Program-made: the position numbers and the translations under genes
In this document: piece after piece, positions 1 through 64,000 of the stretch
Layout: each line of letters starts with the position of its first letter
How positions within the stretch are numbered: the first letter of the stretch is position 1
The notes under the pieces: model-generated
Told to the model about the DNA's origin: nothing
Databases searched by the model: none
What the model saw: the letters and a program-made list of their open reading frames with translations, nothing else
Origin: Schmidtea polychroa
Taxonomy: Eukaryota
Direction of reading: 5' to 3'
DNA: 64,000 nucleotides
NCBI GenBank assembly: GCA_044892525.1
Contig: CM097885.1
Coordinates: 19,532,001 to 19,596,000 of the forward strand

Positions 1-1316
1 GTTCTGAATTCCAATTTGTATTGCAGACGTGCTTTTCCGCTCGAATGATTACAATAACCACTAAAAGTCACTGTTGTAATATCGAATAATTTTGTATTGT
101 TGTAAATTGATAATTAATTATGCTGACCAATAAAAGTTTATATTGTCTGGAATTTGTTATTGTTGTCAATTACACCCGTTTGTACTGAATAAACGCATCT
201 ATAATATGGGTTGGTGTTTACAACCAATTATAGATGCGTCATTATTTGTGATGGGATAGTTAATTTAACATGTATTCAGTTTATACATATTTTATACAGG
301 CTTTGTTTTCATTCCTTTATTAGTATTACTTATGGAATTTTTGTTCAATACCAATTATGTTGGCGATTTATTTCTACCTGATATGCCAAATGTAATCTTG
401 AAAGAAATGTGGGGTTATCGAGATATCAATTCTTTAGACGTCATTGAAATTGTTATTAAAGTTCCTGACTAAACCTTAGTTAATATGAAAAGTCGTTCGG
501 AAAATCGTATTGTTTCCACCTCTTTATTAAATTCAAATTTCCTATATGGATTTAATGTAGATTATTTGAATAAGTTTCGACATTATTTCACAACAATCAA
601 AGGCTTGCTGTCAAACCGATTATAAAAGCAACTATAAACAGTATATCCATGGTTTCAAATATCCCATTAGGGATTCATTTTGTTGAAGATATATTTCTAT
701 GGAAATGATTAAAAATTGAAGGGACTTCTAATTCAAATTTATTGAATGATTTTGATCTTACATTTCTCGACAATGATCCAGATGTTTTATCAATGATCTA
801 TTCGGATATAAATATTCTTTTTCGCATTTCGTTTCATTGGAAATATTTTTTGAATCGTCATTCAGATATTGAAAAATGCTTATCAGTCATGAAGGACCAA
901 ACCACAACATGTATTTCAGATTTTGGTGTATTTAGCCATTTTAACAATTTGTATATGGCCTTTAAGTAATTTATTTTATTTAAAGTAAACTTTAATGCTT
1001 GGATTTTGATCCATATAGATATGAGACCATTATTCAAACTCATAAATACTACTTTTAAATCAACAATTTTCATTATAAGTTATTCTTATTAATTTTTCAG
1101 GATTTTTAGATGTTTATTAATAAAAATTTGGAATTATTTCAATATAATGTGAGTTTTATTATTTTTTAAGTAATTAAGTAACAAATCGAATTTATTAATC
1201 CCCAAAAATATCTATTATTTTAAAGCATTTAGGGAAATCAAACTATTTTTCAAAAATCTGCAAATTGTTGCTTTTGAAGCAATACAATTTTATTGCATCA
1301 TGTAATTGCACATTTC

Positions 1317-1514
1317 TTAAAATGATGCATAGAAGTTTTCCACGTAATCTTGTAATTGATTTCCCTGTATTTCGGAAATTTTTTGATTGCTGCCACCTCG
1401 TCTTCCTGTGGATATTTCTCCAAAATTTTTATATTTATAATTTATATTTCTGATTAATTCTTTGTGAATTCCTAATAATCGCCCGATATTATAATAATCT
1501 TCCCCATTTTCCAT
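1317..1514 (-). pseudogene. Tc1/IS630-like transposase N-terminal HTH remnant
   Basis: ORF 'IGRLLGIHKELIRNINYKYKNFGEISTGRRGG' has the HTH plus G-R-R-G-G linker look of Tc1-type transposase N-termini; no intact catalytic domain. Confidence 0.5.
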
Positions 1515-3649
1515 TGCATTGACTAATCTGATATTGTCAAGTTCTGAAATTATATTAATTTTTAAATTTAGGTTAATAAAATTTACGGATTTCTAGTTTT
1601 TCTCTAAACATCAACATCAGCAAATTTGAAATTGCAGGGTAAGGTAAAATACTAAAAAACTATTAAATTTATTAAAAATTTAAGATAAATCTTAAGAAAT
1701 AATGTCTTCATCATCTATACAACTCAAAGAGTTTTCGGAATTTTTGTTAAAATTTTTTCTGTCATTTTTTTAAAAAAAATTCTAAAAATGTCTGTAAATG
1801 ATTTATTATAATGCGTTTATTCATTACAACGATATATCGAAATTTTGCATGCATTTTTTACTATGTGTTGTGTTTGTATGTGTCAGTTTATTTTTTCTAC
1901 TACTTTCTCACTTTCTATATTAAATGCGTTTATTCATTGCAACGCTAAATATCAACACACAGATAAGTTTGTATGTTTATATAATATACACATATTGATT
2001 TTCTTTAACATTATAGATGGGTTTGTTCATTGCAAAGGTGTGTAATACACGCTTGGAGTCAGATAAATAATTGCAGCTTTCACATTTTACCGACAACACC
2101 ACTGATATTGACTTAGAAGTGATCAATTTATTGATTAAAAATTATTTGTAGATTTAAAGATTGTACAAAACAACATATTTTCAATTTATCAGAATAAATT
2201 TTTCTTCATTAAAACTTGAGTTGGCCCCAAGTTGGCATTTGGTCATGGGTTAAGTAAAGCTTATCTATAATGAGTAAATTATTTATATTTTACGTGTAAT
2301 TATAAAATATATATTTATTGAAAAATTATTTGTAATAATACAAGTTTTATTAAATAAATTTTTTCTTAAATCTTCAGGTACAAATTAAAAGATAATAATT
2401 AATATTCATGCAATTAATTATAATCATTATTAAAATAATGTAAGAAATAACATCAATTTCCAGTCATTTTTCAGTTTTTTTCAAATTATTATTTTTTAAA
2501 AATATCTCCTTCGTATCTTTGTTTAGAAGTAATATGGAAATAAAATGATAATAATAATAATAGTAATAATAATAATAACCGAATTTGCCAGAAAATGAAA
2601 AACGTGTTGGAAAATAACACCGAAATATAGCAATGAGTAAAGTTGAAGTAAAAAATGTAAAAACATCAATTAAACTCAGTAAAATGAGCAAAGGAAACAC
2701 CATAAAAGTCAAAATAACATCAATAACAAATAATAACGCAAATAACGCAATTAAAAAAGATTCAAATAACAGAAAATGAAAAATAGAAATAAAATAATTA
2801 TTAAAAATAACGAAGGAATAAATGAGAAAGATAAAAAAGAATTTAAGGGAAAAATAAGAAATGTTAAAAAAACTGCGAAATCCTTAACGTAGTCACAAAT
2901 AATAAAATTCAATTAAATATATAATTTTGAAATAAAAGTAAACAATAATTATCGAACAATCACTACTAAAAATAATAAATATTAAATTAAAAAATGAATA
3001 AAATCAAAATAATTTGAGGTTAGGGTTAGGGTTAACCTCTTAAAAGGCGTCCCCATAACCAATATTAAAACTGTTTTCTTTTGGTTGTTTGGAGCTTGTG
3101 TGCACAACATTTATGTGTACATGTGACATGTCTAGCTTCTTTAATTTGAAGCATTATATATGAAGTATTGTGATTGAATGTGTGTGTAATTGGTGATTCT
3201 GATTGTTTGTGCGTGCATATTAAAGTTGTTATTTTCTCTATGGTTGCATGAATTGACAATTGTATTGTGTGCATACTTTCCTTTTATTAGTTTATGTGTG
3301 CCAATTAATAGATGTAAACGTATATTAAATTACTTTTTGGATTTATTAATGTTCTCGAATCTGGAAATTAATTCTTTGCTTATTCTAAATATTTATTTAA
3401 TTTGGAAATATAGAGAGCTTGAATTTCTTAAAACACAACTCACCACATAACACAAAGAAATTTTCAAATTTATTTCTTATAACCTCTTCGCAATAACGTG
3501 TTTGCAAGTTGAACCAGACTATTTCGCGCCAAAAAGTTTTAAAATATTTTATGAAAAAATTAACTTTTAATATTATCATAAATATCTTTAAAATCAATTA
3601 ATAAAATTTATTGTTTTTATTAGTCATGTTAATTATGTACTGATTAACA

Positions 3650-4370
3650 TGATTATGTACAGAGGTAACATATGTTAGGCTACTGAGACAAATTAAACAA
3701 CATCAACCTGATGTATCCCCATCAACATTTATGACTGATTTTGAATCTACAATGGTTAGTGCAATTCGTCAAGAATTTCCAATGTCTAGACATAGAGGAT
3801 GGCTCTTCCATTTTTCACAAAGTATATTCCGAAAAATTCAATCTGAAGGTATTCAAAGAAGATATGAAACTGATGTGATTTTTGCAATGAAAATGTGTTT
3901 ATTATCTGCTTTAGCCTTTGTTCCAACAGAAGATGTTGTTGAAGCATTTGTGGCTTTAAGTGATGATGGGATGCCTGAAGAATCAAAAGGAGTACTTAAT
4001 TATTTTGCAAATTACTGGATCGAACGCCCTCAAGAATACACAGGGTTTCGAATACCTCGCTTCTCAATCGAAATATGGAACTGCTATGATGGAGTAAGAA
4101 ACCATATTCCTAAAACAAATAACTCGATTGAAGGATTGCACCGTGGATTTGAGGTGCAAATATCTACAACACACCCTAATATCTGGAAGTTTTTCGAAGC
4201 GATTCAGCGTGAGCAAAATATTGCAAATTGGGCAATATGTAAGTGGTCAGTAATCTAATCCTGCACGTAAGAAATATTGGGATTGTGCTGAAAGACATTT
4301 CAGAGTAGTTGTAAATTATGACCGAAATAATATTTTGGAGTTTTTAATAGATGAAGCACACAATATTAAT
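3650..4370 (+). pseudogene. Mutator/MULE transposase C-terminal remnant
   Basis: ORF 3731-4258 has MTDFE, a degenerate CxFH (GWLFHFSQ), LSALAFVP and KTNNSIEGLH motifs of MULE DDE transposases; truncated, with stops. Confidence 0.85.
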
Positions 4371-5466
4371 TACTAATAAAGATTTTGGTGGACTGTTAAT
4401 AATATTGAACCAATAATAATATGTCTAAATAAAATTATAGTTGCAATCATTAATATTGTCATAATAATCAGCAGAATAAAAAAATAAATATTTTTTAATA
4501 TTATGATCATTATTACTGCCATATAATTATTATAGTTATAATTAGTAACATTCACAATGGAGCCCATTATTAGGGCAATCGAAACAATTGGTACTAAGGT
4601 TCCCATCTGGTGCCTATTGTTAAAGATCAGGAATTCAGAATACTCACGAAATTCTGCATTACTCTTAATCGACGAGAAAAAAAAGTCTAAAATTAAATAT
4701 TGATGATTTTTGACAAAAAATGCAAAAACACATGTTGTTTTGTTTATTATTGTCTTACTTTCGTGATAAATATGGTTGAGCGATAACAATAGGCCATAAT
4801 TAAATTATATAACAATACATAATATGCGGCAGATGGAGTGTTCGTAAGAATAACCAAGATCACACTTCAACTTCCAGAAAAGTTTCGTTTAATTTTTTTA
4901 AATATAATTATATAAGCTCAACTCTAAATGCACCTCTTCTGGCCCTTTACTGCTATTTTATTGATAAATATTTCAAATAAAATAATATGAAAATATTTAA
5001 ATAATTAAAAATTAAAAAATGAAGACAAAAAAATAAAATTTGTTTTATTTAAAATAATAAATTCATATATAATTTTATTTTATTTAAATTAAATTGAGTA
5101 TTCTATAATGGAATGAATTTTAAATTAAAGATTTGCTCACGGCATTATTATCACATTTATATATTTTGTATGCTAGTTATTGCAGATTTACATTTTCATT
5201 TCATTTTTTTGCTGCAAATTGTCTTCCTGGAAATAGGTTTAGATAATTAATTTAAAGGGGAAAGAGTCCATCAAGATTTGTCTACTAAATATATTTCAAT
5301 ATGGAAAAGGAATTAAATAACGTTTTCAATGGCCTATTCTAGACTTGATATCAAATTATGCCTCATAAACATATAGTGAATATTACAGTAAATATAAAAT
5401 AAAAGCGAAATATTATCTCTTTAGATAAAATAAAATTTAAAATTTAATACTTGTCCTTAATGAATT

Positions 5467-6867
5467 TGTTGAGCAGGGTTGCCAACTTTTGAAGATGTCA
5501 TTATAGTACAATATGGACAAAATTATAGTATTTTCAAAAAAATTATAGTACATATTTAAAAAACGTACTATGTTTAGAAAAACACATGAACTTTGAATTT
5601 CAATCCAACAAAACAAATCAGATGTTAATTTTTACCATCTGCTCATATTCATTATTCATACCGAAATACGTTTTGTAAAAAATTAATATTGATTAAAGTT
5701 TTTTTTAGAAAAATTCTGATTAATTGTTTTCAGAAAATTAAAATATCGTAGTGAAAAAATGTTTTAGATAAATTTGTTAAAATTATAGTACAATTAGAAC
5801 TTCCAATAGTACATAGTACACAAGATACAAATTATGGTACAAATACTATAATTATAGTACGGTTGGCAACGCTGTTGTTGAGGTTCTAAAAGTAAATTAT
5901 TAAATTATATAGTTTAGATTAAAAGGAAAACCGAAATTGAATGGCGGTCAAGCAGAGAAGCAATGGCAAAGAAAGATATGATAAAAACAGAACTATAAAA
6001 GGGTACAATCATACATGAAATGGAAAAATGCGCAAACCTGAGGAAGTGGAATAAAGTGAAAAGTTATCGAAATTGAAGCTGGAAAGCGGGAGAGGGGTAA
6101 ATTAGGGGATGGTGAAGAAGACAGTGAGCAAGAAATTGTTGGAAAATGTTTAGAAAGGGTCGTAAAACAGACAAATGTGAAAAAACGTAAAATATTAATT
6201 AATTAATTAATTGGCTAATGGGAAACCCGAGCTAATGGGAAACCCGAGCCAATGGAGAACCCGAGCGATGAAGGAAACCCGAGCGCGGCAATTTGGAAGG
6301 ATAAACAAATGGGGAATTCAGAGAGAAATTATCCAAACAGTTGGATAAACGAGAGTAAACAAAAGAAAGGGAATTAGGAAGAGGGTCAACAGAAATAGCT
6401 AATTAGGGAATGATAACTAAGGAAGTCAAAACCAATTAGGTCAAAAATAGGCCAATTTCAACGATTATGGGAGTATATAAGGAAACTCAAAATTCACATA
6501 ATCGGCGATAGCCTTAGGTAGGGAAGAAGAAAACGACATTTGGAGTTAGAGGAATAGAATAAAAGAAGAAAAAGAATTATAGGAAAAACTGAAGAGTTAG
6601 ACAAGGAGTGTCAAAAGAGATTGGATCAGAGAGTGGAACTAAACCAAAAGGTGAAACTTAATTTTATAATCGTACAAGGTTGAGACCTTCCAGAGCGGAG
6701 TCCGATCTGAAATTGTGTGAGAATTGTGGTTGACCAAATGTGTAATTAATTGTGAGAGTTGTAAATTTTTATAAAACAAATATACGCTTGGAGTTTGTGT
6801 TTATTGATTTTGGAACATGTGGAGTCAGAGTAACCAACGGTTGATTTTGATATCATAAAACCCAACA
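5467..6867. mobile_element. Solo LTR (TGTTG...CAACA), 4-bp TSD AATT, interrupted at its left end by a MITE
   Basis: Termini tgttgaggtt / aaaacccaaca; AATT at 5463-5466 and 6868-6871; internal tandem ctaatgggaaacccgag copies at ~6215-6283; motifs shared with the solo LTR at 27688. Confidence 0.75.
5474..5874. mobile_element. MITE with CAGGGTTGCCAAC-type TIRs and 8-bp TSD (hAT or P superfamily)
   Basis: cagggttgccaac ... gttggcaacgctg; perfect TSD ttgttgag at 5466-5473 and 5875-5882; internal attatagtac repeats. Confidence 0.85.
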
Positions 6868-7723
6868 AATTGAATAAATTGAAATAATAAATTTATTAAT
6901 TTTATATATTGCAAATAAAATCAAGTAATAAGATCGAATTGAAAAAAATTTCTTGTGGGGGTAATTAACTCACTAATAATTTGAGTTATATTTATTGTAC
7001 TATTCTATCCAATCTTAAAAAATGTATCTGATTTTTTAGCTCTAACATTTAAATCATTTTTAATTAATATATAAAAATTTAATTATCGCACTATAATAAT
7101 ATTAATAATAATAATAATAATTGATAAAGATTATTTTAGTAATCGAAAATTATTTTATTTTTTTTAAATATATACTTTGCAACAAAAAACTTATATTATC
7201 ATTTACTTCTTTAAAATAAAAAAAATAATATAATAATAACAAAAACAAATTTTTCTTGAAAATTCATCCATTCCTTAATCGCATATTTTAAACACTACAA
7301 ACCCTAAACACAAGAATTTTAAACCTGTTTATCTTTATGTCGACACTGTTTATCTTATAATATTTATCTTATAAACTTAATTATTTAATTTAAGTATTAT
7401 AAATAGATGATTGTATTGTGACTTATAAAATTATTGTGCAAATTATTATTAACTGAATACAATAATGCATATTTTATATATTTAAATTTCAATCGTTACG
7501 GTAAATTTAATTAAAATACATTTTTTAATATTTAAATAATTTTAATTGTTTCAATATAAATATTAATCGAAACTAAATAAGTTATGCATCATTCGATAGA
7601 ACAAATTCGATTATCAGATAACATTGAAATAAAAATTCATAATGACGATTAAAACTAACAGAATTATTAAAGTTTTCTATTTTATAAACATCTATTATAA
7701 TATAATAATAATATCATTTACTA

Positions 7724-7875
7724 TAAGAACTTTTTTACCAATTTCACCACTGATTTTTTTCCATTGATTTTATTAAAAAGAGCTTGAAGATTATAAATCA
7801 GTAATTATATCGATGTTTTTGATATTAACAATGATATAATTACTGATTATAGTCTTCAAGCTCTTTTTAATAAAT
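7724..7875. repeat. Foldback copy of a dispersed repeat family
   Basis: Arm ttattaaaaagagcttgaagattataaatcagtaattatatc followed by its near-exact reverse complement; related copies at ~10381, 15640-16020, 24588, 26735, 31040 and 40375. Confidence 0.8.
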
Positions 7876-8670
7876 ATTATTTACATTAATTTTTTTTTCA
7901 CATTTGCTTTTAATACATATTATTATTCTCATTGAATTTCCAACTATAATGAATTGGTATAGAAAAGTGTATGTCAAAAATGAAATTTTTTGTTTGTTTT
8001 AATGTTCATTCTTTAACTATGTTCGATTATGATTTGGAAATTTTAATGTGCAAAACAATCGAATAATTTGAAAATCGATATGGGAAATGAAATTAAGTAT
8101 TTAAGGAAATTCTCCAACAAAATCAATTAATATATTGTCAGTAAAATTCAAGATTTTCATCTCATTCTCTCTGTGGCGTTATTTGAAGAAAATCTCCAAA
8201 TAACCGTTTCTGTTGTTAATGAGTGAAATTGATTGAATTTATTCGACAAATTTTAATTTATTATTAATGAATATTATGTATTATTTTATACATTAACTGT
8301 CTTTAAATTAAATCAGACCTTTTTTGATTTGGAATAATAATTAAGGACGTTTATGACATCTGTCGGTATTAATCTTTTCTAGTATTCTCTCAAAATAATA
8401 AAGAAAAATCGATTTTCAGAAAGAATTGAGATCAAAATATCATATTGTAAGAATATCTTAGAAACAAAAAATTCCAAAACTCTGGAATTTTAACTATTTA
8501 AGCGGAAAATGTTTACACCAGAGGTGGTGTAAACTTTTGTGAAGCCAAATACAAAAATAACTTATTATTATTTTTATTTCTTCTTGCTTTATAAAAATAT
8601 TGGATACCAAAAAATTATTTTTAAAATTTTAAAAAATTTATAACTAAACTTTACAAATAGCACCTATCAG

Positions 8671-9435
8671 TACACCAGAAACCGCTGAGATAGATTTTCT
8701 ATAGTAGTGGTTAGTGGTGACTCACCAATTTATTTAATTCCATTTTTCATTAGAAATGGCTTTCAGGTAAGATGTTTAATTTTATGTAAATTTTAAGGCT
8801 TGAATTTTTATCCACATAGATATGAGATTATGAGTTCTTAAATATTAATTATTTTTAATAAATTTTCCGGTTTTTTAGGACTTTTATGAAATATATTTTA
8901 TAATTATTTTAGAATTAATTCGATAATAATGTAAGTCAGATCAATTTTGAATTATAATTAAATAATTAAATCAATCGCCAAAAATATATTTTTCTAAAAC
9001 ATTTCTAAAACAAATATCTGAAATTCTATTGATTATTTAACTTAATTTTAACTAAAAAATAATTCTTACGATGATATTTCGTCATTTTCATGACAATTTA
9101 ACGTAGTTTCTTTAAAAATATAATAAAAAGCATTTTCAGCGATCTTTAATTTTCCTAAAAATCTTCTAAAATAAAGTTATTATAGAAACGTATCTAAGCG
9201 ACGCATTTCTATATATCGAAAGTTTGCATGTGATTTTTTAGTATGTGTTGTGTTTGTGTGCAATATTTAGTTTTTCTACCACTTTTTTAGATTTCAATAG
9301 TGTAAGGCGTATCTCATTGCACTACCAATGAGGACATCAGTGTGACATCAAAGTAAGTATGTATGTAAAAGTATATGTAAGATTATTGATTTTTTCTTAT
9401 ATTTTAGAAAACGTATTTGAGTGGTTTTTGATGTA
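8671..9435. repeat. Dispersed non-coding repeat family (probable non-autonomous DNA transposon)
   Basis: Segments such as tttgcatg..tttt..tatgtgttgtgtttgt recur at ~1843, ~9224 and ~25460; ggtgactcac...tttcaggta recurs at ~8716 and ~54325; boundaries approximate. Confidence 0.5.
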
Positions 9436-10380
9436 AAATATCTTTCACAAGTTACTTACTTTCACAACTTTGTAGTACAACGCAGTTGGTTAATGAAATG
9501 AATAAATAATTATAAATGCAATATGTATTACCTAGTGAACGAAGAGATGCATTTTTTATTGTTTGTATGGTCTTACTTAATTACATCTGTTACGTACAAA
9601 TAATTTTCTGAATGTTAAATGGTGACAGTAAGTATAAGCAACATGGATACATTGGGGAACTACAGCAGCAGAATTGTATCGCATGACCTTATAAAGCACG
9701 GAACCGTTTTCCGGGGAACTTCTATACTCCCCTCATGCCTGCCCCGATAAAGCCCAAAAAACTTAAAAGTTACAAAATGGCTTCTCAGATAAACTATTTA
9801 GATTTTATGTTTAAATATTGCTTTTATTCTGTAACACAATATTATATAATAAAAATTAAAGTAAACTCGGATTATGTACACTTGTGAATTTTTTAAACAT
9901 TAATCAAGTTCTAGTGGAAGCAAAGAAATACAGGACAAATACAGTGTAAGCAACTATTCAGTGTAACATAAAGACTTAAACCAAAAATTGAAAATATGAG
10001 TTATAAGTGTTGAAATAATCCGACTTAAATATTATATTGATTTGAATTTTGGCCTAATAGTCATGGTACTGGTAACTAAATTTGTTGAATCAAATGACTT
10101 TTTTTAATTTAATAGATTTTTAATTTGTATATTAATTTTAATTATTATGATTAACATCTTTGTGTGGTTTGTTAACATCCACGTGTTTTGTATTTATTAT
10201 TACGTAATTTTTTGGAATGAAAAATTAAAAATCTAATCATAAGAGTCTTAATGTAAAATTAAGCCGTTATTATTTTTTAGCCAGTTCCTTATCATATACC
10301 TATATTAACAATACATTTTTAGTGCATTTTTATTAAATTTTTAGATGAAAATTTTATTTTAATTATATTTTTTATTTTCA

Positions 10381-10512
10381 AATTTTACCACTGATTTCTT
10401 TTCCATTGACATTGTGTATTTATTGAAAAGCTTGACTATGAATCAGTAAATATATCGAAGTTTTTTGATATATTTACTGATTCATAGTCAAGCTTTTTAA
10501 TAAATACAATGT
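10381..10512. repeat. Foldback copy of the dispersed repeat family
   Basis: aaaagcttgactatgaatcagtaaatatatc and its reverse complement separated by a short loop. Confidence 0.8.
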
Positions 10513-13399
10513 TAATATCTTTTTGATCAAATTTTACTTCAAAGCAGCAAAACAATATTTATGAAACCAAACTCCAAATTTTAGTATAAATAAGCCTTCG
10601 TTTAACGCTAGATTTTCAGGAACGCAACCTGAGCGACTAAATGAGTTATGCTTATGTTTGTGTTAGTTTTTATATGCATAATTTTAATTGAAAAATTTTA
10701 TTTATTTTAATTTCTTAGAAAATACGTCGAAAGATTTAAATAGGAATAGAGAAAATTGATCTTATCGGAAAATGATATCTAATTTAAAACTAATTAATAT
10801 TTCTACTTATTCTATTTATTACAATCCTTGCCACTTTTTCATATGTTTAAAATGCACACAGTACAGCTAAAATAAATGTGACAATAAATTTATTGATCTT
10901 CTGTCATCTATCAAAAATTATATTAAAACTGATAGTATTGATTAAGGTCAAAGAAAAACCGTATCAAATATTTCATTGAAATTGCTTTTATCGTTTCATT
11001 GCATTTTTAAAAGTGCCACAGATTTGTTATTTAATCAAATTTTATTTCTCATTACAATTGTCATATGAAATTAATTGACCAGCAAATGCTTTATCTCGAT
11101 TAAAATTTGCATATTCTCTTTTAATCTTATTTTGTCTTATTATCTAATTTAATACTTACTTAATATCTAAAACTAATGTTATAGACATGAGAAATAAAAT
11201 ATAATTAATCCTGGGATAACACGGAATCCTGCAAGACAGTAAAATTCACATTTATGAAATTACTTAAGAAGAAGCTATCTTACAATGGCTTCATCAAAAT
11301 AATTTCCAAATATTTTTGAATAATATTTATTAATTTCTAAATTTTGATATTTTTTTAATTTTTTAAGAAATTTAAAAATTAAAAATAACTTATATTTTTC
11401 TAAAATAAATTTACCAATAAAATCAACAAAATTAACTTAAACGATGAAATTTTCATAAAATCTTGACAATAATTTGTTGGCAGTTATAACTTCATTTTCA
11501 AATCGAGCCAATACTTCAATAAAATTTATATTTGGAAATAGTTTATCACTTCCACTCAAAGCATAAACCATATTTTAAGCAATACACATGTATTTCTTTT
11601 GTATTATACGAATCGTATAAATATATATGTATAAATATTCTATGTTTCATTAATTTTTCTACCTTTTCTGAAATCCTAAAATAAATCAGCAGATGCTACT
11701 GCAAATGAATCTTTAGCACACAAGTGAGTTAGTATGTATCTTATAATATAACTTATTGATTTTTTTTTATAATTCTAGACTATTTTAATCTATTTCAACG
11801 TGGTGTATTAGCATGCAATTTGTACGCCATACTCACGAAATGTTTTTGTGGTTTCACGGGGTGGACAATATATACATATGTCCAAATATCTTAATATTAT
11901 CTGTAATTTTGTTAGAAATTTTGGTGGTTGGGACTAGATTCTTACGTGTTAGAAAATATAAATTAATCTTTATTATTGGCCCTGATGGCCAAAATATTAT
12001 TTAAATTTTTATATTTATGTTTTTTACTATTGTAATTAAAACAATAATAATAAAATTAAAAATTTATTCTCTATAACAAACTAAAGTTGATCATAGAAAA
12101 TTACAAAAAATTTAAAAATAGAAAAATATTTCAATAAAAATATTTCAATAAAACATTTCAATAAAATTAAAATTATAAATTTACAAAAATGCTTATTTAC
12201 TACGATTCTCGTCCGTAACAACATTAATATCTGGTTCAAAATCACTAAATAATTCCATAAATTTTATTCAATAAATTTTACACTCAAAAACTTGTCTTTC
12301 TCATTTTTGTTATTTAAACAAATTTCAATTTAAGAAAATTTAAGAATATTTCAGCTTCCTCACACTGATTGTTCTTATGAACAAATTATTGAGCGTAACA
12401 TTTAACAAAATCATAGGTAGTCTATGTATATTAGTGCTCGATTGAAGTAGTCTTTAACAATGTTATAATTAATCAAAGTATATTTATTAAATTAATTTTT
12501 TGTTTGTTTTAATAGATTTTTCTAGTAAATCATTGAAAATACTTTGTAGAATAGGTTTTTGCAATCGAATAACCTATGAAACTTTGAAATCCACCGAGTA
12601 GATGTCTGTGAAATCAAAAAAGAAAGTTTTAGTGAGATAGAAAAATTAGAAGTGGGATAAAAGATTATAGGGAAAATATACCTTACCTATCTTGCAAAGA
12701 GGTCTATTTTAGTGAATTGGTAGCATTTCCCCTTTGGTCCAGCTGGTTCACTAAGTACAACTGTAGTGCGAATACACCAATGTTTTAGTTCGTTATCACA
12801 ATTATCAATAACATTTTAAGAATCGAAATATTTTGTTAAAAAATCGAAAAAGACAGACAATTTATTCTTTGGAACATTAATTTTCTTCCAGTAGATTACA
12901 CCAAATTTGAAAGAAAATTATTATAATATTATTCTGTGTACATTGTAGCATAAACGTTCACAGAGTCACTAGAACGATTTAGCAATTGACATACAAACAT
13001 CTCAGCTGTCTCCATACAGATTTTACCGTTGACTCGATTGAACTCTACAGATTACCTAAAACATATTATATATCTAGCAATAACATTTAAATAACGATTC
13101 CGACAAATATGAATAGCTGGGAAACCATATATGTGAGAAATAATTTGAAGGAAAATATTATACTAAACATTTATCCGAAATATCACTCCGTATTGTCTTT
13201 CTCGGTGTATGTTTGTATTAATAATAAATAATAAATCCAGAATAAAATTTCAAAAACGGAACTCCCAAATTATATTTAATTAATAATCCAACAAAACAAA
13301 CAGCTGGGAAAACCTACCTTCATCCGGAAATTCAAAACCAGCTCAATCTTGTAAAAATTCCGAAGGAAAGCAATAAAATTTGGAACCCGATTTACATAA

Positions 13400-14692
13400 T
13401 CATCGTCGTTTAAGGAGTTTCTGGAAACTATTTCGAAATTCTCTGTTAAGAATGGTGTACAAAATCGGGTTTATAGAACTGTTGGCATAGCCGAACCAAG
13501 TGACAATAATTTGCAGCCAGCGATAAACTGGGCAAATGGATTCGCTACATAAAGCTCGCACCATGTACATAATAGTGAAAGGAATCCAGCATAAAATAAA
13601 AATAACCATTATTAATAACATAATTTTCGTGGCGCGAGTCTCTCGTTTTTCAGCTCGAACTATGCTATTAGCTCGTCGTCGTTTTTTGTAATTGGATCTG
13701 TAGCTTTTTTTAGTGAATTTCTTTGTATCCTCATTGGGGATGAGTTCTGAGTTGTTTGTGTTTAATTTCATCTCCCATAAAGGTGTCTGTGGCAGCAGAA
13801 ATTCCACTGATATGCATCGTAGACCCTGTTTGGATTTCTTTTTGGAAATTGAAGATGCTATGGCTTTCAGTTCACTCGTTTGCACAGAACAATCGGGATC
13901 CGAACTATTTTCATCGGTTTCGGTGTGAGTTTTCATTGAAGAAATAAATTTTGGTTTTAACAATGTCGCAGTTGGTTGGTTGTCTGACGAGTAATTATCC
14001 TCTGTATTTTGAGTGTCTGATTTGGAAAAGAGGTTCTTTTTTTGATTGATAATTGTAAATATTCGAATGTATACACCTGACATTATGATTAAAGGTAGAA
14101 TGAAAGATCCCATTGCGGAATATATTACATAATACGGTTCATTGAATAACTGACACTGATATTGATGGGTGCTGTTGTCGTATTGTAAATTATTAAAAAA
14201 CTTTATAACGGGGTTTTTAAAACCATTTCCAGTCCAGCCAATAATTTGTGGGATGCATATTATTGAAGATAAAGACCAAACGACAATAATGTAAGGTTTC
14301 GTCCGTCTGACGTGAGAACTAGACCTATACCAGATTGGAAACTTTGTGGCGGTGTAACGATCACAGGCTATCATCACCAGACTCCATACAGAGGCTGTAC
14401 AATACAAAACATCAGTATTGAGCCAAATGTTACAAATGTGAACTCCAAATGGCCAGTGTCCACAAAAGTCATTGACAATCGCTAATGGTAAAACTGTAGC
14501 TGCCAATAACATGTCACTCAAAGCAAGATTGCCGATTAATAAGTTTGCAGTTGTTCTCAGAAATCTGTTATGGGAGATTGTTATAATGATGATCAAATTT
14601 CCTATGATAGTCCACAAGGTTATCATTGAAGGAACAATTGAAAATATATACAATGCCCAATCTGGAATGGATTCCATTTCAGAACTAATCAA
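13400..14692 (-). CDS. Class A GPCR, biogenic amine receptor (tyramine/octopamine/adrenergic-like)
   Basis: Uninterrupted 430-aa ORF with 7 TM segments: GN (TM1), LALSD (TM2), amine-binding Asp in DVLYCTAS, DRY, TM5 YSAMGSFILP, long ICL3, CWIPF, WFGYANS and NPILY. First ATG is at 14677; an upstream exon is possible. Confidence 0.95.
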   Translation of the reverse strand: MISSEMESIPDWALYIFSIVPSMITLWTIIGNLIIIITISHNRFLRTTANLLIGNLALSDMLLAATVLPLAIVNDFCGHWPFGVHICNIWLNTDVLYCTASVWSLVMIACDRYTATKFPIWYRSSSHVRRTKPYIIVVWSLSSIICIPQIIGWTGNGFKNPVIKFFNNLQYDNSTHQYQCQLFNEPYYVIYSAMGSFILPLIIMSGVYIRIFTIINQKKNLFSKSDTQNTEDNYSSDNQPTATLLKPKFISSMKTHTETDENSSDPDCSVQTSELKAIASSISKKKSKQGLRCISVEFLLPQTPLWEMKLNTNNSELIPNEDTKKFTKKSYRSNYKKRRRANSIVRAEKRETRATKIMLLIMVIFILCWIPFTIMYMVRALCSESICPVYRWLQIIVTWFGYANSSINPILYTILNREFRNSFQKLLKRR

Positions 14693-16920
14693 AAGAACTA
14701 TTAATGAAAAGATTTTTAAAATAATTTAAAAATAATTCAGTTTAAAGTGACCATATAAATATATTTTTTGATTTGACAATATTAGAAAAAGAAACTCACA
14801 TATTTACTACCGATTTCAGTTTTGAAAACTATATAAATTTGAAGCATTTTATTTATTTGAAATTGTGTCAAGAAATTATTTTGTTTTGTTTCTACTTCAT
14901 TATTCTTACAATAAATTACACTTTATAAACTCTCTATTAACTTCACTTTGTATGTATGTTTCAATGTTTGTATGAGTCACGTAAATCTTGTGGCGGCAAA
15001 TTAACCTACTTCCCGTGATTTGATCGACCTGAAATTTGGCAGATAGATTAGTCGTCCAGAACAATGCACTCTTTTAAAATTTCAGATCGATCGAAGGTGC
15101 TATAGAATACTTTTTGAAACATTTCAATTTCATTAATATTTTCAAAATTTCTTTCAAAATATTAATAAAGTGGTCCTTTCAAAGTAATTTCTTAAATAGG
15201 TGATTTTTCATAATATTAAATATTTCATAGCATTGAACACATATTGAAATTTTAATTTTGAGAGAATGTAAAATAAAGAGAAAATATTAAAAATTATATT
15301 TTTACGGTTAGTTTTCTATCAGTTAATTACATTTAAAAAAAATTTAAATGATAATTTAAGCCTTTTGCTGCGAATAATATATTTAATACAAATGAAAGGA
15401 TACAGAAACCTTTTTTAAAACTAATATAAAAAATTAATTTTAATTTTAAAACTAAAAATTGTTTTTATACAAAATATTTAACAAACAAACATCATCCCAA
15501 ATATTAAATATACAAGTTAATTTATTATTTGGGATGATGTTGTTTGTTAAATATTTGTACAAGATTGTTAACAATTTTGTGCGTTTTATTAATATAATTT
15601 TTATATCAAAACGGATCAAAATCACTTGAAAAAGGCAGTGCCGAAAATTTGTGAATATCAAAATGAGAATCGATATATTTACTGATTTCAAGCTTTTTAA
15701 TAAATTACATTTTTATATGATTAAATAAAATGTTTTTTTAAATTTTTATAAAAATATCTTTTTTGATACAGTTTGATTACGATTATTAGTGGTTAATTTG
15801 TTTGAATATTATTATTTTCATTTAGTTGTTATTAATACAACTATTAGTCTGAAGAAGACTGTTAAACGTTGTAATTATATAGAAATGTTATATTTTAATA
15901 TACTTTGTTGGTGATTTTCTATTTATATATACATTGATCTCACCAAAGCTTGCATATGAATCAGTAAATATATCGATGTTTAAAAAGGCAGTGCCGAAAA
16001 TTCGTAATTATCAAAAACATTGAAATATATATATGTTCTATTATTATGTTCAAGAAAATATCCCAAAACCCCTTTCAAATCATAATAAAAATTCATGCTA
16101 ATGACTAAAAATATATAAATATTTTATACTTCGATTTATGCTATATTTTTTGTTTTTATACGGATAAAAGAATATTAAGTGAATGTTTTATTAATATCCA
16201 CCAAAGCAAAGATTTTAATGGGAAAATGTTCCCAATTACTTAGTTCGGAAATCGAATATATTTTGCCCTCTTGAAATTCAGTAACATATTTGTCATCAGT
16301 TAATGGGAAAAAGATATTAAATTCAACAAGGCATAGAATAGAGAAGATTATACCAGTTCATTTGACTGTATGAAATTAATCATATCCCCAATAACGGTTG
16401 ACAGATAACACGCGGGAAAAAACAAAGTTGAACAATGAATTCCCTTTACTACAAAATGAATTTACAATAGATTTGAGTTTGTAATTGAATTCTTTTCGCC
16501 AATTACTTCAAGCTATTACTTTTTTCTGAACAATTTAAAGACCGTGAAACGAAATTATGAAGAAAAGTAATTTTTATTTTCGTTTTTAACAAAATTCATT
16601 TTTTTAGATTCATCCAATCGGAATTGATTTCTCCCCCCCCCCCTAATAAAACGGATAAATTCAATTTTGATCATGTAATAAAAACTATCATTTCCTCGAA
16701 CACAGTTGTTTGAAATATTTTTGTAGAATTTATAAAAATATTATTTGTTTTAATTAATGTCAAGAAAATAATTTAGATATTTTTTTAGTAAAAAAATTCA
16801 TTATCAGCAGCAGAGGATGCTAAGGTTTTTCATGATCAAAGGTTTATGGTAAAAAATGAGATCGAGGAATAGATTATTCGAAAAAATATGCTATTTTTAT
16901 TTATACAAAAATTTTTATAT

Positions 16921-16926
16921 TATTAC

Positions 16927-16996
<70 letters not shown>

Positions 16997-17010
16997 ATTA
17001 TTAATATTAT
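16921..17010. repeat. (ATT)n microsatellite
   Basis: Directly visible. Confidence 0.95.
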
Positions 17011-17237
17011 CGTTAGCGACGTTTCGTTACTGTAAATATTTATACCAAATTTATTATATCATATATTAAATCGTATGTGTATGATTGCAGTATGTTGACA
17101 TCACTCAGAATATGAAAACACATTATTGAACTATTGAATTAAGTTTTATTTGTAGTTTGTTTTAATAATAAATATTGAGAAAATCTTTTGAATAATCGAA
17201 AGTTATTATTATGAATAAAAATAAGCATTTAATTAAT

Positions 17238-17240
<3 letters not shown>

Positions 17241-17285
<45 letters not shown>

Positions 17286-17310
17286 CATAATAATAATCAT
17301 AATAATAATC

Positions 17311-17388
<78 letters not shown>
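17241..17388. repeat. (AAT)n microsatellite
   Basis: Directly visible, with CAT interruptions. Confidence 0.95.
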
Positions 17389-17389
<1 letters not shown>

Positions 17390-18139
17390 AACAAGAAATG
17401 AGTTATCTATTTGGTTGAATAACAATCTCTGAATTATAGACATGCTATGGAATATTAATATTTTGCTGAGAATTCAAGATTTTATCTGTTTTAAAAAGGG
17501 ACTTGAGTCGATTTGGTAATTAAGTAGTAAAATTTAGGAACTGCTTGGGAAATTGTGTGATCAAACACGCCGAAGATGAACCAACCTTTTATGATTTAGA
17601 AAGTCTCATATTATCAGTAAAATCTTTTTCTTTAGCCAACATATATCAAAACAGCTTATATATTTTCTTTCTTCAATAATAATAGATAGATAAAGGGGTG
17701 GATGCATTTAATTTAATGGCCAAACATTTATAAAAACAAGAAAAATATTCAAAAATAATGTTTTGTAATATTTTTATGTAATTACAAAAAGAAGGTTGCT
17801 ACAAAATGGATCCAAAACGTTCGAAACCGTGAATATAAGCCCCATATAACAAGAGTAGACAATACCTTATAAGACTTATGATCAAATATTCAAATATAGT
17901 AAAATCTTTTAATTTTAATTTCAAAAGTGGTCCAAATTAGAATAATTTATTAAATAAGTAAAAAAGCTAAATCTTAGTCAATATATTGAAATTAGATGGC
18001 AATTGGTCAATATTTTTTAATATTACTACTTTGTTGCCTCGCAATTGGTTATAAATAATTTTTAATAAATTGTGAAAATTAAAAACAAAATTTTGTCATC
18101 AAAAATTAAATCACTGTCAAGTCTATTTTATTTTATCCA

Positions 18140-18610
18140 TATAGCCCCAAGTTTTATTGGTCTTCCAAAACTTACCAGTTTGTTATTTTCTTTTATAGAA
18201 ACAAGACTCCAGTTTCTTACCTTTCATTACAAGGTTCGTATAATAAGCTAAACCTTTTAAAGAACATCACGTATCTTAGGAATCTGACTTCATTAGTATG
18301 AAACCTGTTCTCGAGGTATCCTATGGCTAAACTCAGACCATTAAATACTTAATGATTGCAACTTGTTTTGTGTAAATGGATTTTGTAGATTATATTTATA
18401 ATGTCGGTTATTATTGGCCTGAGTATTGCACAGTGAATTGTGATGAATTTCAAAGCATTTGTATTGTGTGTGCAGGGTTTTAGGGAACCAAAGGTTTAAG
18501 TCACATATTAAATTTCACCTTAAAATATGACTTTATCCTACCAAAAGTTCTAGGTTCTGTGAATTCTCTCTTCATAACTGGTCGTTTTAGTAAAGAATAT
18601 TTCCGGTGTT
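18140..18610 (-). pseudogene. Highly decayed Tc1-like transposase
   Basis: Minus strand gives W*DKVIF*GE (cf. W-x-x-V-I-F-S-D-E) and other weak DDE-like fragments. Confidence 0.4.
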
Positions 18611-19046
18611 TAATTTGATAAGGATAAAAAAGTATGTTTGTTAATATTTATTTAATGTTATTTTCAAATTTCTTTATTTTTATTTCTTTTCACTGATCAA
18701 TATTTTTATTTATTTAACATAAATCTTTTTAAATAAATTCATTACAAAAGATTTGGAAAACATTTTGCAGAAAACTTGTGAAAAATGAATAAAAAATAAT
18801 GATCTAATTCAGTGTTATGAAAGCCCATTTAAACAAATACTAACTTTTCTGAGATCAGGTTTTCCAGTCCTGGTGGAACTTTTAATAAAAATATTTTAAT
18901 ATTTACAAAATGTACGAATAAATTTAACTTCATTTTTTGGTTTATTTGAATTTCGTTAATATAGATTTTTACATAAACCAATGCCCCAGTTCTCTTTATC
19001 ACTCAACGAACTGCAGGAGCTCCAAGGTCTTACGATAGATCATTAA

Positions 19047-19221
19047 CCCATTATGGCCCAGATATTTTTTAATTTTGTTTTGCAGAAATAGATAAACTTG
19101 ATAATATCGGTGATAGTCAAATGACGACAGTGAGTATTAAAAGTAACTAAAAAATTAATATTATGGACATTCAAAATATAAACAATAGAGTCGTCATTTG
19201 ACTACCATGGGTGCTAATGGG
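19047..19221. mobile_element. piggyBac-type MITE
   Basis: TTAA|cccatta ... taatggg|TTAA, with an internal inverted repeat tagtcaaatgacgac / gtcgtcatttgacta. Confidence 0.8.
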
Positions 19222-19948
19222 TTAATTACCTAAACTAAGTTACCTAATTTAAATGAAGATAAGGCAATTGAAGTCTTTTACATAATTTATTTTTGTTGAA
19301 TTAAATAATACAAATAAACAGTAAAGAATTGGTGAAATTCTATAAAATGTAAAATATTGAAACCATTCAATTAAGTTACCCGTGACATTGTCTCCATATT
19401 TAAAAGACGTAGACCATAATTAATTAAAATTTAATTGCGGAAAAGTTAAAATATTTACTAAGGTTTCAATCAAATTTATTCTTGGACTAATTAATAAAGA
19501 TATTTTTAAGAATTTCAATTATTTTTTCTTATTCGTCTTTCCAGATTTAGTTGGAAGGTTTAGTTTATTATTCTTTAATAATTTAATATTTCTAAAGCTT
19601 CTAAATAATAATATTTACTTGTTTATTATTTACTTGAAGTTATTTATATTTTATTTAGTATTATAATGATTTTATAAATTTATTTTTTCATTATTATTAT
19701 TGTTGTGAAGATTTCTTGGTGACAGCATTAATTAAATGTTAAACAAGTAAATAATAATATAAATCTTTTGCTTCAAAGTATATATTGAATAAAATTAAAA
19801 AAATTCGATTATAAAAATAATTTTTACCAATTCTTGTCAATTAATAAGAATTATTTTTATAATCGAAAATTATTTAATACGTACTTTGCAGAAAAAGACT
19901 TATATTACAATTTACTTGTTTATTAATAATAATAATCATAATATTATT

Positions 19949-20686
19949 TGAATAAGTCCAATAACAATTATCAAAATTTTATTTCCCGCCTCTACAGGGC
20001 CGCGTGGATCAGTTTTGAATAATACCAGTTTGTCCATTTCAATGTCATGTCCAATGTCAGATTTTACTCGAGCTGCTTCCATTTGTGCACGATAAACTTG
20101 CGATCGACAATCAGGGATCATACCAATCATAACACCTCCAGTACTTTCAGTAATATTAAACGATCTCGTAGCTGAACTCGTCTCAATCATTTTATCGGGA
20201 ACTTTTCCTTGGAAAACAGTATAAATGAGATCGCCTTTCACAAAGTTAATATTTTGAAAAGATGTAAGACAGAATTTCTGATCACAACCTACATCACATC
20301 GCAAATTCATTTCGACCGCCATTCTTTGAATTTCATTCATCATAATCTAACCGATTTCAATTCCAAATACCTTCCAAAATCGCCGTTTAAACCACAATCA
20401 ATTTAAAAACAACTCCAGAAATCACAACAAAATTAAATCCAGTTTCTACAACAATTAATTTTAAACTACAAACCAAAATTTAGAACAATTCACCACCAAA
20501 TCAATGATTTCTACAAAAACTAAATCAAAATTATACTTACAAAATACCAAACCTACCAACTCTTCGCGTCTGTGTGCGCACACCAACCAGAATCGGTCTA
20601 ACCAGACCGCGCACACAGACGCGATAGAAAAAAGGCATGCAACGAACTGCCAGTCAGAGGCAATCCCCCTCTGACTGGTCGAAACA
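19949..20686 (-). repeat. 3' LTR of the BEL element (738 bp)
   Basis: Near-identical to 23681-24573 apart from two missing 78-bp units, one substitution and one 1-bp indel that I could see. Confidence 0.95.
19999..20268 (-). pseudogene. Proteasome alpha1 (PSMA6-like) fragment within the 3' LTR
   Basis: QGKVPDKMIETSSATRSFNITESTGGVMIGMIPDCRSQVYRAQMEAA...FKTDPRG aligns by eye to PSMA6 [47 protein letters not shown]...YKCDPAG. Confidence 0.85.
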
Positions 20687-20698
20687 TTTCCCCCCTCC
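20687..20698 (-). other. Polypurine tract
   Basis: GGAGGGGGGAAA on the minus strand immediately before the 3' LTR. Confidence 0.9.
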
Positions 20699-20955
20699 TT
20701 GATCCCTTCTAGCGGATCAACCACCCATTTACTTTAGGGGAACCTTTCTTTTTGCATATCTCCAATACCTCTCACACACCCATCTTTCTATTGTATAGGC
20801 CGCCGCACCACGCACCTTTTTCTCCTCCCACCATCGCCATACTCGGCCAAGCCCCTGTCACTGTTCATTCTGCTTAGGTTCAATATCTCCATTCTTCTTC
20901 CTTCATTCTTCGCCAATTCAATAGTCCCCACTTTTCCCTGTTGCATTTCATTTAA

Positions 20956-22155
20956 TTAAGGGGAACCAGGTGAATAGTCTTCAATGATATCATCTAAAGC
21001 AGACGTTGGTTGAGTGAATGTATTTTGTTCAGAATCTTTAGCTGTGTCGGATGTATGACAATTAACAATATCGACTCTAAGATCACTGTCATTGCTCTCA
21101 GAATCTGGCATAATTCGATCAGTTTCTAAATGATTTTCTGAGGAAGCAGAATCCGCTTGAATATTAACTACGTCTTCCATGTTTTGAAAATTATCTACTA
21201 CCAAAGAATTCGGTCTTTCGATAACATTAATGTCGACAACATCTGTGCCTAAATAACTATTATGATTTTCATTCTTGTCTGACACATCTACTTCAGTTTC
21301 ATCATATTTACTTTCAAAATTTTCTTCTTAATTGTGAGTTTTGACAATATTTTCTGATTCATCTGCTGTAACTTGGTCTCCTTTATCAAAATCTTTGTCT
21401 AATAGTTCAGTATTATTTTTTACAAATTCAGAATAATTATTCTCGTTCTCATTGACTCGATTTTGCTCTATTTCATCTTGATTTATAATATCGTTAGATT
21501 GTAAATTATCCCATTCATTGCTTTCACTATCTCCATCTTCGCTAGCATTTTTGTTTTCATGTGTTTCATCATTTTCATCACATTCTTTAATATAATCCAT
21601 TTCTTCAGAATTATCTACATCATGAATAATCATTTCTCCGTCATTTTCATCTTTATTATTTTCGATATCTGAATCCTTTTTTGAATCGGAAGGATTTATT
21701 ACATCTATGGAATCTATTTCGTTATTCTCAAGGAAATTTTGTGGATTACCGTCATCTTGAGTAATATGCTTTAATTCATCACAATCCTTTATTTTGTCAT
21801 AATTGTTAAATGGGTTTTGATTAAAATTAGATTCGTCAGTTCCTCCAAAATGGAATATTTGCCCATCTAAATGACTCTGAGCTCCTTGCTCCTCATTAGA
21901 TGTCTTACTAATGTCGAGTTTTGTGTCCTCAATTCCCCGCAATGCATGTAACTCGTCATTTAACATTTTCGTTACTGCAAAATAACTCCGAGCCAAATGC
22001 GAACCTCTTGGAGCTTGATTTCTTGCAATTGGTTTTCTCTCCATGAAGTTTGTGAACTTCTTCAATTTCCCCACATCCTTCCTACTCTCTGGAATTCTCT
22101 CCCCAAACAATATATTCAAGGCTTTTCGATGCCTATCGGCTTCTTGTTGATCCAA
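20956..22155 (-). pseudogene. Gag tail running into a D/E/N-rich coding segment that replaces pol
   Basis: ORFs 21328-22155 and 20956-21285 are in the same frame, separated by one TAA; no protease, RT or RNase H motifs. Confidence 0.7.
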
Positions 22156-23027
22156 TCGGCTAGAGTTTGTACATTTCCTTCTCTCCCCGAATCACAATGG
22201 CGTGACCACTGAATCAGCATGGTCTCTGGCAACTTCTTCAGCAGTTGATGATACAACATTCTGTTGTTCAACTCGCCTTCCCTCTTCTGTTCCTTGAAAT
22301 TCAGGATGAGGTTTCCCAGCAGCTCTTCAAACCGCTCTAGGTCCTCCAGTACGTTGAGCCTCACTGGAAAAAACCTCTGCACCGCGTCCAGCATCATTGA
22401 ATAGGATCTTTCTGGTCCCCCATACCTCTCATCCAGTAATTTCATCGCCGCCTCGAAAGCCTGCGAGCCATATCCAATATAGGCAATCAATTGCAACGGC
22501 TTCCCTTCCAAGTACTGTCTCAGGTACAAGTACTTTCTCTCACTCGGCTCATCTGTGTCCTCGATGCAGGCTCTCACAATTGCCCTCCATCCAGGATACT
22601 CCATTACCTTTCCATTAAATATCGGCAGCTGTAAGGGTTTCAATCCCATTATGAACTTCGGTTTTTCATTGGGCTCTTCATTCCTAAATGATTTCTCTGG
22701 GACCTTCCGCGACTCTACTCTAAAACTTTCTTCCTTCTGCGTGAGGACCAGATCACCGATTCTGCTAAAATCCGCTTCTATTCGTCTCAGATCTGCCTCA
22801 ATTTCCTTCGCTTCTTTCTCCCGTCCTAACTCCAGAGCATTATTCTTCAGCTTCTCAAATTCGTTCATGACTTCCTCATACTTGTCTTCGTATGCCTCCA
22901 TTCTCCTTTGTTCTTCCCCATGGTCCGATCCATCTCCTAAGGCCCGGTTACGTAGACGCCCTAACGAAATCTTCCACCCGGTTCGTCTTTTGTAACCGGC
23001 CTCGAACTCAGCATCTGATACTGGACT
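22116..23027 (-). pseudogene. gag: BEL/Pao Gag (DUF1759-like), frameshifted near 22145
   Basis: Coiled-coil N-terminus, [27 protein letters not shown] and LLDERYG motifs typical of BEL/Pao Gag. Confidence 0.88.
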
Positions 23028-23492
<465 letters not shown>

Positions 23493-23662
23493 CTAATAGG
23501 GTTAGGGAGGGCAGGCCTTAGGGGAAATGTTTCAAACAAATCAATACATGTCAATACATATAATATGATAAAAATACAATACATATTACATATATATATA
23601 ATACAATACAAATAAAAGACAAACAATATATGTAACATACCTTGTTCCGGCTGGCTAGCCGG

Positions 23663-23680
23663 AACCACGCTCTGCTACCA
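23663..23680 (-). other. Primer-binding site, complementary to initiator tRNA-Met 3' end
   Basis: TGGTAGCAGAGCGTGGTT directly after the 5' LTR; metazoan tRNAiMet ends ...CUCUGCUACCA. Confidence 0.85.
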
Positions 23681-24573
23681 TGAATAAGTCCAATAACAAT
23701 TATCAAAATTTTATTTCCCGCCTCTACAGGGCCGCGTGGATCAGTTTTGAATAATACCAGTTTGTCCATTTCAATGTCATGTCCAATGTCAGATTTTACT
23801 CGAGCTGCTTCCATTTGTGCACGATAAACTTGCGATCGACAATCAGGGATCTTGTCCATTCCAATGTCAGATTTTACTCGAGCTGCTTCCATTTGTGCAC
23901 GATAAACTTGCGATCGACAATCAGGGATCTTGTCCATTCCAATGTCAGATTTTAATCGAGCTGCTTCCATTTGTGCAAGATAAACTTGAGATCGACAATC
24001 AGGGATCATACCAATCATAACACCTCCAGTACTTTCAGTAATATTAAACGATCTCGTAGCTGAACTCGTCTCAATCATTTTATCGGGAACTTTTCCTTGG
24101 AAACCAGTATAAATGAGATCGCCTTTCACAAAGTTAATATTTTGAAAAGATGTAAGACAGAATTTCTGATCACAACCTACATCACATCGCAAATTCATTT
24201 CGACCGCCATTCTTTGAATTTCATTCATCATAATCTAACCGATTTCAATTCCAAATACCTTCCAAAATCGCCGTTTAAACCACAATCAATTTAAAAACAA
24301 CTCCAGAAATCACAACAAAATTAAATCCAGTTTCTACAACAATTAATTTTAAACTACAAACCAAAATTTAGAACAATTCACCACCAAATCAATGATTTCT
24401 ACAAAAACTAAATCAAAATTATACTTACAAAATACCAAACCTACCAACTCTTCGCGTCTGTGTGCGCACACCAACCAGAATCGGTCTAACCAGACCGCGC
24501 ACACAGACGCGATAGAAAAAAGGCATGCAACGAACTGCCAGTCAGAGGCAATCCCCCCTGACTGGTCGAAACA
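23681..24573 (-). repeat. 5' LTR of the BEL element (893 bp) with PSMA6-like ORF and a 3x78-bp repeat
   Basis: ORF 23551-24231 starts in the LTR, contains three IPDCRSQVYxAQMEAARxKSDIG units and reads through the PBS. Confidence 0.95.
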
Positions 24574-24587
24574 TTATTATTGTTTTA

Positions 24588-24774
24588 TAAGAACCTTTTA
24601 CCCAATTTTACCACTGATTTTTTTTCCATTGAATTTATTAAAAAGAGCTTGAAGACTGTATATCAGTAAATATATCGATGATTTTGATATATTACTGATT
24701 AATAGTGTTCAAGCTCTTTTTAATAAATTCAATGGGAAAAAAATCAGTGGTGAAATTGGAAAAAATTTCTTATA
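24588..24774. repeat. Foldback copy of the dispersed repeat family
   Basis: About 85-bp inverted arms around a short loop. Confidence 0.8.
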
Positions 24775-26307
24775 ATATTATTATTGTTATTGTTATTATT
24801 ATTATTTATTTCATATCATGTTTTAAACTTAATCCTATCCGGATGTGAATATAAGTTCGTATACTGGATTAATTTATTATATTTTAAAACATTCAATAGT
24901 TTTTACATATGTCAATAATTGACAATCATATATTTTGCAGATAAAAAAATTAATATATTGAAAACTTGACGAGCACACTCATTTTATTAAATATGCACAA
25001 TAATCACTAATAGAAGCAACTAGAACATCTTCTAAAATATTTTTTAAATCAGGTTCAAAAGATAACGTCATAATAACAAGTATTTATTTAATGAAATATT
25101 GGTTAATTTTCAAACAAATTTTCAGCCTTGAATAAATATTTTCAGGTTAATTTATTAAACTTTTCGATATTTAAAATGTATTTATTTAAAAATTATTTCC
25201 TATTAAAACATATTTAAAAAATTAGTTATATAAAATTTTTTCGTAATAAAATCTCTTTAATTTAAAATTTATTTTAAAACTTATTTAAATGTCCATTATT
25301 TTCATTTAAAATTATTTTAATAAATTATTGATATATTCAATTCTCAGCTGAAGACATCTTACAATCACAATTATTTATTAATATTATTTATTATTGTCTA
25401 TTTACTATAGAGAATAGAAAAACCGAATAAAAAGTCAATAAAAAAATTAACTATCTTGATTTGCGTGTATTTTATATTATGTGTGCTGTGTTTGTATGTA
25501 AAATTATTCTTCTGTCACTTTCTCAATTCGGAACATTAAATTTTCGCACACAGGTAAGTTTGTGTGTCCTATATTATAATTTTATCGATTTATTTAGATT
25601 ATAGAAACTTTTAACTTTCGGAATTAGGTGTAAAACCTCACTCGTCTATAGAAAATAAAAAATATCCCTTTATATTATTAGACAATGTTTAGTTTGAATG
25701 AAGATATTCTTAAAAAAGAGAATTTACACAATTTAATAATTACTTTTTAATATTGACCTATCAAAGATTATTTTTCCGTGTAAAAATTCATCATTTACCT
25801 AACGAAATGAGGAAATAAACTACATTTCAGTTTAGGTTCGGATTCTGTTCCATTAATGTTTCATTAATATTTGACTGGCTCTTGATAAATGCTGTACGGA
25901 AAATTTGTGATTATCCTTAAGAATTTGATTGATCTATTGCTATTTAATAATGAGAATTTATTAATATTCACTTTTTATTTTTATTATAGTTTCACTTATT
26001 TCAAACATAAAAAGAAATTTTACTTTTGATTAAATATATGATAAAGATCAAATATAATTTTAAAACTTCAATTATTTTTGTTTCTATTTCGTTATGATTC
26101 TAAAGAAAATTCAACTAAATTCCATTTATTATATTTTACGAAATATATAATCTCACTAATGAACTAGGCATAGCAGAATGAAAATTATTAGAACAAATGA
26201 ATAATTGAAATAACCTGATTTACATTAGGCTTATATGTTTTGAGTAGAAATATATTTTTCTTATATAATATCTTTTCCAATTTATTATAATGATGATAAT
26301 TTAATAT

Positions 26308-26338
26308 AATAATAATAATGATATTAATAATAATGATG

Positions 26339-26428
<90 letters not shown>

Positions 26429-26455
26429 GTAATAATATTAATAATAATAATAATA
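26308..26455. repeat. (AAT)n microsatellite
   Basis: Directly visible. Confidence 0.95.
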
Positions 26456-27687
26456 TTAAACAACTAAATTATAAGATAAATTTTTGTTATGTAAAATAAA
26501 ACTATATATTAAATTGAAAAGTTTTAGATTATCGGAAAGTCCTTTTTAATTTCTCAAAATATAGTTGTTTCGATTTTTAAATGCTTTTTGGTCTTCTTAT
26601 ATAAGTTCATTTTAAATTCATTACTTACGTGATTAACACTTAATTTATGCTGCTATCAATAAATCATCATTTAAAAATAAAAAAAAATAAAAATAAATTA
26701 TAATAAAAATAATAATAATAATAATATTAATAATATAAGAACTTTTTTTTCCAGTATCACCGTGGATTTCTTTTCCATTGACATTGTATTTATTAAAACG
26801 TTTGACTATGAATCAGTAAACTTTTATTTACTGATTCATAGTCAAATTTTTTAATAAATACAATAATAATAACAATAATAATAATAATAATGACAAAATA
26901 AATCTTCCTGCTTAATTTTTTGGCATCTCTCTTCGTGCAATTTATTGATAAATATCTACAGAAATTTCATGAATTTAATCCATATTTAATTGAAATATTC
27001 TAAATTATTCATTTTCTGAGAATATCTTTTTTTATAAAATTTTTATACAATTCAGTATGACCAGGAATAACCAGGATAAACCTTTTCATTGATTTCAAAA
27101 AGGCGTTCAATGAAAACAAATACTGCTTATTGAGTAACAATAAAGAAAGTCTAAAGAATATAAATTGATATTAGTTTTAAAAATGACCCCTTCGTCTTAA
27201 CACTAGGCTAGAGCCAGAATTAATGCACGTTGCAAATTCATTCTACAATTCAAAATTAAATATTTTATTGGTAACATAAAGACAAAACCATTTATAAACA
27301 AAACATGTTGAAGAATTTAATGGAAATGAAATTAGAGCTAAAAACTAAAAATTGAAAGCTTTAATGATTTGAATAAGTTTGTCCAAGTTATTTCTGGTCA
27401 TCTTCTATAACCAGTGATGAGATGAATGCAGCTTGATCTGAACTATACAAGCCGATTATTAATTATTTTATGAATATAAGATCCAACTGTTAAACCTATT
27501 CAAATTATGCAATAATATTCAATTGCCACAAAATGTAATAACTTATAAATAATTGTTATGTAATAGTACAAAGATTCTCTAAGGCTGCATTACTAATCCC
27601 TTACATAACAAACCATAAAAGTATTACTATATCACAATAATGGAACTTTTAAATCTTATATATATAATTGTGAATGTATGTATGTAT

Positions 27688-28358
27688 TGTTGCGTTAGCG
27701 CAAAACCAAAAAATTCATATATAAGAGAAAAGCATAAAAAATGGGTGATCAATAAAAGTGCAAGGTTAATTAAAATTTACTAAAAATCGAAAATCAATAT
27801 TGAATATCGGGTATGGTTGAATGGCAAATTGATAGACGAGTTCAGAAATTATAGTGAAAATTTAATAAGGTGTTCACAGGGAAAGTTAATACAAAATGTC
27901 AAATTAATTAAAATTAATTAATCGGTAATGGAAAACCCGAGCCAATGGGACATTCGAGCGCTAAAGAAAACCCACTGCCAGTGAGACCCGAGCTATAAGA
28001 TAAATAGAGGGAAAGTTTTAAGCCATAATCAAGGGTAAACAAATTAAAATAACCAAAAAACCCTCAAATATCGATTTAGGATTTTCGAGAAAAGAATTAA
28101 GCTCAATTTTCTAGATAATTGGCCTCTAATAAACAATATTTAAGGAGAGCTCAGAAGTGAACAAGCCGCCAGTTGGTCGAAGAGAAAAAAAGGAGAAAAG
28201 AGAAGCACTGAAAACAAGGAGAGGAAGGTGCAAATAGTGACAAAGTGTAATTGTCATTAAGATTGAAAAAAATTATTCTTTGTTGGGTTTGATTTATTTG
28301 GTTGAATAAGAACACAAGGAGTCAGAGAGAGGACCGACTTTTAAATAAAAACCCAACA
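27688..28358. mobile_element. Solo LTR, 4-bp TSD GTAT, nested in the Helitron
   Basis: tgttgcg ... aaaacccaaca; GTAT at 27684-27687 and 28359-28362; aatggaaaacccgagc motif shared with 5467-6867. Confidence 0.8.
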
Positions 28359-28844
28359 GTATGTACGTTTGTTACAATTTCTAAACACATAAATTTTTTA
28401 ATTGAATCCAATATAAAAATCATTATAAATCGTTATTATTACAAATAAATCACTTTGCCCCATTTAAATTCTTAGGTTAAGTCTGTTCAATTCAAATAAG
28501 CACTAATGTGGGTGACCATTAAAAAAATCCGGTGATGTAGTATTTTATTTTTTGTCTAATCGTTCACCAAATACCTTTATTACATTACAATAACATTAAG
28601 CATCATGACTTGCAATGTTCACTATTATAATCTATAGATATAAAAAATGAGTTCTTTATTATCATAGATACAAAACCCTGAATCATTTTAAAATCATTAT
28701 ATTGTAATAAATTTTATTTCCCTTATAATGTTATCTAAAAGACAAATGCCGATTGGAACCGTTAATTCTTCTGCTAAAAGAGCAGCAAATTGAAGGGCAA
28801 ATGAAACCCCACCGCAGCGACAAGTAAGACTTGCATACACGAGA

Positions 28845-29280
28845 ACTTAATTCATTGGAACCACCTTATTTACCTTCTCATACCTTGATTTATAGCTCGC
28901 TTCACCAATTCTTCGTTCTTCGAAACTTGGATCTGCCAAAGTTATGCAATGATAATCGGCACGCAATTAAGAATTTGTTTCCAAACATAATTGACTAGAT
29001 GTGCAAAAGTGGAAGATGTGTTTATTCCGAGGATCCCACTTATATACCAACCTTTGACTTCAGAAGGCTTCAATTCCCAGTTCGACTAGGTTTTTCCATG
29101 TCCACCAATAAAATGCAGGGACAGTCTCTGAAAGTTGTAGGAATTAACTTGGAGGAGCCCTGTTTTTCACATGGTCAACTTTTTGTTGCTTGGTCCAGAG
29201 TTGGCTCAGCAAAAATCCTCTACATCTTTGCACAACATGGAAAAACAAAAAATATAGTCTACCAAAATGTACTTGATTAA
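28845..29280 (+). pseudogene. Helitron RepHel C-terminal Pif1-like helicase remnant
   Basis: RRLQFPVRLGFSMSTNKMQGQSLKVVGINLEEPCFSHGQLFVAWSRV. Confidence 0.92.
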
Positions 29281-29351
29281 AACTTTGATTAATATCATCA
29301 TTTTAAATTATTATTATTTTGAGTTATTTTTAATTTTCACATGCTTATAAC

Positions 29352-29661
29352 CAATGGTGAGCTGTGAAAAAAACAACAAAAGGCTTGCAAAAAAAATTTA
29401 GGTGTTTTTCGTCCAAAATAAAAATGCTTTTTTCCGAATTTACTTTTTTAGTAAAATATAAAAGCGTCCAGAAAATGTTTTTTTGATATACAAATGCGGT
29501 AAAATTGTTTTAAAAATGTTTACTACCAAAACAATAGAAATTTTAATTTGAAGTGAAGCACAAAATCACAGTTGAAAGAACAACAAGGGGCTCGCAAAAT
29601 TTTTAAAAAGTTAACAAGGGGCTCTGCCGAGCCCCCGCGGGACATGCATAGCTCACCAATG
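29352..29661. mobile_element. hAT-type MITE, 8-bp TSD CTTATAAC
   Basis: caatggtgagct ... agctcaccaatg with a perfect TSD. Confidence 0.8.
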
Positions 29662-29899
29662 CTTATAACATGTAATATATAGTAATAATATGTTTACGAT
29701 GTATAATTACTTTTGAAAATTCAAGTGCATTTAATAAAATATAGCTATTTACTATACGACTTATGTGCCCGAACAACGCCTGGTAGCCCAACTAGTCTTT
29801 ATATGTGTAATTTTTGTTTTTCGGACATTAATAGAAATTAAGATCACACTAAGTGCGCCGTTTTTAAAAAGCCTTTTGTGTCATCACTGATTATAACAA

Positions 29900-30330
29900 T
29901 AAAACAATAACATACTTATTGTAAATGGTTGAAATTTTATATAATTCTAGGTATCCTAGGTATCTAATATTATTATTTTCTTGGCCAACAGCTCTCCAAG
30001 ATTTCATTGCAGCATTCATTGAGGAATATTCTGAGAAATCAGTGACTCCGTTTTTTATTTATATTTTGATTTATTCATATATTTTCTTCAAATTGTCAAA
30101 TTGTTTTAGAATAAATATTTACATTATCTTGTTCAAATAACCAATCTTGTTCTCTCCTCCTAGAACTTTCTATACCAAATTCTTTTCTAAAGGACTTTGG
30201 CAAATAAAAAGAATTATTTTTTTCAACATTTTCATGTAAAACATAAAGAAAACTTCCTACACCTGCAAAATGAGTCCATATAATAATAAGCAACCACCTT
30301 TGTGGCGCAAACTGAAATATGACACTTGCA
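29900..30330 (-). pseudogene. Decayed Tc1-like transposase DDE region
   Basis: Fragments HKGGCLLLYG, WLFEQDNV (cf. FQQDNA) and WPRK (cf. WP..SPD). Confidence 0.55.
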
Positions 30331-31691
30331 TTTCATTAAACATAATTAAATTACAAAATCTAAATTAAATATTAAAAAGATAAATTATTTGCAACATTTA
30401 AATTTTAATTAAAAGAAAATTTTAATTTTCTAAGAAATGATTTTTTTTAATTTTAAAATCTGTCGAATATTTATTTTACAAAACTATTTCTTCACAATTC
30501 AGACGGGTTTAAATTGAATGCTTTAAAAATGGAGTGGTTATGAACATGGACAAACTCTCAAAAAAAAGACAAATTTATTGACAAAATTATGCAAATAAGT
30601 GCAGATGCAATTGAAATGCACAAAGGTTGAGTGCAAAATTGCAAACTAATTATTTAATTATATTAACTTCGGGATATAACAAAATGTCATTTGCAAGAAT
30701 GGTTTTTTATAACCAGATTTTTTTATAGCTAGTTTCCTTAAAGTGGAACGTGCAGTACAGTACAAGTTCTGTTGGCATACACTAATTTTAATATATAAAG
30801 CTTTTTTATAATATCTTACTTTACTATATCTAGAAAATACTGTAATTAAATTTTGTTGGCTATTTTAATTACCTCAGTAAGAAAACAAAATCCCTGATCA
30901 TGCAAGCGTAATACCGGCGTATCGAGCGTTCGGATAATTAATTTAATTAAAAACTAATAGAAAGTGATTTAATTTCAAATATTGATACAATTGACAAATT
31001 CGCAGACACACATACATTTATATTTATTAAAGAGATTTTGAAGACTAGAAATCAGTAATATATCGATGCTTTTTGATACTCACGAATTTTCGGCACTGTC
31101 TTTTTCAAGTGAATTTTAACTTCACTTGAAAAAGGCAGTTCCGAAAATTCGCGAGTAAAAAGAAAAAGTAAAAAGCAACACTTAAATTGTTCTTGTTAAT
31201 TTTCAACATTTCGACCACAATTGTTAATACAAAATAGAATACGATTCTGCAGTTTTCTGAAAACATATTCGAGCTTATTTTAGGAACAGCCAGAAATAAC
31301 ATTAATAATTTTAGCTTGCAAACAATTATAAAATAAAATTTTTAAAGGCTAAAATACTAGATACATCAAGCATTCTGATCCCTTTTTTACAGATTTCATT
31401 TTAACAAGCATTTTAATTGCATTTAGACTTTGTAGATATCTAATGTACCATGTTTTTTTGCTTGTTGGAAAATAATTAAATTATCAACAACAAATAGTTT
31501 ATTTAACAATAATAATAATAATAATAGTAATGATATTACATTGAAGGCCAAAGACCAAATGTGAAGCAGTTCAGAGTATATTGCGTAATTCAATACAATG
31601 TGTTAGTTATTTCGCAATATACATTAATATTTAAGAGTGATCGCTCTGTGTTAATGTAAATAAATCTTTAGATGGAACCAATTGTTGTAAC

Positions 31692-31692
<1 letters not shown>

Positions 31693-31788
<96 letters not shown>
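31693..31788. repeat. (AAT)n microsatellite
   Basis: Directly visible. Confidence 0.95.
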
Positions 31789-32141
31789 TTTATTAATAAT
31801 TAATATTTTATAATTATTTCAAAACAGTACAAATTTGATATTTGCAAAATAACTAGCGAGATGCCTGAACCTAGAGACATTATTAGTTGTAAAAGAAAGA
31901 TATATTTTCTGCATTGAAATTTTCCATTTAATTCTGATACATATCACTCAGTACATCGTTTTCAGATAAACTAATACTGACAAATGTCTACTATTAGAGG
32001 CTGGAAATTTCTAATTATTGGCAATATTGGTCGTAATTTCAATTTCTACAGAATAATTAATATTGAAAGTATTCATAATATTGCAAAAATGCAGAATGTT
32101 TTATGAAAATTCTCTCGAAATCTAATATTTAAATACCCATT

Positions 32142-34205
32142 ATGGCGTGTTCCAAAAAAATGAAGTTTGATATTCCCCAATTTCAGTCTTCTTGGACAAC
32201 AGATTACGGGTTTATTTTAAAAAATGATCGTACTATTTGCGCCTTATGTTTGGAAACTATTGTAACCAGAACGTCAAGTGTAAAGCGTCACTTTGAAACA
32301 AAACACAAAGGATCCTTCAAGTGTGAGACAGAAAAAAATGAATCTATTAAAAATGATGTGGCTCGATATGAGAAGCAAACAAACGTTTTTGTAAACATGA
32401 TCGGTAGAAAAAATCAAGCAACTGAAGCTAGCTACAAAATCTCACAGTGTATTGCAAATTTCGGAAAGCCATTTACAGACGGTGATTATATTAAAGAGAT
32501 TTTCCTCAAGTTCTCTGAAGTGCTGTTTGATGATCTTCCCAATAAAAACATAATTTTTTCAAGGATAAAAGAAATGCCTACTTCTGCTAGGACGGTTGAG
32601 AGAATATAAAAGAACAGCACACTGATGCGTTAAGGAATGCTTGCGTCCTGAGTATGTCACTTGATGAGAGTGTTGATATAAACGGGATACCACGTTTGGC
32701 AATTGTAACTAGACACGGTGATACTGAAATGCGTGAGGAATTATGTTGTCTCGAATCTATGCATGGTAATACAACGGGAAAAGATATTTTAAAAACGTTT
32801 ATCGATTATTTTGAAGAAAGAGGAATTGACATCAAGAAGATATTTGCTGTTACGACAGATGGTGCTCCTGCCATGTTAGGTAGGCTAAATGGATTCGTCA
32901 ATTTACTTGAAGAAATAATTGGCTATCCCATTTTAAAGTTTCAGTGCATTATTCACCAAGAGAATATTTGTGCAAAGATTTCAAAACCCGATCTTAACAA
33001 GGTTATGTCAACCGTATCTAAAATTGTAAATTTTCTTGTGGCACTCTCTTCTCTAAAAATAAGACAGTTCGAAGCTTTACTTCAAGAGATGGAGAGTGCA
33101 TATCATCATATACCCCTTCACTGTAACGTTAGATGGCTAAGTTGCGGTAAAGATCTGGTAAGGCTTGTTGGATGCTTCGACTCAATCAAAGTCTTTTTGG
33201 AAGAAAAATCTGAAAGATATCCCGAACTTGAAAACACACAGTGGCTTATAAAACTTATGTTTTTAACTGACCTCACAGCTCACCTCAGCGAGTTTAATTT
33301 ACGTCTGCAAGGTGTTGGACAAACGGTTATGGAGCTTTATGAGATATGGAAAGCATTTGTTTCCAAAATCGAGATCTATAATGAGGATATTAAAACAGGG
33401 AATCTTCGTTACTTCAAACATCTGAAACATTTCATTGAAAACTGTAAAGATCCAGATGTAACTCTTTGTGTAACTGATGAGTATATGGATGCACTAAAAT
33501 TAGAATTTTTGAATCGATTCAAAGATTTTAAGTCATTTGGCCCAATGTTTTCTTTTTTAATAAAACCAGATAATATTGAGAACTTCAATTTGCTTGTCTT
33601 TGAATGGATGGCCATTGAAGATTTTGAGATGCAATTAATCGATTTTAAAGTATCTTCATTATGGGTAAATAAATTTGCAGAGCTACGAAAAAGTTTGGAA
33701 AATTCTACCAACAATTATGAGCAATCAAATTCAATCCTAAATTGTTGGTCATCTCTCCCCGAAAAGTTTGACTGTCTCAAGAAAGTTGCATTTGCAATGC
33801 TTTCAGCCATTGGTTCGACTTATATATGTGAACAAATATTTTCGCATATGAAGTTCATTATTAATCCCTATTGAAGTCGGCTTACTACAGATCACTTCGA
33901 AGCATGTGTCCGAATTAAAGTCTCAAAATACGTTCCTGATATCCCAAAGCTAAGCAAAGCCAAGCAAGGCCAAGGATCACACTAGACTAGATGATTAGAA
34001 AATGATTTGTTGATATGAAATATTTGTATATTAAAATATAAATATTATAATTTCTTTTTACATTAAATTTGAATATTCCAACAAGAAGTGTTTTTGTACC
34101 TATCATTTAAAATTATGTAGTTGTCGCTTCTCGGCACGCGAAGAATAAAAAAATAAGAAAATAATGAAAAATGGCACTCCAGTACTAAAAGGTTGCCGAC
34201 CCCTG
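32142..34205 (+). mobile_element. hAT (Buster/SPIN, GTF2IRD2/EPM2AIP1-like) transposon, disrupted transposase plus right TIR
   Basis: BED-like CxxC...HFETKH, LDES, TTDGAP, CIIHQE, VRWLS and STYICEQ motifs; a break at ~32609 and a stop at 33874; right end ggttgccgacccctg at 34205; left TIR not found. Confidence 0.92.
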
Positions 34206-34240
34206 ATATATACATATATAATTGTTACTATTTTAGAAAT

Positions 34241-34474
34241 CAGTGTTTCTCAAACACCAGTCTACGAAAACCTTACAGAATATAAGTCCGGAGAAAGAGA
34301 AACTGCATGTGCGTGTGAGTATGATTGGCGGAGAATAAATAAATACTGATAAATAAATAATAAATATTTATCGGCCAATGTAGTTTACAGATTTTGTTTT
34401 ACAGCGAAGAATTTTTTTAAATAAAAAATAATATTATCACCAGTCCGCGATGAGGTTTTGTTTGAGAAACACCG
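34241..34474. mobile_element. hAT-type MITE
   Basis: cagtgtttctcaaac ... gtttgagaaacaccg; imperfect 8-bp TSD. Confidence 0.75.
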
Positions 34475-34496
34475 ATATAAATCATAAATATATTAA

Positions 34497-34684
34497 CCAC
34501 TTAATGTACGCGCCCATGACATAGACGGGCGAACATTATATTTACTTATGATATTTTACATGCTTGTGCCGTAGACGGGCGAACATTATACATATTTACT
34601 TAGGAGTTCTAATATTCGTATAGAAACAAGTTTTTGAGATAGGTTTTTGACACAAAATTCAAAATAAATGTATACATTAAGTGG
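34497..34684. mobile_element. piggyBac-type MITE
   Basis: TTAA|ccacttaatgta ... tacattaagtgg|TTAA; internal direct repeat tagacgggcgaacattata. Confidence 0.85.
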
Positions 34685-35071
34685 TTAAATAGTCTATTTA
34701 AATAAAGTGAAGAAATAAAATAGTTTGTAAATTAAATATTTAAATTTTATTTTACTATACTAAGAAAATAAAGTCCTTATCTCAATGATGTAAAATATTT
34801 CCAAATTAATTAGATGGATTCAATGTAATATTTAGTGATTAGAAATGTTCCTTATTATTGTTTAATTATATATTAATAGATTTAATAAAAAATTCTCAAA
34901 TATTTTAAACAAGAAATACAAATATTGAGTTTCGCTCAATTATCAAATATCCAATGAAAAATCACTCCACAAATGATCCTTTTTAAAAGTAATTAATTAC
35001 AAAAAATAATAAATTAAAATTATAATTTATAATAGAAAATCGCCAACTAAGTATATTAAAATATATCCCAC

Positions 35072-35097
35072 CTGATGATGACAGGAAAACTGTGAAA
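35072..35097 (+). ncRNA. Hammerhead-ribozyme-like core of a Penelope pseudo-LTR (possibly degenerate)
   Basis: CTGATGA-tg-ACAG-gaaaa-CTGT-GAAA just upstream of a Penelope-like ORF; stems I and III not established. Confidence 0.55.
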
Positions 35098-35149
35098 ATC
35101 GTGAAAAGAATGTTTGATTGGCGTTATCTTATAATTAAATCATTGCCCT

Positions 35150-36110
35150 GTATGTTTAACTATTTATTCAAAAATCATATTTCTATTGTTCCAATATTCA
35201 AAAGATTATTGAAGACTCATAATGCACTTAGAAGAAAAAAACTAGACATTTGTTTTCTTGAGACTTGTTTAGAAGAAAAGATGATTCCTTCGTTCATTTT
35301 TAAAATGAAACTTAGTGATTGTCTTTCAAGTAAAGATGTGCAAATAATACATAAAAGAACGTTAAGAAGAATGTTGGAATCAGAGAAGATAAGGAGAACA
35401 TCCTTGGATAAAAAACTATTAAATATTGGATTTACTTCAAATAACAATCAAATAACAAATCAGTTTTGTTTGCAGGTATGTGTTGAAGGGTGTATTAAAA
35501 ATTCAATTTCTCAGTTAAAATCAAAAGAGAATGCTCATATTAATAAATTAAAAAATTTGAGAAAATTATTTGGGATCTCTAAATTTGGTGTAGAGAATAC
35601 ATTATTAAACATGAGTAAATTTGTTTTGTCTGAAGAGGAGGATCGTATATTGAAATTTGGTCCCAATCATACCATTAACCCTTTAACAACTAAAGCCGTT
35701 TGCAGAGGTCATCATAAAAACCCCTTTCGATTCAAATCAAAACATTTTCGCGTTCCAAACAGTAAGACCGATTTTCGTCTGTAAAACCCCCCACCACAAT
35801 TTGCAGGTTTGAACACGATCAAACACATGGTTTGTTTGTAATGGTCAGTTTGGTTGACGACAAAACACCTCGTAATTCTATTTCACTGGTTTAATGGTTA
35901 AGAAAAGAATTTATGAAACAAAATTATGTGCGAAGATTGAAAGTTTCTACTTTCATATACTTAGATCGATGAAGGATATTAATACTAATAATGTGAAGAG
36001 TGTGTTGAGTTCGAGTACGATGGAGTATATTGATAAAAATAAAAAGCAGAATACTAAAGATTTTACTGTATTAAAAAATTTAGCTAAAAAAGACCTAAAA
36101 TATCTAAAAA
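35150..36110 (+). pseudogene. Penelope-like element ORF N-terminus (RT absent)
   Basis: FLETCLEEKMIPSF, NMSKFVLSEEEDRILKFGPNH and LKNLAKKDL match the pre-RT region of Penelope-like ORFs. Confidence 0.75.
35679..35897. mobile_element. TTAA-specific insertion in the Penelope ORF
   Basis: Flanked by TTAA with imperfect TIRs; removal rejoins ...GPNHTI-KKRIYETK... in frame. Confidence 0.75.
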
Positions 36111-36189
36111 ATCTACCTAAAATTGTACGTATTCCTCCTTGCGGATTATTTTCAACAATTCCGTGCAATGGCCATTGCATATAATGGTC

Positions 36190-37134
36190 TTGAGCCTCTT
36201 AATTCATATGGCATTCTTGGCATGTCATGGGTCTCTGCGTTATGACATTAATGGAACCCATAGAACTTTTGCAGGACTGGAAATGTTTAATTTCTATGAG
36301 GGAGGAATTACGGGTGGGTTAACATTTGTTAACAAACATTATGTCGCCAGTTCTGAAGATACAGAACTCTTGTATACAGATATAAAAAATCTGTATTGTT
36401 GGGCTCTTAGCTAAAATTTGATATTGATATTTCTAAATGTCTGCATAAATTGTTGAATGATTTTTGCATTGCTCATGAAAAGATGTGTCCACCGAATTCC
36501 AAAGTTGAGAACCTAATGCTAACGCATTGGCCCAAGAAGAACCATGTTCTCCATTGGAGACTTCTTAAACTTTATCTTTCTCTCGGTGCGAAGATTAATA
36601 AAATTCATCGTGCAATTAAATTCAAACAAGGACCTATATTTAAGACATATATAAACAAAAACATCGAATCAAGAGCACAATCGACCAGTTATATGGAGAC
36701 TTGTTTATATGGTAAATCCGTTGAAAATCTGAAAAAACGGATGAATTTGAAGCTATGTAATTGAGCTAATTGTATATATCTCGAAACCGTCTTTCAGAAA
36801 AACCAATCAGAATTGATTATGTTCTGATTGCTGCTCATCTGAATAAATATTCGATATGTATGTTTAGACAGACCTAGTTACATTGGTTAATCACTACTAG
36901 ATCTGTCTAAACTGCGGATGTATCATCTTCAATATAACGAATTGGCGAAATATAGGGAAGAATTTATTTGCGAGATAAATATTGTTGCAAGTGACACAGA
37001 CTCCTTTTTTCTTGAGATTAAACACTGTAAGCTTGACACTCTTTTGCCGGCAATGATTAGAGACAGTCTTCTAGATAACTCTAATTATGACCCTGCTCGC
37101 CCTTTATATTTAAGGAGTTTGAATTCCGCTATAG
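36190..37134 (+). pseudogene. Protein-primed family B DNA polymerase remnant (Polinton/Maverick or adintovirus type)
   Basis: GITGG...LYTDIKNLY (motif A), LYGKSVEN (motif B), RPSYIG..LLDLSK and SDTDSF (motif C); several frameshifts and stops. Confidence 0.85.
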
Positions 37135-38609
37135 CAGCGCTTCTCAACCGTTTTTGGCTTATATTAGAAAAAAAATTAAAATATTAATACTCGCGTATTT
37201 GTTATTATTTTAAACTTGTTCGAACACTAAATAAATAGCAAATAATGTTTCAAGGAGTATGCTCAGAATGTGTATTGATGAAAAGTAAAACATTTATTAT
37301 AGTTACATATATTTTAATAAAAAACGAAATGAATATACACTATAATATTTTTTACATTAAAATTTTTCATTATTTTTAACTTAACTTATTACATTTAGTG
37401 AGATCCTTGAGCTTGCTTTGAGGCGCATAGTTTTTTGAAGTCAAGTTCGATTGATGCAAGGTTATAATCTTAAATCTGGAGCTGCATTCAGCTTATTACG
37501 GCATTTGTTTTTAATAAATAGATATGAAGAGAATGCTCTTTCCACCAGTACTGTACTTGTAAATGTTAACAAAACGTTAAGCGCTTTGGCAGAAAGCAAT
37601 TCATATTCGGTGCTGATATGTGACCAAAAGTTAATAAAATATTTTCTTTTAAATTCGACTTTCAAAGTAGAGTCATTTGAAATTACAATTAAGTTCTCTT
37701 TTTCAGTGATTGATAATTTAGTTATTCGAAAGTATCCGTCATTGAAAGGATTTGAAATCCAATTGTTTCCTACATCAGGTTTGTGAAAATACTTCTCGAA
37801 ATTTGATTTTAGCTCTTTTAAGTGTTCAGATATGTTGCTCAATTCTCTGGAGAGGCAAAGTTTATTCTCTGATAGGAAATTGTGCAAAGTTTCAAATACC
37901 TCCGGTTGACCGTTTTCAATACATGTTCTCCTAAAATTATTTTTTTAATCATTGATTCAATTTTATCCGAGACATTGAATATCGATTTGGAGTTATTTTA
38001 AAGTGCTAAATTTAGATTGTTTGTACGTAGGAAAATGTCTGATAAATACGCAAGCGTCTGAAGTCAATTACAGTCGTGAAACTTGGAAGCAAGTTGAAAA
38101 GGATGTTTTTCGAAGAAAGCCTGTACTTCATGTTTAAGCTCGAACAATCGGGTAAGGACCTTGCCTCGAGATTGCCACCTTACCTCTGTATGATATAGCA
38201 GAATAGAATGAACACTATCAAAATCTACACAGAGCTTTAAAAATTCTCGAGTTGGTTGAACTTGACTTATAAAATTAACCACTTTCGTAGCGTCGTCAAG
38301 AACAAGCTTCATTTGCACTGGAAGGTGCTTAGATGCTAAACTTTGCCTGTGGATCAACAGTGACTTCAACTTATTTTGGGAGCTATCTTTGTAACATTGG
38401 GTCCATTTGAATTCTAACACAACCCGTTGTAATGTGATGATGCAATTCCGAGTGGCACACATAACTTTGAACAATATTTTGTGTATAAATAGTGAACGTT
38501 AAAACAAATTTTTGTCAAATATTTGCCACCGCTTTGAAACTAAATTGAGGTAGGAGTTACATTTTTAACATCCGTCATTACTAATATTTTTTCGCGTTGG
38601 GAATCGCTG
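37135..38609 (-). mobile_element. hAT Buster-type (ZBED5/SCAND3-like) deleted element
   Basis: TIRs cagcgcttctcaac / gttgggaatcgctg, TSD cgctatag/tgctatag; HRQSLA, HTEVRWQSRG and STVLVERAFS motifs. Confidence 0.9.
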
Positions 38610-38784
38610 TGCTATAGAAACATATACAGTATGTGTGTATATATTAAAACTATATAGTATTTATTTGATCCAGCGGTAGGATGTTTTTAAAGTCTATTTA
38701 ATTAAGCAATATAGTGTGTGAGTGTGTATTTGACCTACTTATTTATTAAAAACTTTATTGATTGTATTATAAGAACTTTTTTTT

Positions 38785-38990
38785 CTCGCGTATAAGTCGA
38801 GAAATTTACGTCAAATTTTTAAGTAAAAATACCAACTTCGACTTATACGCGGGTCAAAAAACGTAAAAAAAACGTAAAAAAAATCATTAAACCTTTTTTT
38901 TATTTTGGTTACTTCGACTTATACGCGGGTTTCCAATTTAGGACTTAAAAACCTCTTAAAATTTACTCGACTTATACGCGAGTATATAAA
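38785..38990. mobile_element. Tc1/pogo-type MITE remnant
   Basis: ctcgcgtataagtcgag inverted against ctcgacttatacgcgag, with three tcgacttatacgcg copies. Confidence 0.65.
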
Positions 38991-40374
38991 GTATCAATTG
39001 CTTTTTAAAAAATACAATATATAAATTGTGTATTTATTAAAACTATACAGAATGTATGTGTGTGCATTTATTCTACTTATTTATTAATAAAACTGTATAG
39101 AATATGTCTTTGACCTACATAATCCAGTGATGTCCTATTTTTAAAGTCGATTTGACCTACATAAAATCTGAAAAAAATTCATGAAAATAGCTTAAAAATC
39201 GCGAAAAATAATAAAAATTTGTGAAAAACTGAAAATTATGAAAAATGTATTTTTTGGCAAAGCCCTTCATTTGGCAAATCTCATCACTATCCACAAGATT
39301 GTATTTGTTCTTTTCAAAATTTTATATAATGTTTTAGCTTGGTTATTGAACATGCTTCAAAAGTGTTGCTTCTTTCAGATTAATTTCCAGAACTGCAGAT
39401 ATATTTCTGGCATGGAAAATTTAAATTATATTTCTGTTACCATTAATTCAAATTTTGGCGTACTAATAATCCTAATTGGCATACCCTTTGTATAAGCAGC
39501 AATCAGTTGCATCTGTACTTGATGATATGTTTCCTTTGAAGGCTCCATAAACTTCATTTGGCGCATCTTTAAAATAGAAAGTTTCCATTTATTTTGATCT
39601 TCCATCAATGAACATCGTTAAATCCAAACATTAACATGATGTTGGAAGATATATTAATTCCTAGCGTCAATCATAGAAACAATAATTCCCTCATTTTATT
39701 ATATCTACAGTTGATCCGATTTCAAAGTTCCCTCACGCAAATATATATATCCTTGATACGGGAAATGGTGCCAATTTTATATTTATGAATTTAATTACAA
39801 TTTTCTTAAATGTTCTCTGTATTTTTGCTTCATTTAAACAAAATTCGTTTACTTTATCAAATTAAAATGTTAACAACTTCAGAATTAAGAAAGATAAATC
39901 AAATCCAGCCTAAGCACTAACAATAATTATATTTTTATTATTATTTCGTGTTCTATTTGAGACCCCTGAATTCAAATAAATTTTTAAGTGATATTCATTG
40001 TAATTTCGAATGAAAAATTAGTTTATGATCAAACAACAGCATAGTGTACACTCCACCACCAAGTCGAATAGAATGTCACATTTCATTTTGTACCTGTCTT
40101 ATCAAAAATATAAATACATTTAATATCTTACAGACTAGGCTTATAAAAAACTCACATAATCCATAAGTCACTAAATAGGTATAAACACAGTTAACGTTTG
40201 CAATAGCATCTAATGGCGGTAAGTGAAAAAATAGAATCAAACAGTTTTTTAATTTATGGTCACAAAATTGCTAGGTTCGATTCCGGTTGGAATCGAGTTC
40301 TTACATAGTATCGATAATAGCCAAATAAGCTAAAAACTAGTCTGACACTCGAAATAGTATTTAGTATCATTTTT

Positions 40375-40565
40375 ATAAGAACTTTTTTCAATTTTCACCA
40401 ATGATTTTTTTTCCATTGAAATTGTATTTATTAAAAAGCTTGACTATGAATTAGTAAAGATCTCGATGTTATTTTACATCTTTTCTAATTCATAGCTACG
40501 TTTCTTAATAAATACAATGTCAATTGAAAAGAAATCATTGGTAAAAATTGAAAAAAAGTTCTTAT
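40375..40565. repeat. Foldback copy of the dispersed repeat family
   Basis: ataagaactttttt... arm and its reverse complement. Confidence 0.8.
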
Positions 40566-40596
40566 GAAAATGATACAAAATGCGATACAAAACTTT

Positions 40597-40868
40597 GGCA
40601 CTTCCGTGTTATCTTACTCCCAAAAATTAAATTATAAAATACATTTAAATAACAATATAAAAAATTAGAGAATACATTATTGATGACGTGTTGCTGCAAA
40701 AACTGCACAGCACTGACTTTGTCATTTACTAACGCTGATAGCCTTAATAAATTCATGTTCAATAATGTTCAATAACGTCATCAATAATGTATTCTCTCAT
40801 TTTTTATATTGTTATTTTAATTGTATTTTATAATTTAATTTTTGGGAGTAAGATAATACGGAAGTGCC
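40597..40868 (-). mobile_element. Merlin-like MITE with ~90-bp TIRs
   Basis: ggcacttccgtgttatcttactccc... inverted at the right end; centre encodes MNLLRLSALVNDKVSAVQFLQQH, resembling a Merlin/ISXO2 transposase start. Confidence 0.65.
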
Positions 40869-42946
40869 AAAGTTTTTATTTAATATTTTAAATTTCAAAT
40901 TAATAAAAAATTTACAAAATCGACGTATCTAAATTTTTTCAATAATTTCAATATTGTTACTTTTAATTTATTTTGATTATTGTTTTAATGAAAAAAAAAA
41001 ATAATTGTTTCAATATTTAATATAGGTAAAAGAAAAAATTGTAAATATTATTTGATTTCATATCTATTCTGTAAAAATTCTAATTTTTTCACTGTTTCAA
41101 AATAAAATGAAGAGCATGATAACAATGATTAAAGCTGATATGAATATTTATCTTTAGAATTCAATTTCCCTCTGTTTTTGACAAGCTAAAATTTCATATT
41201 ATTCGGCGTGAAATAACAGTAAAATTCAACTGACTGCAAAAAAAATCTGTTTTTTGGTTTGATATATTATTTCCCAAAAAAAAACAAAATAAAAACTACT
41301 AGTGACTGCATTGGGAAATATCCTACAGCAAATTATTAGCTAAGATCATTATTTTTTAATTTTTTAAAATATTATATTTCATGAATTTTATAATAAATTA
41401 TTCTGATAAATTTATTTTGATTTTAATTTTCTTAATTTATCTTTTAATCATCATCATCATTATTTTTATTATTATTTTAAATCTCAATGAGTAAATTCTA
41501 TTTTTTAATTATCATATATGAGAGTTTTTAATGGAATACAATCGACAAGTTGTCTGCTTTCAAAATGTATTATTTTTTTGCAAATTTATAATATAAAATT
41601 TATGTTTAAATTAAATATTTATATAAGAATTTTTTTTAATTTATTAAGCAGTTATTCTAATTTAATTTTTAATTAATTTAATATATTTAATTATTGGCGC
41701 TTTTTTTCATTTTTAAACATATAGTATTATATTTAGAGATTTCCATGATAAAGCATAGAATTAAATATAACAATTAGAAATTAGATGAATATGTGTTGAT
41801 CAAATAAATTTATTATATTTTTTATATTTAAAATAATTTTTATAAAATAAAGATTTTTATTATTTTATTTTTAAATCAAATTTTTGTTTAATTAAAAATA
41901 TTTAACAAATTCTGAAAATATTAAGTTTTGAATACAAAATTAATACAAAATAACCTTTGTACAAAACTTTAAAAGATTACGTATGATTTGCAAAAAAATC
42001 AAAATTTCCTAAATCTCGTATAAAAAAATAATTTTCAATAAAAAAATATTTTCAAATTAAATGTAAATTATTGTATAATAAATGAAAAAACAACGTTTTT
42101 AAAATTTGGGACATTTAACAAGAAATGTAATAATTTAGGAAACCGTATCATTTTAAACAATTTCGATAGTAAATTGTAAATTTTGTTTATTTAAAACCAA
42201 TATCAAAATAACTTTAGCCAATGTTCTTAATTATTAAAACATTTTAGATAATTATTTCATGTGAACATTTTTAAATTTGAACTTTTTGCGATTGTATTTT
42301 TTTTAACTTATGCATTTTTTAAGTTTATGTTTGTAACACAATAATATAGTTTCATTTTACACAAAATTTATATTGATGACATGTTAAACTATGGCAATTA
42401 GTTTTGCATTTTTCTCCTTGAATTGTTTGGTTCGTATATATCAAATGACCTTTGCTCTTTATGTCTTCACAATAGCGTATTTTTGTAGCTTTTTCATAAG
42501 TAGTTCTTTTTAATCTTTGGATAATAGTTTTGAAGACGCTCCATAAGAAATTGGTGAGAATTTATTTTCCAAGCCACACTCTGGGAATAAATGTTTCTGT
42601 TAACATCATCTTCAAAAAATAGAAAAGTTTGACTTTGTCAAGTGCAAATATTTATCTTAGAAATCTTTATCCAACATAAAATTTGTAAGTAAAGATTTTT
42701 ATGTAAATTTTCAAGAACAAAATTTTCAAGTCATTTTATCAATTGAAATTTTTTGACATTTAAAAATATGTTTTATCTTGAGTCGAGAGCAGAAATGTCC
42801 TTAGATTTCCTTGTTACAAATAATGATTACTTCATAATGTCCATTCTTGGTTGAGTAATTTTGGTTTATAAAAATATATTTCTAAAATTTTAATTTAAAT
42901 ATTGGTGATAAATTTAAATTAATAATAAAAATTTGGATGAATTTAA

Positions 42947-43102
<156 letters not shown>

Positions 43103-43738
43103 TTTAAAATCATAACAGAAAATAACTTTTTAGAGATCGAATAAAAGAGAATTATATTGACAGGGAACAAATTGATAAACAGTATAATAAAATATTTATG
43201 TTTAATTATGGTTAAAAATAAATATAAATTTCTAATAAACATAAATTTAATCGTAAAACTTATATTTGTTCATTAATACGATTGATTTTAAACTTTAAAA
43301 ATTATTCCTGGGATATATTTCTGTACAGGGGTTCTGAAAGAATGAAATTGGAATCTTAATGTTCTATATATCAAATTCTATATAATTATAGTATAATAGT
43401 GTTTTATCATTATTAGAAAGAGTTATTTAAAATGTCCTGTTAAATTAAAAATTATCTTAAAATAAATGTGGAGAAATTAAAAGTATTTCTTTTAAATAAA
43501 AAAGTCTTCATAATCTCATAAAATAGTAAAAGTAGTTGAATATTTATACTTATAAGATTGTAAAGACAAAAATCGGATTAAATTCTACAGAAATAATAAA
43601 CGAAATAAATTTAATAGTCTACAAATTAACAGATGAATATAGGTAATATTTAGAGTTAAATGTAAAAATTATATATTATACAGAAATAATGATATTAAAA
43701 TAAATTCGTTTTATTACAAACTAAAAATAATAATTTTA

Positions 43739-43747
43739 TTATTATTA

Positions 43748-43812
<65 letters not shown>

Positions 43813-43840
43813 GTTATTATTATTATTATTTTTATTATTA
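43739..43840. repeat. (ATT)n microsatellite
   Basis: Directly visible. Confidence 0.95.
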
Positions 43841-44080
43841 CTTAATATTATAATTGATATTATTTTTGTCATCATTAGTATTTGATTTAACAGGTAATTG
43901 ATAAGATAAGCCTTTGCTGCAAAGTATGTATTAGATAAGAAAATTTTCGAATATAAGATAATCGTTTAAAAATCGAATATTTTCTCTTTTAATACATATT
44001 TTTCAGCAAAAAGATTATTTTATCATTTACTTGTTTAACATTAATTTGATCTGCTACCACAAGAAGCCCCAATTTTATAA

Positions 44081-44147
<67 letters not shown>

Positions 44148-45391
44148 TTTTTAATTATTATTATTAATTGAAGTCATATTTATATCGAAAACGTTAATTA
44201 TATTGAAAAGAAAAATATAAATTATTTCCTACTTATTTTGTTTTGGTATAATTTTCCATGCAATCCATTTCTAAATAGATGGTAAATTTTCTTAAAATTT
44301 CTGAAATAATTTATTTGTATTTGATTGAGAAAATCTAAAATATATCTTTCATGTAATTGGAGAATAATTTATCCAAGTTGTTTATTGAGTAACCAGTAAA
44401 ATGAACAGAAATTACAGAAAGTATTATTCGTAATGCTCTTAAATTTTTAAAAGTTTTCTATGAATAATTCATAAACTAAGATTGATTGACTGACACTTGA
44501 TAATAAGCTGCAATGATTGTCCATAAACCTGCTATTGGTCTAAAAGATTATCACTAACAAACGTTTGTTTAAATTGACGATGAAAAAGAAAATTAAATGT
44601 TTTACTAATAGATATTTACTTTTAATTAAGTTTATTTATTTAGATTGTAAGAAACTCTTCAAACTTGAAGGTTATAGATTTTCTCAGGAGGCCATAACTT
44701 AAAGATAAGTTAAAGATAAATTATTATACAATAAAATGACATTTATTATTAAAATAATAACTTTTTTATTTCCGTAAGAAATCGTGTAAGTTCATACTAA
44801 ATTGAGTTTGAAACTAAAAAATAAGTCCAACAATAAAAAATGTGTGTCCAAGCACTTAAGGGATAAAGCTGTATTTGTGAATTATATATTATAATATTTA
44901 TTCCAAGTATGTTTACATTTTTGAATTGAATTTGTGCGATATGCTTGGCACCCAGTTTGCTACGCTATTGGAATGACAGAGAATAAAGCTAAAATAATTA
45001 TAAATATTTGGTTTCTATAGGACCCAGTAAGACAAAAAATTATTTTTCAAGTCCTAATAGGTTTAAAATTATATAAAACAAAACCTTCAAGTTGTCTTTA
45101 CCAATGATTGCCAGTCGTTCCAATTGTTCCTCATATTTAAAATTCATATTTTCAGAATTCTTACTTTCGTTCAATTTTCTTGAGTTAAATGCATTTTTGA
45201 TATTGCGAGCCACTTATACAATAAAATCTTTCAAACTGACTTTTTTTTTGATTTTGGTCACATAATAAAAAACCTAAACAATACAAAAGCAAGACTTGTA
45301 AAAAATGATAAATGACATATTTCCGTTTTATTATAATTAATTTTAATTTTTTATAAGATTATTTACAAATTTTGATAATTATAGTTGAAGA

Positions 45392-45942
45392 CATAGATGT
45401 AAAAACCGTATTTTTCCGTTTTTTATTCTTTTTTCGTTTTTTATTATTATACTTTTTTATAATTCATGTGCGTGAACTACAGAAAGTGGCTATACGTGTT
45501 TTATCGCAAGTGGCATCAGCGTTGGCTTGTGAAAGAAATTTGTTCACTTTTGATTTTATCCACACAAAGAAGAGAAATCGGATGAGCTACGCAAAAGCAC
45601 GAAATGTTGTCTTTGTCCACAGTAATCTTTGATTAATCGATTGATCCAATTGAAGAAACTGTGGAGTGGTCATCCGAAGATGAGGATTAGTTCAAGAACT
45701 GAAATGATTAAATCCTATTTAAAGGAATCAGTGTTATAATAATAAACTTTTCAAGTACAATTTATACCTTTTTCATAACTACGAGTTCAGTTTTAAATTT
45801 CTTTAAATTTGGTAGATAATGACATAATGTTTACAATTTATAGTTTAAGAAGTTTTAAACTATTTTTTAATGTAATTGCACGTTTTTAATTGTTTTTTTC
45901 CGTTTTTTATTTTTGGCAAAAATTATCGTTTTTACATCTATA
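45392..45942 (+). mobile_element. Deleted hAT element retaining a C-terminal dimerisation domain fragment
   Basis: catagatgtaaaaa ... tttttacatctata, TSD gttgaaga on both sides; ELQKVAIRVLSQVASALACERN...HTKKRNR. Confidence 0.88.
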
Positions 45943-46441
45943 GTTGAAGAATTGAAATATAAAGAATTGTATATAAAGACTGCTTTAAAATATTATAAAC
46001 TTGAAGTTTATAATGATAAAATAAATGAATTGGCTGGGACTAGATGAAGAAGTATGATTCAATAGCTATAAAGAAATAATTAAACTCATATTCTTTGCAG
46101 AATTAGTTAGAACATGTAGGAAGTGCACTTAACGTGAACATAATGATTGGAATAAAAATTAATTATTGTATTTTTTATGAATACATTTTATTCAATTTAT
46201 TATAATTTAGTAAATTGATAGTATCATTTAGTAGAGGATGTTGTTGCGAATCGAATGAACTATAAATCTTTGAAATCTGCCGAGAAGGGTTATGAGTAAT
46301 CGAATCAATCTTAATCAAATGAACTATAAATCGGCCGAGAAGATTTCTGTGAAATATAAAAAATGTGGAAGGTCATAAAATGTTTTATAGTAAAGGGGAT
46401 ACTTTCAGTGTATTCATCACGAGGAGGAGTATGCTCTAGGA

Positions 46442-46696
46442 CAGCGACGGTGAACCTATGACCCACGCAACAAATTCAAATGACCCACAAATCGTTTTGT
46501 TTTAAATATAAAATAATAATCATACGAATGAGTTCGAATATATATCTAATTAATGTATAATAAATTAAATTACATTATATTTACATGAATTTTTGTCAAA
46601 TTTTTAATAATTAAAATAATACTTGACCCGTTGGTTGATATTTCCAAAAAATAAATTCAATTGTGATCCTCTTGTCAAAATGTTTTGCCATCGCGG
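46442..46696. mobile_element. hAT-type MITE
   Basis: cagcgacggtgaac ... gttttgccatcgcgg, TSD ctctagga/ttctagga. Confidence 0.7.
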
Positions 46697-48763
46697 TTCT
46701 AGGAAGTGGGCAGTATTTTCCTTTTGGTGTTAATGGCTCACAACATACTACTCGTATCATAGAAATTGTTCAGTTAATTGAAATATTTTGAAATTTTGAT
46801 GTAGTTGCCATCGCGCTTAAATGTAAAAGTTAAAACTATTTCTTTGTAAGAAAATAAATTCACTACGAACTGGTTGTTAAAATTTTTGGAAAGCAACACT
46901 GGATGTAACGTACAAATTTGTTCTGTGTAAGTTCATTTTAGTCGGTTGGATGTGTTTAGATAAAGATTTATTTTTGAAGTCATTTTTGTCTTGAAAATTA
47001 AAAAATGTGAAAAAATTGTTCTCAGTAATTTACCATTTTGGTAAATAATATTAATGTAATTTATTAATTAATTTAATTATTATATTAATTCAAATAGAAA
47101 ATTTACCAAAATATAATTAAATTTAAATTTGCATTTAATGCTTAAATTAAATGTCAAAGTGAAAATATTATTGAGGAAAAAAATGAAGTTTGAGATCTTG
47201 GTTCGTTTATCTAATTTAAATTAAATATTAATAAAATACTTAAAGATAGAAAAATCCTTTATTTTTTGTTCATAATATTTTATTTGTTTTAATTATGAAA
47301 ATAGATAAAAAAATAATTTTCTCATACAAAACAATTTTTTAGCACAGTCTTTTTTAATAACACTTGATAAATGCAGTGAGAAATATTCGCGCTACTTTTA
47401 AAAATTCATTTTTTATCTATAGTCATAATGAAAATAAATGAAATTCTTAAAGAGAAACACATTATTAGAAAATATTTGATGCTGTGAACAAATAGTTTCC
47501 ATAGATTCCGGTTGTAACGTGCCGGTCCTATATAGCTTCTTTAGCGTTGCAAATCTGAGAATATTTTATAAAATCCGTTAACTTATATCTAAATGTCTTT
47601 ATTTATTTATTTAAAGCACCTTAAGTAACACTAAATACTTTAACTTCTAACTGTTTGAATCCTTGTCCAAAGCGCCAAATCTGCTCAACAATACCACTGA
47701 ATGGAGTAATTTTCAATTAAATTTAGGAACTGAAGTCCTCATAACCGCTGATCATCACAAGTCCATTTATGTTTTATAAGTGCAATTAAACAATTTTTAA
47801 TTATAAATATTATTTATTTATTAATATTTTTTTAATTTATTTTTACTATTATCAATTTCAAAGGAATTTTTTAATTTCTCTTCCCTACTCAAATTTATTT
47901 TGTCTGATTCTCTAATTTATTTTGTCTATCAAATTAGATGTAATTATGCTCTTTGCCAAAAATGGAATAAATTACGACGGAACTTTTCGTTGACATTTCA
48001 ATCAAACATTTATCAATCAGAACCAAATATGAATATTTTCTTTTCTTATTTATTTCATATTTTTTCGGTAAATTTTTAGTTATTTAATCAAATAGTTTAA
48101 TAATTACTTAAACTTGATTTAAAAAGATTAATAATTTTAATAATTAAATAAATAATAAATTTTTTTTATTTTTGTTTTAAATAACTAATCTTATTTTCAC
48201 ATGATGTTTATATTTACAGGCACCGAATAATCGATTTGTGATAGATTTATAAACAAATGGAATAATAAATAATGATTTTATTGAATTAAATTGTAAATCA
48301 AATTGATTCACAGATGTTATGTTTGAAATTATAATAAAAAAATCGAAATGATTTAAAATAATATTGTTTTAATTGAGTAATGATTAAAGAATATTTTTAA
48401 GAACTCATTCATTGACTTGGTTTATAAGAGTATATCAACAAGGTCTTAGATATACGTACTTATTGAAAGTAATGTCTATTTTAATCTTTAAAATAAAACA
48501 AATTGGAAGTTTCAAATTGTTACATTGGTCTAAGTGATTAAATATAAGAAGAACCTCAATAATATAAAAAGGTTAACTAATAATAAATGTGTGTGTGTGT
48601 CATTAAAAAATTACAATTACCACCTATAGTATAAAAAATCAATAAATTATATTATAAAAAACATATAACTGTCCGTGGAAAATTCATCAGCAGTTACACC
48701 TGTCAATTTATTAAAAGTAAAACAAATAATGAAATATACAAATACGATGTAAGTAGAAGGTAG

Positions 48764-49104
48764 TGTGCCCGCTAGATCACATCCCCCTCCCGGCCGGAAA
48801 AATTTAAAAAAAAAATTTTTCAAGGTCAAATTTTAAACAAAGACATATGACTCATCAAGGTCATTGATGCAAAGACCATGACTCATCAAGCTCATTCTCA
48901 AGGTCATATGACTCGTCCAAGGTCATTCTCAAGGTCGTATGACTCATCCAAGGTCATTCTCAGGGTCGTTTGACTCATCCAAGGTCATTCTCAGGGTCGT
49001 ATGACTCATCCAAGGTCATTCTCAAGGTCATATTATTATTTTTTTTAAATATTATTATTTTATTATTATTTTTCAAAATATTATTATTTGATCTAGCGGG
49101 CACA
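48764..49104. repeat. 16-bp inverted repeat enclosing a ~30-bp tandem array
   Basis: tgtgcccgctagatca (48764-48779) / tgatctagcgggcaca (49089-49104); unit tgactcatccaaggtcattctcaaggtcgta at ~48848-49030. Confidence 0.85.
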
Positions 49105-50717
49105 TGGTTTTGGTGATGCAACAAGTTAGTGTTCCCATCAATTTATTTCATTGATCGATAGCTTATTTTGAAGCTTAGTGCAAGACCTTTCGAATGAGCT
49201 ATATGGTCCGTTAAATATCATCACCATTAATATTGACAAGGTTATTAACATTTTCCCAAGACCATTTTCAAGGTCATTTGACTATTTTATTATTATTTTT
49301 AAAAGTATTATATTTTCAAGGTCATTTTTTCAAGGTCAATTTTTTTCAAGGTCATATTTTTTTTCAAGGTCATTTTTTTTCAAGGTCCTATTTTAATTAA
49401 TTGGGATTGATATCAAAGGTTATTTCTTTAAATTATTTTATTTAAGAAGTTATTTTATTCATTGTGGGGATATCAGTGAAGAAAATTTATTATTTTAATT
49501 AGATTTCTAGAAATTGAATCGGTTGAATATTAAGGGTAAAATCTATTGAAAGAATATTGTTATCGGATGGATAAATCTTTCAATGATATTTTGCTAAATT
49601 ACCTTTGCTAAATATTATTTTAAATGACTAAAAATGAGAAAATTAAGCAATATTCATAAATTAATCGCACACAATATCCATGTTTTGGAAAAAATTACTC
49701 AAAAATCCCTATTTAAAAATGTTAACCTATACGACCATGTATTTCTCACGAAGTTATATTAACTATTGTAATGAACACTAGATGAATAAATTATCAATGA
49801 AATGCTAAATATGCATATCTTACTTTTTGCTAAATATTATTTTAAATAACTAAACATGACAAAGTTAACCAATAAATTAGTCGCTCGAAATAAGAATTCG
49901 GTAAGTTATATTCAAATTATTCACGAATTTCTGATATCTATGATCATCCATTTCTCACTAAATTACCTAAGAACTTTTAAATAATATACATATGCCTTAA
50001 TTAATATACCCTTGCGATATGTTGAATGTGAGCAGTACCCTTACGACAAATACACATAGGGGGACAGAATATTTTGTCGGATAAATTCAAACTATATATA
50101 AAAACTTACAATATGCTACGGTTTTTATTGATTAATTTGTTGTATATTGCATTGATACAATCAATGGACAGAAGAAAAGCATCATTTAGTCATTATGATT
50201 TATAATAATTGTAAATATAATTGTATATATAATTTTAAATTTCCATATATAACACTATTTAAAAAATTAATACAAATATTAAAACAAAATGAATTAATAA
50301 TGAATATGTTTTAATCAAAAAGTATTACAATAAAACAATAAATTTATAAAAACAAATTAAAACATTTATTTACGAAACAATAATTACCAATACTACTGTA
50401 ACACATAATGTCAACTTTAAAATATTGGTTAGGGTTTCTTCAGCTTTTCCAGCATCTTCATGGTTCTTGCGAAGATCTGATTTCCCGTTTTGATGAACTC
50501 CTGGGTATATTTCATTATGAATAATCTAAAATTAATATCATATATTATAAATACCATTCATCATATCATCAACATTTGGTAGTTGCGCCCAATATATTTA
50601 ATTATCAAGATGATTTCATATCATTCAATGTTTGAAAATTTTCTACATTATAGTACCGTCATTATGTATGGTAATAATTCATATGACTTTGATATTGTAT
50701 TGATTTGTATTGAGAAC

Positions 50718-50987
50718 TTACATGTATATAGTATGATATTCATTAATCAGTGTTGAACAGGCTTGACAATTGTGAACATTCTTCTCGTGACACTTAGAAC
50801 AAACAATTACGTGACCACACGGTAAATACAAAACCGAAACTTGATTTTCTTTACAGATCGAACAAGTTAAATACATTTTCTTAACATCGTTCAGTTTTTC
50901 CGTTAACTTATTTTCAATCAAATCAGCTTTTGCTATCCATTCATAAATCAATCTACTATATCCCGGTTTCAACCTTAATTTCATCAA
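50718..50987 (-). CDS. Small protein with an IAP-type C-terminal RING finger (no BIR domain seen)
   Basis: CSICKENQVSVLYLPCGHVIVCSKC......CQACS C3HC4 pattern at the extreme C-terminus. Confidence 0.7.
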   Translation of the reverse strand: MMKLRLKPGYSRLIYEWIAKADLIENKLTEKLNDVKKMYLTCSICKENQVSVLYLPCGHVIVCSKCHEKNVHNCQACSTLINEYHTIYM

Positions 50988-51372
50988 TTATCATGATTAT
51001 TTATAAAATCTTCAACTGTGTTGTTAAAAAATTTCAATGAACGCTTATCTTCAGAATAGGATGGACTTAAAAGAAAAAAGAAATTCGTGAGTTTTAAATG
51101 TTTATTATTAATATAATGTTGTCGCGTCTGTGTATGCACCATCATTTTTGCGTATGTGAGCACAATTACGTTTTTGGTTGTATATGCATTGTTTTTGGTA
51201 TTTTTTATATTCATTTTTGCTTTGTGGTTTTGCGTTATGGCTTTCGTTGGAGGAATTAATTGTTGAGTTATTTTCGAATTCCGTCTTTTAAAAAATAAAT
51301 ATGTTTCTCGTTGGAATTTCTCTTCTTTTTTGAAGATTATTTATTTCATTTCAATATCACAATATCTGATAA

Positions 51373-51750
51373 TATAGCTTCTTTAGTAATTGACAATTGA
51401 TCTGGTATGTGTAAAACTGAATTTGCAGATGATGAAGCTTCAATAGTTATTTTCCCATCTGTTATTGAAAGACATCGTCATCGAGATGTCATAGTTGGAA
51501 TGTGTCAAAAGGATAGTTATGGAGGTAATGAATCTCACTCCAAGAGAGATATTTTGACGTTAAAATATCTCACTAAACATGGTATAGTTAATAACTTGGA
51601 TGATATTAAAAATACCTCACATCGTTCATTTTACAATTAATTTAGAATTTCGTCAGAAGAGCATATAGTTCTATTACTTAGAAGCCCCTTTAAATTCAAA
51701 ACTTAACAGAGAAAAATTTACTCAAACTATATTTGAAACATTCAATGATG
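51373..51750 (+). pseudogene. Actin pseudogene fragment (about residues 5-128)
   Basis: LVIDN*SGMCK...FPSV...GMCQKDSY...KRDILTLKY...HGIV...EAPLN..NREK...FETFN, with stops and a frameshift. Confidence 0.93.
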
Positions 51751-52454
51751 CTGCCGGTTCGGTAAGGTTCGTGCGAACCGTTAGTTCAAAATAATAAATA
51801 TGCCTAAAGATTTTAGGCTAAAAAACATTTTTGGTTAAAATCAAGTACTAAGTTCAAAAAATTAGTAAAAACTTTTTAATTGAAAAAAATGTCCGTTTCT
51901 TAAATTTTTATATAAATTGCATAAATATTATTTTACAGTTTAGCCTTTCGGCAAAAATATATCGAAATTCAGCTCTAAGCAAAAAAGTGAAACTCAGAAC
52001 AACAAGTCACAGGGTAAAAAAGGGTAAAAAAATTAATGAAATATATAAAAGAAATGCACCAATATTTGTTAAAATTATTGTTAAAAAATATTTCACAAAA
52101 TCCTTGATAAAATAGTAAATTAAGGGCAATTGTGTTTATTAATTTTTATATTTTGATATTTGTTTCATTATTTAATAAATTAAAAATAACTTCATAAATT
52201 TTTTATTAATAATTTTGTTATTAAAATCTACATAAATAATTTAAAATGTGAAATTTCCATAATTTCTTATAAAATCTTGACAATAATTTGTTGGTAGCTA
52301 TAACTCAAATTTCTTTGTATTCAACTCCTGCCAACACACAAAATTCAGTTATTAAATAAAAATTTTGACAGGTTAGAAATTTCATAAATATGAATTAGCT
52401 ATTGGTATTGTTTGAAAGACAAGTTTTTGTGCCATTTCATTTTCTATTGACAAT

Positions 52455-52925
52455 TGTGTGCGGACAGTTAATCACTGCAGTATGTTGGCAGCCAAATATA
52501 GATTAACTGCGCGTGCCATTCGTTCCTTCAATTCCCGGTACTTCTTCCTTTGAACGTCCAATATATCTGTCCATTGTTATTTTCACGAAGCTTTATATAT
52601 TTAAAATTTACTCGCATTACCGTCGGACATTCTTTAGTTGACATTCCAAGAGTAAAGCTTTCCATTTTTACACACGCTTTTTTAAAACAAATTAAAATTA
52701 ATCAAACGCTTACTAAATACCATTGATTTAAATCTATAATCGATAATCAATTATTTGTCATTTTTAACTTTTAAAATCATCTAATGCTTTTTAGCTCGTT
52801 AACATAATTATTTATTTGTCATTAAGTGTCGCGTGATTATCTGGCAAGTGATTATCTGTCACTGTGATTAAGTGTCGTTTAAATGTCACTTGATTAAGTG
52901 TCACGTGATTAAATGTCATGGAACC
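52455..52925 (-). mobile_element. MULE-type non-autonomous element, 9-bp TSD ATTGACAAT
   Basis: Direct repeat at 52446-52454 and 52926-52934; subterminal gtgatta..tgtc repeats; FLYWCH-like fragment (FKYIK...GQIYW) on the minus strand. Confidence 0.65.
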
Positions 52926-54818
52926 ATTGACAATATTGCTTGATTTAAGACGTTTATTAATATCTTGATTCTTTTAAGTTTGCTAAAACTACGTTTACAC
53001 GAAGCAAATGTTATTGGGAGGGTTAATAATAAATAATAAGGGTACTCGATAATAAATATTGGCCTTGTTTTATATATAAAAAATTATTGTGTTTTCGAAG
53101 GAACTTTTGATGTTTCCACATCACAAATTATTCCATTCAAACAAATATGTAAAATTAATAACACATTTAGAAAATCAACAAAATATGAAGTTGTTAATAA
53201 GTGTTTACGCTCAAAAATAAATATTAATTTTGTGAATCCATTAAAAATTCTTTTAAAAATGCGTTACGAAACCACTTAAAAATTACAGTTAAAATTTATT
53301 ATTACACTAAAAAATTAAATTAAAAACAATTAAAAAAATATTATCTCTACATTAACGCGATTGACAGACCCTTATTTATTGTCATCTATGCAATTACTTA
53401 TGGCGCTTCTTGTGACAAGTATGTTAACTTTAGCATTAACATAGATTATATTAAATTAATCAGCATTCATATCTGAACAATATTTATACTAAATATAATA
53501 AAATCATGAAATATTATAAACAAACGGACGGAAATTCAATGATTAATTTATTATAATTCAATCAATAATTAATAAATTAAATTAAATTAGGTGAACTAGA
53601 TTAAATCGATGAAATAAATGATAAAATTGAATGTTTTTAGGGTAATTAAAAATTAAAATTTATTTTGATTTTATAATTTCGATAATAAATAATTTTTTTC
53701 ATTTATTTACTTTATGCAGAGACGAAATAAATAAAAATATTTAACATTTATTGAATGTTTTTCATTTTGCTTTCCTAAGATTTATAAGATTAGATCAATA
53801 AATTCATATCATACACAAATTTTGATTATTAGTTAATGATAGTCTTATTAATTAAATATAAATAAATCTTTTATATTTTAAATTAATTAAGCAGAATTCA
53901 ACCTACTTAGACTTGTTTGCTTTATAAAGGTTTCGGTAGCAAAAATCTTACGACTACTCTAGCTCCATGTGGTTTCTCATTTAACAACTTAGATTCAAAA
54001 CTCTTGAAACTCAATTTATAAAAAAAATTTGAAATCCTCTCATTCAAAGACCACACAAAGGTAGAATTCGTTACAAGCATTATTTCTATTTACAGATTAT
54101 ACAATTAGGCAAATCTTCCTAAATGAGAATGTCAAAATTTGACAGTTTATGTTTTTTTATTTCAATGGTTCTCTTTTTTATCATTATTGAACACTTTCTA
54201 TGCACAACGCGCTTGCCTTCAATCAAAATGGAAATCTATATCTATATTTATCAAATATGTTGTATACACCTAATTCCGAAATTGAACATTGTCTATAGTA
54301 TACGTTGGTGTGCACACCAGTTGAGGTGACTCACAATTTATGTGACAATGATTACTTAACTTCATTTTTTCAATTTTTAAAAATCGTTTTCAGGTATGTT
54401 TTTGAATTTTAAGTAACTTTTAAGACTTAAATTTTGATTTTATATAATTATGAGATCATTATTGAAGCTTTTAAATATTACTTTTAGTCAGCATTTATAA
54501 TATAAATTATTTTTAATTAAATTTCAGGTGTTTTTTAGGAATTTTATGAAATTAATTGAAATTATTTCGATAAAATGTAAGTCAAATATATTTTTAACTA
54601 TAAACAAATAAAGTAATCACCGAAGATATTAATTTTTTTAATACAAATGGGAAAGAATAAAATGGATAAAATAGTTTTTTAAATTTAAACCGAATTTTGT
54701 CTGTAGTTCTGTGAAAATATTAATTCCTTTTTAAGTTAACGTTTCGTATTTTAATGAATAAATCTTACATTGCCAAATCTTCACCTTGGCAAAAAGGTAG
54801 CGTTTTCACTGAAATATC

Positions 54819-55957
54819 TGTAGTGAGCCGTTACACGGCCTTAACAATATCTATATACTTATTATACTATATTATATTATATTATATTATATATAAATGC
54901 GCGGTCACCAACGAATAAGGACCAAACAGAACACAAGTATAGTCAATCAAAAGTCGTGCGATCAGCTAATACTTCTACTTATCAATCAGGCTCTATTAAT
55001 CAATCTCAGACGAGTAAAGCAAATTCGATGCCATGTTATCATTATCAAGATAAACTGTATTCGGCTCCCAATAGTTTTAGTGTTGGCTCTCATAGACCAA
55101 CACCCTCATCCATTACAATTCGCGAAAGACGGAACAAATCCTAACAATAATATGAACCCGAAAAGATCTTTTTATCAAACCACCACACGTCTTTACAAAT
55201 TCTGATCAAGGTGATAATGCAAAAAAGGATCAGAACGGCAAAGGATATACATTTCCTCAAATATTGTATGCGAATGAGAATGGTCAAAATGGTTCATGGA
55301 CAAATCGGCAGGCTGTAAAATCTTTAGAAATAATCGGACTATATGAAATTATTATTTTTAGTTAACATTTTGTAAATGAGAAATGCCTGTTGAATATGTT
55401 TATCTGGTCTGATTATATTTTCATTTTTTATATAGTTTCTATAATATATTTTTGTTTTACTTAAATAAGTGAAAATGGTAATTTAAATAAAAATTGTGTA
55501 AATCGAATTTATTATATAAATTGTCTGACTTTAAATTGAATTTAATTACTTTTCTTCTCAAATGATTTTAAAATTATTTAGATTACTGATATTGTTAAAT
55601 TTCATAACCTCGAACAAGGAGGAAGTATGTAAGGATATTAATTCATCTGATGATAGGTATTCACAAATCGTGTTATTGAATCACCTTCCATTTGGTCTTG
55701 TTAATAAAACTAATATCATACAAAAGATAATCATGCTAGATGAGTGGGACGAATGTATTAAATATTGTTGTGACTACAAACAATGTGACGCGGTTTTGTT
55801 CAATACTACCCATTGTAAAATAATTCATTGCGAAAATCCATCATTATGTCAGCCAGAAAAAAAGAAAACTGAAGAATTATTTTGCGTTTTCTCGAATAAT
55901 GGTCAAAGAAATGATTCTATTGCCAAATCACCAGAAAGGACTACGCCAACCACAACA
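54819..55957 (+). repeat. 5' LTR (1139 bp)
   Basis: Matches 62085-63207 except for about three substitutions and a 16-bp indel. Confidence 0.97.
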
Positions 55958-58549
55958 TTGGTGTCAGAAGTGCCAGAACAATGTTCAAGATTTGAACATT
56001 TAGAAACTTATTTAGCGGCTAATATCATTGCTAAATCCAGATTACAGGAAATACAATCTATGTTAGTTTCTCATAAACGAACAGTGGAATTACGTCAAAA
56101 TATGTTCCATATGCTTTCCAAAATATTTACTGAATTAAAACTTTCATCAAAATTTAATCCTATATCCCATGATATTGATAGGCTGATAGATCATTTGATA
56201 ATTGCTCATTCCTGTTGTTTGTCATCAAATCGAGAAGAGTATATCAAATTAATTCAGACAATTCCAGATCGTGATTCTTTGGATCCCGTAGTCGTTCTAT
56301 GTGATTCCATTTAGAGCCCTGCAAATATCACAGATAATAATCATATTCCAAATGGTCAATTTCAAATTTCTGACCCGATAAATAAATCGTCTTTCAAATT
56401 TATCAGTAAAAGTATTCAATTACAATCTGAATCATCGGATACTAAATCCGAATTTTCCCTATTCAGTGCTTTCAATAGCTCAGCTGGTAATGATATTACT
56501 GAATTCCACAGTACACTGAATTCCACATCTCCCCTGTTACGGCTTTCAGATCAGAAATCATTTATGAACAGTTTGAATTCAGTTGGTTCGTCGAATTCTC
56601 TGCTGGAAAGTTTCTGCCAGTTAAATTCTCAAAACCACGCCGCAATCAAGAATAACAACAATAATAATCAGTCATACCATCACAACATCAATCAACAGGC
56701 AAACAACAACGGTGTGCTTAACTACGGTCAGTATCAGGATCGAAACGAAATGGATATAAATCGCATATTTGGCTCGGAGAAACTGAATTCACATTACGAT
56801 CAGAAATATAAAGATACAGCCGATATAGATTTTGATTCGATTAATGTTTCCCGGCAAGCATTGGCTGAGATGATTGCCGTTGAAAATCGTAAAAAAATGA
56901 CTCCGATCAATAATTATATACCAAATAACAAATTGCTAACGAGTGAGGTCTTATACACAGCCCCACAACGCATCATGCTTCGACCAAATCCAAATGAATT
57001 CTTAATGCAACAGAATAATGATTTTTTCACATTAAACTCTCGTGCACCGGGACAGCCATTTATTCACGATAATAAACCATCTCCCAGCGAATCGAGACTC
57101 AATCAAGCAATGCCCGTGTCAGCACCGCCAGGTACCTTAGATCGATTACCTCTAAATTATATTATTATATTATTAAATTATACTATATTATTATTGATTT
57201 ATATTATTATTGATATCATATATAAAATTATAATAAATTATTTAAATAAGCATCAGCCCACACGAGAGGGTAGCGCCGCACCGGGGCCCAAAAAGTTCCA
57301 AATATTACTAGAAAACCCTGGAACAAATAAGACACAAACCGTTTCAGTTGACACAGACACTACAATTAGAGGTCTTTCTAAAAATTACAGCATATTGACT
57401 AATCACAAATGCCGTTTTCTCTTGTCGTATAACGGCAACATTATTTCCGACAGTCGTACCTTGGGCGACTATGGAGTGACACCATACAGCGTCATTCATT
57501 GTTTGTTGCCATTTTTTGGCGGTTCCTCCGATTCGGAGAATGACTCAGGCAGCAACCCCAAACAGGCAAAACATAAACGTAGGTCCAACAACCAGCGATC
57601 AACGTACTTATGTCAATATTTTTTGGATGAGAATAACTCTCCACTTACTTGGCTGATAGCTACCGAACTAGCACTCGAGGGAATCGAGGTAACCAGTTCA
57701 CGAGACAAATACTGTCGCATCTTGCCGTTGATTCCGCCGACGATATTATGTAAACTTTCGTCCGTGATCCTTCGCACTTCGCCTACTAGCGTAAAAAACC
57801 CATATGAAGAATTGCGTACGGCAATCCTCGATATTTTTAAGGAACCTACAGCTGCCGTCTTCACTAAATACTTTAAGATGCAAACTTTGGGCAGCAGGAA
57901 ACCATCACAGTTCTTGCAACACGCCATGGCGGAACTAACGCAAATACATCCGGAGGCTGCGGCGGATCAAAAACTCTTGAGGCAATTTTTTCTGTCCGCT
58001 TTACCGCCACACGCACAACAAATTTTAGCGCTTTCGTCAACAGCAGACGTGGTAGAGCTAGCAAAGATGGCCGACAAGATTAACGAAGTCGTGCCACTTG
58101 GTCCGCAACCAACTTGCTCTGTGCAGTTAAGTAGCAGCACTAACCCCGAAATTTTACCTTCTTCTTCTTCTTCTTTGAAACCTTCGACCGAAGAAGCCTT
58201 ACTTTGCGCTATTACAGGCCTCACTAAACGCATCAGCGAGCTTGAGAATAGCATGTCCACCAGGCGGACAAATGACGACAGGCAATATGCCCAAAAATCA
58301 CACTTTGTGCAAAATACTCGTCAACGTTCACCTTCCCCTGCAACCAGGAACCTGTGCCGTTTCCATTTTAAGTTTCGTAACAAGGCACGGTTCTGCCATC
58401 TAGGTTGCAATTGGCGAGATAAAGCACCATCCTGTCAGATACTTGACAAGTGCATATACCACGACAGGTTCGGAGATAAAGCCTTAAAATGCTTCGAAGG
58501 CTGCTCCAATTACACAAAACCTAAAGCAAACAATCAAAAAAACTTATAA
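55562..58549 (+). CDS. gag: Extended Gag polyprotein frame: signal peptide-MANEC-linker-[TAG]-N/Q-rich region-hydrophobic segment-UBL-Gag
   Basis: ORFs 55562-56314 and 56564-58549 are in the same frame and 56315-56563 is stop-free, so the only interruption is TAG at 56312-56314. Gag motifs NPYEELR, LGSRKPSQFL and two CHCC knuckles. Confidence 0.8.
55959..55972 (+). other. Primer-binding site (tRNA-Leu type)
   Basis: TGGTGTCAGAAGTG one base after the 5' LTR. Confidence 0.85.
57296..57523 (+). other. Ubiquitin-like domain, 76 aa, ending FFGG
   Basis: FQILLE...KTQTVSVDTDTTI...LSYNGNIISDSRTLGDYGVTPYSVIHCLLPFFGG, compared with ubiquitin [34 protein letters not shown]. Confidence 0.9.
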
Positions 58550-58582
58550 TGCCACCACTTCTAGCGGCAGAGGTGGGAGGCA
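58537..58582 (+). promoter_or_regulatory. -1 programmed ribosomal frameshift signal (gag to pol)
   Basis: A AAA AAC heptamer at 58537-58543, then a hairpin tgcc-a-ccacttct...agaggtgg-ga-ggca starting 6 nt downstream; pol is in the -1 frame. Confidence 0.8.
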
Positions 58583-61500
58583 AAATTTCATCAAAATCAG
58601 ATTTATTTTTAATAGAAGCAGAGTCAAACGCTTTTAATATATTGTCGTCTCCTTCCAACAGACTAAAATTCCTTGTCGACACTGGTTCCAGCTTGTCGAT
58701 CTTACCTAAAGAGTACCTTCCAGACCTCAACACTGTCGATATTTCTTTGAAGGCCGCAAACGGTAGTGTTGTTGAGACTTTAGGTTCAAAGACAATTGCT
58801 TTCTCGTTGCCATTTCTGTCCGACCAATTATTTGAGTGGAAATTTTATATAGCAGAGGTTATTATCCCCATATTAGGATCTGATTTTTTAAGCGCTAACG
58901 AACTACTCGTAGATTGCCATGGACGCACTTTAAGGATAAATAACCAATTAAACTGCAGCACTATTCCCTCAAACATCTTTGAAGATCCACAGCGGATAGG
59001 AACGGACGATATAAATACTACTCCGTCGAAAACGGTTATAACAATCGAACACCCAAAAATAGCCTTAGATATTATTAATAGGTGTTTTAACACGCCAATA
59101 AGTGACGTTTCGAAGCCGCTTTACTGCCACGTGATCGACACAACTTCATCTTTACCAGTTAGATGCAAAATTAGACCACTGTCGAATGAAAAACTCGAAT
59201 TTGTACGTTCCGAGTTCACTAACCTCTTACATGAGGGTACCATTCGGAGATCTAAATCTCCATGGTCATCGCCATTGCACCTGGTCCCAAAAAAAGATGG
59301 CACTTTCCGTCCGTGTGGCAACTATCGAAACCTTAATGCTATTACGGTACATGATTCCTATAGCATGCCGCTTGTTAGTGATATCCTTCACCGTCTTTCA
59401 AAGGCAAAGATTTTCTCCACAATCGACCTCGTGAAGGCGTACCATCAGATACCCGTGCGAGAGTCTGACATAGAAAAAACAGCCGTAATAACTCCGATCG
59501 GACTTTTCGAGTACGTGCATATGCCTATTTGGCCTTCGTAATTCTGCACAGACCTTTCAAAGGTATATTGATCAAGTCTTAATGGACCTGCCTTTCGCAG
59601 TTCCTTACATAGACGACATTTTAATCGGATCACCTGATTTAGAGACGCATATAACCCATCTGACAAGAACTTTAACAGCACTTCAGCAATACAACCTTAA
59701 GGTAAACGTTGATAAGTGTACCTTCTTCCAACACGAGACTCGTTTTCTGGGACATTTAATTTCCGGAGATGGAATCCGACCTCCTCCGGATAGACTAGAT
59801 ACCATAGCCAAATTCCCACTTCCAAAAACAGTTTCACAACTGAGAAGTTTTTTGGGAACGATAAACTATTGTCATCGTTTTATTCCAGGGGTTTCTGACA
59901 TTTTGTCACCTCTTTCAGGTCTTGTTTCAAAACCAAAAAAGTCTTTAGTGTCATGGAGCGATACCACACTCAGTGCATTTGAAAACGCTAAGTCGGCACT
60001 TTCGAAAATTCAAACACTCCATTTTCCCAATGCTGATTTACCTTGGAGTCGGACCACTGATGCATCAAACGTTGCTATTGGTGCAGTATTACACCAATTA
60101 CATAATGACATTTCTGAACTCTTAGAGTTTTTCTCAAAGAAACTTTCTTCCGCACAACGGAAATATTCGGCTTTCGACCGAGAACTCTTAGGCATATATC
60201 TGTCAATCAAACATTTCAAGCACTTGCTTGAAGGTCGTCCTTTTGTCATCTACACTGACCACAAACCGCTAACTTATCTTTTTGGAATGAAAGACCCATC
60301 TCCACGACAACAGAGGCAAATCAGTTATATTTCAGAATTTTCTTGCGAAATACGCCACATTGCCGGCAAAGAAAACGTTATTGCAGACTGTCTTTCCCGC
60401 AGTACCAACGCTATATTGCACGATCCGATTTTTCCAGTACAGTGCCTCCGCGACAATCCACCTTCGGCAAAAGATCTAGCTGCTTTTGGCGATAAGCTTG
60501 AAATCGTGGACGGAGTACACTTTGACTCGTCTTTATCAGGTGTTTTAAGACCGATTTTGCACGATTCCTTACGGAAATTAGCTTTCCACTCCATTCACGA
60601 CTTACATCATCCAGGTTCGTCGGCTACCTTCAACCTATTGCATTCACATGTGGTTTGGCCAGCAATGAGGCACTATATTAAATTGTGGGTGAGTCAGTGC
60701 ATCGGTTGTCAACAACACAAGATCACTAGACACACTAAGCCACAGATGATTCACTATCCGACCGGAAATAGGTTCGAAATTCTTCACATCGACCTGGTCG
60801 GCCCCTTGCCTTCTGATCGTGGTTTTTCTTACTTATTAACCATGATTGACCGGAAAACGCGTTGGTTTGAGGTTATACCTCTAAAAAGCATTTCTGCTGA
60901 AATTGTAGCAAATTCAATTTTGCAACATTGGATTTCTAGATACGGTGTTCCAAAATCAATAATCACAGACAGGGGATCTCAGTTTGAATCCCAGCTATTT
61001 CAACAACTAACTGAAAAGCTCGGTATACAACACCTCCGTTCAACTGCTTACCATCCTCAGACAAACGGCATGATCGAAAGATTTCACCGTACTTTGAAGA
61101 CTTCTCTTGGAATACTTTCATCGAGACTTAATTGGACTAAAGCTTTACCTTTTGTCCTTCTTGGTTGGCGTAACACACCCTCCAGGACTACCGGAACTAC
61201 ACCGGCACAGTTACTTTTCGGTTCTTCAACATCGTTACCTAACGAATTAGTTGATTTCGATAACGCTCCTACCTTTGAGGAATTAGATATGGCTAGAGAT
61301 CATTTTCTTTCGATCGATAGCAACCCACAGTTTTCGTATGCTTCCTCATATACACCGTACGTCCCAAAGTCCTTCAAGGACGCAACTCACGTTTATCTTC
61401 GTAATATTACGGATTCAGGTCTCAAACCGAGATATTCGGGGCCTTACAAATTGATCGACATTAAGGATAACAATGCTCACATCGTTATTAACGGTGTTAC

Positions 61501-61915
61501 CCAAAATATAAATTTGTGCCGACTTAAACCTGCTTTCATGATTTCTGATGACGTGGACGAAAACAAACTTCACTCTGATTTAGAGAAAGTCTCAGTCGAA
61601 CCCATTCCAACTACGTCGAACGAAAACCCTTCAGTAGAACCTGCCACAGACTCAAACGAAATCGCGCGTACCTTGATCACAAACTACCAACGCGATATAA
61701 AGTTAGCTACAGAGAATACACATCCAGCAACAACAAATCCACTAAATCTTCGCTCAATTGTTTCGAAACCCGACAAGCAGCAAACCGCGAAAAATGTGAA
61801 AAATAGTGATAAGATTTGGGTGCGCCAAATTGGTGAAGACATTTCCAAACCTCCAAGACTTGCCAGAGTCTATTCCAATGAAAATTTGACACATCTGATG
61901 CTGAAATTCACTTAA
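58549..61915 (+). pseudogene. pol: Pol (protease, RT, RNase H, integrase) with a 1-bp insertion at ~59527
   Basis: LVDTGS, IDLVKAYHQI, MP(a)FGLRN, YIDD, TDAS, HHCC, HIDLVGP, TDRGSQF, MIERFH and GPY motifs. Confidence 0.95.
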
Positions 61916-62084
61916 CTTTATTCCATGTGATCAATTAATTCATCAATCGCCGATTTCCTTTTTAGACACTATCCACCTTTGATAAATTGTCACTACTCTT
62001 CGACTTACATCTTGTTTCTAGTAGATCTTTCATCAATCTCTATTCTTGAGTCCCTGTGCGCTCCGCGACTTCCCGTGGGGCTGA

Positions 62085-63207
62085 TGTAGTGAGCCGTTAC
62101 ACGGCCTTAACAATATCTATATACCTATTATACTATATTATATTATATTATATTATATATAAATGCGCGGTCACCAACGAATAAGGACCAAACAGAACAC
62201 AAGTATAGTCAATCAAAAGTCGTGCGATCAGCTAATACTTCTACTTATCAATCAGGCTCTATTAATCAATCTCAGACGAGTAAAGCAAATTCGATGCCAT
62301 GTTATCATTATCAAGATAAACTGTATTCGGCTCCCAATAGTTTTAGTGTTGGCTCTCATAGACCAACACCCTCATCCATTACAATTCGCGAAAGACGGAA
62401 CAAATCCTAACAATAATATGAACCCGAAAAGATCTTTTTATCAAACCACCACACGTCTTTACAAATTCTGATCAAGGTGATAATGCAAAAAAGGATCAGA
62501 ACGGCAAAGGATATACATTTCCTCAAATATTGTATGCGAATGAGAATGGTCAAAATGGTTCATGGACAAATCGGCAGGCTGTAAAATCTTTAGAAATAAT
62601 CGGACTATATGAAATTATTATTTTTAGTTAACATTTTGTAAATGAGAAATGCCTGTTGAATATGTTTACCTGGTCTGATTATATTTTCATTTTTTATATA
62701 GTTTCTATAATATATTTTTGTTTTACTTAAATAAGTGAAAATGGTAATTTAAATAAAAATTGTGTAAATCGAATTTATTATATAAATTGTCTGACTTTAA
62801 ATTGAATTTAATTGATTTTAAAATTATTTAAATTACTGATATTGTTAAATTTCATAACCTCGAACAAGGAGGAAGTATGTAAGGATATTAATTCATCTGA
62901 TGATAGGTATTCACAAATCGTGTTATTGAATCACCTTCCATTTGGTCTTGTTAATAAAACTAATATCATACAAAAGATAATCATGCTAGATGAGTGGGAC
63001 GAATGTATTAAATATTGTTGTGACTACAAACAATGTGACGCGGTTTTGTTCAATACTACCCATTGTAAAATAATTCATTGCGAAAATCCATCATTATGTC
63101 AGCCAGAAAAAAAGAAAACTGAAGAATTATTTTGCGTTTTCTCGAATAATGGTCAAAGAAATGATTCTATTGCCAAATCACCAGAAAGGACTACGCCAAC
63201 CACAACA
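62085..63207 (+). repeat. 3' LTR (1123 bp)
   Basis: Preceded by gtggggctga (weak PPT), followed by TSD ATATC. Confidence 0.97.
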
Positions 63208-63528
63208 ATATCTGAAACTTTAAAGAAATAGAGAATGGAATAAGATTGGAATAATATTGTTAAATTCCACAAGAAGACAATCATATGTTGTTTGAGTCAT
63301 ATTAGGTAATAAGCATTACACTGCTGCTGGATTGATTCCGTGTTCTCTAGTCTTTTCCAATATTCATAGTTGATATACGTAGTTCGTTCAATAATGCCTG
63401 GGACTGACTAAGGAAGAAATATGATAAACCAATCAAACCGATTTGTTTTAGCACCTACATATATGTTTGTTTATATGCATAAATTAAATAATCTGATGGA
63501 CTGACGTACGTACTCCATTTTTTGTCAA

Positions 63529-64000
63529 ATGGATATATTGGAATACAGAAGTGTGATAAAATTCTATGTGCTTTTAAAGAAGTTATCTGATGAAATATTT
63601 CGTGATATGGCAACAAATGTCCTTCTAGATCCACAATATATCGTTTGATATCATTATTGTTCATGAAAGTGTGCACCGGCCAACTGAAATTTCCTATCAT
63701 AAATTACGCTATGTAAGGCGATTATTCGAGCTGAAAGACGAATTAAAGTGGGTGAAATAGCAGAATTACTTAAAATAAGTGTTGGTAGTTGTCACAATAT
63801 CATTGGGAAATTAGGCTATCCCAAATTATACTCATAATCTGTTTCTGTCTCTTGACATTAAGAAAATGCGCCTCAACAGCACGTTTTCAAATTTGCAACT
63901 GTTGAATCAGTATGGTGATGCATTTCTTAATAATATTGTTACTGAGACACTTCCTTTATACTTACCTGAAACCAAAAGGGAATCATCTGAATGGAAATAT
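63529..64000 (+). pseudogene. Mariner transposase remnant running off the window
   Basis: MDILEYRSVIKF, YGNKCPSRSTIYR, RRIKVGEIAELLKISVGS and YLPETKRESSEW. Confidence 0.85.

What the first reader, a model, noticed from the sequence alone, without database searches (positions are those of the whole stretch)
19949..63207. Convergent cargo-ubiquitin-Gag architecture in two unrelated LTR retrotransposon superfamilies
Seen: in both the BEL/Pao element (19949-24573) and the Gypsy element (54819-63207) an ORF begins inside the 5' LTR, encodes host-like sequence and reads across the PBS. An AT-rich hydrophobic stretch follows, then a 76-codon ubiquitin fold ending GG fused in frame to Gag, with Ser next in both (GG|SPVSD, GG|SSDSE). 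The UBLs differ greatly (near-canonical ubiquitin versus a divergent UBL), suggesting independent captures. Established: host DUBs cleave linear ubiquitin fusions after GG, and pestiviruses use captured ubiquitin as a polyprotein processing signal. Inference: ubiquitin is a host-cleaved linker that frees Gag and lets these elements carry an exchangeable N-terminal cargo. Both copies carry disabling mutations, and novelty is unverified.
Basis: partly seen in the sequence, partly recalled or inferred. Interest (0 to 1): 0.93.

Follow-up and report, generated by a model that had tools for sequence, protein, structure and literature searches.

The report
Ubiquitin-fused Gag with swappable leaders
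Two unrelated jumping-gene families in this animal genome start translation inside their terminal repeat, read through varied scraps of host genes, and place a ubiquitin unit ending in Gly-Gly directly before their capsid protein, probably so that host enzymes cut the capsid protein free.

Summary
Both families encode one frame. It starts in the 5' LTR, crosses the primer-binding site and an AT-rich hydrophobic stretch, then reads ubiquitin-GG and Gag.

The Gypsy family is young and autonomous. LTR pairs are 99.1-100% identical in 17 of 20 chosen copies. 78 of 79 full-length genomic matches have no stop across linker, UBL and Gag N-part. Its LTR-encoded N-terminus comes in at least six unrelated versions.

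BEL-type copies carry fragments of a dual-specificity phosphatase, a CCT chaperonin plus a Ras-family (Rab-like) GTPase, a DEAD-box helicase or a proteasome subunit. Then come two ubiquitins and Gag.

Among Gag relatives from other sources, 20 of 20 with a long N-terminus keep GG 17-51 residues before the Gag motif. None has Pro after GG.

Selection is strong on Gag and on the Gag-adjacent ubiquitin. It is weak on the leader.

Best reading (confidence 0.62): ubiquitin is a host-DUB-cleaved insulator that frees Gag from an obligatorily translated leader. The leader can then collect host mRNA fragments, most of them probably junk. Cleavage itself is untested.

Eight literature searches on this question found no description.

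The parts
23681..24573 (-). BEL-type 5' LTR (893 bp, TG..CA). It holds a 78-nt unit three times; the 3' LTR holds it once.
23681..24231 (-). Leader ORF inside the LTR, ATG at 24231. Proteasome-subunit-like host fragment.
   Evidence: same frame in both LTRs; PF00227, 23.7 bits
23661..23680 (-). PBS-like sequence starting TGG, directly after the LTR. Translated as HGSRAWF in all copies examined.
23534..23640 (-). AT-rich hydrophobic linker. Begins with GT after AAG. It varies in length and sequence between copies and is closed by a stop only in this copy.
23256..23533 (-). Remnant ending IRGG, then ubiquitin 1. A frame shift lies in the first codons of Ub1 in this copy.
23028..23255 (-). Ubiquitin 2. 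The N-half is host-like and the C-half divergent. TAA at 23154-23156 in this copy. Ends GG at 23033-23028.
22116..23027 (-). Gag of BEL/Pao type (DUF1759), starting with Ser directly after GG.
   Evidence: 37.6 bits; relatives are PF05380+RVT_1+PF03564 polyproteins
20956..22191 (-). Acidic low-complexity frames where Pol would be. No knuckles, protease, RT or integrase in this copy.
19949..20686 (-). BEL-type 3' LTR (738 bp), preceded by a purine-rich tract.
54819..55957 (+). Gypsy 5' LTR (1139 bp). The first ~340 nt and last ~40 nt are shared with the other LTR types; the middle is type-specific.
55562..55957 (+). Leader ORF start inside the LTR. Hydrophobic N-terminus plus a KIAA0319_N/MANSC-like module.
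55959..55975 (+). PBS-like sequence, translated as LVSEV. The same peptide is seen in distant relatives.
55958..57151 (+). Translated leader with no family match. TAG at 56312-56314 breaks it in this copy only.
57152..57250 (+). AT-rich hydrophobic stretch, open in frame.
57296..57523 (+). Divergent ubiquitin-like domain of 76 codons, ending GG at 57518-57523.
   Evidence: PF00240, 33.2 bits; AF2 pLDDT 83-95; ubiquitin/ISG15/NEDD8, TM 0.76-0.89 per target for single-domain chains
57524..58549 (+). Gag (DUF7041-like, Cys/His-rich C-terminus), starting with Ser after GG.
58525..61915 (+). Pol (PR, RT, RNase H, integrase) in the -1 frame. Split by a frame shift near 59492-59541 in this copy.
62085..63207 (+). 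Gypsy 3' LTR carrying the same module.

Best explanation
Both families translate Gag as the tail of one long protein. The protein starts at the first ATG of the type-specific part of the 5' LTR. It then runs through the end of the LTR, the primer-binding site and an AT-rich leader.

A ubiquitin fold ending in Gly-Gly sits immediately before Gag. Host deubiquitinases normally cut linear ubiquitin fusions after GG. They would therefore release Gag with a small N-terminal residue and discard everything upstream.

Because the upstream part is cut off, it only has to stay open. So it tolerates, and over time collects, in-frame pieces of host mRNAs. These were probably picked up by template switching during reverse transcription.

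Shown: the architecture, its openness, the swapping of modules, GG conservation and the selection pattern. Inferred: cleavage by host enzymes, the capture mechanism, and that the modules are mostly passengers.
For: 1. One frame in sister copies.
- Gypsy ORF1 is 906-1035 aa, followed by an intact 1129-aa pol in the -1 frame.
- BEL copies have one frame, up to 1395 aa.
- Unselected tables: 78 of 79 full-length Gypsy rows have no stop over linker, UBL and Gag N-part. 34 of the first 59 near-full-length BEL rows have none over the Ub2 C-half and Gag.

2. Young and active. 17 of 20 Gypsy copies have LTR pairs at 99.1-100% identity. One BEL copy has 99.3%.

3. Swappable modules inside the LTR.
- Six Gypsy N-termini sit on LTRs that share ~340 nt at the 5' end. 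Four of the six types also share the last ~40 nt; types b and c did not align there.
- BEL modules are DSPc (77.7 bits), Cpn60_TCP1 (140.2) plus Ras (26.5), DEAD (41.1) and Proteasome (41.6-66).
- The module is present in both LTRs.

4. GG kept.
- Invariant in 13 of 13 aligned sequences.
- Among the 150 best representative hits, 23 carry the Gag N-terminal motif and 20 of these have at least 110 aa upstream. All 20 have GG 17-51 aa before the motif, and none has Pro next.
- 99 of 100 listed BEL junctions keep the two Gly codons, out of 124 matches with 0 in the control.
- Two of these relatives, P0023 and P0013, match this genome at only 43% and 38% identity at best, so they come from other sources.

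5. A real ubiquitin fold followed by a disordered stretch. pLDDT is 83-95 over residues 10-80 and below 50 over residues 85-114. Foldseek matches ISG15, ubiquitin and NEDD8 at rmsd 1.1-2.7.

6. Selection (pN/pS).
- Gypsy: Gag 0.26, UBL 0.55, leader 0.74 (18 copies).
- BEL: Gag 0.20, Ub2 0.24-0.43, upstream Ub1 1.15 (9 copies).

7. Relatives carry other host pieces upstream of the UBL: histone H2A, CNOT1 plus Rrp44, cohesin SA and a 5'-nucleotidase.
Against: - No cleavage has been observed.
- Two of 10 BEL loci have the junction changed to GR or EG.
- Copies L021-L050 were picked for long open frames, so their openness is partly by choice.
- pN/pS among copies of one genome mixes lineage and post-insertion changes. 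The pairs are not independent, and the UBL has few sites.
- BEL Ub2 begins with Met, so internal initiation there is not excluded for that family.
- The start of transcription is not mapped.
- The AT-rich stretch is conserved as a feature but remains unexplained.
- The sources of the relatives are unnamed, so the taxonomic spread is unknown.
Confidence: 0.62

Rival explanations
1. The UBL is a permanent N-terminal domain of Gag. It is not cleaved. It would work as an interaction module, for example for the proteasome, ESCRT or ubiquitin receptors, or as a degradation signal that tunes Gag level.
For: Many UBL domains in cellular proteins are never cleaved (recalled). The Gypsy UBL is highly divergent: about 26-28% identity to ubiquitin and ISG15 chains in the structural alignments. 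Papers listed (titles and abstract starts seen only) report that ubiquitin fused to retroviral Gag can stand in for late domains.
Against: The C-terminal GG, usually preceded by an R/K-L-x pattern, is kept in 20 of 20 divergent relatives while the rest of the fold drifts. Uncleaved UBL domains usually lack it (recalled). The residue after GG is never Pro. The segment after GG is predicted disordered. The unrelated junk upstream would stay attached to Gag.
Confidence: 0.15
2. The long upstream frame is not translated. Gag starts at an internal start codon, and the open leader only reflects the youth of the copies.
For: BEL Ub2 starts with Met. LTR identities of 99-100% leave little time for decay. 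Leader pN/pS is near neutral at 0.74.
Against: Zero stops in frame against 16-66 in the other frames over 0.7-2.1 kb. Host fragments of different origin are all in frame with Gag in both families. The Gypsy UBL has no Met at its start. Copies differing by 2-4% still all keep the frame. In each Gypsy LTR type, the first ATG of the open frame lies at or just past the end of the LTR segment that type shares with others.
Confidence: 0.1
3. The N-terminal modules are working payloads. The element would express host-derived proteins or dominant-negative fragments to its own benefit, with ubiquitin as the release device.
For: Modules come from proteostasis and translation factors: proteasome, CCT, a DEAD-box helicase and a phosphatase. 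One phosphatase copy keeps the active-site signature. The window's Gypsy module has a hydrophobic start and a MANSC-like domain.
Against: All are partial domains. 3 of 5 full-length phosphatase-bearing copies lack the stretch with the active-site signature. Modules are mosaics shared piecemeal between copies. Gypsy leader pN/pS is 0.74. Five of six Gypsy modules match no family.
Confidence: 0.12
4. The AT-rich stretch is an intron. The mature Gag mRNA would join the LTR exon to the ubiquitin exon.
For: In all 9 BEL copies with a linker, and in the window copy, the linker begins with GT right after AAG. A pyrimidine-rich ...TTAG lies before the IRGG remnant.
Against: Splicing at those sites would leave the ubiquitin frame out of phase in intact copies (worked out). 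The linker is kept open in frame in every intact copy. Candidate sites in the Gypsy linker would also shift the frame.
Confidence: 0.08

Closest known systems
Ubiquitin insertions in cytopathogenic pestiviruses (BVDV)
   Same: Host ubiquitin coding sequence was captured by recombination and sits directly upstream of the viral protein it accompanies, with one or two copies and repeated independent acquisitions (PMC13517609, passages read). That host enzymes cleave after it is recalled, not read here.
   Different: In pestiviruses these are sporadic variants of single strains. Here the ubiquitin is a fixed, selected part of whole retrotransposon lineages, sits before Gag, and comes with a variable translated leader inside the LTR.
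Cellular linear ubiquitin fusions (polyubiquitin, ubiquitin-ribosomal protein genes)
   Same: Ubiquitin-GG fused head to tail to the next protein and released by deubiquitinases (recalled, not tested here).
   Different: Those are host genes with ubiquitin at the very N-terminus. Here hundreds of residues of unrelated sequence precede it.
2A-like peptides at the N-terminus of non-LTR retrotransposon ORF1 (L1Tc, Ingi and others)
   Same: A retroelement uses a separation device near the start of its first ORF (PMC3708506, search listing and start of abstract only).
   Different: 2A works by ribosome skipping and needs no host enzyme. I did not scan these ORFs for a 2A motif.
LTR retrotransposons with captured host gene fragments (plants), and the Burro giant Gypsy elements of planarians
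   Same: Host-derived domains inside LTR elements (PMC3726574, listing only; PMC6431247, passages read).
   Different: In the passages read, the Burro extra domains lie within the giant ORF1 polyprotein after an N-terminal Gag, or in accessory ORFs. No ubiquitin-Gag junction and no modules inside the LTR are mentioned there.
Ty1 of yeast (recalled, no call)
   Same: Its gag frame starts in the 5' LTR and the PBS lies inside the coding sequence.
   Different: It has no ubiquitin and no variable host modules.

Membership tests
Ty3/Gypsy LTR retrotransposon | LTR pair with TG..CA ends and a short target duplication | tested here: met
   (ATATC on both flanks)
Ty3/Gypsy LTR retrotransposon | Pol order PR-RT-RNase H-integrase | tested here: met
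   weak RVP, 18.0 bits below the 20.7 cut-off; RVT_1; RT_RNaseH; Integrase_H2C2; rve; intact 1129-aa pol in sister copies
BEL/Pao LTR retrotransposon | Gag of the DUF1759 type | tested here: met
   37.6 bits, cut-off 25.4; 37-38% identical relatives carry PF05380, RVT_1 and PF03564
BEL/Pao LTR retrotransposon | Own Pol with Pao peptidase, RT and integrase | tested here: not met
   The copies examined hold only knuckles, a weak Asp-protease match (17.8 bits) and an acidic region. This is a non-autonomous derivative; no partner was found.
Ubiquitin family (beta-grasp) | Sequence match above the curated cut-off | tested here: met
   127.8 bits for the BEL stretch holding Ub1 and the Ub2 N-half; Gypsy 33.2 bits (cut-off 25.4)
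Ubiquitin family (beta-grasp) | Fold | tested here: met
   (Gypsy UBL only; TM 0.76-0.89 per target for single-domain ubiquitin, ISG15 and NEDD8 chains)
Cleavable linear ubiquitin fusion | C-terminal GG directly joined to the next protein, next residue not Pro | tested here: met
Cleavable linear ubiquitin fusion | Cleavage after GG by a deubiquitinase | not testable with these tools
   needs protein work
2A-type separation | NPGP-type motif before the released protein | not tested
   no scan was run

The most novel reading that the evidence does not exclude
A whole clade of Gypsy elements, found in several organisms, and separately a BEL lineage have handed the maturation of the Gag N-terminus to host deubiquitinases. 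This turns the R-U5-leader region into a translated capture zone. It keeps sampling host mRNAs and copies them, in frame and in both LTRs, to hundreds of loci. That would be a natural fusion-protein and exon-shuffling engine. Some of its modules, such as fragments of proteasome, chaperonin or helicase, may act on the host.
Probability: 0.2. Interest if true: 0.9.

Novelty: new variant of a known kind. Interest (0 to 1): 0.8.

Why it matters
If cleavage is confirmed, this would be the first retrotransposon lineage I can find that relies on a host deubiquitinase to make its capsid protein.

It would also explain how an element can translate straight through its own cis-acting leader.

It shows a route by which host coding sequence enters the LTR itself and is then amplified twice per copy. 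That matters for gene duplication, chimeric proteins and genome annotation: these frames look like host genes.

The ubiquitin-GG-Gag junction is a simple marker for finding such elements elsewhere.

Tried and rejected
- Intron reading of the AT-rich linker: set aside on frame arithmetic.
- RNA evidence: the look-up of sequencing runs listed no holder on record as RNA.
- Laying four runs, all Logan contigs, two only guessed to be RNA: no GT..AG joint over the linker. Contigs cannot show absence, transcript starts or expression.
- The same call showed contigs that match only the phosphatase module (600-1126 of L041) and run on unlike on both sides.
- It also showed very deep contigs over 1399-1730 with a loose end at 1702. 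That is the boundary between the host-like and divergent halves of Ub2. I read these as the host parent genes, but this is inference.
- Word-index protein search: nothing for Gypsy UBL-Gag at similar length and one Gag-only hit for BEL.
- Cluster look-up gave no names or taxa.
- ESM Atlas gave only DUF7041 Gag clusters without a UBL, at scores of 0.85 or lower.
- Earlier findings of this scan: nothing relevant.
- Search for an autonomous BEL partner with the post-Gag part of the ORF found only the same family.
- Parent gene of the MANSC-like module: not resolved. All 25 matches look LTR-borne.
- Literature: eight searches on this question found no natural ubiquitin-Gag fusion in an LTR retrotransposon. 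A ninth search looked for the 2A analogue. Repbase reports and subscription journals were not searchable.
Full report
**What is in the window**

The window is AT-rich (GC 0.18-0.42 by 2-kb bins). It lies in a 781-Mb assembly with four very large contigs.

Two LTR elements stand at the given coordinates.

*BEL-type element.* It is on the minus strand at 19949-24573. Its LTRs are 893 and 738 bp with TG..CA ends. The flanks share TTATT, and a purine-rich tract lies before the 3' LTR.

*Gypsy element.* It is on the plus strand at 54819-63207. Its LTRs are about 1.13 kb and 98.3% identical, with ATATC on both flanks.

- The BEL element has a remnant ending IRGG, then two ubiquitin units, not one.
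- In the Gypsy element the AT-rich stretch lies about 1.2 kb after the PBS, behind a roughly 400-codon leader.
- The BEL element has no Pol at all.

Pfam supports each named piece.
- BEL: Proteasome 23.7 bits; ubiquitin 127.8 bits (stretch holding Ub1 and the first half of Ub2) and 39.9 bits (second half of Ub2, at the head of the Gag frame); DUF1759 37.6 bits.
- Gypsy: KIAA0319_N 31.4 bits; ubiquitin 33.2 bits; DUF7041 24.1 bits (below its 28-bit cut-off); and RVT_1, RT_RNaseH, Integrase_H2C2 and rve above cut-off, with a weak RVP match (18.0 bits, cut-off 20.7).

Both window copies are broken.
- BEL: a frame shift early in Ub1, a TAA in Ub2, a further frame shift after Gag, and an internal deletion.
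- Gypsy: a TAG in the leader and a frame shift inside RT.

**Sister copies of the Gypsy family**

A 270-aa query (last 2 residues before the UBL, UBL, first part of Gag) found 144 matches in the genome. This is a lower bound: 142 of 1358 candidates were scored.
- 79 rows cover the whole query at 95-100% identity.
- 78 of these 79 have no stop.

I fetched 20 whole copies, chosen for long open frames. Their openness is therefore partly by choice.
- 17 of 20 have recognisable LTR pairs at 99.1-100% identity.
- Intact copies have ORF1 of 906-1035 aa and a 1129-aa pol in the -1 frame, overlapping by 22 nt.
- All 20, and the window copy, read GGSSDSE at the junction.
- In 18 of 20, ORF1 runs unbroken from inside the 5' LTR across the PBS (read as LVSEV or LVSEM) to the gag stop. 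L024 and L025 are broken upstream.

The part of ORF1 encoded by the LTR comes in at least six unrelated versions:
- type a, 3 copies
- type b, 5 copies
- type c, 5 copies
- type d, 1 copy
- type f, 4 copies
- type e, the window copy

LTR lengths run from 747 to 1238 bp.

The LTR types share the first ~340-350 nt, up to 570 or 700 nt between some types. Four of the six types (a, d, e, f) also share the last ~40 nt; types b and c did not align there, and their frames end differently (...AKLPGTT against ...PERTTPTTT). The types differ in between. In each type the first ATG of the open frame lies at or just past the end of the LTR segment that type shares with others.

Only the window's version matches a Pfam family.

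**Sister copies of the BEL family**

A 345-aa query (second half of Ub2 plus Gag) found 119 matches, again a lower bound. 34 of the first 59 near-full-length rows have no stop.

Ten loci were fetched, chosen for long frames or high identity. Nine hold, in one frame:
1. a variable N-terminus
2. the peptide HGSRAWF..., which is the LTR end plus PBS
3. an AT-rich hydrophobic linker of 22-41 residues (126 in L042, which carries an insertion), different between copies
4. ETFPLG...IRGG
5. Ub1
6. Ub2
7. GG|S and Gag

The tenth locus belongs to a tandem array. It has a deletion that removes Ub1 and most of Ub2.

The N-termini are host fragments:
- DSPc phosphatase, 77.7 bits
- Cpn60_TCP1, 140.2 bits, plus Ras, 26.5 bits
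- Proteasome, 41.6 and 66 bits
- in one copy, a DEAD-box piece (41.1 bits) inserted inside the linker itself

One fully fetched copy is 5.26 kb.
- Its LTRs are 846 bp and 99.3% identical.
- It has a single 1395-aa frame.
- The phosphatase module is in both LTRs.
- After Gag it holds two knuckles, a weak protease match and an acidic region, but no RT or integrase.

The family is therefore non-autonomous. No partner was found.

The BEL/Pao label rests on Gag alone. Its 37-38% identical relatives are Pao-peptidase/RT/DUF1759 polyproteins. They list no ubiquitin.

The chaperonin module has a 97% identical match inside a 450-aa open frame elsewhere in the genome. This is probably the parent gene.

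**Is ubiquitin-GG a constrained feature?**

*Fold.* The Gypsy UBL was modelled with 12 homologues. It folds as a beta-grasp with pLDDT 83-95 over residues 10-80. A disordered stretch follows directly after GG. Foldseek finds ISG15, ubiquitin and NEDD8 at rmsd 1.1-2.7. TM-score per target is 0.76-0.89 for single-domain chains.

*Relatives in the representative library.* A full HMMER scan of 1.84 billion representatives found 2620 relatives of UBL-Gag at E <= 0.001.
- Among the best 150, 23 carry the Gag N-terminal motif under my pattern.
- 20 of those 23 have at least 110 residues upstream.
- All 20 have GG 17-51 residues before the motif, usually after an R/K-L-x pattern.
- None is followed by Pro.
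- GG is invariant in 13 of 13 aligned sequences.

Their ubiquitin scores range from 81.5 bits (near-canonical) to no detectable match.

Several carry other host pieces upstream: histone H2A, CNOT1 plus Rrp44, cohesin SA and a 5'-nucleotidase. Four show the PBS peptide VSEV.

Two of them, tested against this genome, match at no more than 43% and 38% identity. They therefore come from elsewhere. Their sources are unnamed.

*BEL junction.* A 48-base junction pattern has 124 matches at up to 3 mismatches, with 0 in the control. 99 of the 100 listed keep both Gly codons. Most variation around them is synonymous. Among the ten fetched loci, 8 keep GG. One reads GR and one EG.

**Selection**

| Family (copies, call) | Segment | pN/pS |
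|---|---|---|
| Gypsy (18 copies) | leader | 0.74 |
| Gypsy | linker (few sites) | 2.68 |
| Gypsy | UBL | 0.55 |
| Gypsy | Gag | 0.26 |
| BEL (9 copies) | Ub1 | 1.15 |
| BEL | Ub2 N-half | 0.24 |
| BEL | Ub2 C-half | 0.43 |
| BEL | Gag | 0.20 |

For Gypsy, L024, L025 and the window copy were left out because their frame is broken. For BEL, L050 and the window copy were left out.

So Gag and the ubiquitin next to it are constrained. The upstream ubiquitin and the leader are not, yet the leader stays open. These figures pool non-independent pairs and should be read as a pattern, not a test.

**How it most likely works**

Translation starts in the LTR. It cannot avoid the LTR end, the PBS and the leader. 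Ubiquitin then lets host deubiquitinases remove all of that from Gag.

This explains four things:
- why only openness is kept upstream
- why modules of any origin are tolerated in frame
- why GG and a non-Pro next residue are kept
- why only the Gag-proximal ubiquitin is constrained

The modules look like passengers.
- All are partial domains.
- 3 of 5 full-length phosphatase-bearing copies (L046, L048, L049) lack the stretch with the active-site signature. L041 and the copy upstream in L042 keep it, and the L042 version is altered. The signature itself is recalled.
- Modules are mosaics shared piecemeal between copies.

Sense orientation of all modules would follow from copying of RNA templates. 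Capture by template switching during reverse transcription is my inference.

In the contig data, very deep contigs match the BEL element only from inside Ub1 to residue 34 of Ub2 and then run on unlike. This fits a later recombination with host polyubiquitin RNA that refreshed half of an older, divergent UBL and added a unit. This too is inference.

The AT-rich hydrophobic tract recurs even in relatives that appear G+C-richer, judged from their amino-acid make-up. I cannot explain it. A cis-acting RNA element translated by necessity is my guess.

**Comparison and novelty**

The nearest known case is ubiquitin capture by cytopathogenic pestiviruses (PMC13517609, passages read). Functional analogues are cellular ubiquitin fusions (recalled) and 2A-like peptides in non-LTR elements (PMC3708506, listing and abstract start). 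A gag frame starting in the LTR is known from yeast Ty1 (recalled).

Three features look new:
- a fixed, selected ubiquitin-GG-Gag junction across a divergent Gypsy clade and in a BEL lineage
- coding host modules inside the LTR
- their rapid exchange

Eight full-text searches on this question found no description. Repbase and subscription journals were out of reach.

'Convergent' is likely, since relatives of both Gag types lack ubiquitin. Module transfer between the two families is not excluded.

Noticed in passing
window 16860-17440, 26166-26522, 31556-31858, 42793-43032: Arrays of 9-15-nt periodic repeats that match each other at 60-79% across four places in the window.
   Followed up: no
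window 10415-10516, 26769-26870, 40423-40524: A 102-nt direct repeat in three copies, at 62-83% identity to the reference copy.
   Followed up: no
window 23681-24573 versus 19949-20686: The 5' LTR of the BEL copy holds a 78-nt coding unit three times and the 3' LTR holds it once, so the two LTRs differ by 155 bp.
   Followed up: partly
L024 (G000:C2:97399735-97409035): One Gypsy copy has Gag and Pol in a single 1747-aa frame, in place of the usual -1 overlap.
   Followed up: no
L050 and G000:C2:174924043-175005704: Four BEL copies with the same ubiquitin deletion lie 26.6-27.4 kb apart. This looks like a segmental tandem array, not separate insertions.
   Followed up: no
L042:654-1319: A DEAD-box helicase fragment is inserted in frame inside the AT-rich linker itself. 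Host pieces can therefore enter downstream of the PBS as well.
   Followed up: partly
L026-L029, LTR-encoded N-terminus: The type f Gypsy module contains a motif that reminded me of cytosolic endo-N-acetylglucosaminidases. This is recall only; Pfam found nothing.
   Followed up: partly
L022 (G000:C2:71429843-71439143): A Gypsy copy whose second LTR copy lies only 3.8 kb after the first, with a 1122-aa ORF1. It looks like an internally deleted, pol-less derivative.
   Followed up: no
P0005, P0008, P0013: Even in relatives that appear G+C-richer, judged from their amino-acid make-up, a run of Phe, Ile, Val and Leu lies between the PBS and the UBL. The T-rich tract is therefore a conserved feature of unknown role.
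   Followed up: no

Follow-up and report, generated by a model that had tools for sequence, protein, structure and literature searches.

LTR retrotransposons can take up pieces of host mRNA. In LTR-mediated retroposition, as set out in the available text of Tan et al. (2016, PMC5131818), pieces of spliced mRNA are captured with microsimilarity at the joints, several parental genes are combined, and further rounds of copying follow; the retrocopy takes the place of some of the internal ORF sequence. Maize Bs1, cited in the same paper, is a non-autonomous LTR element carrying fragments of several host genes; its cargo is flanked by the element and, in that account, no ubiquitin release module is mentioned. 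BEL/Pao elements, including the planarian Flow families (de la Chaux and Wagner 2011, PMC3118150), are described in the accessible text as having LTRs, a 5-bp target site duplication (TSD), and the DUF1759, Peptidase_A17, RVT_1, and DUF5641 domains in one long ORF. The word "ubiquitin" is absent from the main text of that paper, and the part consulted mentions no ORF that starts in the LTR and contains host cargo. The giant planarian gypsy elements Burro/GYPSM1 (PMC6431247, available part) contain host-like domains, including ubiquitin-related ones, in their polyprotein; these extra domains are located behind Gag in a giant ORF. Outside the retrotransposons, the genome of the pestivirus BVDV CP Rit (PMC8310069, available part) carries host ubiquitin without its first residues and other host mRNA sequence upstream of it, and cellular hydrolases give the next protein a defined N-terminus.

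The window analyzed here, a 64,000-nucleotide stretch of the Schmidtea polychroa genome, contains a BEL/Pao element that combines features of these systems. As in the system of Tan et al., spliced mRNA has been captured by an LTR element, judging by the intron loss in the family copies; however, the host sequence is located within both LTRs and in frame with Gag rather than in place of internal ORFs. The domain set in one long ORF, the LTRs, and the 5-bp TSD are shared with the BEL/Pao elements of PMC3118150. Like maize Bs1, this is a non-autonomous LTR element with host-gene pieces, but here the cargo is in the LTRs and is accompanied by ubiquitin. It resembles Burro/GYPSM1 as a planarian LTR element with host-like domains in the polyprotein, whereas its host pieces are truncated, neutral, interchangeable, and placed before Gag. 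The likeness to cytopathogenic pestiviruses is in the host-derived ubiquitin, which has host sequence upstream and would serve as a processing site. In these RNA viruses the insertions are sporadic and cleavage is known from experiment, as far as the consulted text goes; here the design is fixed family-wide in a retrotransposon and cleavage is predicted.

The layout can be regarded as LTR-mediated retroposition to which a ubiquitin processing signal has been added; it is set apart from described cases by the location of the cargo inside the LTRs and its frame link to Gag. No description of it was found in the literature searched, including the available texts of PMC3118150, PMC11410931, PMC6431247, PMC8532177, and PMC12801592; Repbase, supplements, and most subscription papers were outside the scope of this search. 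Our preferred reading, which we consider probable, is that the cargo found in the window, a piece of the proteasome subunit gene PSMA6, is host mRNA sequence held in both LTRs in the ubiquitin-Gag frame and drifting neutrally, and that it is a stop-free filler before a Gag whose release is predicted to occur at the ubiquitin Gly-Gly.

Architecture of the window element

A young non-autonomous element occupies positions 19949-24573 of the window on the minus strand, as do all its parts given below, and is bordered by the TSD TTATT at 24574-24578 (its 5' side) and 19944-19948 (its 3' side). The 5' LTR (23681-24573, 893 bp, TG...CA ends) and the 3' LTR (19949-20686, 738 bp) differ by a single substitution, an indel of 1 bp, and two additional in-frame 78-nt units (156 bp) in the former, which has three such units vs one in the latter; the earlier sequence-only reading had not mentioned these three units. 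The primer binding site (PBS, 23663-23680) is complementary to the 3' 15 nt of the genomic tRNA-Met(CAT) plus CCA, and a polypurine tract (PPT) is located at 20687-20710. The TG...CA ends, TSD, PBS, and PPT identify the repeats as true LTRs of a recent insertion. The tRNA-Met(CAT) genes form a 454-bp tandem array (L239, G000:C1, about 79.33-79.39 Mb), and a 22-nt tRNA-Met 3'-end pattern has 1226 matches genome-wide.

An ORF (23551-24231) is initiated in the LTR by an ATG at LTR nt 343-344 and goes through the PBS, which is read as HGSRAW. It begins with an N-terminal module of 44 codons (24100-24231), present in about 123 candidate copies, for which no source was found: there was no tblastn match to six host alpha-subunit loci, and all ESM Atlas matches of the N-terminal 46 residues were under 0.9. 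Then follow the PSMA6-derived piece (23938-24099; host CDS 154-315, 91% DNA identity), two more in-frame 78-nt units repeating PSMA6 CDS 246-323 (23774-23929), and, past a 108-nt in-frame deletion, a second PSMA6 piece (23724-23780) corresponding to host CDS 425-481, that is, residues 142-160. An AATAAA hexamer (23710-23715) is located within the ORF, 35 nt from the LTR end, which would place the cargo in R. After the PBS, a splice-donor-like AAG/GTA (23635-23643; the slash marks the putative cut) is found, as in 71 of 90 family leaders. In retroviruses, a splice donor can suppress polyadenylation in the 5' LTR; by analogy, the donor-like site might do the same here.

In the window copy, the LTR frame stops in the leader at 23551-23553, before ubiquitin, and the frame to Gag is not kept. 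Ubiquitin 1 (23256-23480) lacks its own Met, ends with RLRGG, and is out of frame with the LTR ORF; ubiquitin 2 (23028-23255) ends with GLAGG and contains a stop at 23154-23156. The N-terminal part of BEL/Pao Gag (22116-23027, DUF1759) follows directly, its frame ending at 22116. Further downstream, acidic filler ORFs (20956-22191) stand in place of pol; this filler, with its long open frames behind Gag, is shared with the pol-less copies L079, L085, and L086. A domain search of the ORFs revealed no reverse transcriptase, RNase H, or integrase in the window element. With no pol and with frame breaks in the leader, ubiquitin 2, and Gag, this copy is a broken passenger of the family and was probably mobilized in trans. 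By its domain content, it belongs to BEL/Pao: DUF1759 is present in the window, and DUF1759, Peptidase_A17, RVT_1, and DUF5641 are present in the relatives L081 and L082, which have the same PBS and LTR design. The Gag of the window element is 37% identical to that of L081, which has a complete gag-pol frame and still carries cargo within its LTRs.

Several other features can be noted in the window. The element adjoins a short AT-rich, MITE-like repeat with inverted similarity, located at 24574-24806, 7697-7875, 10371-10517, 26702-26871, and 40361-40569. A single-exon ORF of 441 aa at 13400-14725 (minus strand) encodes a rhodopsin-family GPCR (PF00001, E 1.5e-55), amine-receptor-like by eye, and a tandem array of about six copies of 31-bp units is located at 48838-49041.

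Source and exchange of the LTR cargo

The ORF 19939-20346 (minus strand) in the 3' LTR matches PF00227 (E 1.1e-5; 25.6 bits vs a cut-off of 22.4), and its top PDB matches are PSMA6 chains (E 2e-13). Both LTRs carry PSMA6 pieces, as the earlier sequence-only reading had proposed, and PSMA6 and ubiquitin sequences, its two ubiquitin-proteasome components, are indeed both present in the element. That reading had drawn the fragment at 23731-24156; its PSMA6-derived part is at 23724-24099, and the stretch beyond it belongs to the N-terminal module. In the 3' LTR, the first piece (20042-20211) corresponds to residues 52-107, with 11 non-synonymous and 4 synonymous differences from the host, and the second (19992-20048) to residues 142-160. 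The host PSMA6 gene was found in the same genome (locus L097); it encodes 247 aa and has three introns, after CDS nt 73, 314, and 683. The identity of the 3' LTR to this gene is 89% over CDS 154-323 and 84% over CDS 425-481. The pieces are joined by a deletion between two TATGA motifs, which is in frame, as had been noticed, but spans 36 codons rather than roughly 40 residues. This 5-nt microhomology pertains to the internal deletion rather than to the original capture junctions.

Residues 1-51, 108-141, and 161-247 are missing from the window fragment. Of the marks of full-length PSMA6, neither the PF10584 signature nor purifying selection was found: only residues 52-107 and 142-160 are present, and omega is about 1. 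An AlphaFold2 model of the single LTR ORF, built without an alignment, had a pLDDT of 33 and is uninformative. The closest database relatives of one longer family copy are flatworm PSMA6 proteins.

The absence of introns had been taken as consistent with capture from mRNA. The window copy extends just 9 nt past intron 2 and by itself is no test of intron loss; the argument holds from the family. Among 172 distinct alignments of family copies, the junction of intron 1 is crossed ungapped in 35 of 36 and that of intron 2 in 85 of 87. Since the longer family copies lack the host introns, capture of PSMA6 from mRNA is supported. Host exon 2 is matched at 97-100% identity by some copies, and the family LTR 5' end was found near 28 of 29 such near-host copies; therefore, capture was recent and divergence arose within the element lineage. 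In view of this nearby LTR end, the explanation of these copies as a PSMA6 pseudogene or segmental duplicate of the host was rejected.

On a first look, 1376 (protein) and 1326 (DNA) candidate PSMA6-like places were found, of which 150 and 40 were scored. One PSMA6-like copy (L098, G000:C3:79622736-79623114) reaches CDS nt 681, while the usual end is at 562, perhaps owing to a longer or separate capture. Eight PF10584 matches checked as possible host genes turned out to be alpha-3-like fragments or nothing. Many degenerate fragments, alpha-3-like by eye, were noted among the 80 PF10584 matches (L036, L088-L094), which suggests a second amplified capture. There are also two intron-containing alpha-5-like loci (L032 and L035) and a duplicated alpha-6-like locus (L033 and L034, 11.7 kb apart), all labeled by eye.

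PSMA6 is not the only cargo. Among 62 LTR ORFs with a length of 100 aa or more, 31 architectures were distinguished, and the Pfam domains in their representatives are proteasome (11), EAP30 (4), TCP-1 (2), Ras (2), and DSPc, RING, Adaptin_N, and LIM (1 each), with none in 12. Thus, pieces of SNF8, phosphatase, CCT, Rab, and other genes can stand in PSMA6's place, and equally intact elements exist without PSMA6, although it is the commonest single cargo, being present in 40 of 90 PBS-anchored loci. The PSMA6 pieces vary widely in their end points, some being reduced to residues 40-74, and tandem duplications also occur; residues 51-150 are retained most often. Most LTR ORFs share a similar tail, often with AATAAA or ATTAAA 33-39 nt before the PBS. 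Given the position of the hexamer and the importance of the frame, the cargo lies upstream of the poly(A) signal and most likely in R.

Reading frame and selection

The exact PBS pattern had 351 matches; 90 elements, all on contig 1, were examined among the first 100 listed, the other ten being two already included in the analysis and the last eight of the list. This anchoring is independent of protein content; 30 loci were chosen by protein score, which favors stop-free copies. The median open run upstream of the PBS was 171.5 codons in the Gag (HGSRAW) frame vs 14 and 1 in the other two (n = 90), a contrast inflated near the PBS by fixed stops in the LTR-end and PBS motifs of those two frames. 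The AT-rich leader beyond +45 gives a fairer measure: 11, 312, and 444 stops per frame were counted there in 46 leaders of 3n length out of the 57 measured. The Gag frame contains the PSMA6 piece in 39 of 40 loci and, in 57 of 78, the first ubiquitin; it is open from the LTR Met through the ubiquitin GG in 36 of 90 elements, although the copies are related and these frame counts are not independent events. In L077, a single 1683-aa frame contains Proteasome, ubiquitin, DUF1759, RVT_1, and Peptidase_A17 domains.

The window's own subfamily comprises 36 LTRs, 31 of them scorable, with an open frame in 21 and a broken one in 10. The distance from the ATG to the hexamer is a multiple of three in 13 of 18 distinct lengths (p = 0.0009); all 6 lengths with at least two copies are 3n, whereas all five non-3n lengths are single copies. 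Single indels within the alignments are not enriched in multiples of three (12 of 41 distinct); only the net lengths are. The leader as an obligatory intron was rejected, its unspliced length and frame being conserved. A Met is found after the PBS in 46 of 46 in-frame leaders; therefore, downstream initiation is possible. Logan contigs (three runs marked "RNA?" and one unlabeled) matched 22100-24700 in scattered pieces with a mixed host PSMA6/polyubiquitin signal, and none of them reached from the LTR to Gag.

Selection was assessed by an omega based on counts of variants rather than on a tree: each distinct change from the host is counted once, and the observed mutation spectrum supplies the expectation. 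Comparison of 172 copies with host PSMA6 revealed 358 non-synonymous, 116 synonymous, and 17 nonsense changes, omega being 1.01. This comparison of the LTR copies with the host gene agrees with the neutral transduction that the sequence-only reading had listed as one of its options, and the protein sequence fits it. The omega of shared PSMA6 variant classes is 0.97-1.15, and over residues 52-101, the region most often retained, it is 1.00 and 0.97 in the full set. Changes are as frequent at codons kept in 90% or more of 120 orthologues (85/489) as at the rest (108/632). The exception is nonsense: among variants found in at least three copies, there are 2 vs 9.0 expected (p = 0.006), while among private variants, there are 11 vs 12.4 expected.

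Applied within the family, this statistic was 0.16 and 0.28 for Gag; for the Gag-proximal ubiquitin it was 0.13 and 0.42, for the first ubiquitin 0.82, and for PSMA6 0.79-0.85. The variant count thus detects constraint where it is expected and none of significance in PSMA6. Weak constraint on the PSMA6 core may exist, its omega in the PBS-anchored subset being 0.58, but this value comes from just 14 shared variants and is not significant (p = 0.35). The PSMA6 amino-acid sequence drifts neutrally while the frame is kept. The copies retain the GG before Gag in 20 of 20 and 42 of 48 cases; GD in its place is common to three subfamily-B copies. The Gag-proximal ubiquitin ends with GLAGG or RLCGG rather than the canonical RLRGG, and the conserved C-terminal Gly-Gly directly before the released protein, which characterizes a ubiquitin-fusion signal, is present.

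Proposed mechanism, rival explanations, and a second lineage

The following mechanism can be proposed. Reverse transcriptase would switch template onto a co-packaged mRNA within the LTR; of the traces of this step, intron loss and the microhomology of the deletion are observed. An insert located ahead of the terminal poly(A) hexamer of the LTR would probably be in R and so be copied to both LTRs, at the 5' end of the mRNA. The frame is open from the LTR ATG through the PBS and leader into ubiquitin and Gag, and also Pol in autonomous copies, and translation would follow it. A host deubiquitinase is predicted to cut after Gly-Gly, as ubiquitin biology and the pestivirus precedent suggest, giving Gag a constant N-terminus whatever precedes it. 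Because that N-terminus would be independent of the upstream sequence, selection would purge stops and frameshifts only, and this pattern is seen statistically. In an AT-rich genome, the survivors would be sense in-frame coding scraps, freely shuffled. If upstream sequence is disposable as long as it is stop-free, R would be the one place where template-switch captures cost nothing. What has been observed is the open frame, the neutral drift, the loss of introns, and the exchange of cargo; the transcription start, translation, and cleavage are inferred. On this reading, ubiquitin is a constrained processing module and PSMA6 is filler, and their roles are unrelated.

The cleavable leader is compatible with an adaptive role at the RNA level, in which swapped, host-like RNA ends would evade piRNA silencing or make it costly via small RNAs against essential host mRNAs, the frame being a side constraint. 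The high cargo turnover, the housekeeping genes as cargo sources, the copies nearly identical to host exon 2, and the piRNA targeting of planarian LTR elements reported in the available text of PMC8532177 speak for such a role; but identity to host DNA is not maintained (median 90%, 84-91% in the window copy), and we consider it unlikely. The LTR ORF could also be an untranslated passenger, open merely as a copy of coding mRNA, with Gag starting at the leader Met after the PBS. This Met in every in-frame leader, the omega of about 1, and the broken LTRs of the subfamily agree with it; yet the presence of unrelated cargoes and their junctions in the Gag frame, the depletion of inherited but not private stops, and the 3n lengths would be left unexplained, which makes the passenger quite improbable.

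The sequence-only reading had also raised a decoy or assembly interferer and a proteasome-targeting tag. In such a role, the PSMA6 fragment, once released, would interact with chaperones or with its partners in the alpha ring, or else direct Gag to or away from the proteasome. The prevalence of PSMA6 among the cargoes, the frequent retention of residues 51-150, and the low core omega of the small subset could be expected in this case. However, neither function is reflected in amino-acid constraint, as conserved residues are not spared and residues 52-101 evolve neutrally; the cargo is interchangeable and the pieces variously truncated and duplicated, and much of the subunit is missing from the window fragment. 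We regard both functions as very unlikely.

A second element with a layout like that of the preferred cleavable-filler reading is located at 54819-63207 of the window (plus strand). It is gypsy-type, with RVT_1, RT_RNaseH, and rve domains, and its LTRs of about 1.14 kb are 98% identical. The LTR ORF encodes a KIAA0319_N-like piece and reads through the PBS and a long spacer into a ubiquitin-like domain ending with GG and then Gag. Its PBS had 130 matches, of which 30 loci were taken, family membership being assigned by downstream sequence. The family comprises 19 of these loci, all with 46-168 open codons upstream and 17 with at least 60 downstream, and at least five different cargoes can be recognized by eye. 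The layout is absent from the 11 other elements with this PBS, which have at most 44 (upstream) and 41 (downstream) open codons. The different Pfam sets suggest that the BEL/Pao and gypsy-type layouts are of independent origin. It is quite possible, though we propose it only tentatively, that two unrelated lineages independently took ubiquitin as a release handle before Gag, thereby shifted the start codon to the LTR, and made R a platform for in-frame shuffling of host mRNA pieces; active elements would then translate hundreds of chimeric fragments of host proteins and disseminate them, which might also serve as piRNA camouflage.

The finding should not be taken as evidence that the retrotransposon attacks the proteasome. 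The more than 1,300 candidate PSMA6-like places would be a source of error in annotating genes, designing RNAi, and mapping reads in this animal, both for PSMA6 and for the other cargo genes. The second lineage with the same layout makes convergence directly testable. If true, the proposed mechanism would account for large-scale capture of host genes by an LTR element that keeps its autonomy, which a cleavable ubiquitin would make possible.

Follow-up and report, generated by a model that had tools for sequence, protein, structure and literature searches.

The glyco-Gag of MLV is a virus-encoded and conserved type II protein that is made beside the normal Gag. In the ubiquitin insertions of pestivirus polyproteins and in the ubiquitin-ribosomal protein fusions, the unit ending in Gly-Gly (GG) serves as a cut signal that sets the next N-terminus. 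In LTR-mediated retroposition, as set out by Tan et al. (2016, PMC5131818), pieces of spliced host mRNA are found in LTR elements with the host frame kept, multi-gene chimeras and further rounds of retroposition occur, some junctions show microhomology, and host sequence stands in for some of the internal ORF sequence, the product acting as a non-autonomous element. Burro/GYPSM1 (Arkhipova and Yushenova 2019, PMC6431247) is a planarian Gypsy-like element of more than 30 kb, in which host-derived domains, including a ubiquitin/SUMO-like one, share one polyprotein frame with an N-terminal Gag, whole regulatory domains and an env-like region. Partial spliced leaders (SL) adjoin mobile elements of flatworms and have been explained by trans-splicing of the element RNA and its subsequent reverse transcription (PMC12582326).

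The retrotransposon family considered here was found in a 64,000-nucleotide stretch of the Schmidtea polychroa genome (assembly GCA_044892525.1, contig CM097885.1, positions 19,532,001 to 19,596,000), which is referred to as the window and whose plus-strand coordinates are used unless the minus strand is named. As in MLV glyco-Gag, a start that lies upstream and in frame could extend Gag by a glycosylated part routed to the membrane, but in this family the extension is a recent host capture, carried by a minority of the copies and under no clear selection. In contrast to the pestivirus and ribosomal ubiquitin fusions, the ubiquitin unit is an old, diverged and clade-wide feature of a retrotransposon Gag, and its cleavage is predicted. 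The host frame, spliced host pieces, multi-gene chimeras, occasional junctional microhomology and further rounds described for LTR-mediated retroposition all recur here; unlike the elements of Tan et al. (PMC5131818), members of this family keep gag and pol, hold the cassette inside both LTRs and at the head of the Gag frame, have swapped it repeatedly at one nucleotide, often with its end at an exon donor, and carry a conserved ubiquitin-GG before Gag. What sets the family apart from that process is where the host piece is captured, a joint that is fixed and acceptor-like, and the ubiquitin-GG in front of Gag. Burro (PMC6431247) is likewise planarian and Gypsy-like with host domains in one frame, whereas the present element has about 8.4 kb, passengers before Gag that are mostly domain fragments, and no env ORF. 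A leader-only SL sequence accompanies the LTR elements as in the flatworm report (PMC12582326), but its position is constant, 8 nt into the LTR, and it occurs in many subfamilies and ranges from near-perfect to degenerate. Literature searches found neither ubiquitin-Gag fusions nor LTR exon trapping in such elements, nor any combination of LTR retrotransposons with a MANEC domain; Repbase and key subscription papers were outside the search, so the family or an SL-bearing LTR may be described there.

The whole element (54819-63207) is a young Gypsy LTR retrotransposon flanked by a 5-nt target-site duplication (54814-54818, identical to the five letters at 63208-63212). Its LTRs are direct repeats with TG...CA ends, the 5' LTR (54819-55957, 1139 nt) being of the MANEC type, hereafter type A. 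The 3' LTR (62085-63207, 1123 nt) differs from it by three substitutions and one 16-nt gap; the 16 missing nucleotides include part of the cassette ATG, which is absent there. The primer-binding site (PBS), assigned by position, lies directly 3' of the 5' LTR (55958-55972), and a PBS-like site occurs at the expected position in 66 copies and also in metagenome relatives. No tRNA genes were found within the 64-kb window, and an Rfam search of 54700-57400 returned nothing noteworthy. Gag (57524-58549), assigned with Pfam and a structure model, comprises DUF7041, a helical capsid-like region and a Cys/His C-terminus, and is followed by pol (58549-61915) with protease, RT, RNase H and integrase, whose frame is broken near 59520-59580 in the window copy. 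By its LTR ends, target duplication and pol domain order the element is assigned to Ty3/Gypsy. Neither the ORF list nor Pfam gave an env ORF downstream of pol. The ORF of interest lies in a Gypsy LTR, as a sequence-only reading of the window had it.

This ORF of 250 aa (55562-56314) reads through a signal-peptide-like start, a MANEC-type domain, the LTR end, the PBS and a helical host-like piece. It had been described as a signal peptide and a MANEC/KIAA0319-type domain in frame with Gag, and much of that description is borne out: the N-terminus from the ATG at 55562 is hydrophobic (Kyte-Doolittle 2.38 over 11 residues), the eight cysteines are present (Cys 23, 65, 69, 70, 75, 85, 90 and 96) along with four N-glycosylation sequons, and the frame runs across the LTR end and PBS. 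The domain assignment stands in part, the Pfam KIAA0319_N profile scoring 31.6 bits (cut-off 27) but MANEC 15.2 bits, below its cut-off of 25.5. Continuity with Gag likewise stands as far as the LTR end and PBS are crossed, but the window copy has a stop at 56312-56314, about 1.2 kb ahead of the ubiquitin and Gag domains. Readthrough of this stop was rejected because it is private to the window copy, being absent from the other copies read. The supposed Thr-rich tail is merely the final 44 nt of the LTR, common to most LTR types. A single-sequence structure model of the MANEC part was poor (pLDDT 49); the top structural match of this model was the HAI-1 MANEC region (Z 5.2, rmsd 3.7 over 89 residues), and the other best rows were PAN domains. 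Foldseek gave no match to the same model under E 0.001, a PDB sequence search with the MANEC part gave nothing relevant and a homologue search with the 250-aa ORF found nothing.

The host donor of this cassette, proposed by the sequence-only reading as something to be sought, was identified in the 781-Mb, AT-rich genome. A protein search gave 25 matches, namely 21 LTR copies, three second pieces of frameshifted copies and one LTR-free locus (L070, G000:C4:69361077-69361542). Window positions 55491-55913 correspond to the spliced 5' end of this gene, comprising 5' UTR, exon 1 and exon 2; a 47-nt GT-AG intron of the donor is missing from the LTR copy after 55601, and the match terminates precisely at the host exon end. 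Exons downstream in the locus encode EGF-like and K319L-like PKD (3.3e-10) sequence, and later an EGF-like and a hydrophobic exon, the exon links being deduced; by these domains the donor is assigned to the KIAA0319-like membrane protein genes. The idea of a MANEC-type domain taken from the host and placed in front of Gag is right; the donor itself, the other cassettes, the mosaic leader and the ubiquitin domain had escaped the sequence-only reading. Contigs from three runs, which are only guessed to be RNA, show the host letters but not the intron and depart from the window at 55914, as expected of the host mRNA; all being contigs, they give no readable start, end or level, and regions without contig cover carry no meaning. 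One 872-nt contig of run X1, matching window 55387-55914, passes from type-B-like LTR letters into the MANEC cassette with host letters and then into other sequence, and can be read as chimeric RNA, as an older allele of type A or as a path collapsed in assembly. Two other type-A copies are rearranged, L033 (G000:C1:26385500-26395499) having a truncated interior and an inverted second LTR, and L032 about 2.3 kb of foreign DNA in pol.

The same LTR slot is occupied by other host pieces elsewhere in the genome. The exact pattern of LTR end plus PBS occurs at 66 places, and 67 LTR-PBS stretches were examined, a set that takes in three near-matches as well as some duplicates of a single insertion but leaves out two tandem duplicates. 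Their cassettes fall into types A (MANEC, 6 stretches), B (10), C (7), D (2), E (27), F (14) and G (1); a further type, H, is represented by L335. The interiors of the 20 long copies are 97-99% identical to that of the window. In 57 of the 67 stretches an ATG-started frame passes through the LTR end in the Gag frame, and in the remaining 10 the cassette has stops, frameshifts or deletions; the two non-Gag frames are shut within at most 14 codons past the LTR in all seven type representatives. Donors were found for type B (L286, two introns of which are lost in the cassette; we take it to be TAB1/PP2C-like), type D/E (L257, an isochorismatase), type F (L259, one intron lost, 15 kb upstream of GH85 exons) and type G (L297, a DEAD-box gene, presumably DDX6-like), and candidates exist for type C (L339-L341). 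For all five cassettes with a known donor (A, B, D/E, F, G) the host frame is the Gag frame. A homologue search with cassette B found nothing. The long frame (ORF1) is open for at least 860 codons past the LTR in 29 of the 67 stretches and to the end of the DNA read in three more. By these comparisons the MANEC cassette is one of at least seven exchangeable host pieces heading one reading frame.

Some further copies are unusual in other respects. In L042 and L043 the 5' LTR part, upstream of the cassette slot, holds the 3' end of a lipin gene with its stop and 3' UTR (Pfam LNS2 2.4e-51), which from its content is taken to be a captured 3' end of an mRNA. In L037 the 5' LTR contains an A23 tract that was considered as a poly(A) junction; this reading was dropped, the 3' LTR of that copy being without the tract. 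Copies L019-L023 and L038 on contig C309 form a head-to-tail tandem array of a short-LTR variant with shared LTRs.

Between the LTR and Gag, the leader of ORF1 is itself a mosaic of host pieces. Host gene L210 (ARM/WWE) is matched without a difference over 23 nt (55974-55996); there follow a helical segment without a clear match (55997-56300), for which an Atlas search gave weak rows only, then pieces of the GW-rich gene L206 (56301-56497, 90.9% over 197 nt) and of L209 (56509-57110, 93.6% over 626 columns), and a second L210 piece (57101-57157, 89.5% over 57 nt). The L206, L209 and L210 pieces were traced from contig loose ends and keep the host frame; we take these genes to be GW182-like, CNOT4-like and TRIP12-like, respectively, the last with only a weak WWE match in Pfam. 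An AT-rich stretch (57141-57250), stop-free in the ORF1 frame only, reads as hydrophobic and possibly membrane-spanning (Kyte-Doolittle 2.59 over 19 residues); its interpretation as an intron was dropped, as no contig joint spans it. A run X1 contig skips 55 nt with GT..AG ends in the GW182-like piece (56412-56466), its short side having only 20 letters. An older relative, L268, has a different host mix in one 615-codon frame, presumably with a glutaredoxin-like head and a 7TM-like piece, and in several aligned relatives, known as gene predictions, the leader holds host domains of histone H2A, 5'-nucleotidase, CNOT1 and Rrp44. Several captures come from RNA-decay or silencing genes (the leader donors and P0095), CNOT1 and Rrp44 by Pfam and, on our assumption, the GW182-, CNOT4- and DDX6-like pieces; this bias may merely reflect abundant stem-cell mRNAs, the pieces drifting neutrally.

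Selection was examined on variants shared among 58 copies, nine duplicates having been dropped. Nonsynonymous and synonymous variants number 22/5, 16/4, 18/9 and 9/2 in the leader segments (dN/dS 1.21, 1.04, 0.51 and 1.30), 9/10 in the ubiquitin-like domain (dN/dS 0.27, p 0.005) and 10/31 in Gag (dN/dS 0.09, p 7e-13). No stop in the leader is shared among the 58 copies. Among 53 copies, counted with four older ones also dropped, the frame is preserved by four of seven leader indel events that are shared, and all three events present in at least 19 of the 53 belong to these four; the other three are frameshifts carried by 2-3 copies each, and 4 of 11 private leader indels are divisible by 3. 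From these patterns the leader looks translated but free in sequence.

The leader ends in a ubiquitin-like domain that terminates in Gly-Gly directly before Gag (57290-57523, Pfam ubiquitin 4.6e-8). Its model (pLDDT 78) matches ubiquitin/ISG15 with an rmsd of 1-1.6 A over about 75 residues at about 27% identity, and the terminal GG is invariant in 24 of 24 aligned relatives of 22-37% identity, these being the window's own domain and 23 hand-picked from the 150 matches listed. On the grounds of fold, position, GG conservation and analogy to ubiquitin fusions, cleavage after the GG by a host or element protease is predicted to free Gag. Past the hydrophobic stretch, most copies offer no ATG for Gag. 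In the metagenome, scanned with a narrow alignment that covers one branch of the relatives, seven of 12 loci carry the PBS; in four of these seven the frame opens upstream of the PBS and reaches Gag, in two the leader is broken, and one locus is cut. In a BEL/Pao-type element elsewhere in the window (19949-24234, minus strand), too, Gag (DUF1759) is immediately preceded by a ubiquitin domain with a terminal GG, and the repeat of that element contains a proteasome-subunit fragment, which is the same design in a second LTR superfamily.

At the other end of the LTR, 8 nt inside its start, lies a 31-nt degenerate copy of the host spliced-leader exon (54827-54857), with 26 of 31 letters equal to the leader of seven SL-RNA-like genes (L236-L242). 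These genes, several in inverted pairs, have a leader that ends in ATG and is followed by GT, three predicted hairpins and a U-rich site, features that agree with those of flatworm SL genes (PMC12582326). The other 21 of the 28 SL pattern hits (L224-L251) are mostly a perfect or drifted leader just behind an LTR-like start, with varied sequence downstream. A TATA-like tract follows at 54890-54899, and the LTR part at 54900-55340 resembles decayed coding sequence, of which 54941-55114 is matched by a contig and by L211 before they diverge; judged by this resemblance, it may be an older capture.

The junctions of the cassettes bear on how they were acquired. The upstream sequences of seven types (A, long B, C, long D, F, G and H) join at one nucleotide, 44 nt before the LTR end, a joint recorded in 69 hits from two pattern searches, with type A lying outside those patterns. 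In types A, long B and F the cassette stops at the very end of a host exon, with GT next in the donor and the codon split each time behind its first base (phase 1), and the 3'-junction microhomology is none or one base; in type A, the contigs with host letters match the LTR for just one base past the junction. AG directly precedes the joint in four long-D LTRs, and the donor of long D is split into two exons. L298 equals type G without 132 nt, a stretch that begins with GT and ends at the joint, where the donor, presumably DDX6-like, reads AG, and the loss is intron-like in its ends. Taken together, the stops at exon ends, the common joint and the GT/AG loss in L298 suggest that the joint likely acts as a splice acceptor and the final 44 nt (55914-55957) as a 3' acceptor exon. 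The alternative, that all cassettes arose by RT template switching at microhomologies as in the model of Tan et al. 2016, with a hot spot 44 nt before the LTR end and no splicing, draws on the types D/E and G, whose 3' junctions lie inside exons at 7-nt microhomologies, and on the switch site that recurs near an exon-exon junction in that work (PMC5131818). The type G donor has neither an exon end nor an intron at the junction, and splicing was by these joints not the sole route. In this assembly, the donor introns that follow the exons captured by types A and F were found to contain no family LTR or remnant, which also favours switching; under splicing, a donor-side insertion, if any, would be gone or somatic, or trans-splicing would have occurred instead. 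Template switching alone nevertheless seems unlikely, as it leaves three captures ending exactly at exon ends that are unmarked in spliced mRNA, the single further base shared in type A and the intron ends of the L298 loss. The 5' junctions of A, B and D/E lie just past an A-rich, poly(A)-signal-like LTR tract, as would be expected if the copied host head jumped to the end of the element RNA.

The two remaining alternatives concern what the cassette is for. According to the sequence-only reading, by analogy with glyco-Gag, type A would encode a selected surface or secreted accessory protein, of which the signal peptide, ectodomain, glycosylated stalk and anchor would remain after Gag is cut and aid spread or defence evasion. 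An entire MANEC-type domain with its own signal peptide, the hydrophobic stretch upstream of the ubiquitin, the HAI-1 match of the low-confidence model, and the retention of all eight cysteines in 18 and of the ATG in 20 of the 21 type-A LTRs (three of which have one-base indels) speak for it. Against the 117 codons of the donor, 11 differences are common to 20 or 21 of the 21 LTRs; these fixed, unpolarised differences, seven nonsynonymous and four synonymous, give a dN/dS of about 0.4 that favours the accessory protein and with which weak constraint is still compatible, but it does not depart significantly from neutrality (p 0.13). Among the 21 LTRs the variants are 14 nonsynonymous and two synonymous, and in copies so young retained cysteines are expected anyway. 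Pieces of unrelated cytosolic proteins fill the slot in 61 of the 67 stretches, type A is in the minority, with 21 LTRs where type B has 63 LTR hits, and ORF1 is open for at least 860 codons in none of its six stretches. These represent five insertions that have an interior and differ in their break positions, none being open from the cassette ATG to the Gag end, so that type A may move in trans. A purpose-built surface protein is thus not supported and appears very improbable, while a membrane-anchored MANEC by-product is possible, given the hydrophobic stretch before the ubiquitin. It could instead be held that the cassette frame is untranslated, Gag arising from an internal start such as the in-frame Met at 57110, by entry via the AT-rich stretch or from a shorter RNA, with the open leader left over from recent in-frame captures. 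That Met could start ubiquitin-Gag without any cassette, which counts against a cassette start; a transcription start at the TATA-like tract would put 14 ATGs before 55562, the main gap in the cassette-start model; the leader is broken in two of the seven PBS-bearing metagenome loci; and a deleted type-B LTR that lacks an in-frame ATG is found on copies whose ORF1 is open, although this LTR comes from one insertion site and its duplicates, as their shared target duplication indicates. A capture would be in frame by chance about one time in three, and yet all five with known donors are; with the lack of shared stops and the in-frame common indels over the 1.3-kb leader, this makes an untranslated cassette quite unlikely.

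The MANEC frame is the spliced 5' end of a host gene, lodged in the LTR of a Gypsy family in which the Gag frame starts within the LTR; in our judgement it is probably an exchangeable passenger that gives the start codon and is predicted to be cut off at the ubiquitin GG. In the proposed course of events, an LTR with AG before its last 44 nt, situated in or beside a host gene or acting in trans, would be spliced to a host exon donor, giving an RNA of host 5' exons, LTR end, PBS and interior. Reverse transcription of the host head and a jump to the end of the element RNA at a short A/T-rich match would place the cassette in both LTRs. Only in-frame heads would then spread, as Gag mostly lacks its own ATG after the hydrophobic stretch, and the cut after GG would make the passenger sequence irrelevant. 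In the MANEC type the signal peptide would lead the leader into the ER, where the hydrophobic stretch would stop transfer and leave ubiquitin-Gag in the cytosol. More tentatively, and with less than even confidence, the arrangement may be a built-in exon trap, in which the splice acceptor, situated 44 nt ahead of the LTR end, recruits host 5' exons, the SL copy offers a ready match to every trans-spliced host mRNA, the cleavable ubiquitin keeps passengers harmless, the start codon and 5' identity are renewed from host genes with the RNA possibly disguised, and the MANEC type is an accidental complete type-I membrane protein.

The window holds other features as well. An intron-less frame of 441 codons on the minus strand (13400-14725) reads like an amine-type G-protein-coupled receptor, and remnants of other transposons, presumably MULE-like, hAT-like and retroelement-like, lie at 3653-4258, 32133-33874, 35026-35784 and 37462-37944.

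The design suggests that a retroelement can sample host coding sequence without losing Gag, the frame being selected, the residues free and the GG border conserved, and that splice-based capture into the LTR itself may operate beside the template-switch route; with dozens of young copies and known donors, the route of capture is testable. The case also cautions that a host domain in a retroelement ORF is not necessarily an accessory gene, even when it is complete and has a signal peptide. LTRs of this kind will mislead the mapping of RNA-seq reads to the donor genes. If the exon-trap reading is true, it would represent a step by which an env-less element could move toward a surface protein.

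Follow-up and report, generated by a model that had tools for sequence, protein, structure and literature searches.

A fragment of host CNOT4 with an altered CAF40-binding motif in the Gag leader of a Schmidtea polychroa Ty3/Gypsy retrotransposon

Within a 64-kb stretch of the Schmidtea polychroa genome (hereafter the window), the open reading frame at positions 56315-58549 contains the Gag of a retrotransposon together with a leader that precedes it. This leader carries, in frame, the sequence DTADIDFDSINVSRQALAEMIAVE (56813..56884, + strand), which an initial annotation made from the letters took for the motif that docks NOT4 on the CAF40 subunit of the CCR4-NOT deadenylase. The metazoan NOT4 C-terminal region contains a 23-residue CAF40-binding motif as described by Keskeny et al. 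(2019; PMC6362812). The locus therefore raises the questions of whether the resemblance is genuine, how such a peptide came to stand ahead of a capsid protein, and whether it serves the element there.

The resemblance proves to be genuine. Among the 120 CNOT4 homologues that we fetched, 118 have a [LI][GD]FDP motif, with the flatworm proteins carrying IDFDP in place of LGFDP, and the consensus used in the initial annotation agrees with these real proteins. We built a profile from 33 distinct CNOT4 motifs and searched it against 2015 frames drawn from the window and the host CNOT4 locus. The element peptide scores 24.9 bits (E 1.3e-6), host CNOT4 scores 35.7 and the next-best frame scores 8.1. 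The top score among 1000 shuffles of the leader was 4.2 bits, and on these comparisons a chance motif is ruled out. A sequence search of the PDB with the 48-residue motif region returned no matches, although the peptide is too short for this result to be informative.

The amphipathic helix of the motif is preserved in the element, in that the residues at Dm F821, T824, L828, L831, M832 and E835 are I, S, L, M, I and E, all identical to those of the host, and the host CAF40 retains the contact residues named in PMC6362812. The element departs from the host at the proline of FDP, which has become serine (codon 56837-56839). This proline is conserved in all 33 distinct CNOT4 motifs, yet not one of 77 element copies has the host codon, and a genome-wide search with the motif pattern gave 63 matches, of which 61 have Ser, one has Leu, and only the host gene has Pro. 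According to PMC6362812, LGFDP is invariant in NOT4, and its proline is part of a hydrophobic cluster, initiates the helix and lies above G141 of CAF40. The change to serine has likely weakened CAF40 binding, and we infer that an element motif lacking the proline would bind CAF40 weakly or not at all. The peptide of the window copy is found in 55 of the 78 motif-bearing copies, while 15 additionally lack Asp-Ile and eight are otherwise changed; the copies without Asp-Ile sit on very short branches of the Gag tree described below, and three copies have lost the whole motif by deletion. The element motif is a direct descendant of the NOT4 motif, with its helix contacts and terminal Glu kept, and differs from it in having Ser for Pro, in being cut from the RING and RRM domains, and in being fused into a Gag leader.

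The proposal that the motif arrived on a captured CNOT4 fragment also holds. Positions 56509-57110 of the window (602 nt) align with the large exon of the host CNOT4 gene at 586 of 626 bases (94%), and 24 of the gaps in this alignment represent a single deletion within an Asn repeat. Similarity to host CNOT4 thus reaches far past the motif, and the proposal survives the refuting condition set in the initial annotation. The captured part of the exon (56509..57105, +) encodes unstructured C-terminal sequence, without the RING, the RRM, the zinc finger or the PPPGF motif. The host gene is the sole RING_4 locus that we found, and it has an RRM/zinc-finger exon that matches CNOT4 proteins, as does its large exon. 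Contigs from four sequencing runs match 56511-57105 and then continue into host sequence; these runs are RNA by guess only, are represented by contigs only, and show the host allele at the Pro/Ser site, which makes them uninformative on expression of the element allele. When compared with the older form of the element, the CNOT4 piece is bounded by junction microhomologies, ATATT at its 5' side (plus a 12-nt duplication) and AATCA at its 3' side, and it took the place of a longer, distal GW182-like piece. It falls inside one exon; among the captured pieces, intron loss is seen for the MANEC piece only.

The carrier (54819-63207) is an 8.4-kb Ty3/Gypsy LTR retrotransposon, as indicated by its LTRs, target-site duplication, primer-binding site and domain order, all of which are present. 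Its 5' LTR (54819..55957, +; TG...CA) is 98.3% identical to its 3' LTR (62085..63207, +), which is preceded by a short purine-rich tract, and the element is flanked by the target-site duplication ATATC (54814..54818, +; second copy at 63208-63212). The primer-binding site TGGTGTCAGAAGTG (55959..55972, +), through which the leader reading frame continues, is presumably of the tRNA-Leu type; no tRNA gene was found within the 64-kb window. Gag proper (57524..58549, +) consists of a DUF7041 capsid part and Cys/His fingers, and begins where related Gags begin. Pol (58525..61915, +) has the order protease, RT, RNase H and integrase, and env is absent. The window copy is itself defective, with a premature TAG at 56312..56314 (+) and a Pol that is broken into two frames near 59500-59540.

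The CNOT4 piece is one of several host pieces that make up the leader, whose order is a MANEC 5' end within the LTR, an uncharacterised gene, a GW182-like piece, CNOT4, a hydrophobic stretch, a ubiquitin-like domain and then the capsid. The 3' half of the 5' LTR is its variable portion and is host-derived; it holds a 5' end captured from a host MANEC/PAN-domain gene (55491..55913, +; host locus L160, C4:69361077), which lacks the 47-nt intron of that gene and provides ATG 55562 together with a start that, read by eye, resembles a signal peptide. This MANEC 5' end is one of several interchangeable LTR variants and has 21 element matches. The piece of the uncharacterised gene (55994..56302, +) is 93% identical to host locus L135, for which relative and family searches gave no informative match.

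The source of the adjacent piece (56301..56497, +; 91% identity) is likely a GW182/TNRC6 gene, an assignment that we infer from architecture. GW182/TNRC6 proteins are described as having a W/GW-rich N-terminus, a UBA domain, a Q-rich region and a C-terminal RRM (PMC5594548). The host gene has a W-rich exon, flatworm homologues named as UBA-domain proteins with a weak Pfam UBA match (E 0.047), and an exon weakly resembling an RRM (E 0.7); searches with the host exon from which the piece derives gave no Pfam match and no direct family match. The part retained in the element is devoid of tryptophan. One copy (L105, C1:226.52 Mb) carries three GW182-like pieces that are 97-98% identical to the host and nearer to it than those of other copies, perhaps because the GW182-like mRNA was captured separately or more than once.

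Downstream of the CNOT4 piece is an AT-rich open stretch with a hydrophobic, transmembrane-like segment (57150..57250, +; Kyte-Doolittle 19-mer 2.59). An intron across the AT-rich interval 57132-57250 was considered and rejected, with no joint listed there and one contig passing through it unspliced. In two older copies (L127 and L129) the leader is ancestral and of greater length, and includes a TRIP12 piece as well as an unassigned region, and the hydrophobic stretch seems to have been derived from a leader of this type through deletion and duplication.

Across the family we count at least eight unrelated cargoes, namely pieces of the MANEC, uncharacterised, GW182-like and CNOT4 genes in the window copy, and lipin, DDX6-like, glutaredoxin, secretin-family GPCR or TRIP12 pieces in other copies. 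These captures are recent, at 91-99% identity to the host. In two loci, the LTR variant L136 (C1:117.25-117.26 Mb) and L164, the cargo comes from a DDX6/Dhh1-like helicase, of which the N-terminal half is present; it shares 98-99% identity with a host gene that has one exon (L163, C2:31567199). Among further candidates for LTR cargo, isochorismatase (E 0.28), ENGase (no match) and TAB1 (no match) were not confirmed, nor was a Skp1/BTB-like piece in older copies. In the LTR of L056, a run of more than 20 A is found where the captured 5' end joins, at about +410, which suggests that the switch may have taken place at the poly(A) tail of the element and that its poly(A) site lies near +410.

Between the hydrophobic stretch and the capsid lies a ubiquitin-like domain (57296..57523, +) that ends in Gly-Gly, in register with G75-G76 of ubiquitin. 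The Gly-Gly is retained in most copies, and the residues just after it can be aligned with the N-terminus of a related, leaderless Gag; we predict that the leader is cut off the capsid at this site. A ubiquitin unit acts as a processing site in ubiquitin-fusion precursors and in the ubiquitin inserts of cytopathic pestivirus polyproteins, and the element likewise has a Gly-Gly-ending, ubiquitin-like unit within a polyprotein. The element differs from these systems in that its domain is divergent and its cleavage predicted only. Ubiquitin proteases recognise the Arg72/Arg74 tail, whereas the element has Pro and Ser/Phe at these positions, and because these arginines are absent and the domain is only weakly constrained (see below), cleavage must be regarded as a prediction.

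To place the window copy among its relatives, we used the genome sequence (781 Mb, AT-rich, with four large contigs), in which a 24-mer from the ubiquitin-like domain matched 108 places, 100 of them listed. Of the 61 other pattern matches with the motif, 59 entered the comparison, together with one further copy and 38 of the 42 further family matches among those listed. Of 99 classified copies, 78 have the GW182-like piece and CNOT4 with the motif, three have the CNOT4 3' end only, 11 have the GW182-like piece only and seven have neither. A Gag tree of 82 distinct rows, rooted at its midpoint, places the CNOT4 copies together in one clade (96/82), which sits within a ladder made up of GW182-only and older copies. 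The order of cargoes on the tree is thus older cargo, GW182 and then CNOT4, and the most recent expansion falls in the CNOT4 clade.

Two LTRs are seen in 51 of 61 copies, and these are at least 99% identical in 46 of the 51 and fully identical in 14, which indicates that the family is young. Among 51 LTRs compared, the 3' halves fall into 11 clusters. The frame is open from the LTR through the Gag finger in 33 of the 61 copies, and 29 of these have an ATG in the LTR; an open leader-Gag frame accompanies an intact pol in 17. At two places (C309 and C2:139.86-139.88 Mb) the element stands in tandem arrays, with LTRs shared or flanks duplicated along with it. The initial annotation had noted that a signal peptide upstream conflicts with a cytosolic role for the motif unless translation restarts after the TAG, for example at ATG 56564. 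This conflict is particular to the window copy; in the family, the MANEC start is only one of several LTR variants. Two features bear on whether the motif would reach cytosolic CCR4-NOT: the signal-peptide-like start, present in some LTR variants only, and the hydrophobic segment downstream. The TAG, moreover, is private to the window copy (none of 77 others has it), and thus restart at ATG 56564 is unneeded, and is dismissed, as a mechanism for the family.

The motif is a piece of host CNOT4 mRNA, and in our judgement it probably, though far from certainly, persists as a passenger that the element tolerates, within a Gag leader that is translated and predicted to be cleaved from the capsid. 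Host mRNAs would be packed in the particle and copied in by template switching during reverse transcription, a route supported by the junction microhomology, the intronless MANEC piece and the several parent genes. Translation of Gag would then start within captured sequence: the copies examined contain no Met between the cargo end at 57110 and the capsid, so the start must lie in captured sequence and the captures must stay in frame. Cleavage after Gly-Gly would release the capsid from any upstream cargo, and for this reason the leader would tolerate whatever it acquired.

The reading frame and the pattern of substitution are the main evidence on this point. All seven leader indels common to at least five copies are in frame (three combine into one of them, for a net change of 3), whereas five that are common to only two or three copies break the frame, and the alternative frames contain 39 and 62 stops versus one in the Gag frame. 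From variants common to at least two of 77 copies, and with recombination and shared ancestry ignored, dN/dS is 1.26 for the uncharacterised gene, 1.04 for the GW182-like piece, 0.64 for CNOT4, 1.16 for the hydrophobic stretch, and 0.74 for the ubiquitin-like domain, which is weakly constrained (dN/dS 0.5-0.7), compared with 0.04-0.3 for Gag and Pol (Gag 0.20, Pol 0.10-0.30). The value for CNOT4 differs from that of Gag and Pol (p 4e-5) and does not differ significantly from neutrality (p 0.13). Thus, the CNOT4 piece is likely translated yet near-neutral in amino-acid change. Shared amino-acid changes affect 1 of 56 non-synonymous sites in the motif and 29 of 417 in the rest of the piece; this difference is not significant (p 0.24), and its direction is toward constraint, which counts against the passenger reading.

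The alternative that survives best is that the leader counters silencing. The released helix would dock on CAF40 in competition with NOT4 and with recruiters of the Roquin type and others, or the leader would pull CCR4-NOT or P-body factors to the sites of particle assembly, and the effect would have helped the CNOT4 subfamily displace the GW182-only one. Taken jointly, we consider these proposals doubtful. They draw on the host-identical helix contacts and the retained contact residues of host CAF40, and also on the tree order and the presence of the motif in 78 of 99 copies; both the preserved helix and the latest expansion within the CNOT4 clade count against a mere passenger. So does the fact that the GW182-like, CNOT4 and DDX6-like cargoes, the last captured at two loci, belong to one RNA-decay pathway. 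P-body proteins are reported to be required for assembly of yeast Ty3 (PMC4589538), and single point mutants of human NOT4-C are described as less effective than a quadruple mutant (PMC6362812).

Each of these points has a counterpart. Hitch-hiking also yields a ladder-like tree; sampling started from the motif, although the family-wide 24-mer search was independent of it; and the RNA-decay category was chosen post hoc and accounts for three among about 15 cargoes. The presence of these mRNAs at P-body-like sites of assembly, of the kind reported for Ty3 (PMC4589538), could suffice without selection. The signal-peptide variant would place the motif luminal to the hydrophobic segment, yet this variant spread to its 21 matches. 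Purifying selection is not significant, and a decoy function is further weakened by the loss of the proline in 77 of 77 copies, of Asp-Ile in 15 and of the entire motif in three. The most elaborate version, in which the lineage serially samples GW182, the NOT4 helix and DDX6, the helix acts as a decoy for or recruiter of CCR4-NOT, and the CNOT4 capture drove the burst, appears to us slightly more doubtful still.

A second alternative, which we regard as improbable, is that an intact motif on an RNA-binding Gag would recruit the deadenylase to the RNA of the element itself, and that selection disabled it, with Pro changed to Ser at once and Asp-Ile lost afterwards. Across about 198 codons only three amino-acid changes have reached fixation, and one of them falls at the invariant site, for which the rough chance is 7%; the numbers are small, and a founder C-to-T change requires no selection. 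The conserved GW182-like motif has lost its tryptophan in parallel in eight of nine older GW182-only copies, and the NOT4 C2 region causes decay when tethered (PMC6362812), whereas cleavage at Gly-Gly would separate the leader from Gag and hence the motif from the RNA-binding protein. The least likely of the readings, and a very improbable one, is that the cargo yields no stable protein and matters as RNA, being spliced out or, for example, giving rise to small RNAs that target host CNOT4 and GW182: near-identity to host mRNAs permits small-RNA cross-talk, and a probable-RNA contig of the element type skips 56412-56466 (55 nt, GT..AG), a form that by exact match is absent as DNA in 160 loci and so shows that some splicing happens, yet this splice would shift the frame ahead of the motif rather than link Gag to a start, and the widespread in-frame indels, the stops in the other frames and the lack of Met between 57110 and the capsid all stand against it.

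Gene capture by LTR elements is already known (PMC5131818; Bs1 in PMC7264820). Tan et al. (2016; PMC5131818) describe LTR-mediated retroposition by template switching, in which the retrocopy replaces internal ORFs and leaves the locus non-autonomous. The S. polychroa element shares with the system described there partial mRNAs, junction microhomology, several parent genes, intron loss and recopying, and differs from it in that the captures precede Gag in frame, some of the captured sequence lying in the LTR, and in that gag and pol remain intact in 17 of 61 copies. Maize Bs1, presented with retroviral transduction in PMC7264820, is likewise an LTR element with several host-gene pieces; the description of Bs1 there mentions neither a ubiquitin-like spacer nor RNA-decay cargo, both of which the present element has. 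Burro/GYPSM1 (PMC6431247) is a planarian Gypsy element whose polyprotein, like that of the element, includes extra host-like domains, among them a Ubi2/SUMO-like one. As described, Burro exceeds 30 kb and has an N-terminal Gag and an env-like region, whereas the element is 8.4 kb long, has no env, and carries recent cargo (91-99% identical to the host) on the N-terminal side of Gag. A literature search that covered few subscription papers and not Repbase found no retrotransposon with CNOT4 or GW182 pieces or with a ubiquitin-spaced Gag leader.

What is new here is that the captures are made by an autonomous element with recent activity, in the frame of its Gag, and that a ubiquitin-like spacer stands between, which would leave the leader free to try out host peptides. 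A single genome holds the host parent, the older state and about 80 descendants, and the fate of a captured short motif can thus be traced at single-base resolution. Should the CNOT4 helix have kept its binding to CAF40, the transposon would encode a mimic directed at the deadenylase. CCR4-NOT deadenylase is reported to be required for stem cell differentiation in planarians (PMC3868585) and to suppress retroelements in human cells (PMC13392606).

Three further sets of ORFs in the window were noted. At 22116-23153 (- strand), a BEL/Pao-type Gag (DUF1759) follows, in frame, a ubiquitin domain that ends in Gly-Gly, and from its sequence this is the same ubiquitin-before-Gag design as in the Gypsy carrier, in an unrelated LTR superfamily. 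The design thus looks convergent, which lessens the weight of any one cargo. An intron-less ORF of 441 aa at 13400-14725 (-) resembles, by eye, a biogenic-amine GPCR, and the ORFs at 32133-33874 (+) and 37462-37944 (-) resemble, also by eye, pieces of a hAT-type transposase.

Follow-up and report, generated by a model that had tools for sequence, protein, structure and literature searches.

Maturation of Gag in LTR elements is textbook self-protease biology. In ubiquitin-ribosomal protein fusions, and in the ubiquitin-fusion technique, deubiquitinases (DUBs) cut ubiquitin-Gly-Gly-X unless X is Pro. A ubiquitin-Gly-Gly-X junction was also found in the 64,000-nt stretch of Schmidtea polychroa DNA analyzed here (the window). 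In the ribosomal fusions, ubiquitin is intact and N-terminal, whereas the ubiquitin-like domain (UBL) in the window was diverged and internal, and it lay directly before the Gag of a Ty3/Gypsy retrotransposon.

Excerpts of the pestivirus literature describe cytopathic pestiviruses (BVDV Osloss, CP Rit) with insertions of cellular ubiquitin or UBLs (PMC8310069, PMC13517609) and host ubiquitin C-terminal hydrolases that cut Ubi-NS3 (PMC8310069). As far as those excerpts go, the likeness would lie in a captured ubiquitin that gives a polyprotein a host-protease site, makes an authentic downstream N-terminus and was acquired several times independently. The pestivirus inserts are recent, near-intact and carried by an RNA virus, whereas the UBL described here was old, fixed, highly diverged and placed before Gag behind exchangeable leaders. 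By analogy, the Gypsy UBL may work like a pestivirus ubiquitin insert, and its sequence signatures fit this idea.

Among LTR elements, the CsRn1 clade (CsRn1, PwRn1, and AgCR) is defined, in the available part of its description, by a CHCC knuckle and has a tRNA-Trp primer-binding site (PBS) (PMC2582038). Our element shared the CHCC (Cx2Hx9Cx3C) knuckle, a -1 frame gag-pol overlap and a DUF7041-type Gag with that clade as described there (PMC2582038), but its knuckle was doubled, its PBS was not of the tRNA-Trp type, and a UBL ending in Gly-Gly (GG) and a long leader preceded its Gag. The giant planarian Gypsy elements Burro and GYPSM1 likewise have a polyprotein that has taken up host-like domains, one of them Ubi2/SUMO-like (PMC6431247). 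In those elements, however, Gag forms the N-terminus and the SUMO-like domain is part of the cargo behind it, and the available sections of the paper describe no GG processing ahead of Gag (PMC6431247).

The word "ubiquitin" is absent from the main texts of a BEL/Pao survey (PMC3118150) and the CsRn1-clade paper (PMC2582038), and the available part of PMC9289625 held nothing relevant. Judging from literature listings, we found no description of a ubiquitin or UBL-GG ahead of Gag; Repbase Reports, subscription journals or supplements may mention one. Based on the sequence comparisons presented below, we regard a first open reading frame (ORF1) with UBL-GG before Gag as a real, selected variant of Ty3/Gypsy architecture.

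The element and its ORF1

The element that housed the UBL was a young Ty3/Gypsy LTR retrotransposon with the structural features of that superfamily, namely LTRs with TG..CA ends, a target-site duplication, a PBS and a polypurine tract. The 5' LTR (54819..55957, + strand, as are all features of this element) was 98.3% identical to the 3' LTR (62085..63207, following the polypurine tract) when a 16-nt gap was counted, and the target-site duplication was 5 bp (ATATC). The PBS at 55959..55972, which was translated within ORF1, is presumably of the tRNA-Leu type. Because the PBS was not of the tRNA-Trp type, we call the element CsRn1-like rather than a member of the CsRn1 clade. The pol region (58525..61915, PR-RT-RNaseH-IN) had Ty3 RT as its best PDB match (E 9e-27). 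It lay in the -1 frame relative to gag, with the overlap at an A-rich slippery-type site, and was split over two frames in this copy, with the break near 59500-59540. No env ORF of at least 80 aa was present between the end of pol (61915) and the start of the 3' LTR (62085).

Two side observations were made on the noncoding features. The 3' LTR was missing 16 nt (at about 62800-62815) that the 5' LTR has at the ORF1 start-codon region (55545-55565). In addition, positions 57251-57292, just before the UBL, paired with positions 62046-62087, before and at the polypurine tract, in an imperfect inverted repeat of -56 kcal/mol, compared to -32 +/- 4 for 500 shuffles, none of which was as low. This repeat is a possible RNA cyclisation signal; it was not found in the relative L021, whose 5' end is missing.

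ORF1 (55562..58549, about 996 codons) began with an ATG located in the 5' LTR, and leader, UBL and Gag followed in a single frame. The UBL occupied 57296..57523 and was internal, with a leader of about 580 aa ahead of it. It was 76 aa long, beginning with Phe (57296) and ending with Gly-Gly. The initial annotation had proposed a domain of exactly ubiquitin's length with a terminal GG, and this was confirmed, except that its end at 57526 took in the next codon (Ser) and the true end is 57523. The low identity to ubiquitin that it reported was also borne out: global identity was 30%, yet the Pfam ubiquitin model PF00240 scored 38.6 bits (cut-off 25.4, E 9e-10), and the RTLxDY motif was present as RTLGDY. 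The AlphaFold2 model (40-row alignment) was a beta-grasp with the order strand-strand-helix-strand-strand and block pLDDT values of 86-93, so the fold on which the annotation had made its reading depend was indeed predicted. Foldseek matched the model to the ISG15 C-terminal domain (TM 0.91, rmsd 1.2 A), and VIA gave Z scores of 13-14 to ubiquitin-fold chains.

Of the features of a conjugatable type I modifier, the di-glycine was present, sitting at the positions of ubiquitin residues 75-76, and the Ile44/Val70 surface was absent, with Ser at the I44 position in this copy. The tail of this copy was P-F-F-G-G, which differed from the family tail at the positions of R72 and L73. As annotated, a Ser/acidic linker followed the GG, and Gag came next in the same frame (57524..58549). 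This Gag had a DUF7041 capsid region, a coiled coil and two knuckles of the Cx2Hx9Cx3C (CHCC) type that marks the CsRn1 clade. Its mature form is predicted to start at Ser 57524.

A single stop codon (56312-56314) interrupted ORF1. At that codon, the contigs of all four runs (4/4) had a different sequence, which makes the stop private to this copy. The Gag-side frame from 56315 to 58549, which contains the UBL, was uninterrupted, and there was no in-frame Met between 57110 and 57878. Over the 578 leader codons, the ORF1 frame had 1 stop, compared to 39 and 61 in the other two frames and 41 expected. When this copy was compared with the run contigs, the differences examined were the best-supported 40 of 336 and not a random sample; among these, 36 leader differences remained when the stop was set aside. 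Twenty-seven were seen in some contigs only, and 15 of the 27 were synonymous, compared to 26% expected. The other nine were seen in every covering contig and were non-synonymous without exception, which is what decay of this copy would produce. Indels inside ORF1 (10, among 12 of 41 rows) comprised six with lengths that were multiples of three and four single-base changes in two close pairs. We infer from the codon-level patterns that the leader is translated.

The leader began inside the LTR with a hydrophobic N-terminus and a MANEC/KIAA0319_N-like Cys-rich domain (55562..55891; PF23597, 31.4 bits, cut-off 27). The hydrophobic start, with a 9-residue hydropathy of about 2, appeared to be signal-peptide-like, and the leader also had an Asn/Ser-rich part. 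A 32-residue hydrophobic stretch located 26 residues ahead of the UBL (57152..57247) was a predicted transmembrane helix (KD19 2.59, shuffle p 0.007) and formed a helix in the model. In light of these predictions, the precursor of this element may have a type I membrane topology with the UBL and Gag in the cytosol. The hydrophobic stretch was 95% AT and open in the ORF1 frame only. We considered whether this AT-rich stretch might be part of an intron. A donor-like site was found at 57131 with five C/T/A-AG acceptors downstream, but four of the five were out of phase and the fifth was within the UBL, and none of eight joints in the run contigs used this donor. An intron was thus not supported.

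Other parts of the leader were less informative. A helical domain that was death-fold-like by eye was predicted after the PBS (56000-56310). The first 250 aa had no PDB sequence match and a single-sequence model with a pLDDT of 41, which was unusable. In runs X9, X15 and X16, the leader (55935-57218) had far higher coverage than the UBL. Loose ends were present, and two joints left out about 975 nt in which the UBL lies; this leader may also occur in related families or in deletion derivatives.

Conservation of the di-glycine and exchange of leaders

A phmmer search of 1.84 billion representative proteins returned 2583 matches, and the best 150 were examined. From the lineage closest to this Gag among the matches listed, 39 relatives with 21-36% identity were aligned by hand; canonical Gags, polyubiquitins and N-terminally truncated records were kept out of the alignment. 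All 36 records that reached the site had GG at the aligned place (36/36), although most UBL columns were poorly conserved and identity in the UBL core drifted to 13-32%. For this reason, selection on the di-glycine was strongly supported by the alignment, and free variation of GG among relatives, which the initial annotation had named as evidence against its idea, was not found. That annotation had read the retained GG as a sign of selection for cleavage or conjugation. The inference of selection stood; cleavage was better supported than conjugation, since the Ile44/Val70 patch was lost and the residue after GG was small and never Pro.

The remaining aligned records were examined individually. 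P0017 had LLGG directly before its called Met, as seen in the DNA of locus L007, and the record of P0020 began with Met at the position just past the GG of its near-twin P0028. P0033, on a long deep branch, began at the primer-site peptide only 24 residues before the Gag core, which left no room for a UBL, and it probably has none. Four records outside the alignment (P0038, P0061, P0107 and P0153) also began shortly before the Gag core. As a control, we looked at 22 rows in which the search match started past the GG; 19 still carried GG, and the other three were later-starting records. The UBL profile matched none of 73 canonical single-knuckle Gags. Two knuckles were present in 30 of 37 family rows, and in a quick Gag tree with a midpoint root, the 40 rows of the UBL lineage were split from 12 canonical DUF7041 Gags with 100% SH-aLRT support.

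Two relatives had a UBL much closer to ubiquitin. The domains of P0030 and P0046 were 72-75% identical to ubiquitin, and both proteins were nested in a 100%-supported subclade in which the other six members showed 21-29%. Their position suggests, at the level of sequence, that fresh ubiquitin was re-captured into the slot of a worn UBL.

Additional searches returned little. A metagenome motif scan gave 29 loci, three of which were true relatives (L007, L021 and L024); no viral contig matched; and a protein atlas returned only DUF7041 or DUF1759 clusters, at under 0.9. Word-indexed homology searches were insensitive: one gave six matches, another, run with the alignment, gave a single match, and a third gave one BEL Gag without ubiquitin. 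Rfam gave no match.

Similarity between close relatives began at the UBL, and the leaders ahead were unrelated and often contained host-gene fragments. P0011 and P0013 were 91% identical over 450 residues, beginning with the UBL and running through to the end of Gag, whereas their leaders (about 870 and 820 aa) were unrelated. P0024 and P0026 were 62% identical from the first UBL strand on, with upstream fragments of Arp8 and Hsp90, respectively. Pieces of histone H2A, 5'-nucleotidase, Rrp44 plus CNOT1, and an SCC3-like gene were found in the leaders of other relatives. In the case of P0184, the nucleotidase piece came after the primer-site peptide and was thus inside the element; some of the other leaders could be read-through from flanking genes.

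The PBS-encoded peptide marked the LTR end in many relatives. It was translated in all three frames (xVSEV, WCQK, and GVRSG) among P0007, P0010, P0015, P0021, P0024, P0026-P0030 and P0046, which indicated that read-through of the PBS was common and frame-free. A membrane-like stretch was present in 11 of 22 leaders of at least 60 aa and beat shuffles (p<0.05) in three. Given this patchiness, the trait shared by the leaders was variability, not anchoring.

A candidate host-cleaved tag and its alternatives

We propose that the UBL is a captured, degraded ubiquitin that serves as a built-in tag, with a host deubiquitinase cleaving behind the GG to release Gag from whichever leader precedes it. 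The sequence evidence makes this the probable explanation. Several observations weigh against it, namely the P-F-F-G-G tail of this copy, the late-starting records such as P0033, the patchy occurrence of the membrane-like stretch and the single-base indels in ORF1. DUBs recognize the R-L-x-G-G tail of ubiquitin and fail on GG-Pro, and small N-terminal residues are stabilizing. In the 37 family rows, G76 and G75 were each present in 37, L73 in 30 and R72 in 24, with K at the R72 position in five more. The residue after GG was S, A, G, M, T or V in 30 of 37 rows, compared to 31% in the following linker, and was Pro in none of 37, compared to a 9% background; the rows are related and not phylogenetically independent, so nominal p-values for such counts overstate. 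What was conserved in the tail points to host DUB- or ULP-type proteases.

Under the proposed mechanism, translation of the genomic RNA from the LTR start would yield a leader-UBL-Gag(-Pol) precursor. Cleavage of this precursor behind the GG, by a host protease of the DUB or ULP type, would produce Gag with a fixed N-terminus and leave the leader-UBL portion behind. In this element, the signal peptide and membrane helix would place UBL-Gag on the cytosolic side of a membrane, and without the Ile44 patch the fusion would not be taken for a degradation signal. The tag would turn the 5' end of ORF1 into a free cargo slot. Translated host fragments may be kept there for borrowed start codons, avoidance of nonsense-mediated decay, membrane targeting or camouflage.

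The same cut could instead matter mainly for the free C-terminal GG it yields, with the leader-UBL portion conjugated to host proteins as an element-encoded modifier that carries host-gene fragments. The invariant GG, the intact fold and the presence of R72 in 24 of 37 rows are compatible with this alternative, and R72 matters for E1 choice. The surfaces used by E1/E2 enzymes and ubiquitin receptors include I44, V70 and R42, however, and these were mostly lost (kept in 2/34, 2/34 and 5/34 rows, respectively; K63 was kept in 1/34). The drift of the UBL core also argues against a modifier, and the preference seen at the position following GG is a property of the Gag product. We therefore consider conjugation unlikely.

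It is quite unlikely that the UBL stays uncleaved as a matrix-like or folding domain of Gag, with GG as a flexible hinge or kept for an RNA-level reason. UBLs often act as folding aids, and the model showed no evident matrix-like domain between the linker and the helical Gag core. A hinge, however, requires neither R-L-x-G-G at the C-terminal positions of ubiquitin nor a small, non-Pro residue next to it, and the linker after GG varied from 15 to 49 residues. As for an RNA-level reason, the GG codons differed among three DNAs, which indicated that the constraint acts on the protein.

The initial annotation had suggested that the FFGG tail suits the element's own aspartic protease. Such an enzyme is encoded by pol, and this copy does have Phe-Phe before GG, but Phe at the Leu73 position was found in 1 of 37 rows, namely this copy, and the family tail is R-L-x-G-G. 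The residue at the R72 position was basic in 29 of 37 rows and that at the R74 position in 15 of 37, and two members have near-true ubiquitin. Retroviral-type proteases favor hydrophobic P1/P1' residues, not Gly-Ser. Cleavage by the element's protease is thus very unlikely, and the suggestion was not upheld.

The least credible alternative is a degron that limits Gag levels via ubiquitin-fusion degradation: K48 was kept in 10 of 34 rows and uncleavable N-terminal ubiquitin fusions are degraded, but that route requires an uncleavable junction, whereas this UBL retains its GG, lacks the Ile44 patch and sits within ORF1 rather than at its N-terminus.

A second ubiquitin-bearing element and the wider implications

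The window contained a second LTR element with ubiquitin ahead of Gag, a decayed BEL/Pao-type element on the minus strand (19949-24575). It carried a PSMA6 fragment in both LTRs (E 1e-9; a 78-nt unit of it was triplicated in the 5' LTR), two ubiquitins and a DUF1759 Gag; an acidic ORF was also present, and no pol was seen. The section from 22116 to 24575 (minus strand) held the PSMA6 fragment in the LTR, a hydrophobic stretch, the two ubiquitin units and the DUF1759 Gag. The ubiquitin units ended at 23256 and 23028, both with GG, and were identical to ubiquitin at 63 of 67 and 57 of 76 positions. The frames were broken in this copy, and the link from the LTR ORF to ubiquitin was not continuous. 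This element and the Gypsy element had an LTR-borne host fragment, a hydrophobic stretch, ubiquitin-GG and Gag in the same order, but the BEL/Pao element had a DUF1759 Gag and two near-true ubiquitins, whereas the Gypsy element had one diverged UBL. We infer that the two arrangements had separate origins.

Other features of the window were a C-terminal RING of the IAP/MDM type (50718-50987, minus strand; PF13920, E 6e-10), with probable upstream exon pieces near 50420-50660, and a single-frame rhodopsin-family GPCR that was amine-receptor-like by eye (13400-14725, minus strand; PF00001, E 1.5e-55). Transposon remnants at 3653-4258, 32133-33874, 35026-35784 and 37462-38498 are, by motif, presumably Mutator-, hAT- and Penelope-like.

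A broader idea, which we offer as a tentative and rather doubtful one, is that ubiquitin was independently made a host-cleaved "universal adaptor" in two LTR-retrotransposon superfamilies. The 5' end of ORF1 would then be a plug-in slot for pieces of host genes and membrane ectodomains. In the Gypsy element, MANEC ectodomain, membrane helix, UBL and Gag would together make up a type I membrane precursor, and a host deubiquitinase would set the time at which the capsid is released from it. Such an arrangement might offer a way to membranes or neighboring cells without env, or might hide the element from piRNA silencing.

If true, handing the first Gag cut to host deubiquitinases would make the lineage depend on its host in a new way. 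It would account for the hundreds of captured host codons that elements can keep in frame at their 5' end with the capsid unharmed, and it would offer a testable path by which LTR elements capture genes and shuffle exons. As a set, the 37 diverged UBLs would amount to a natural mutational scan of DUB requirements, in which the tail was kept and the Ile44 patch dropped. Finally, the convergence of this lineage with BEL/Pao elements and with pestiviruses suggests that the design is a general one.
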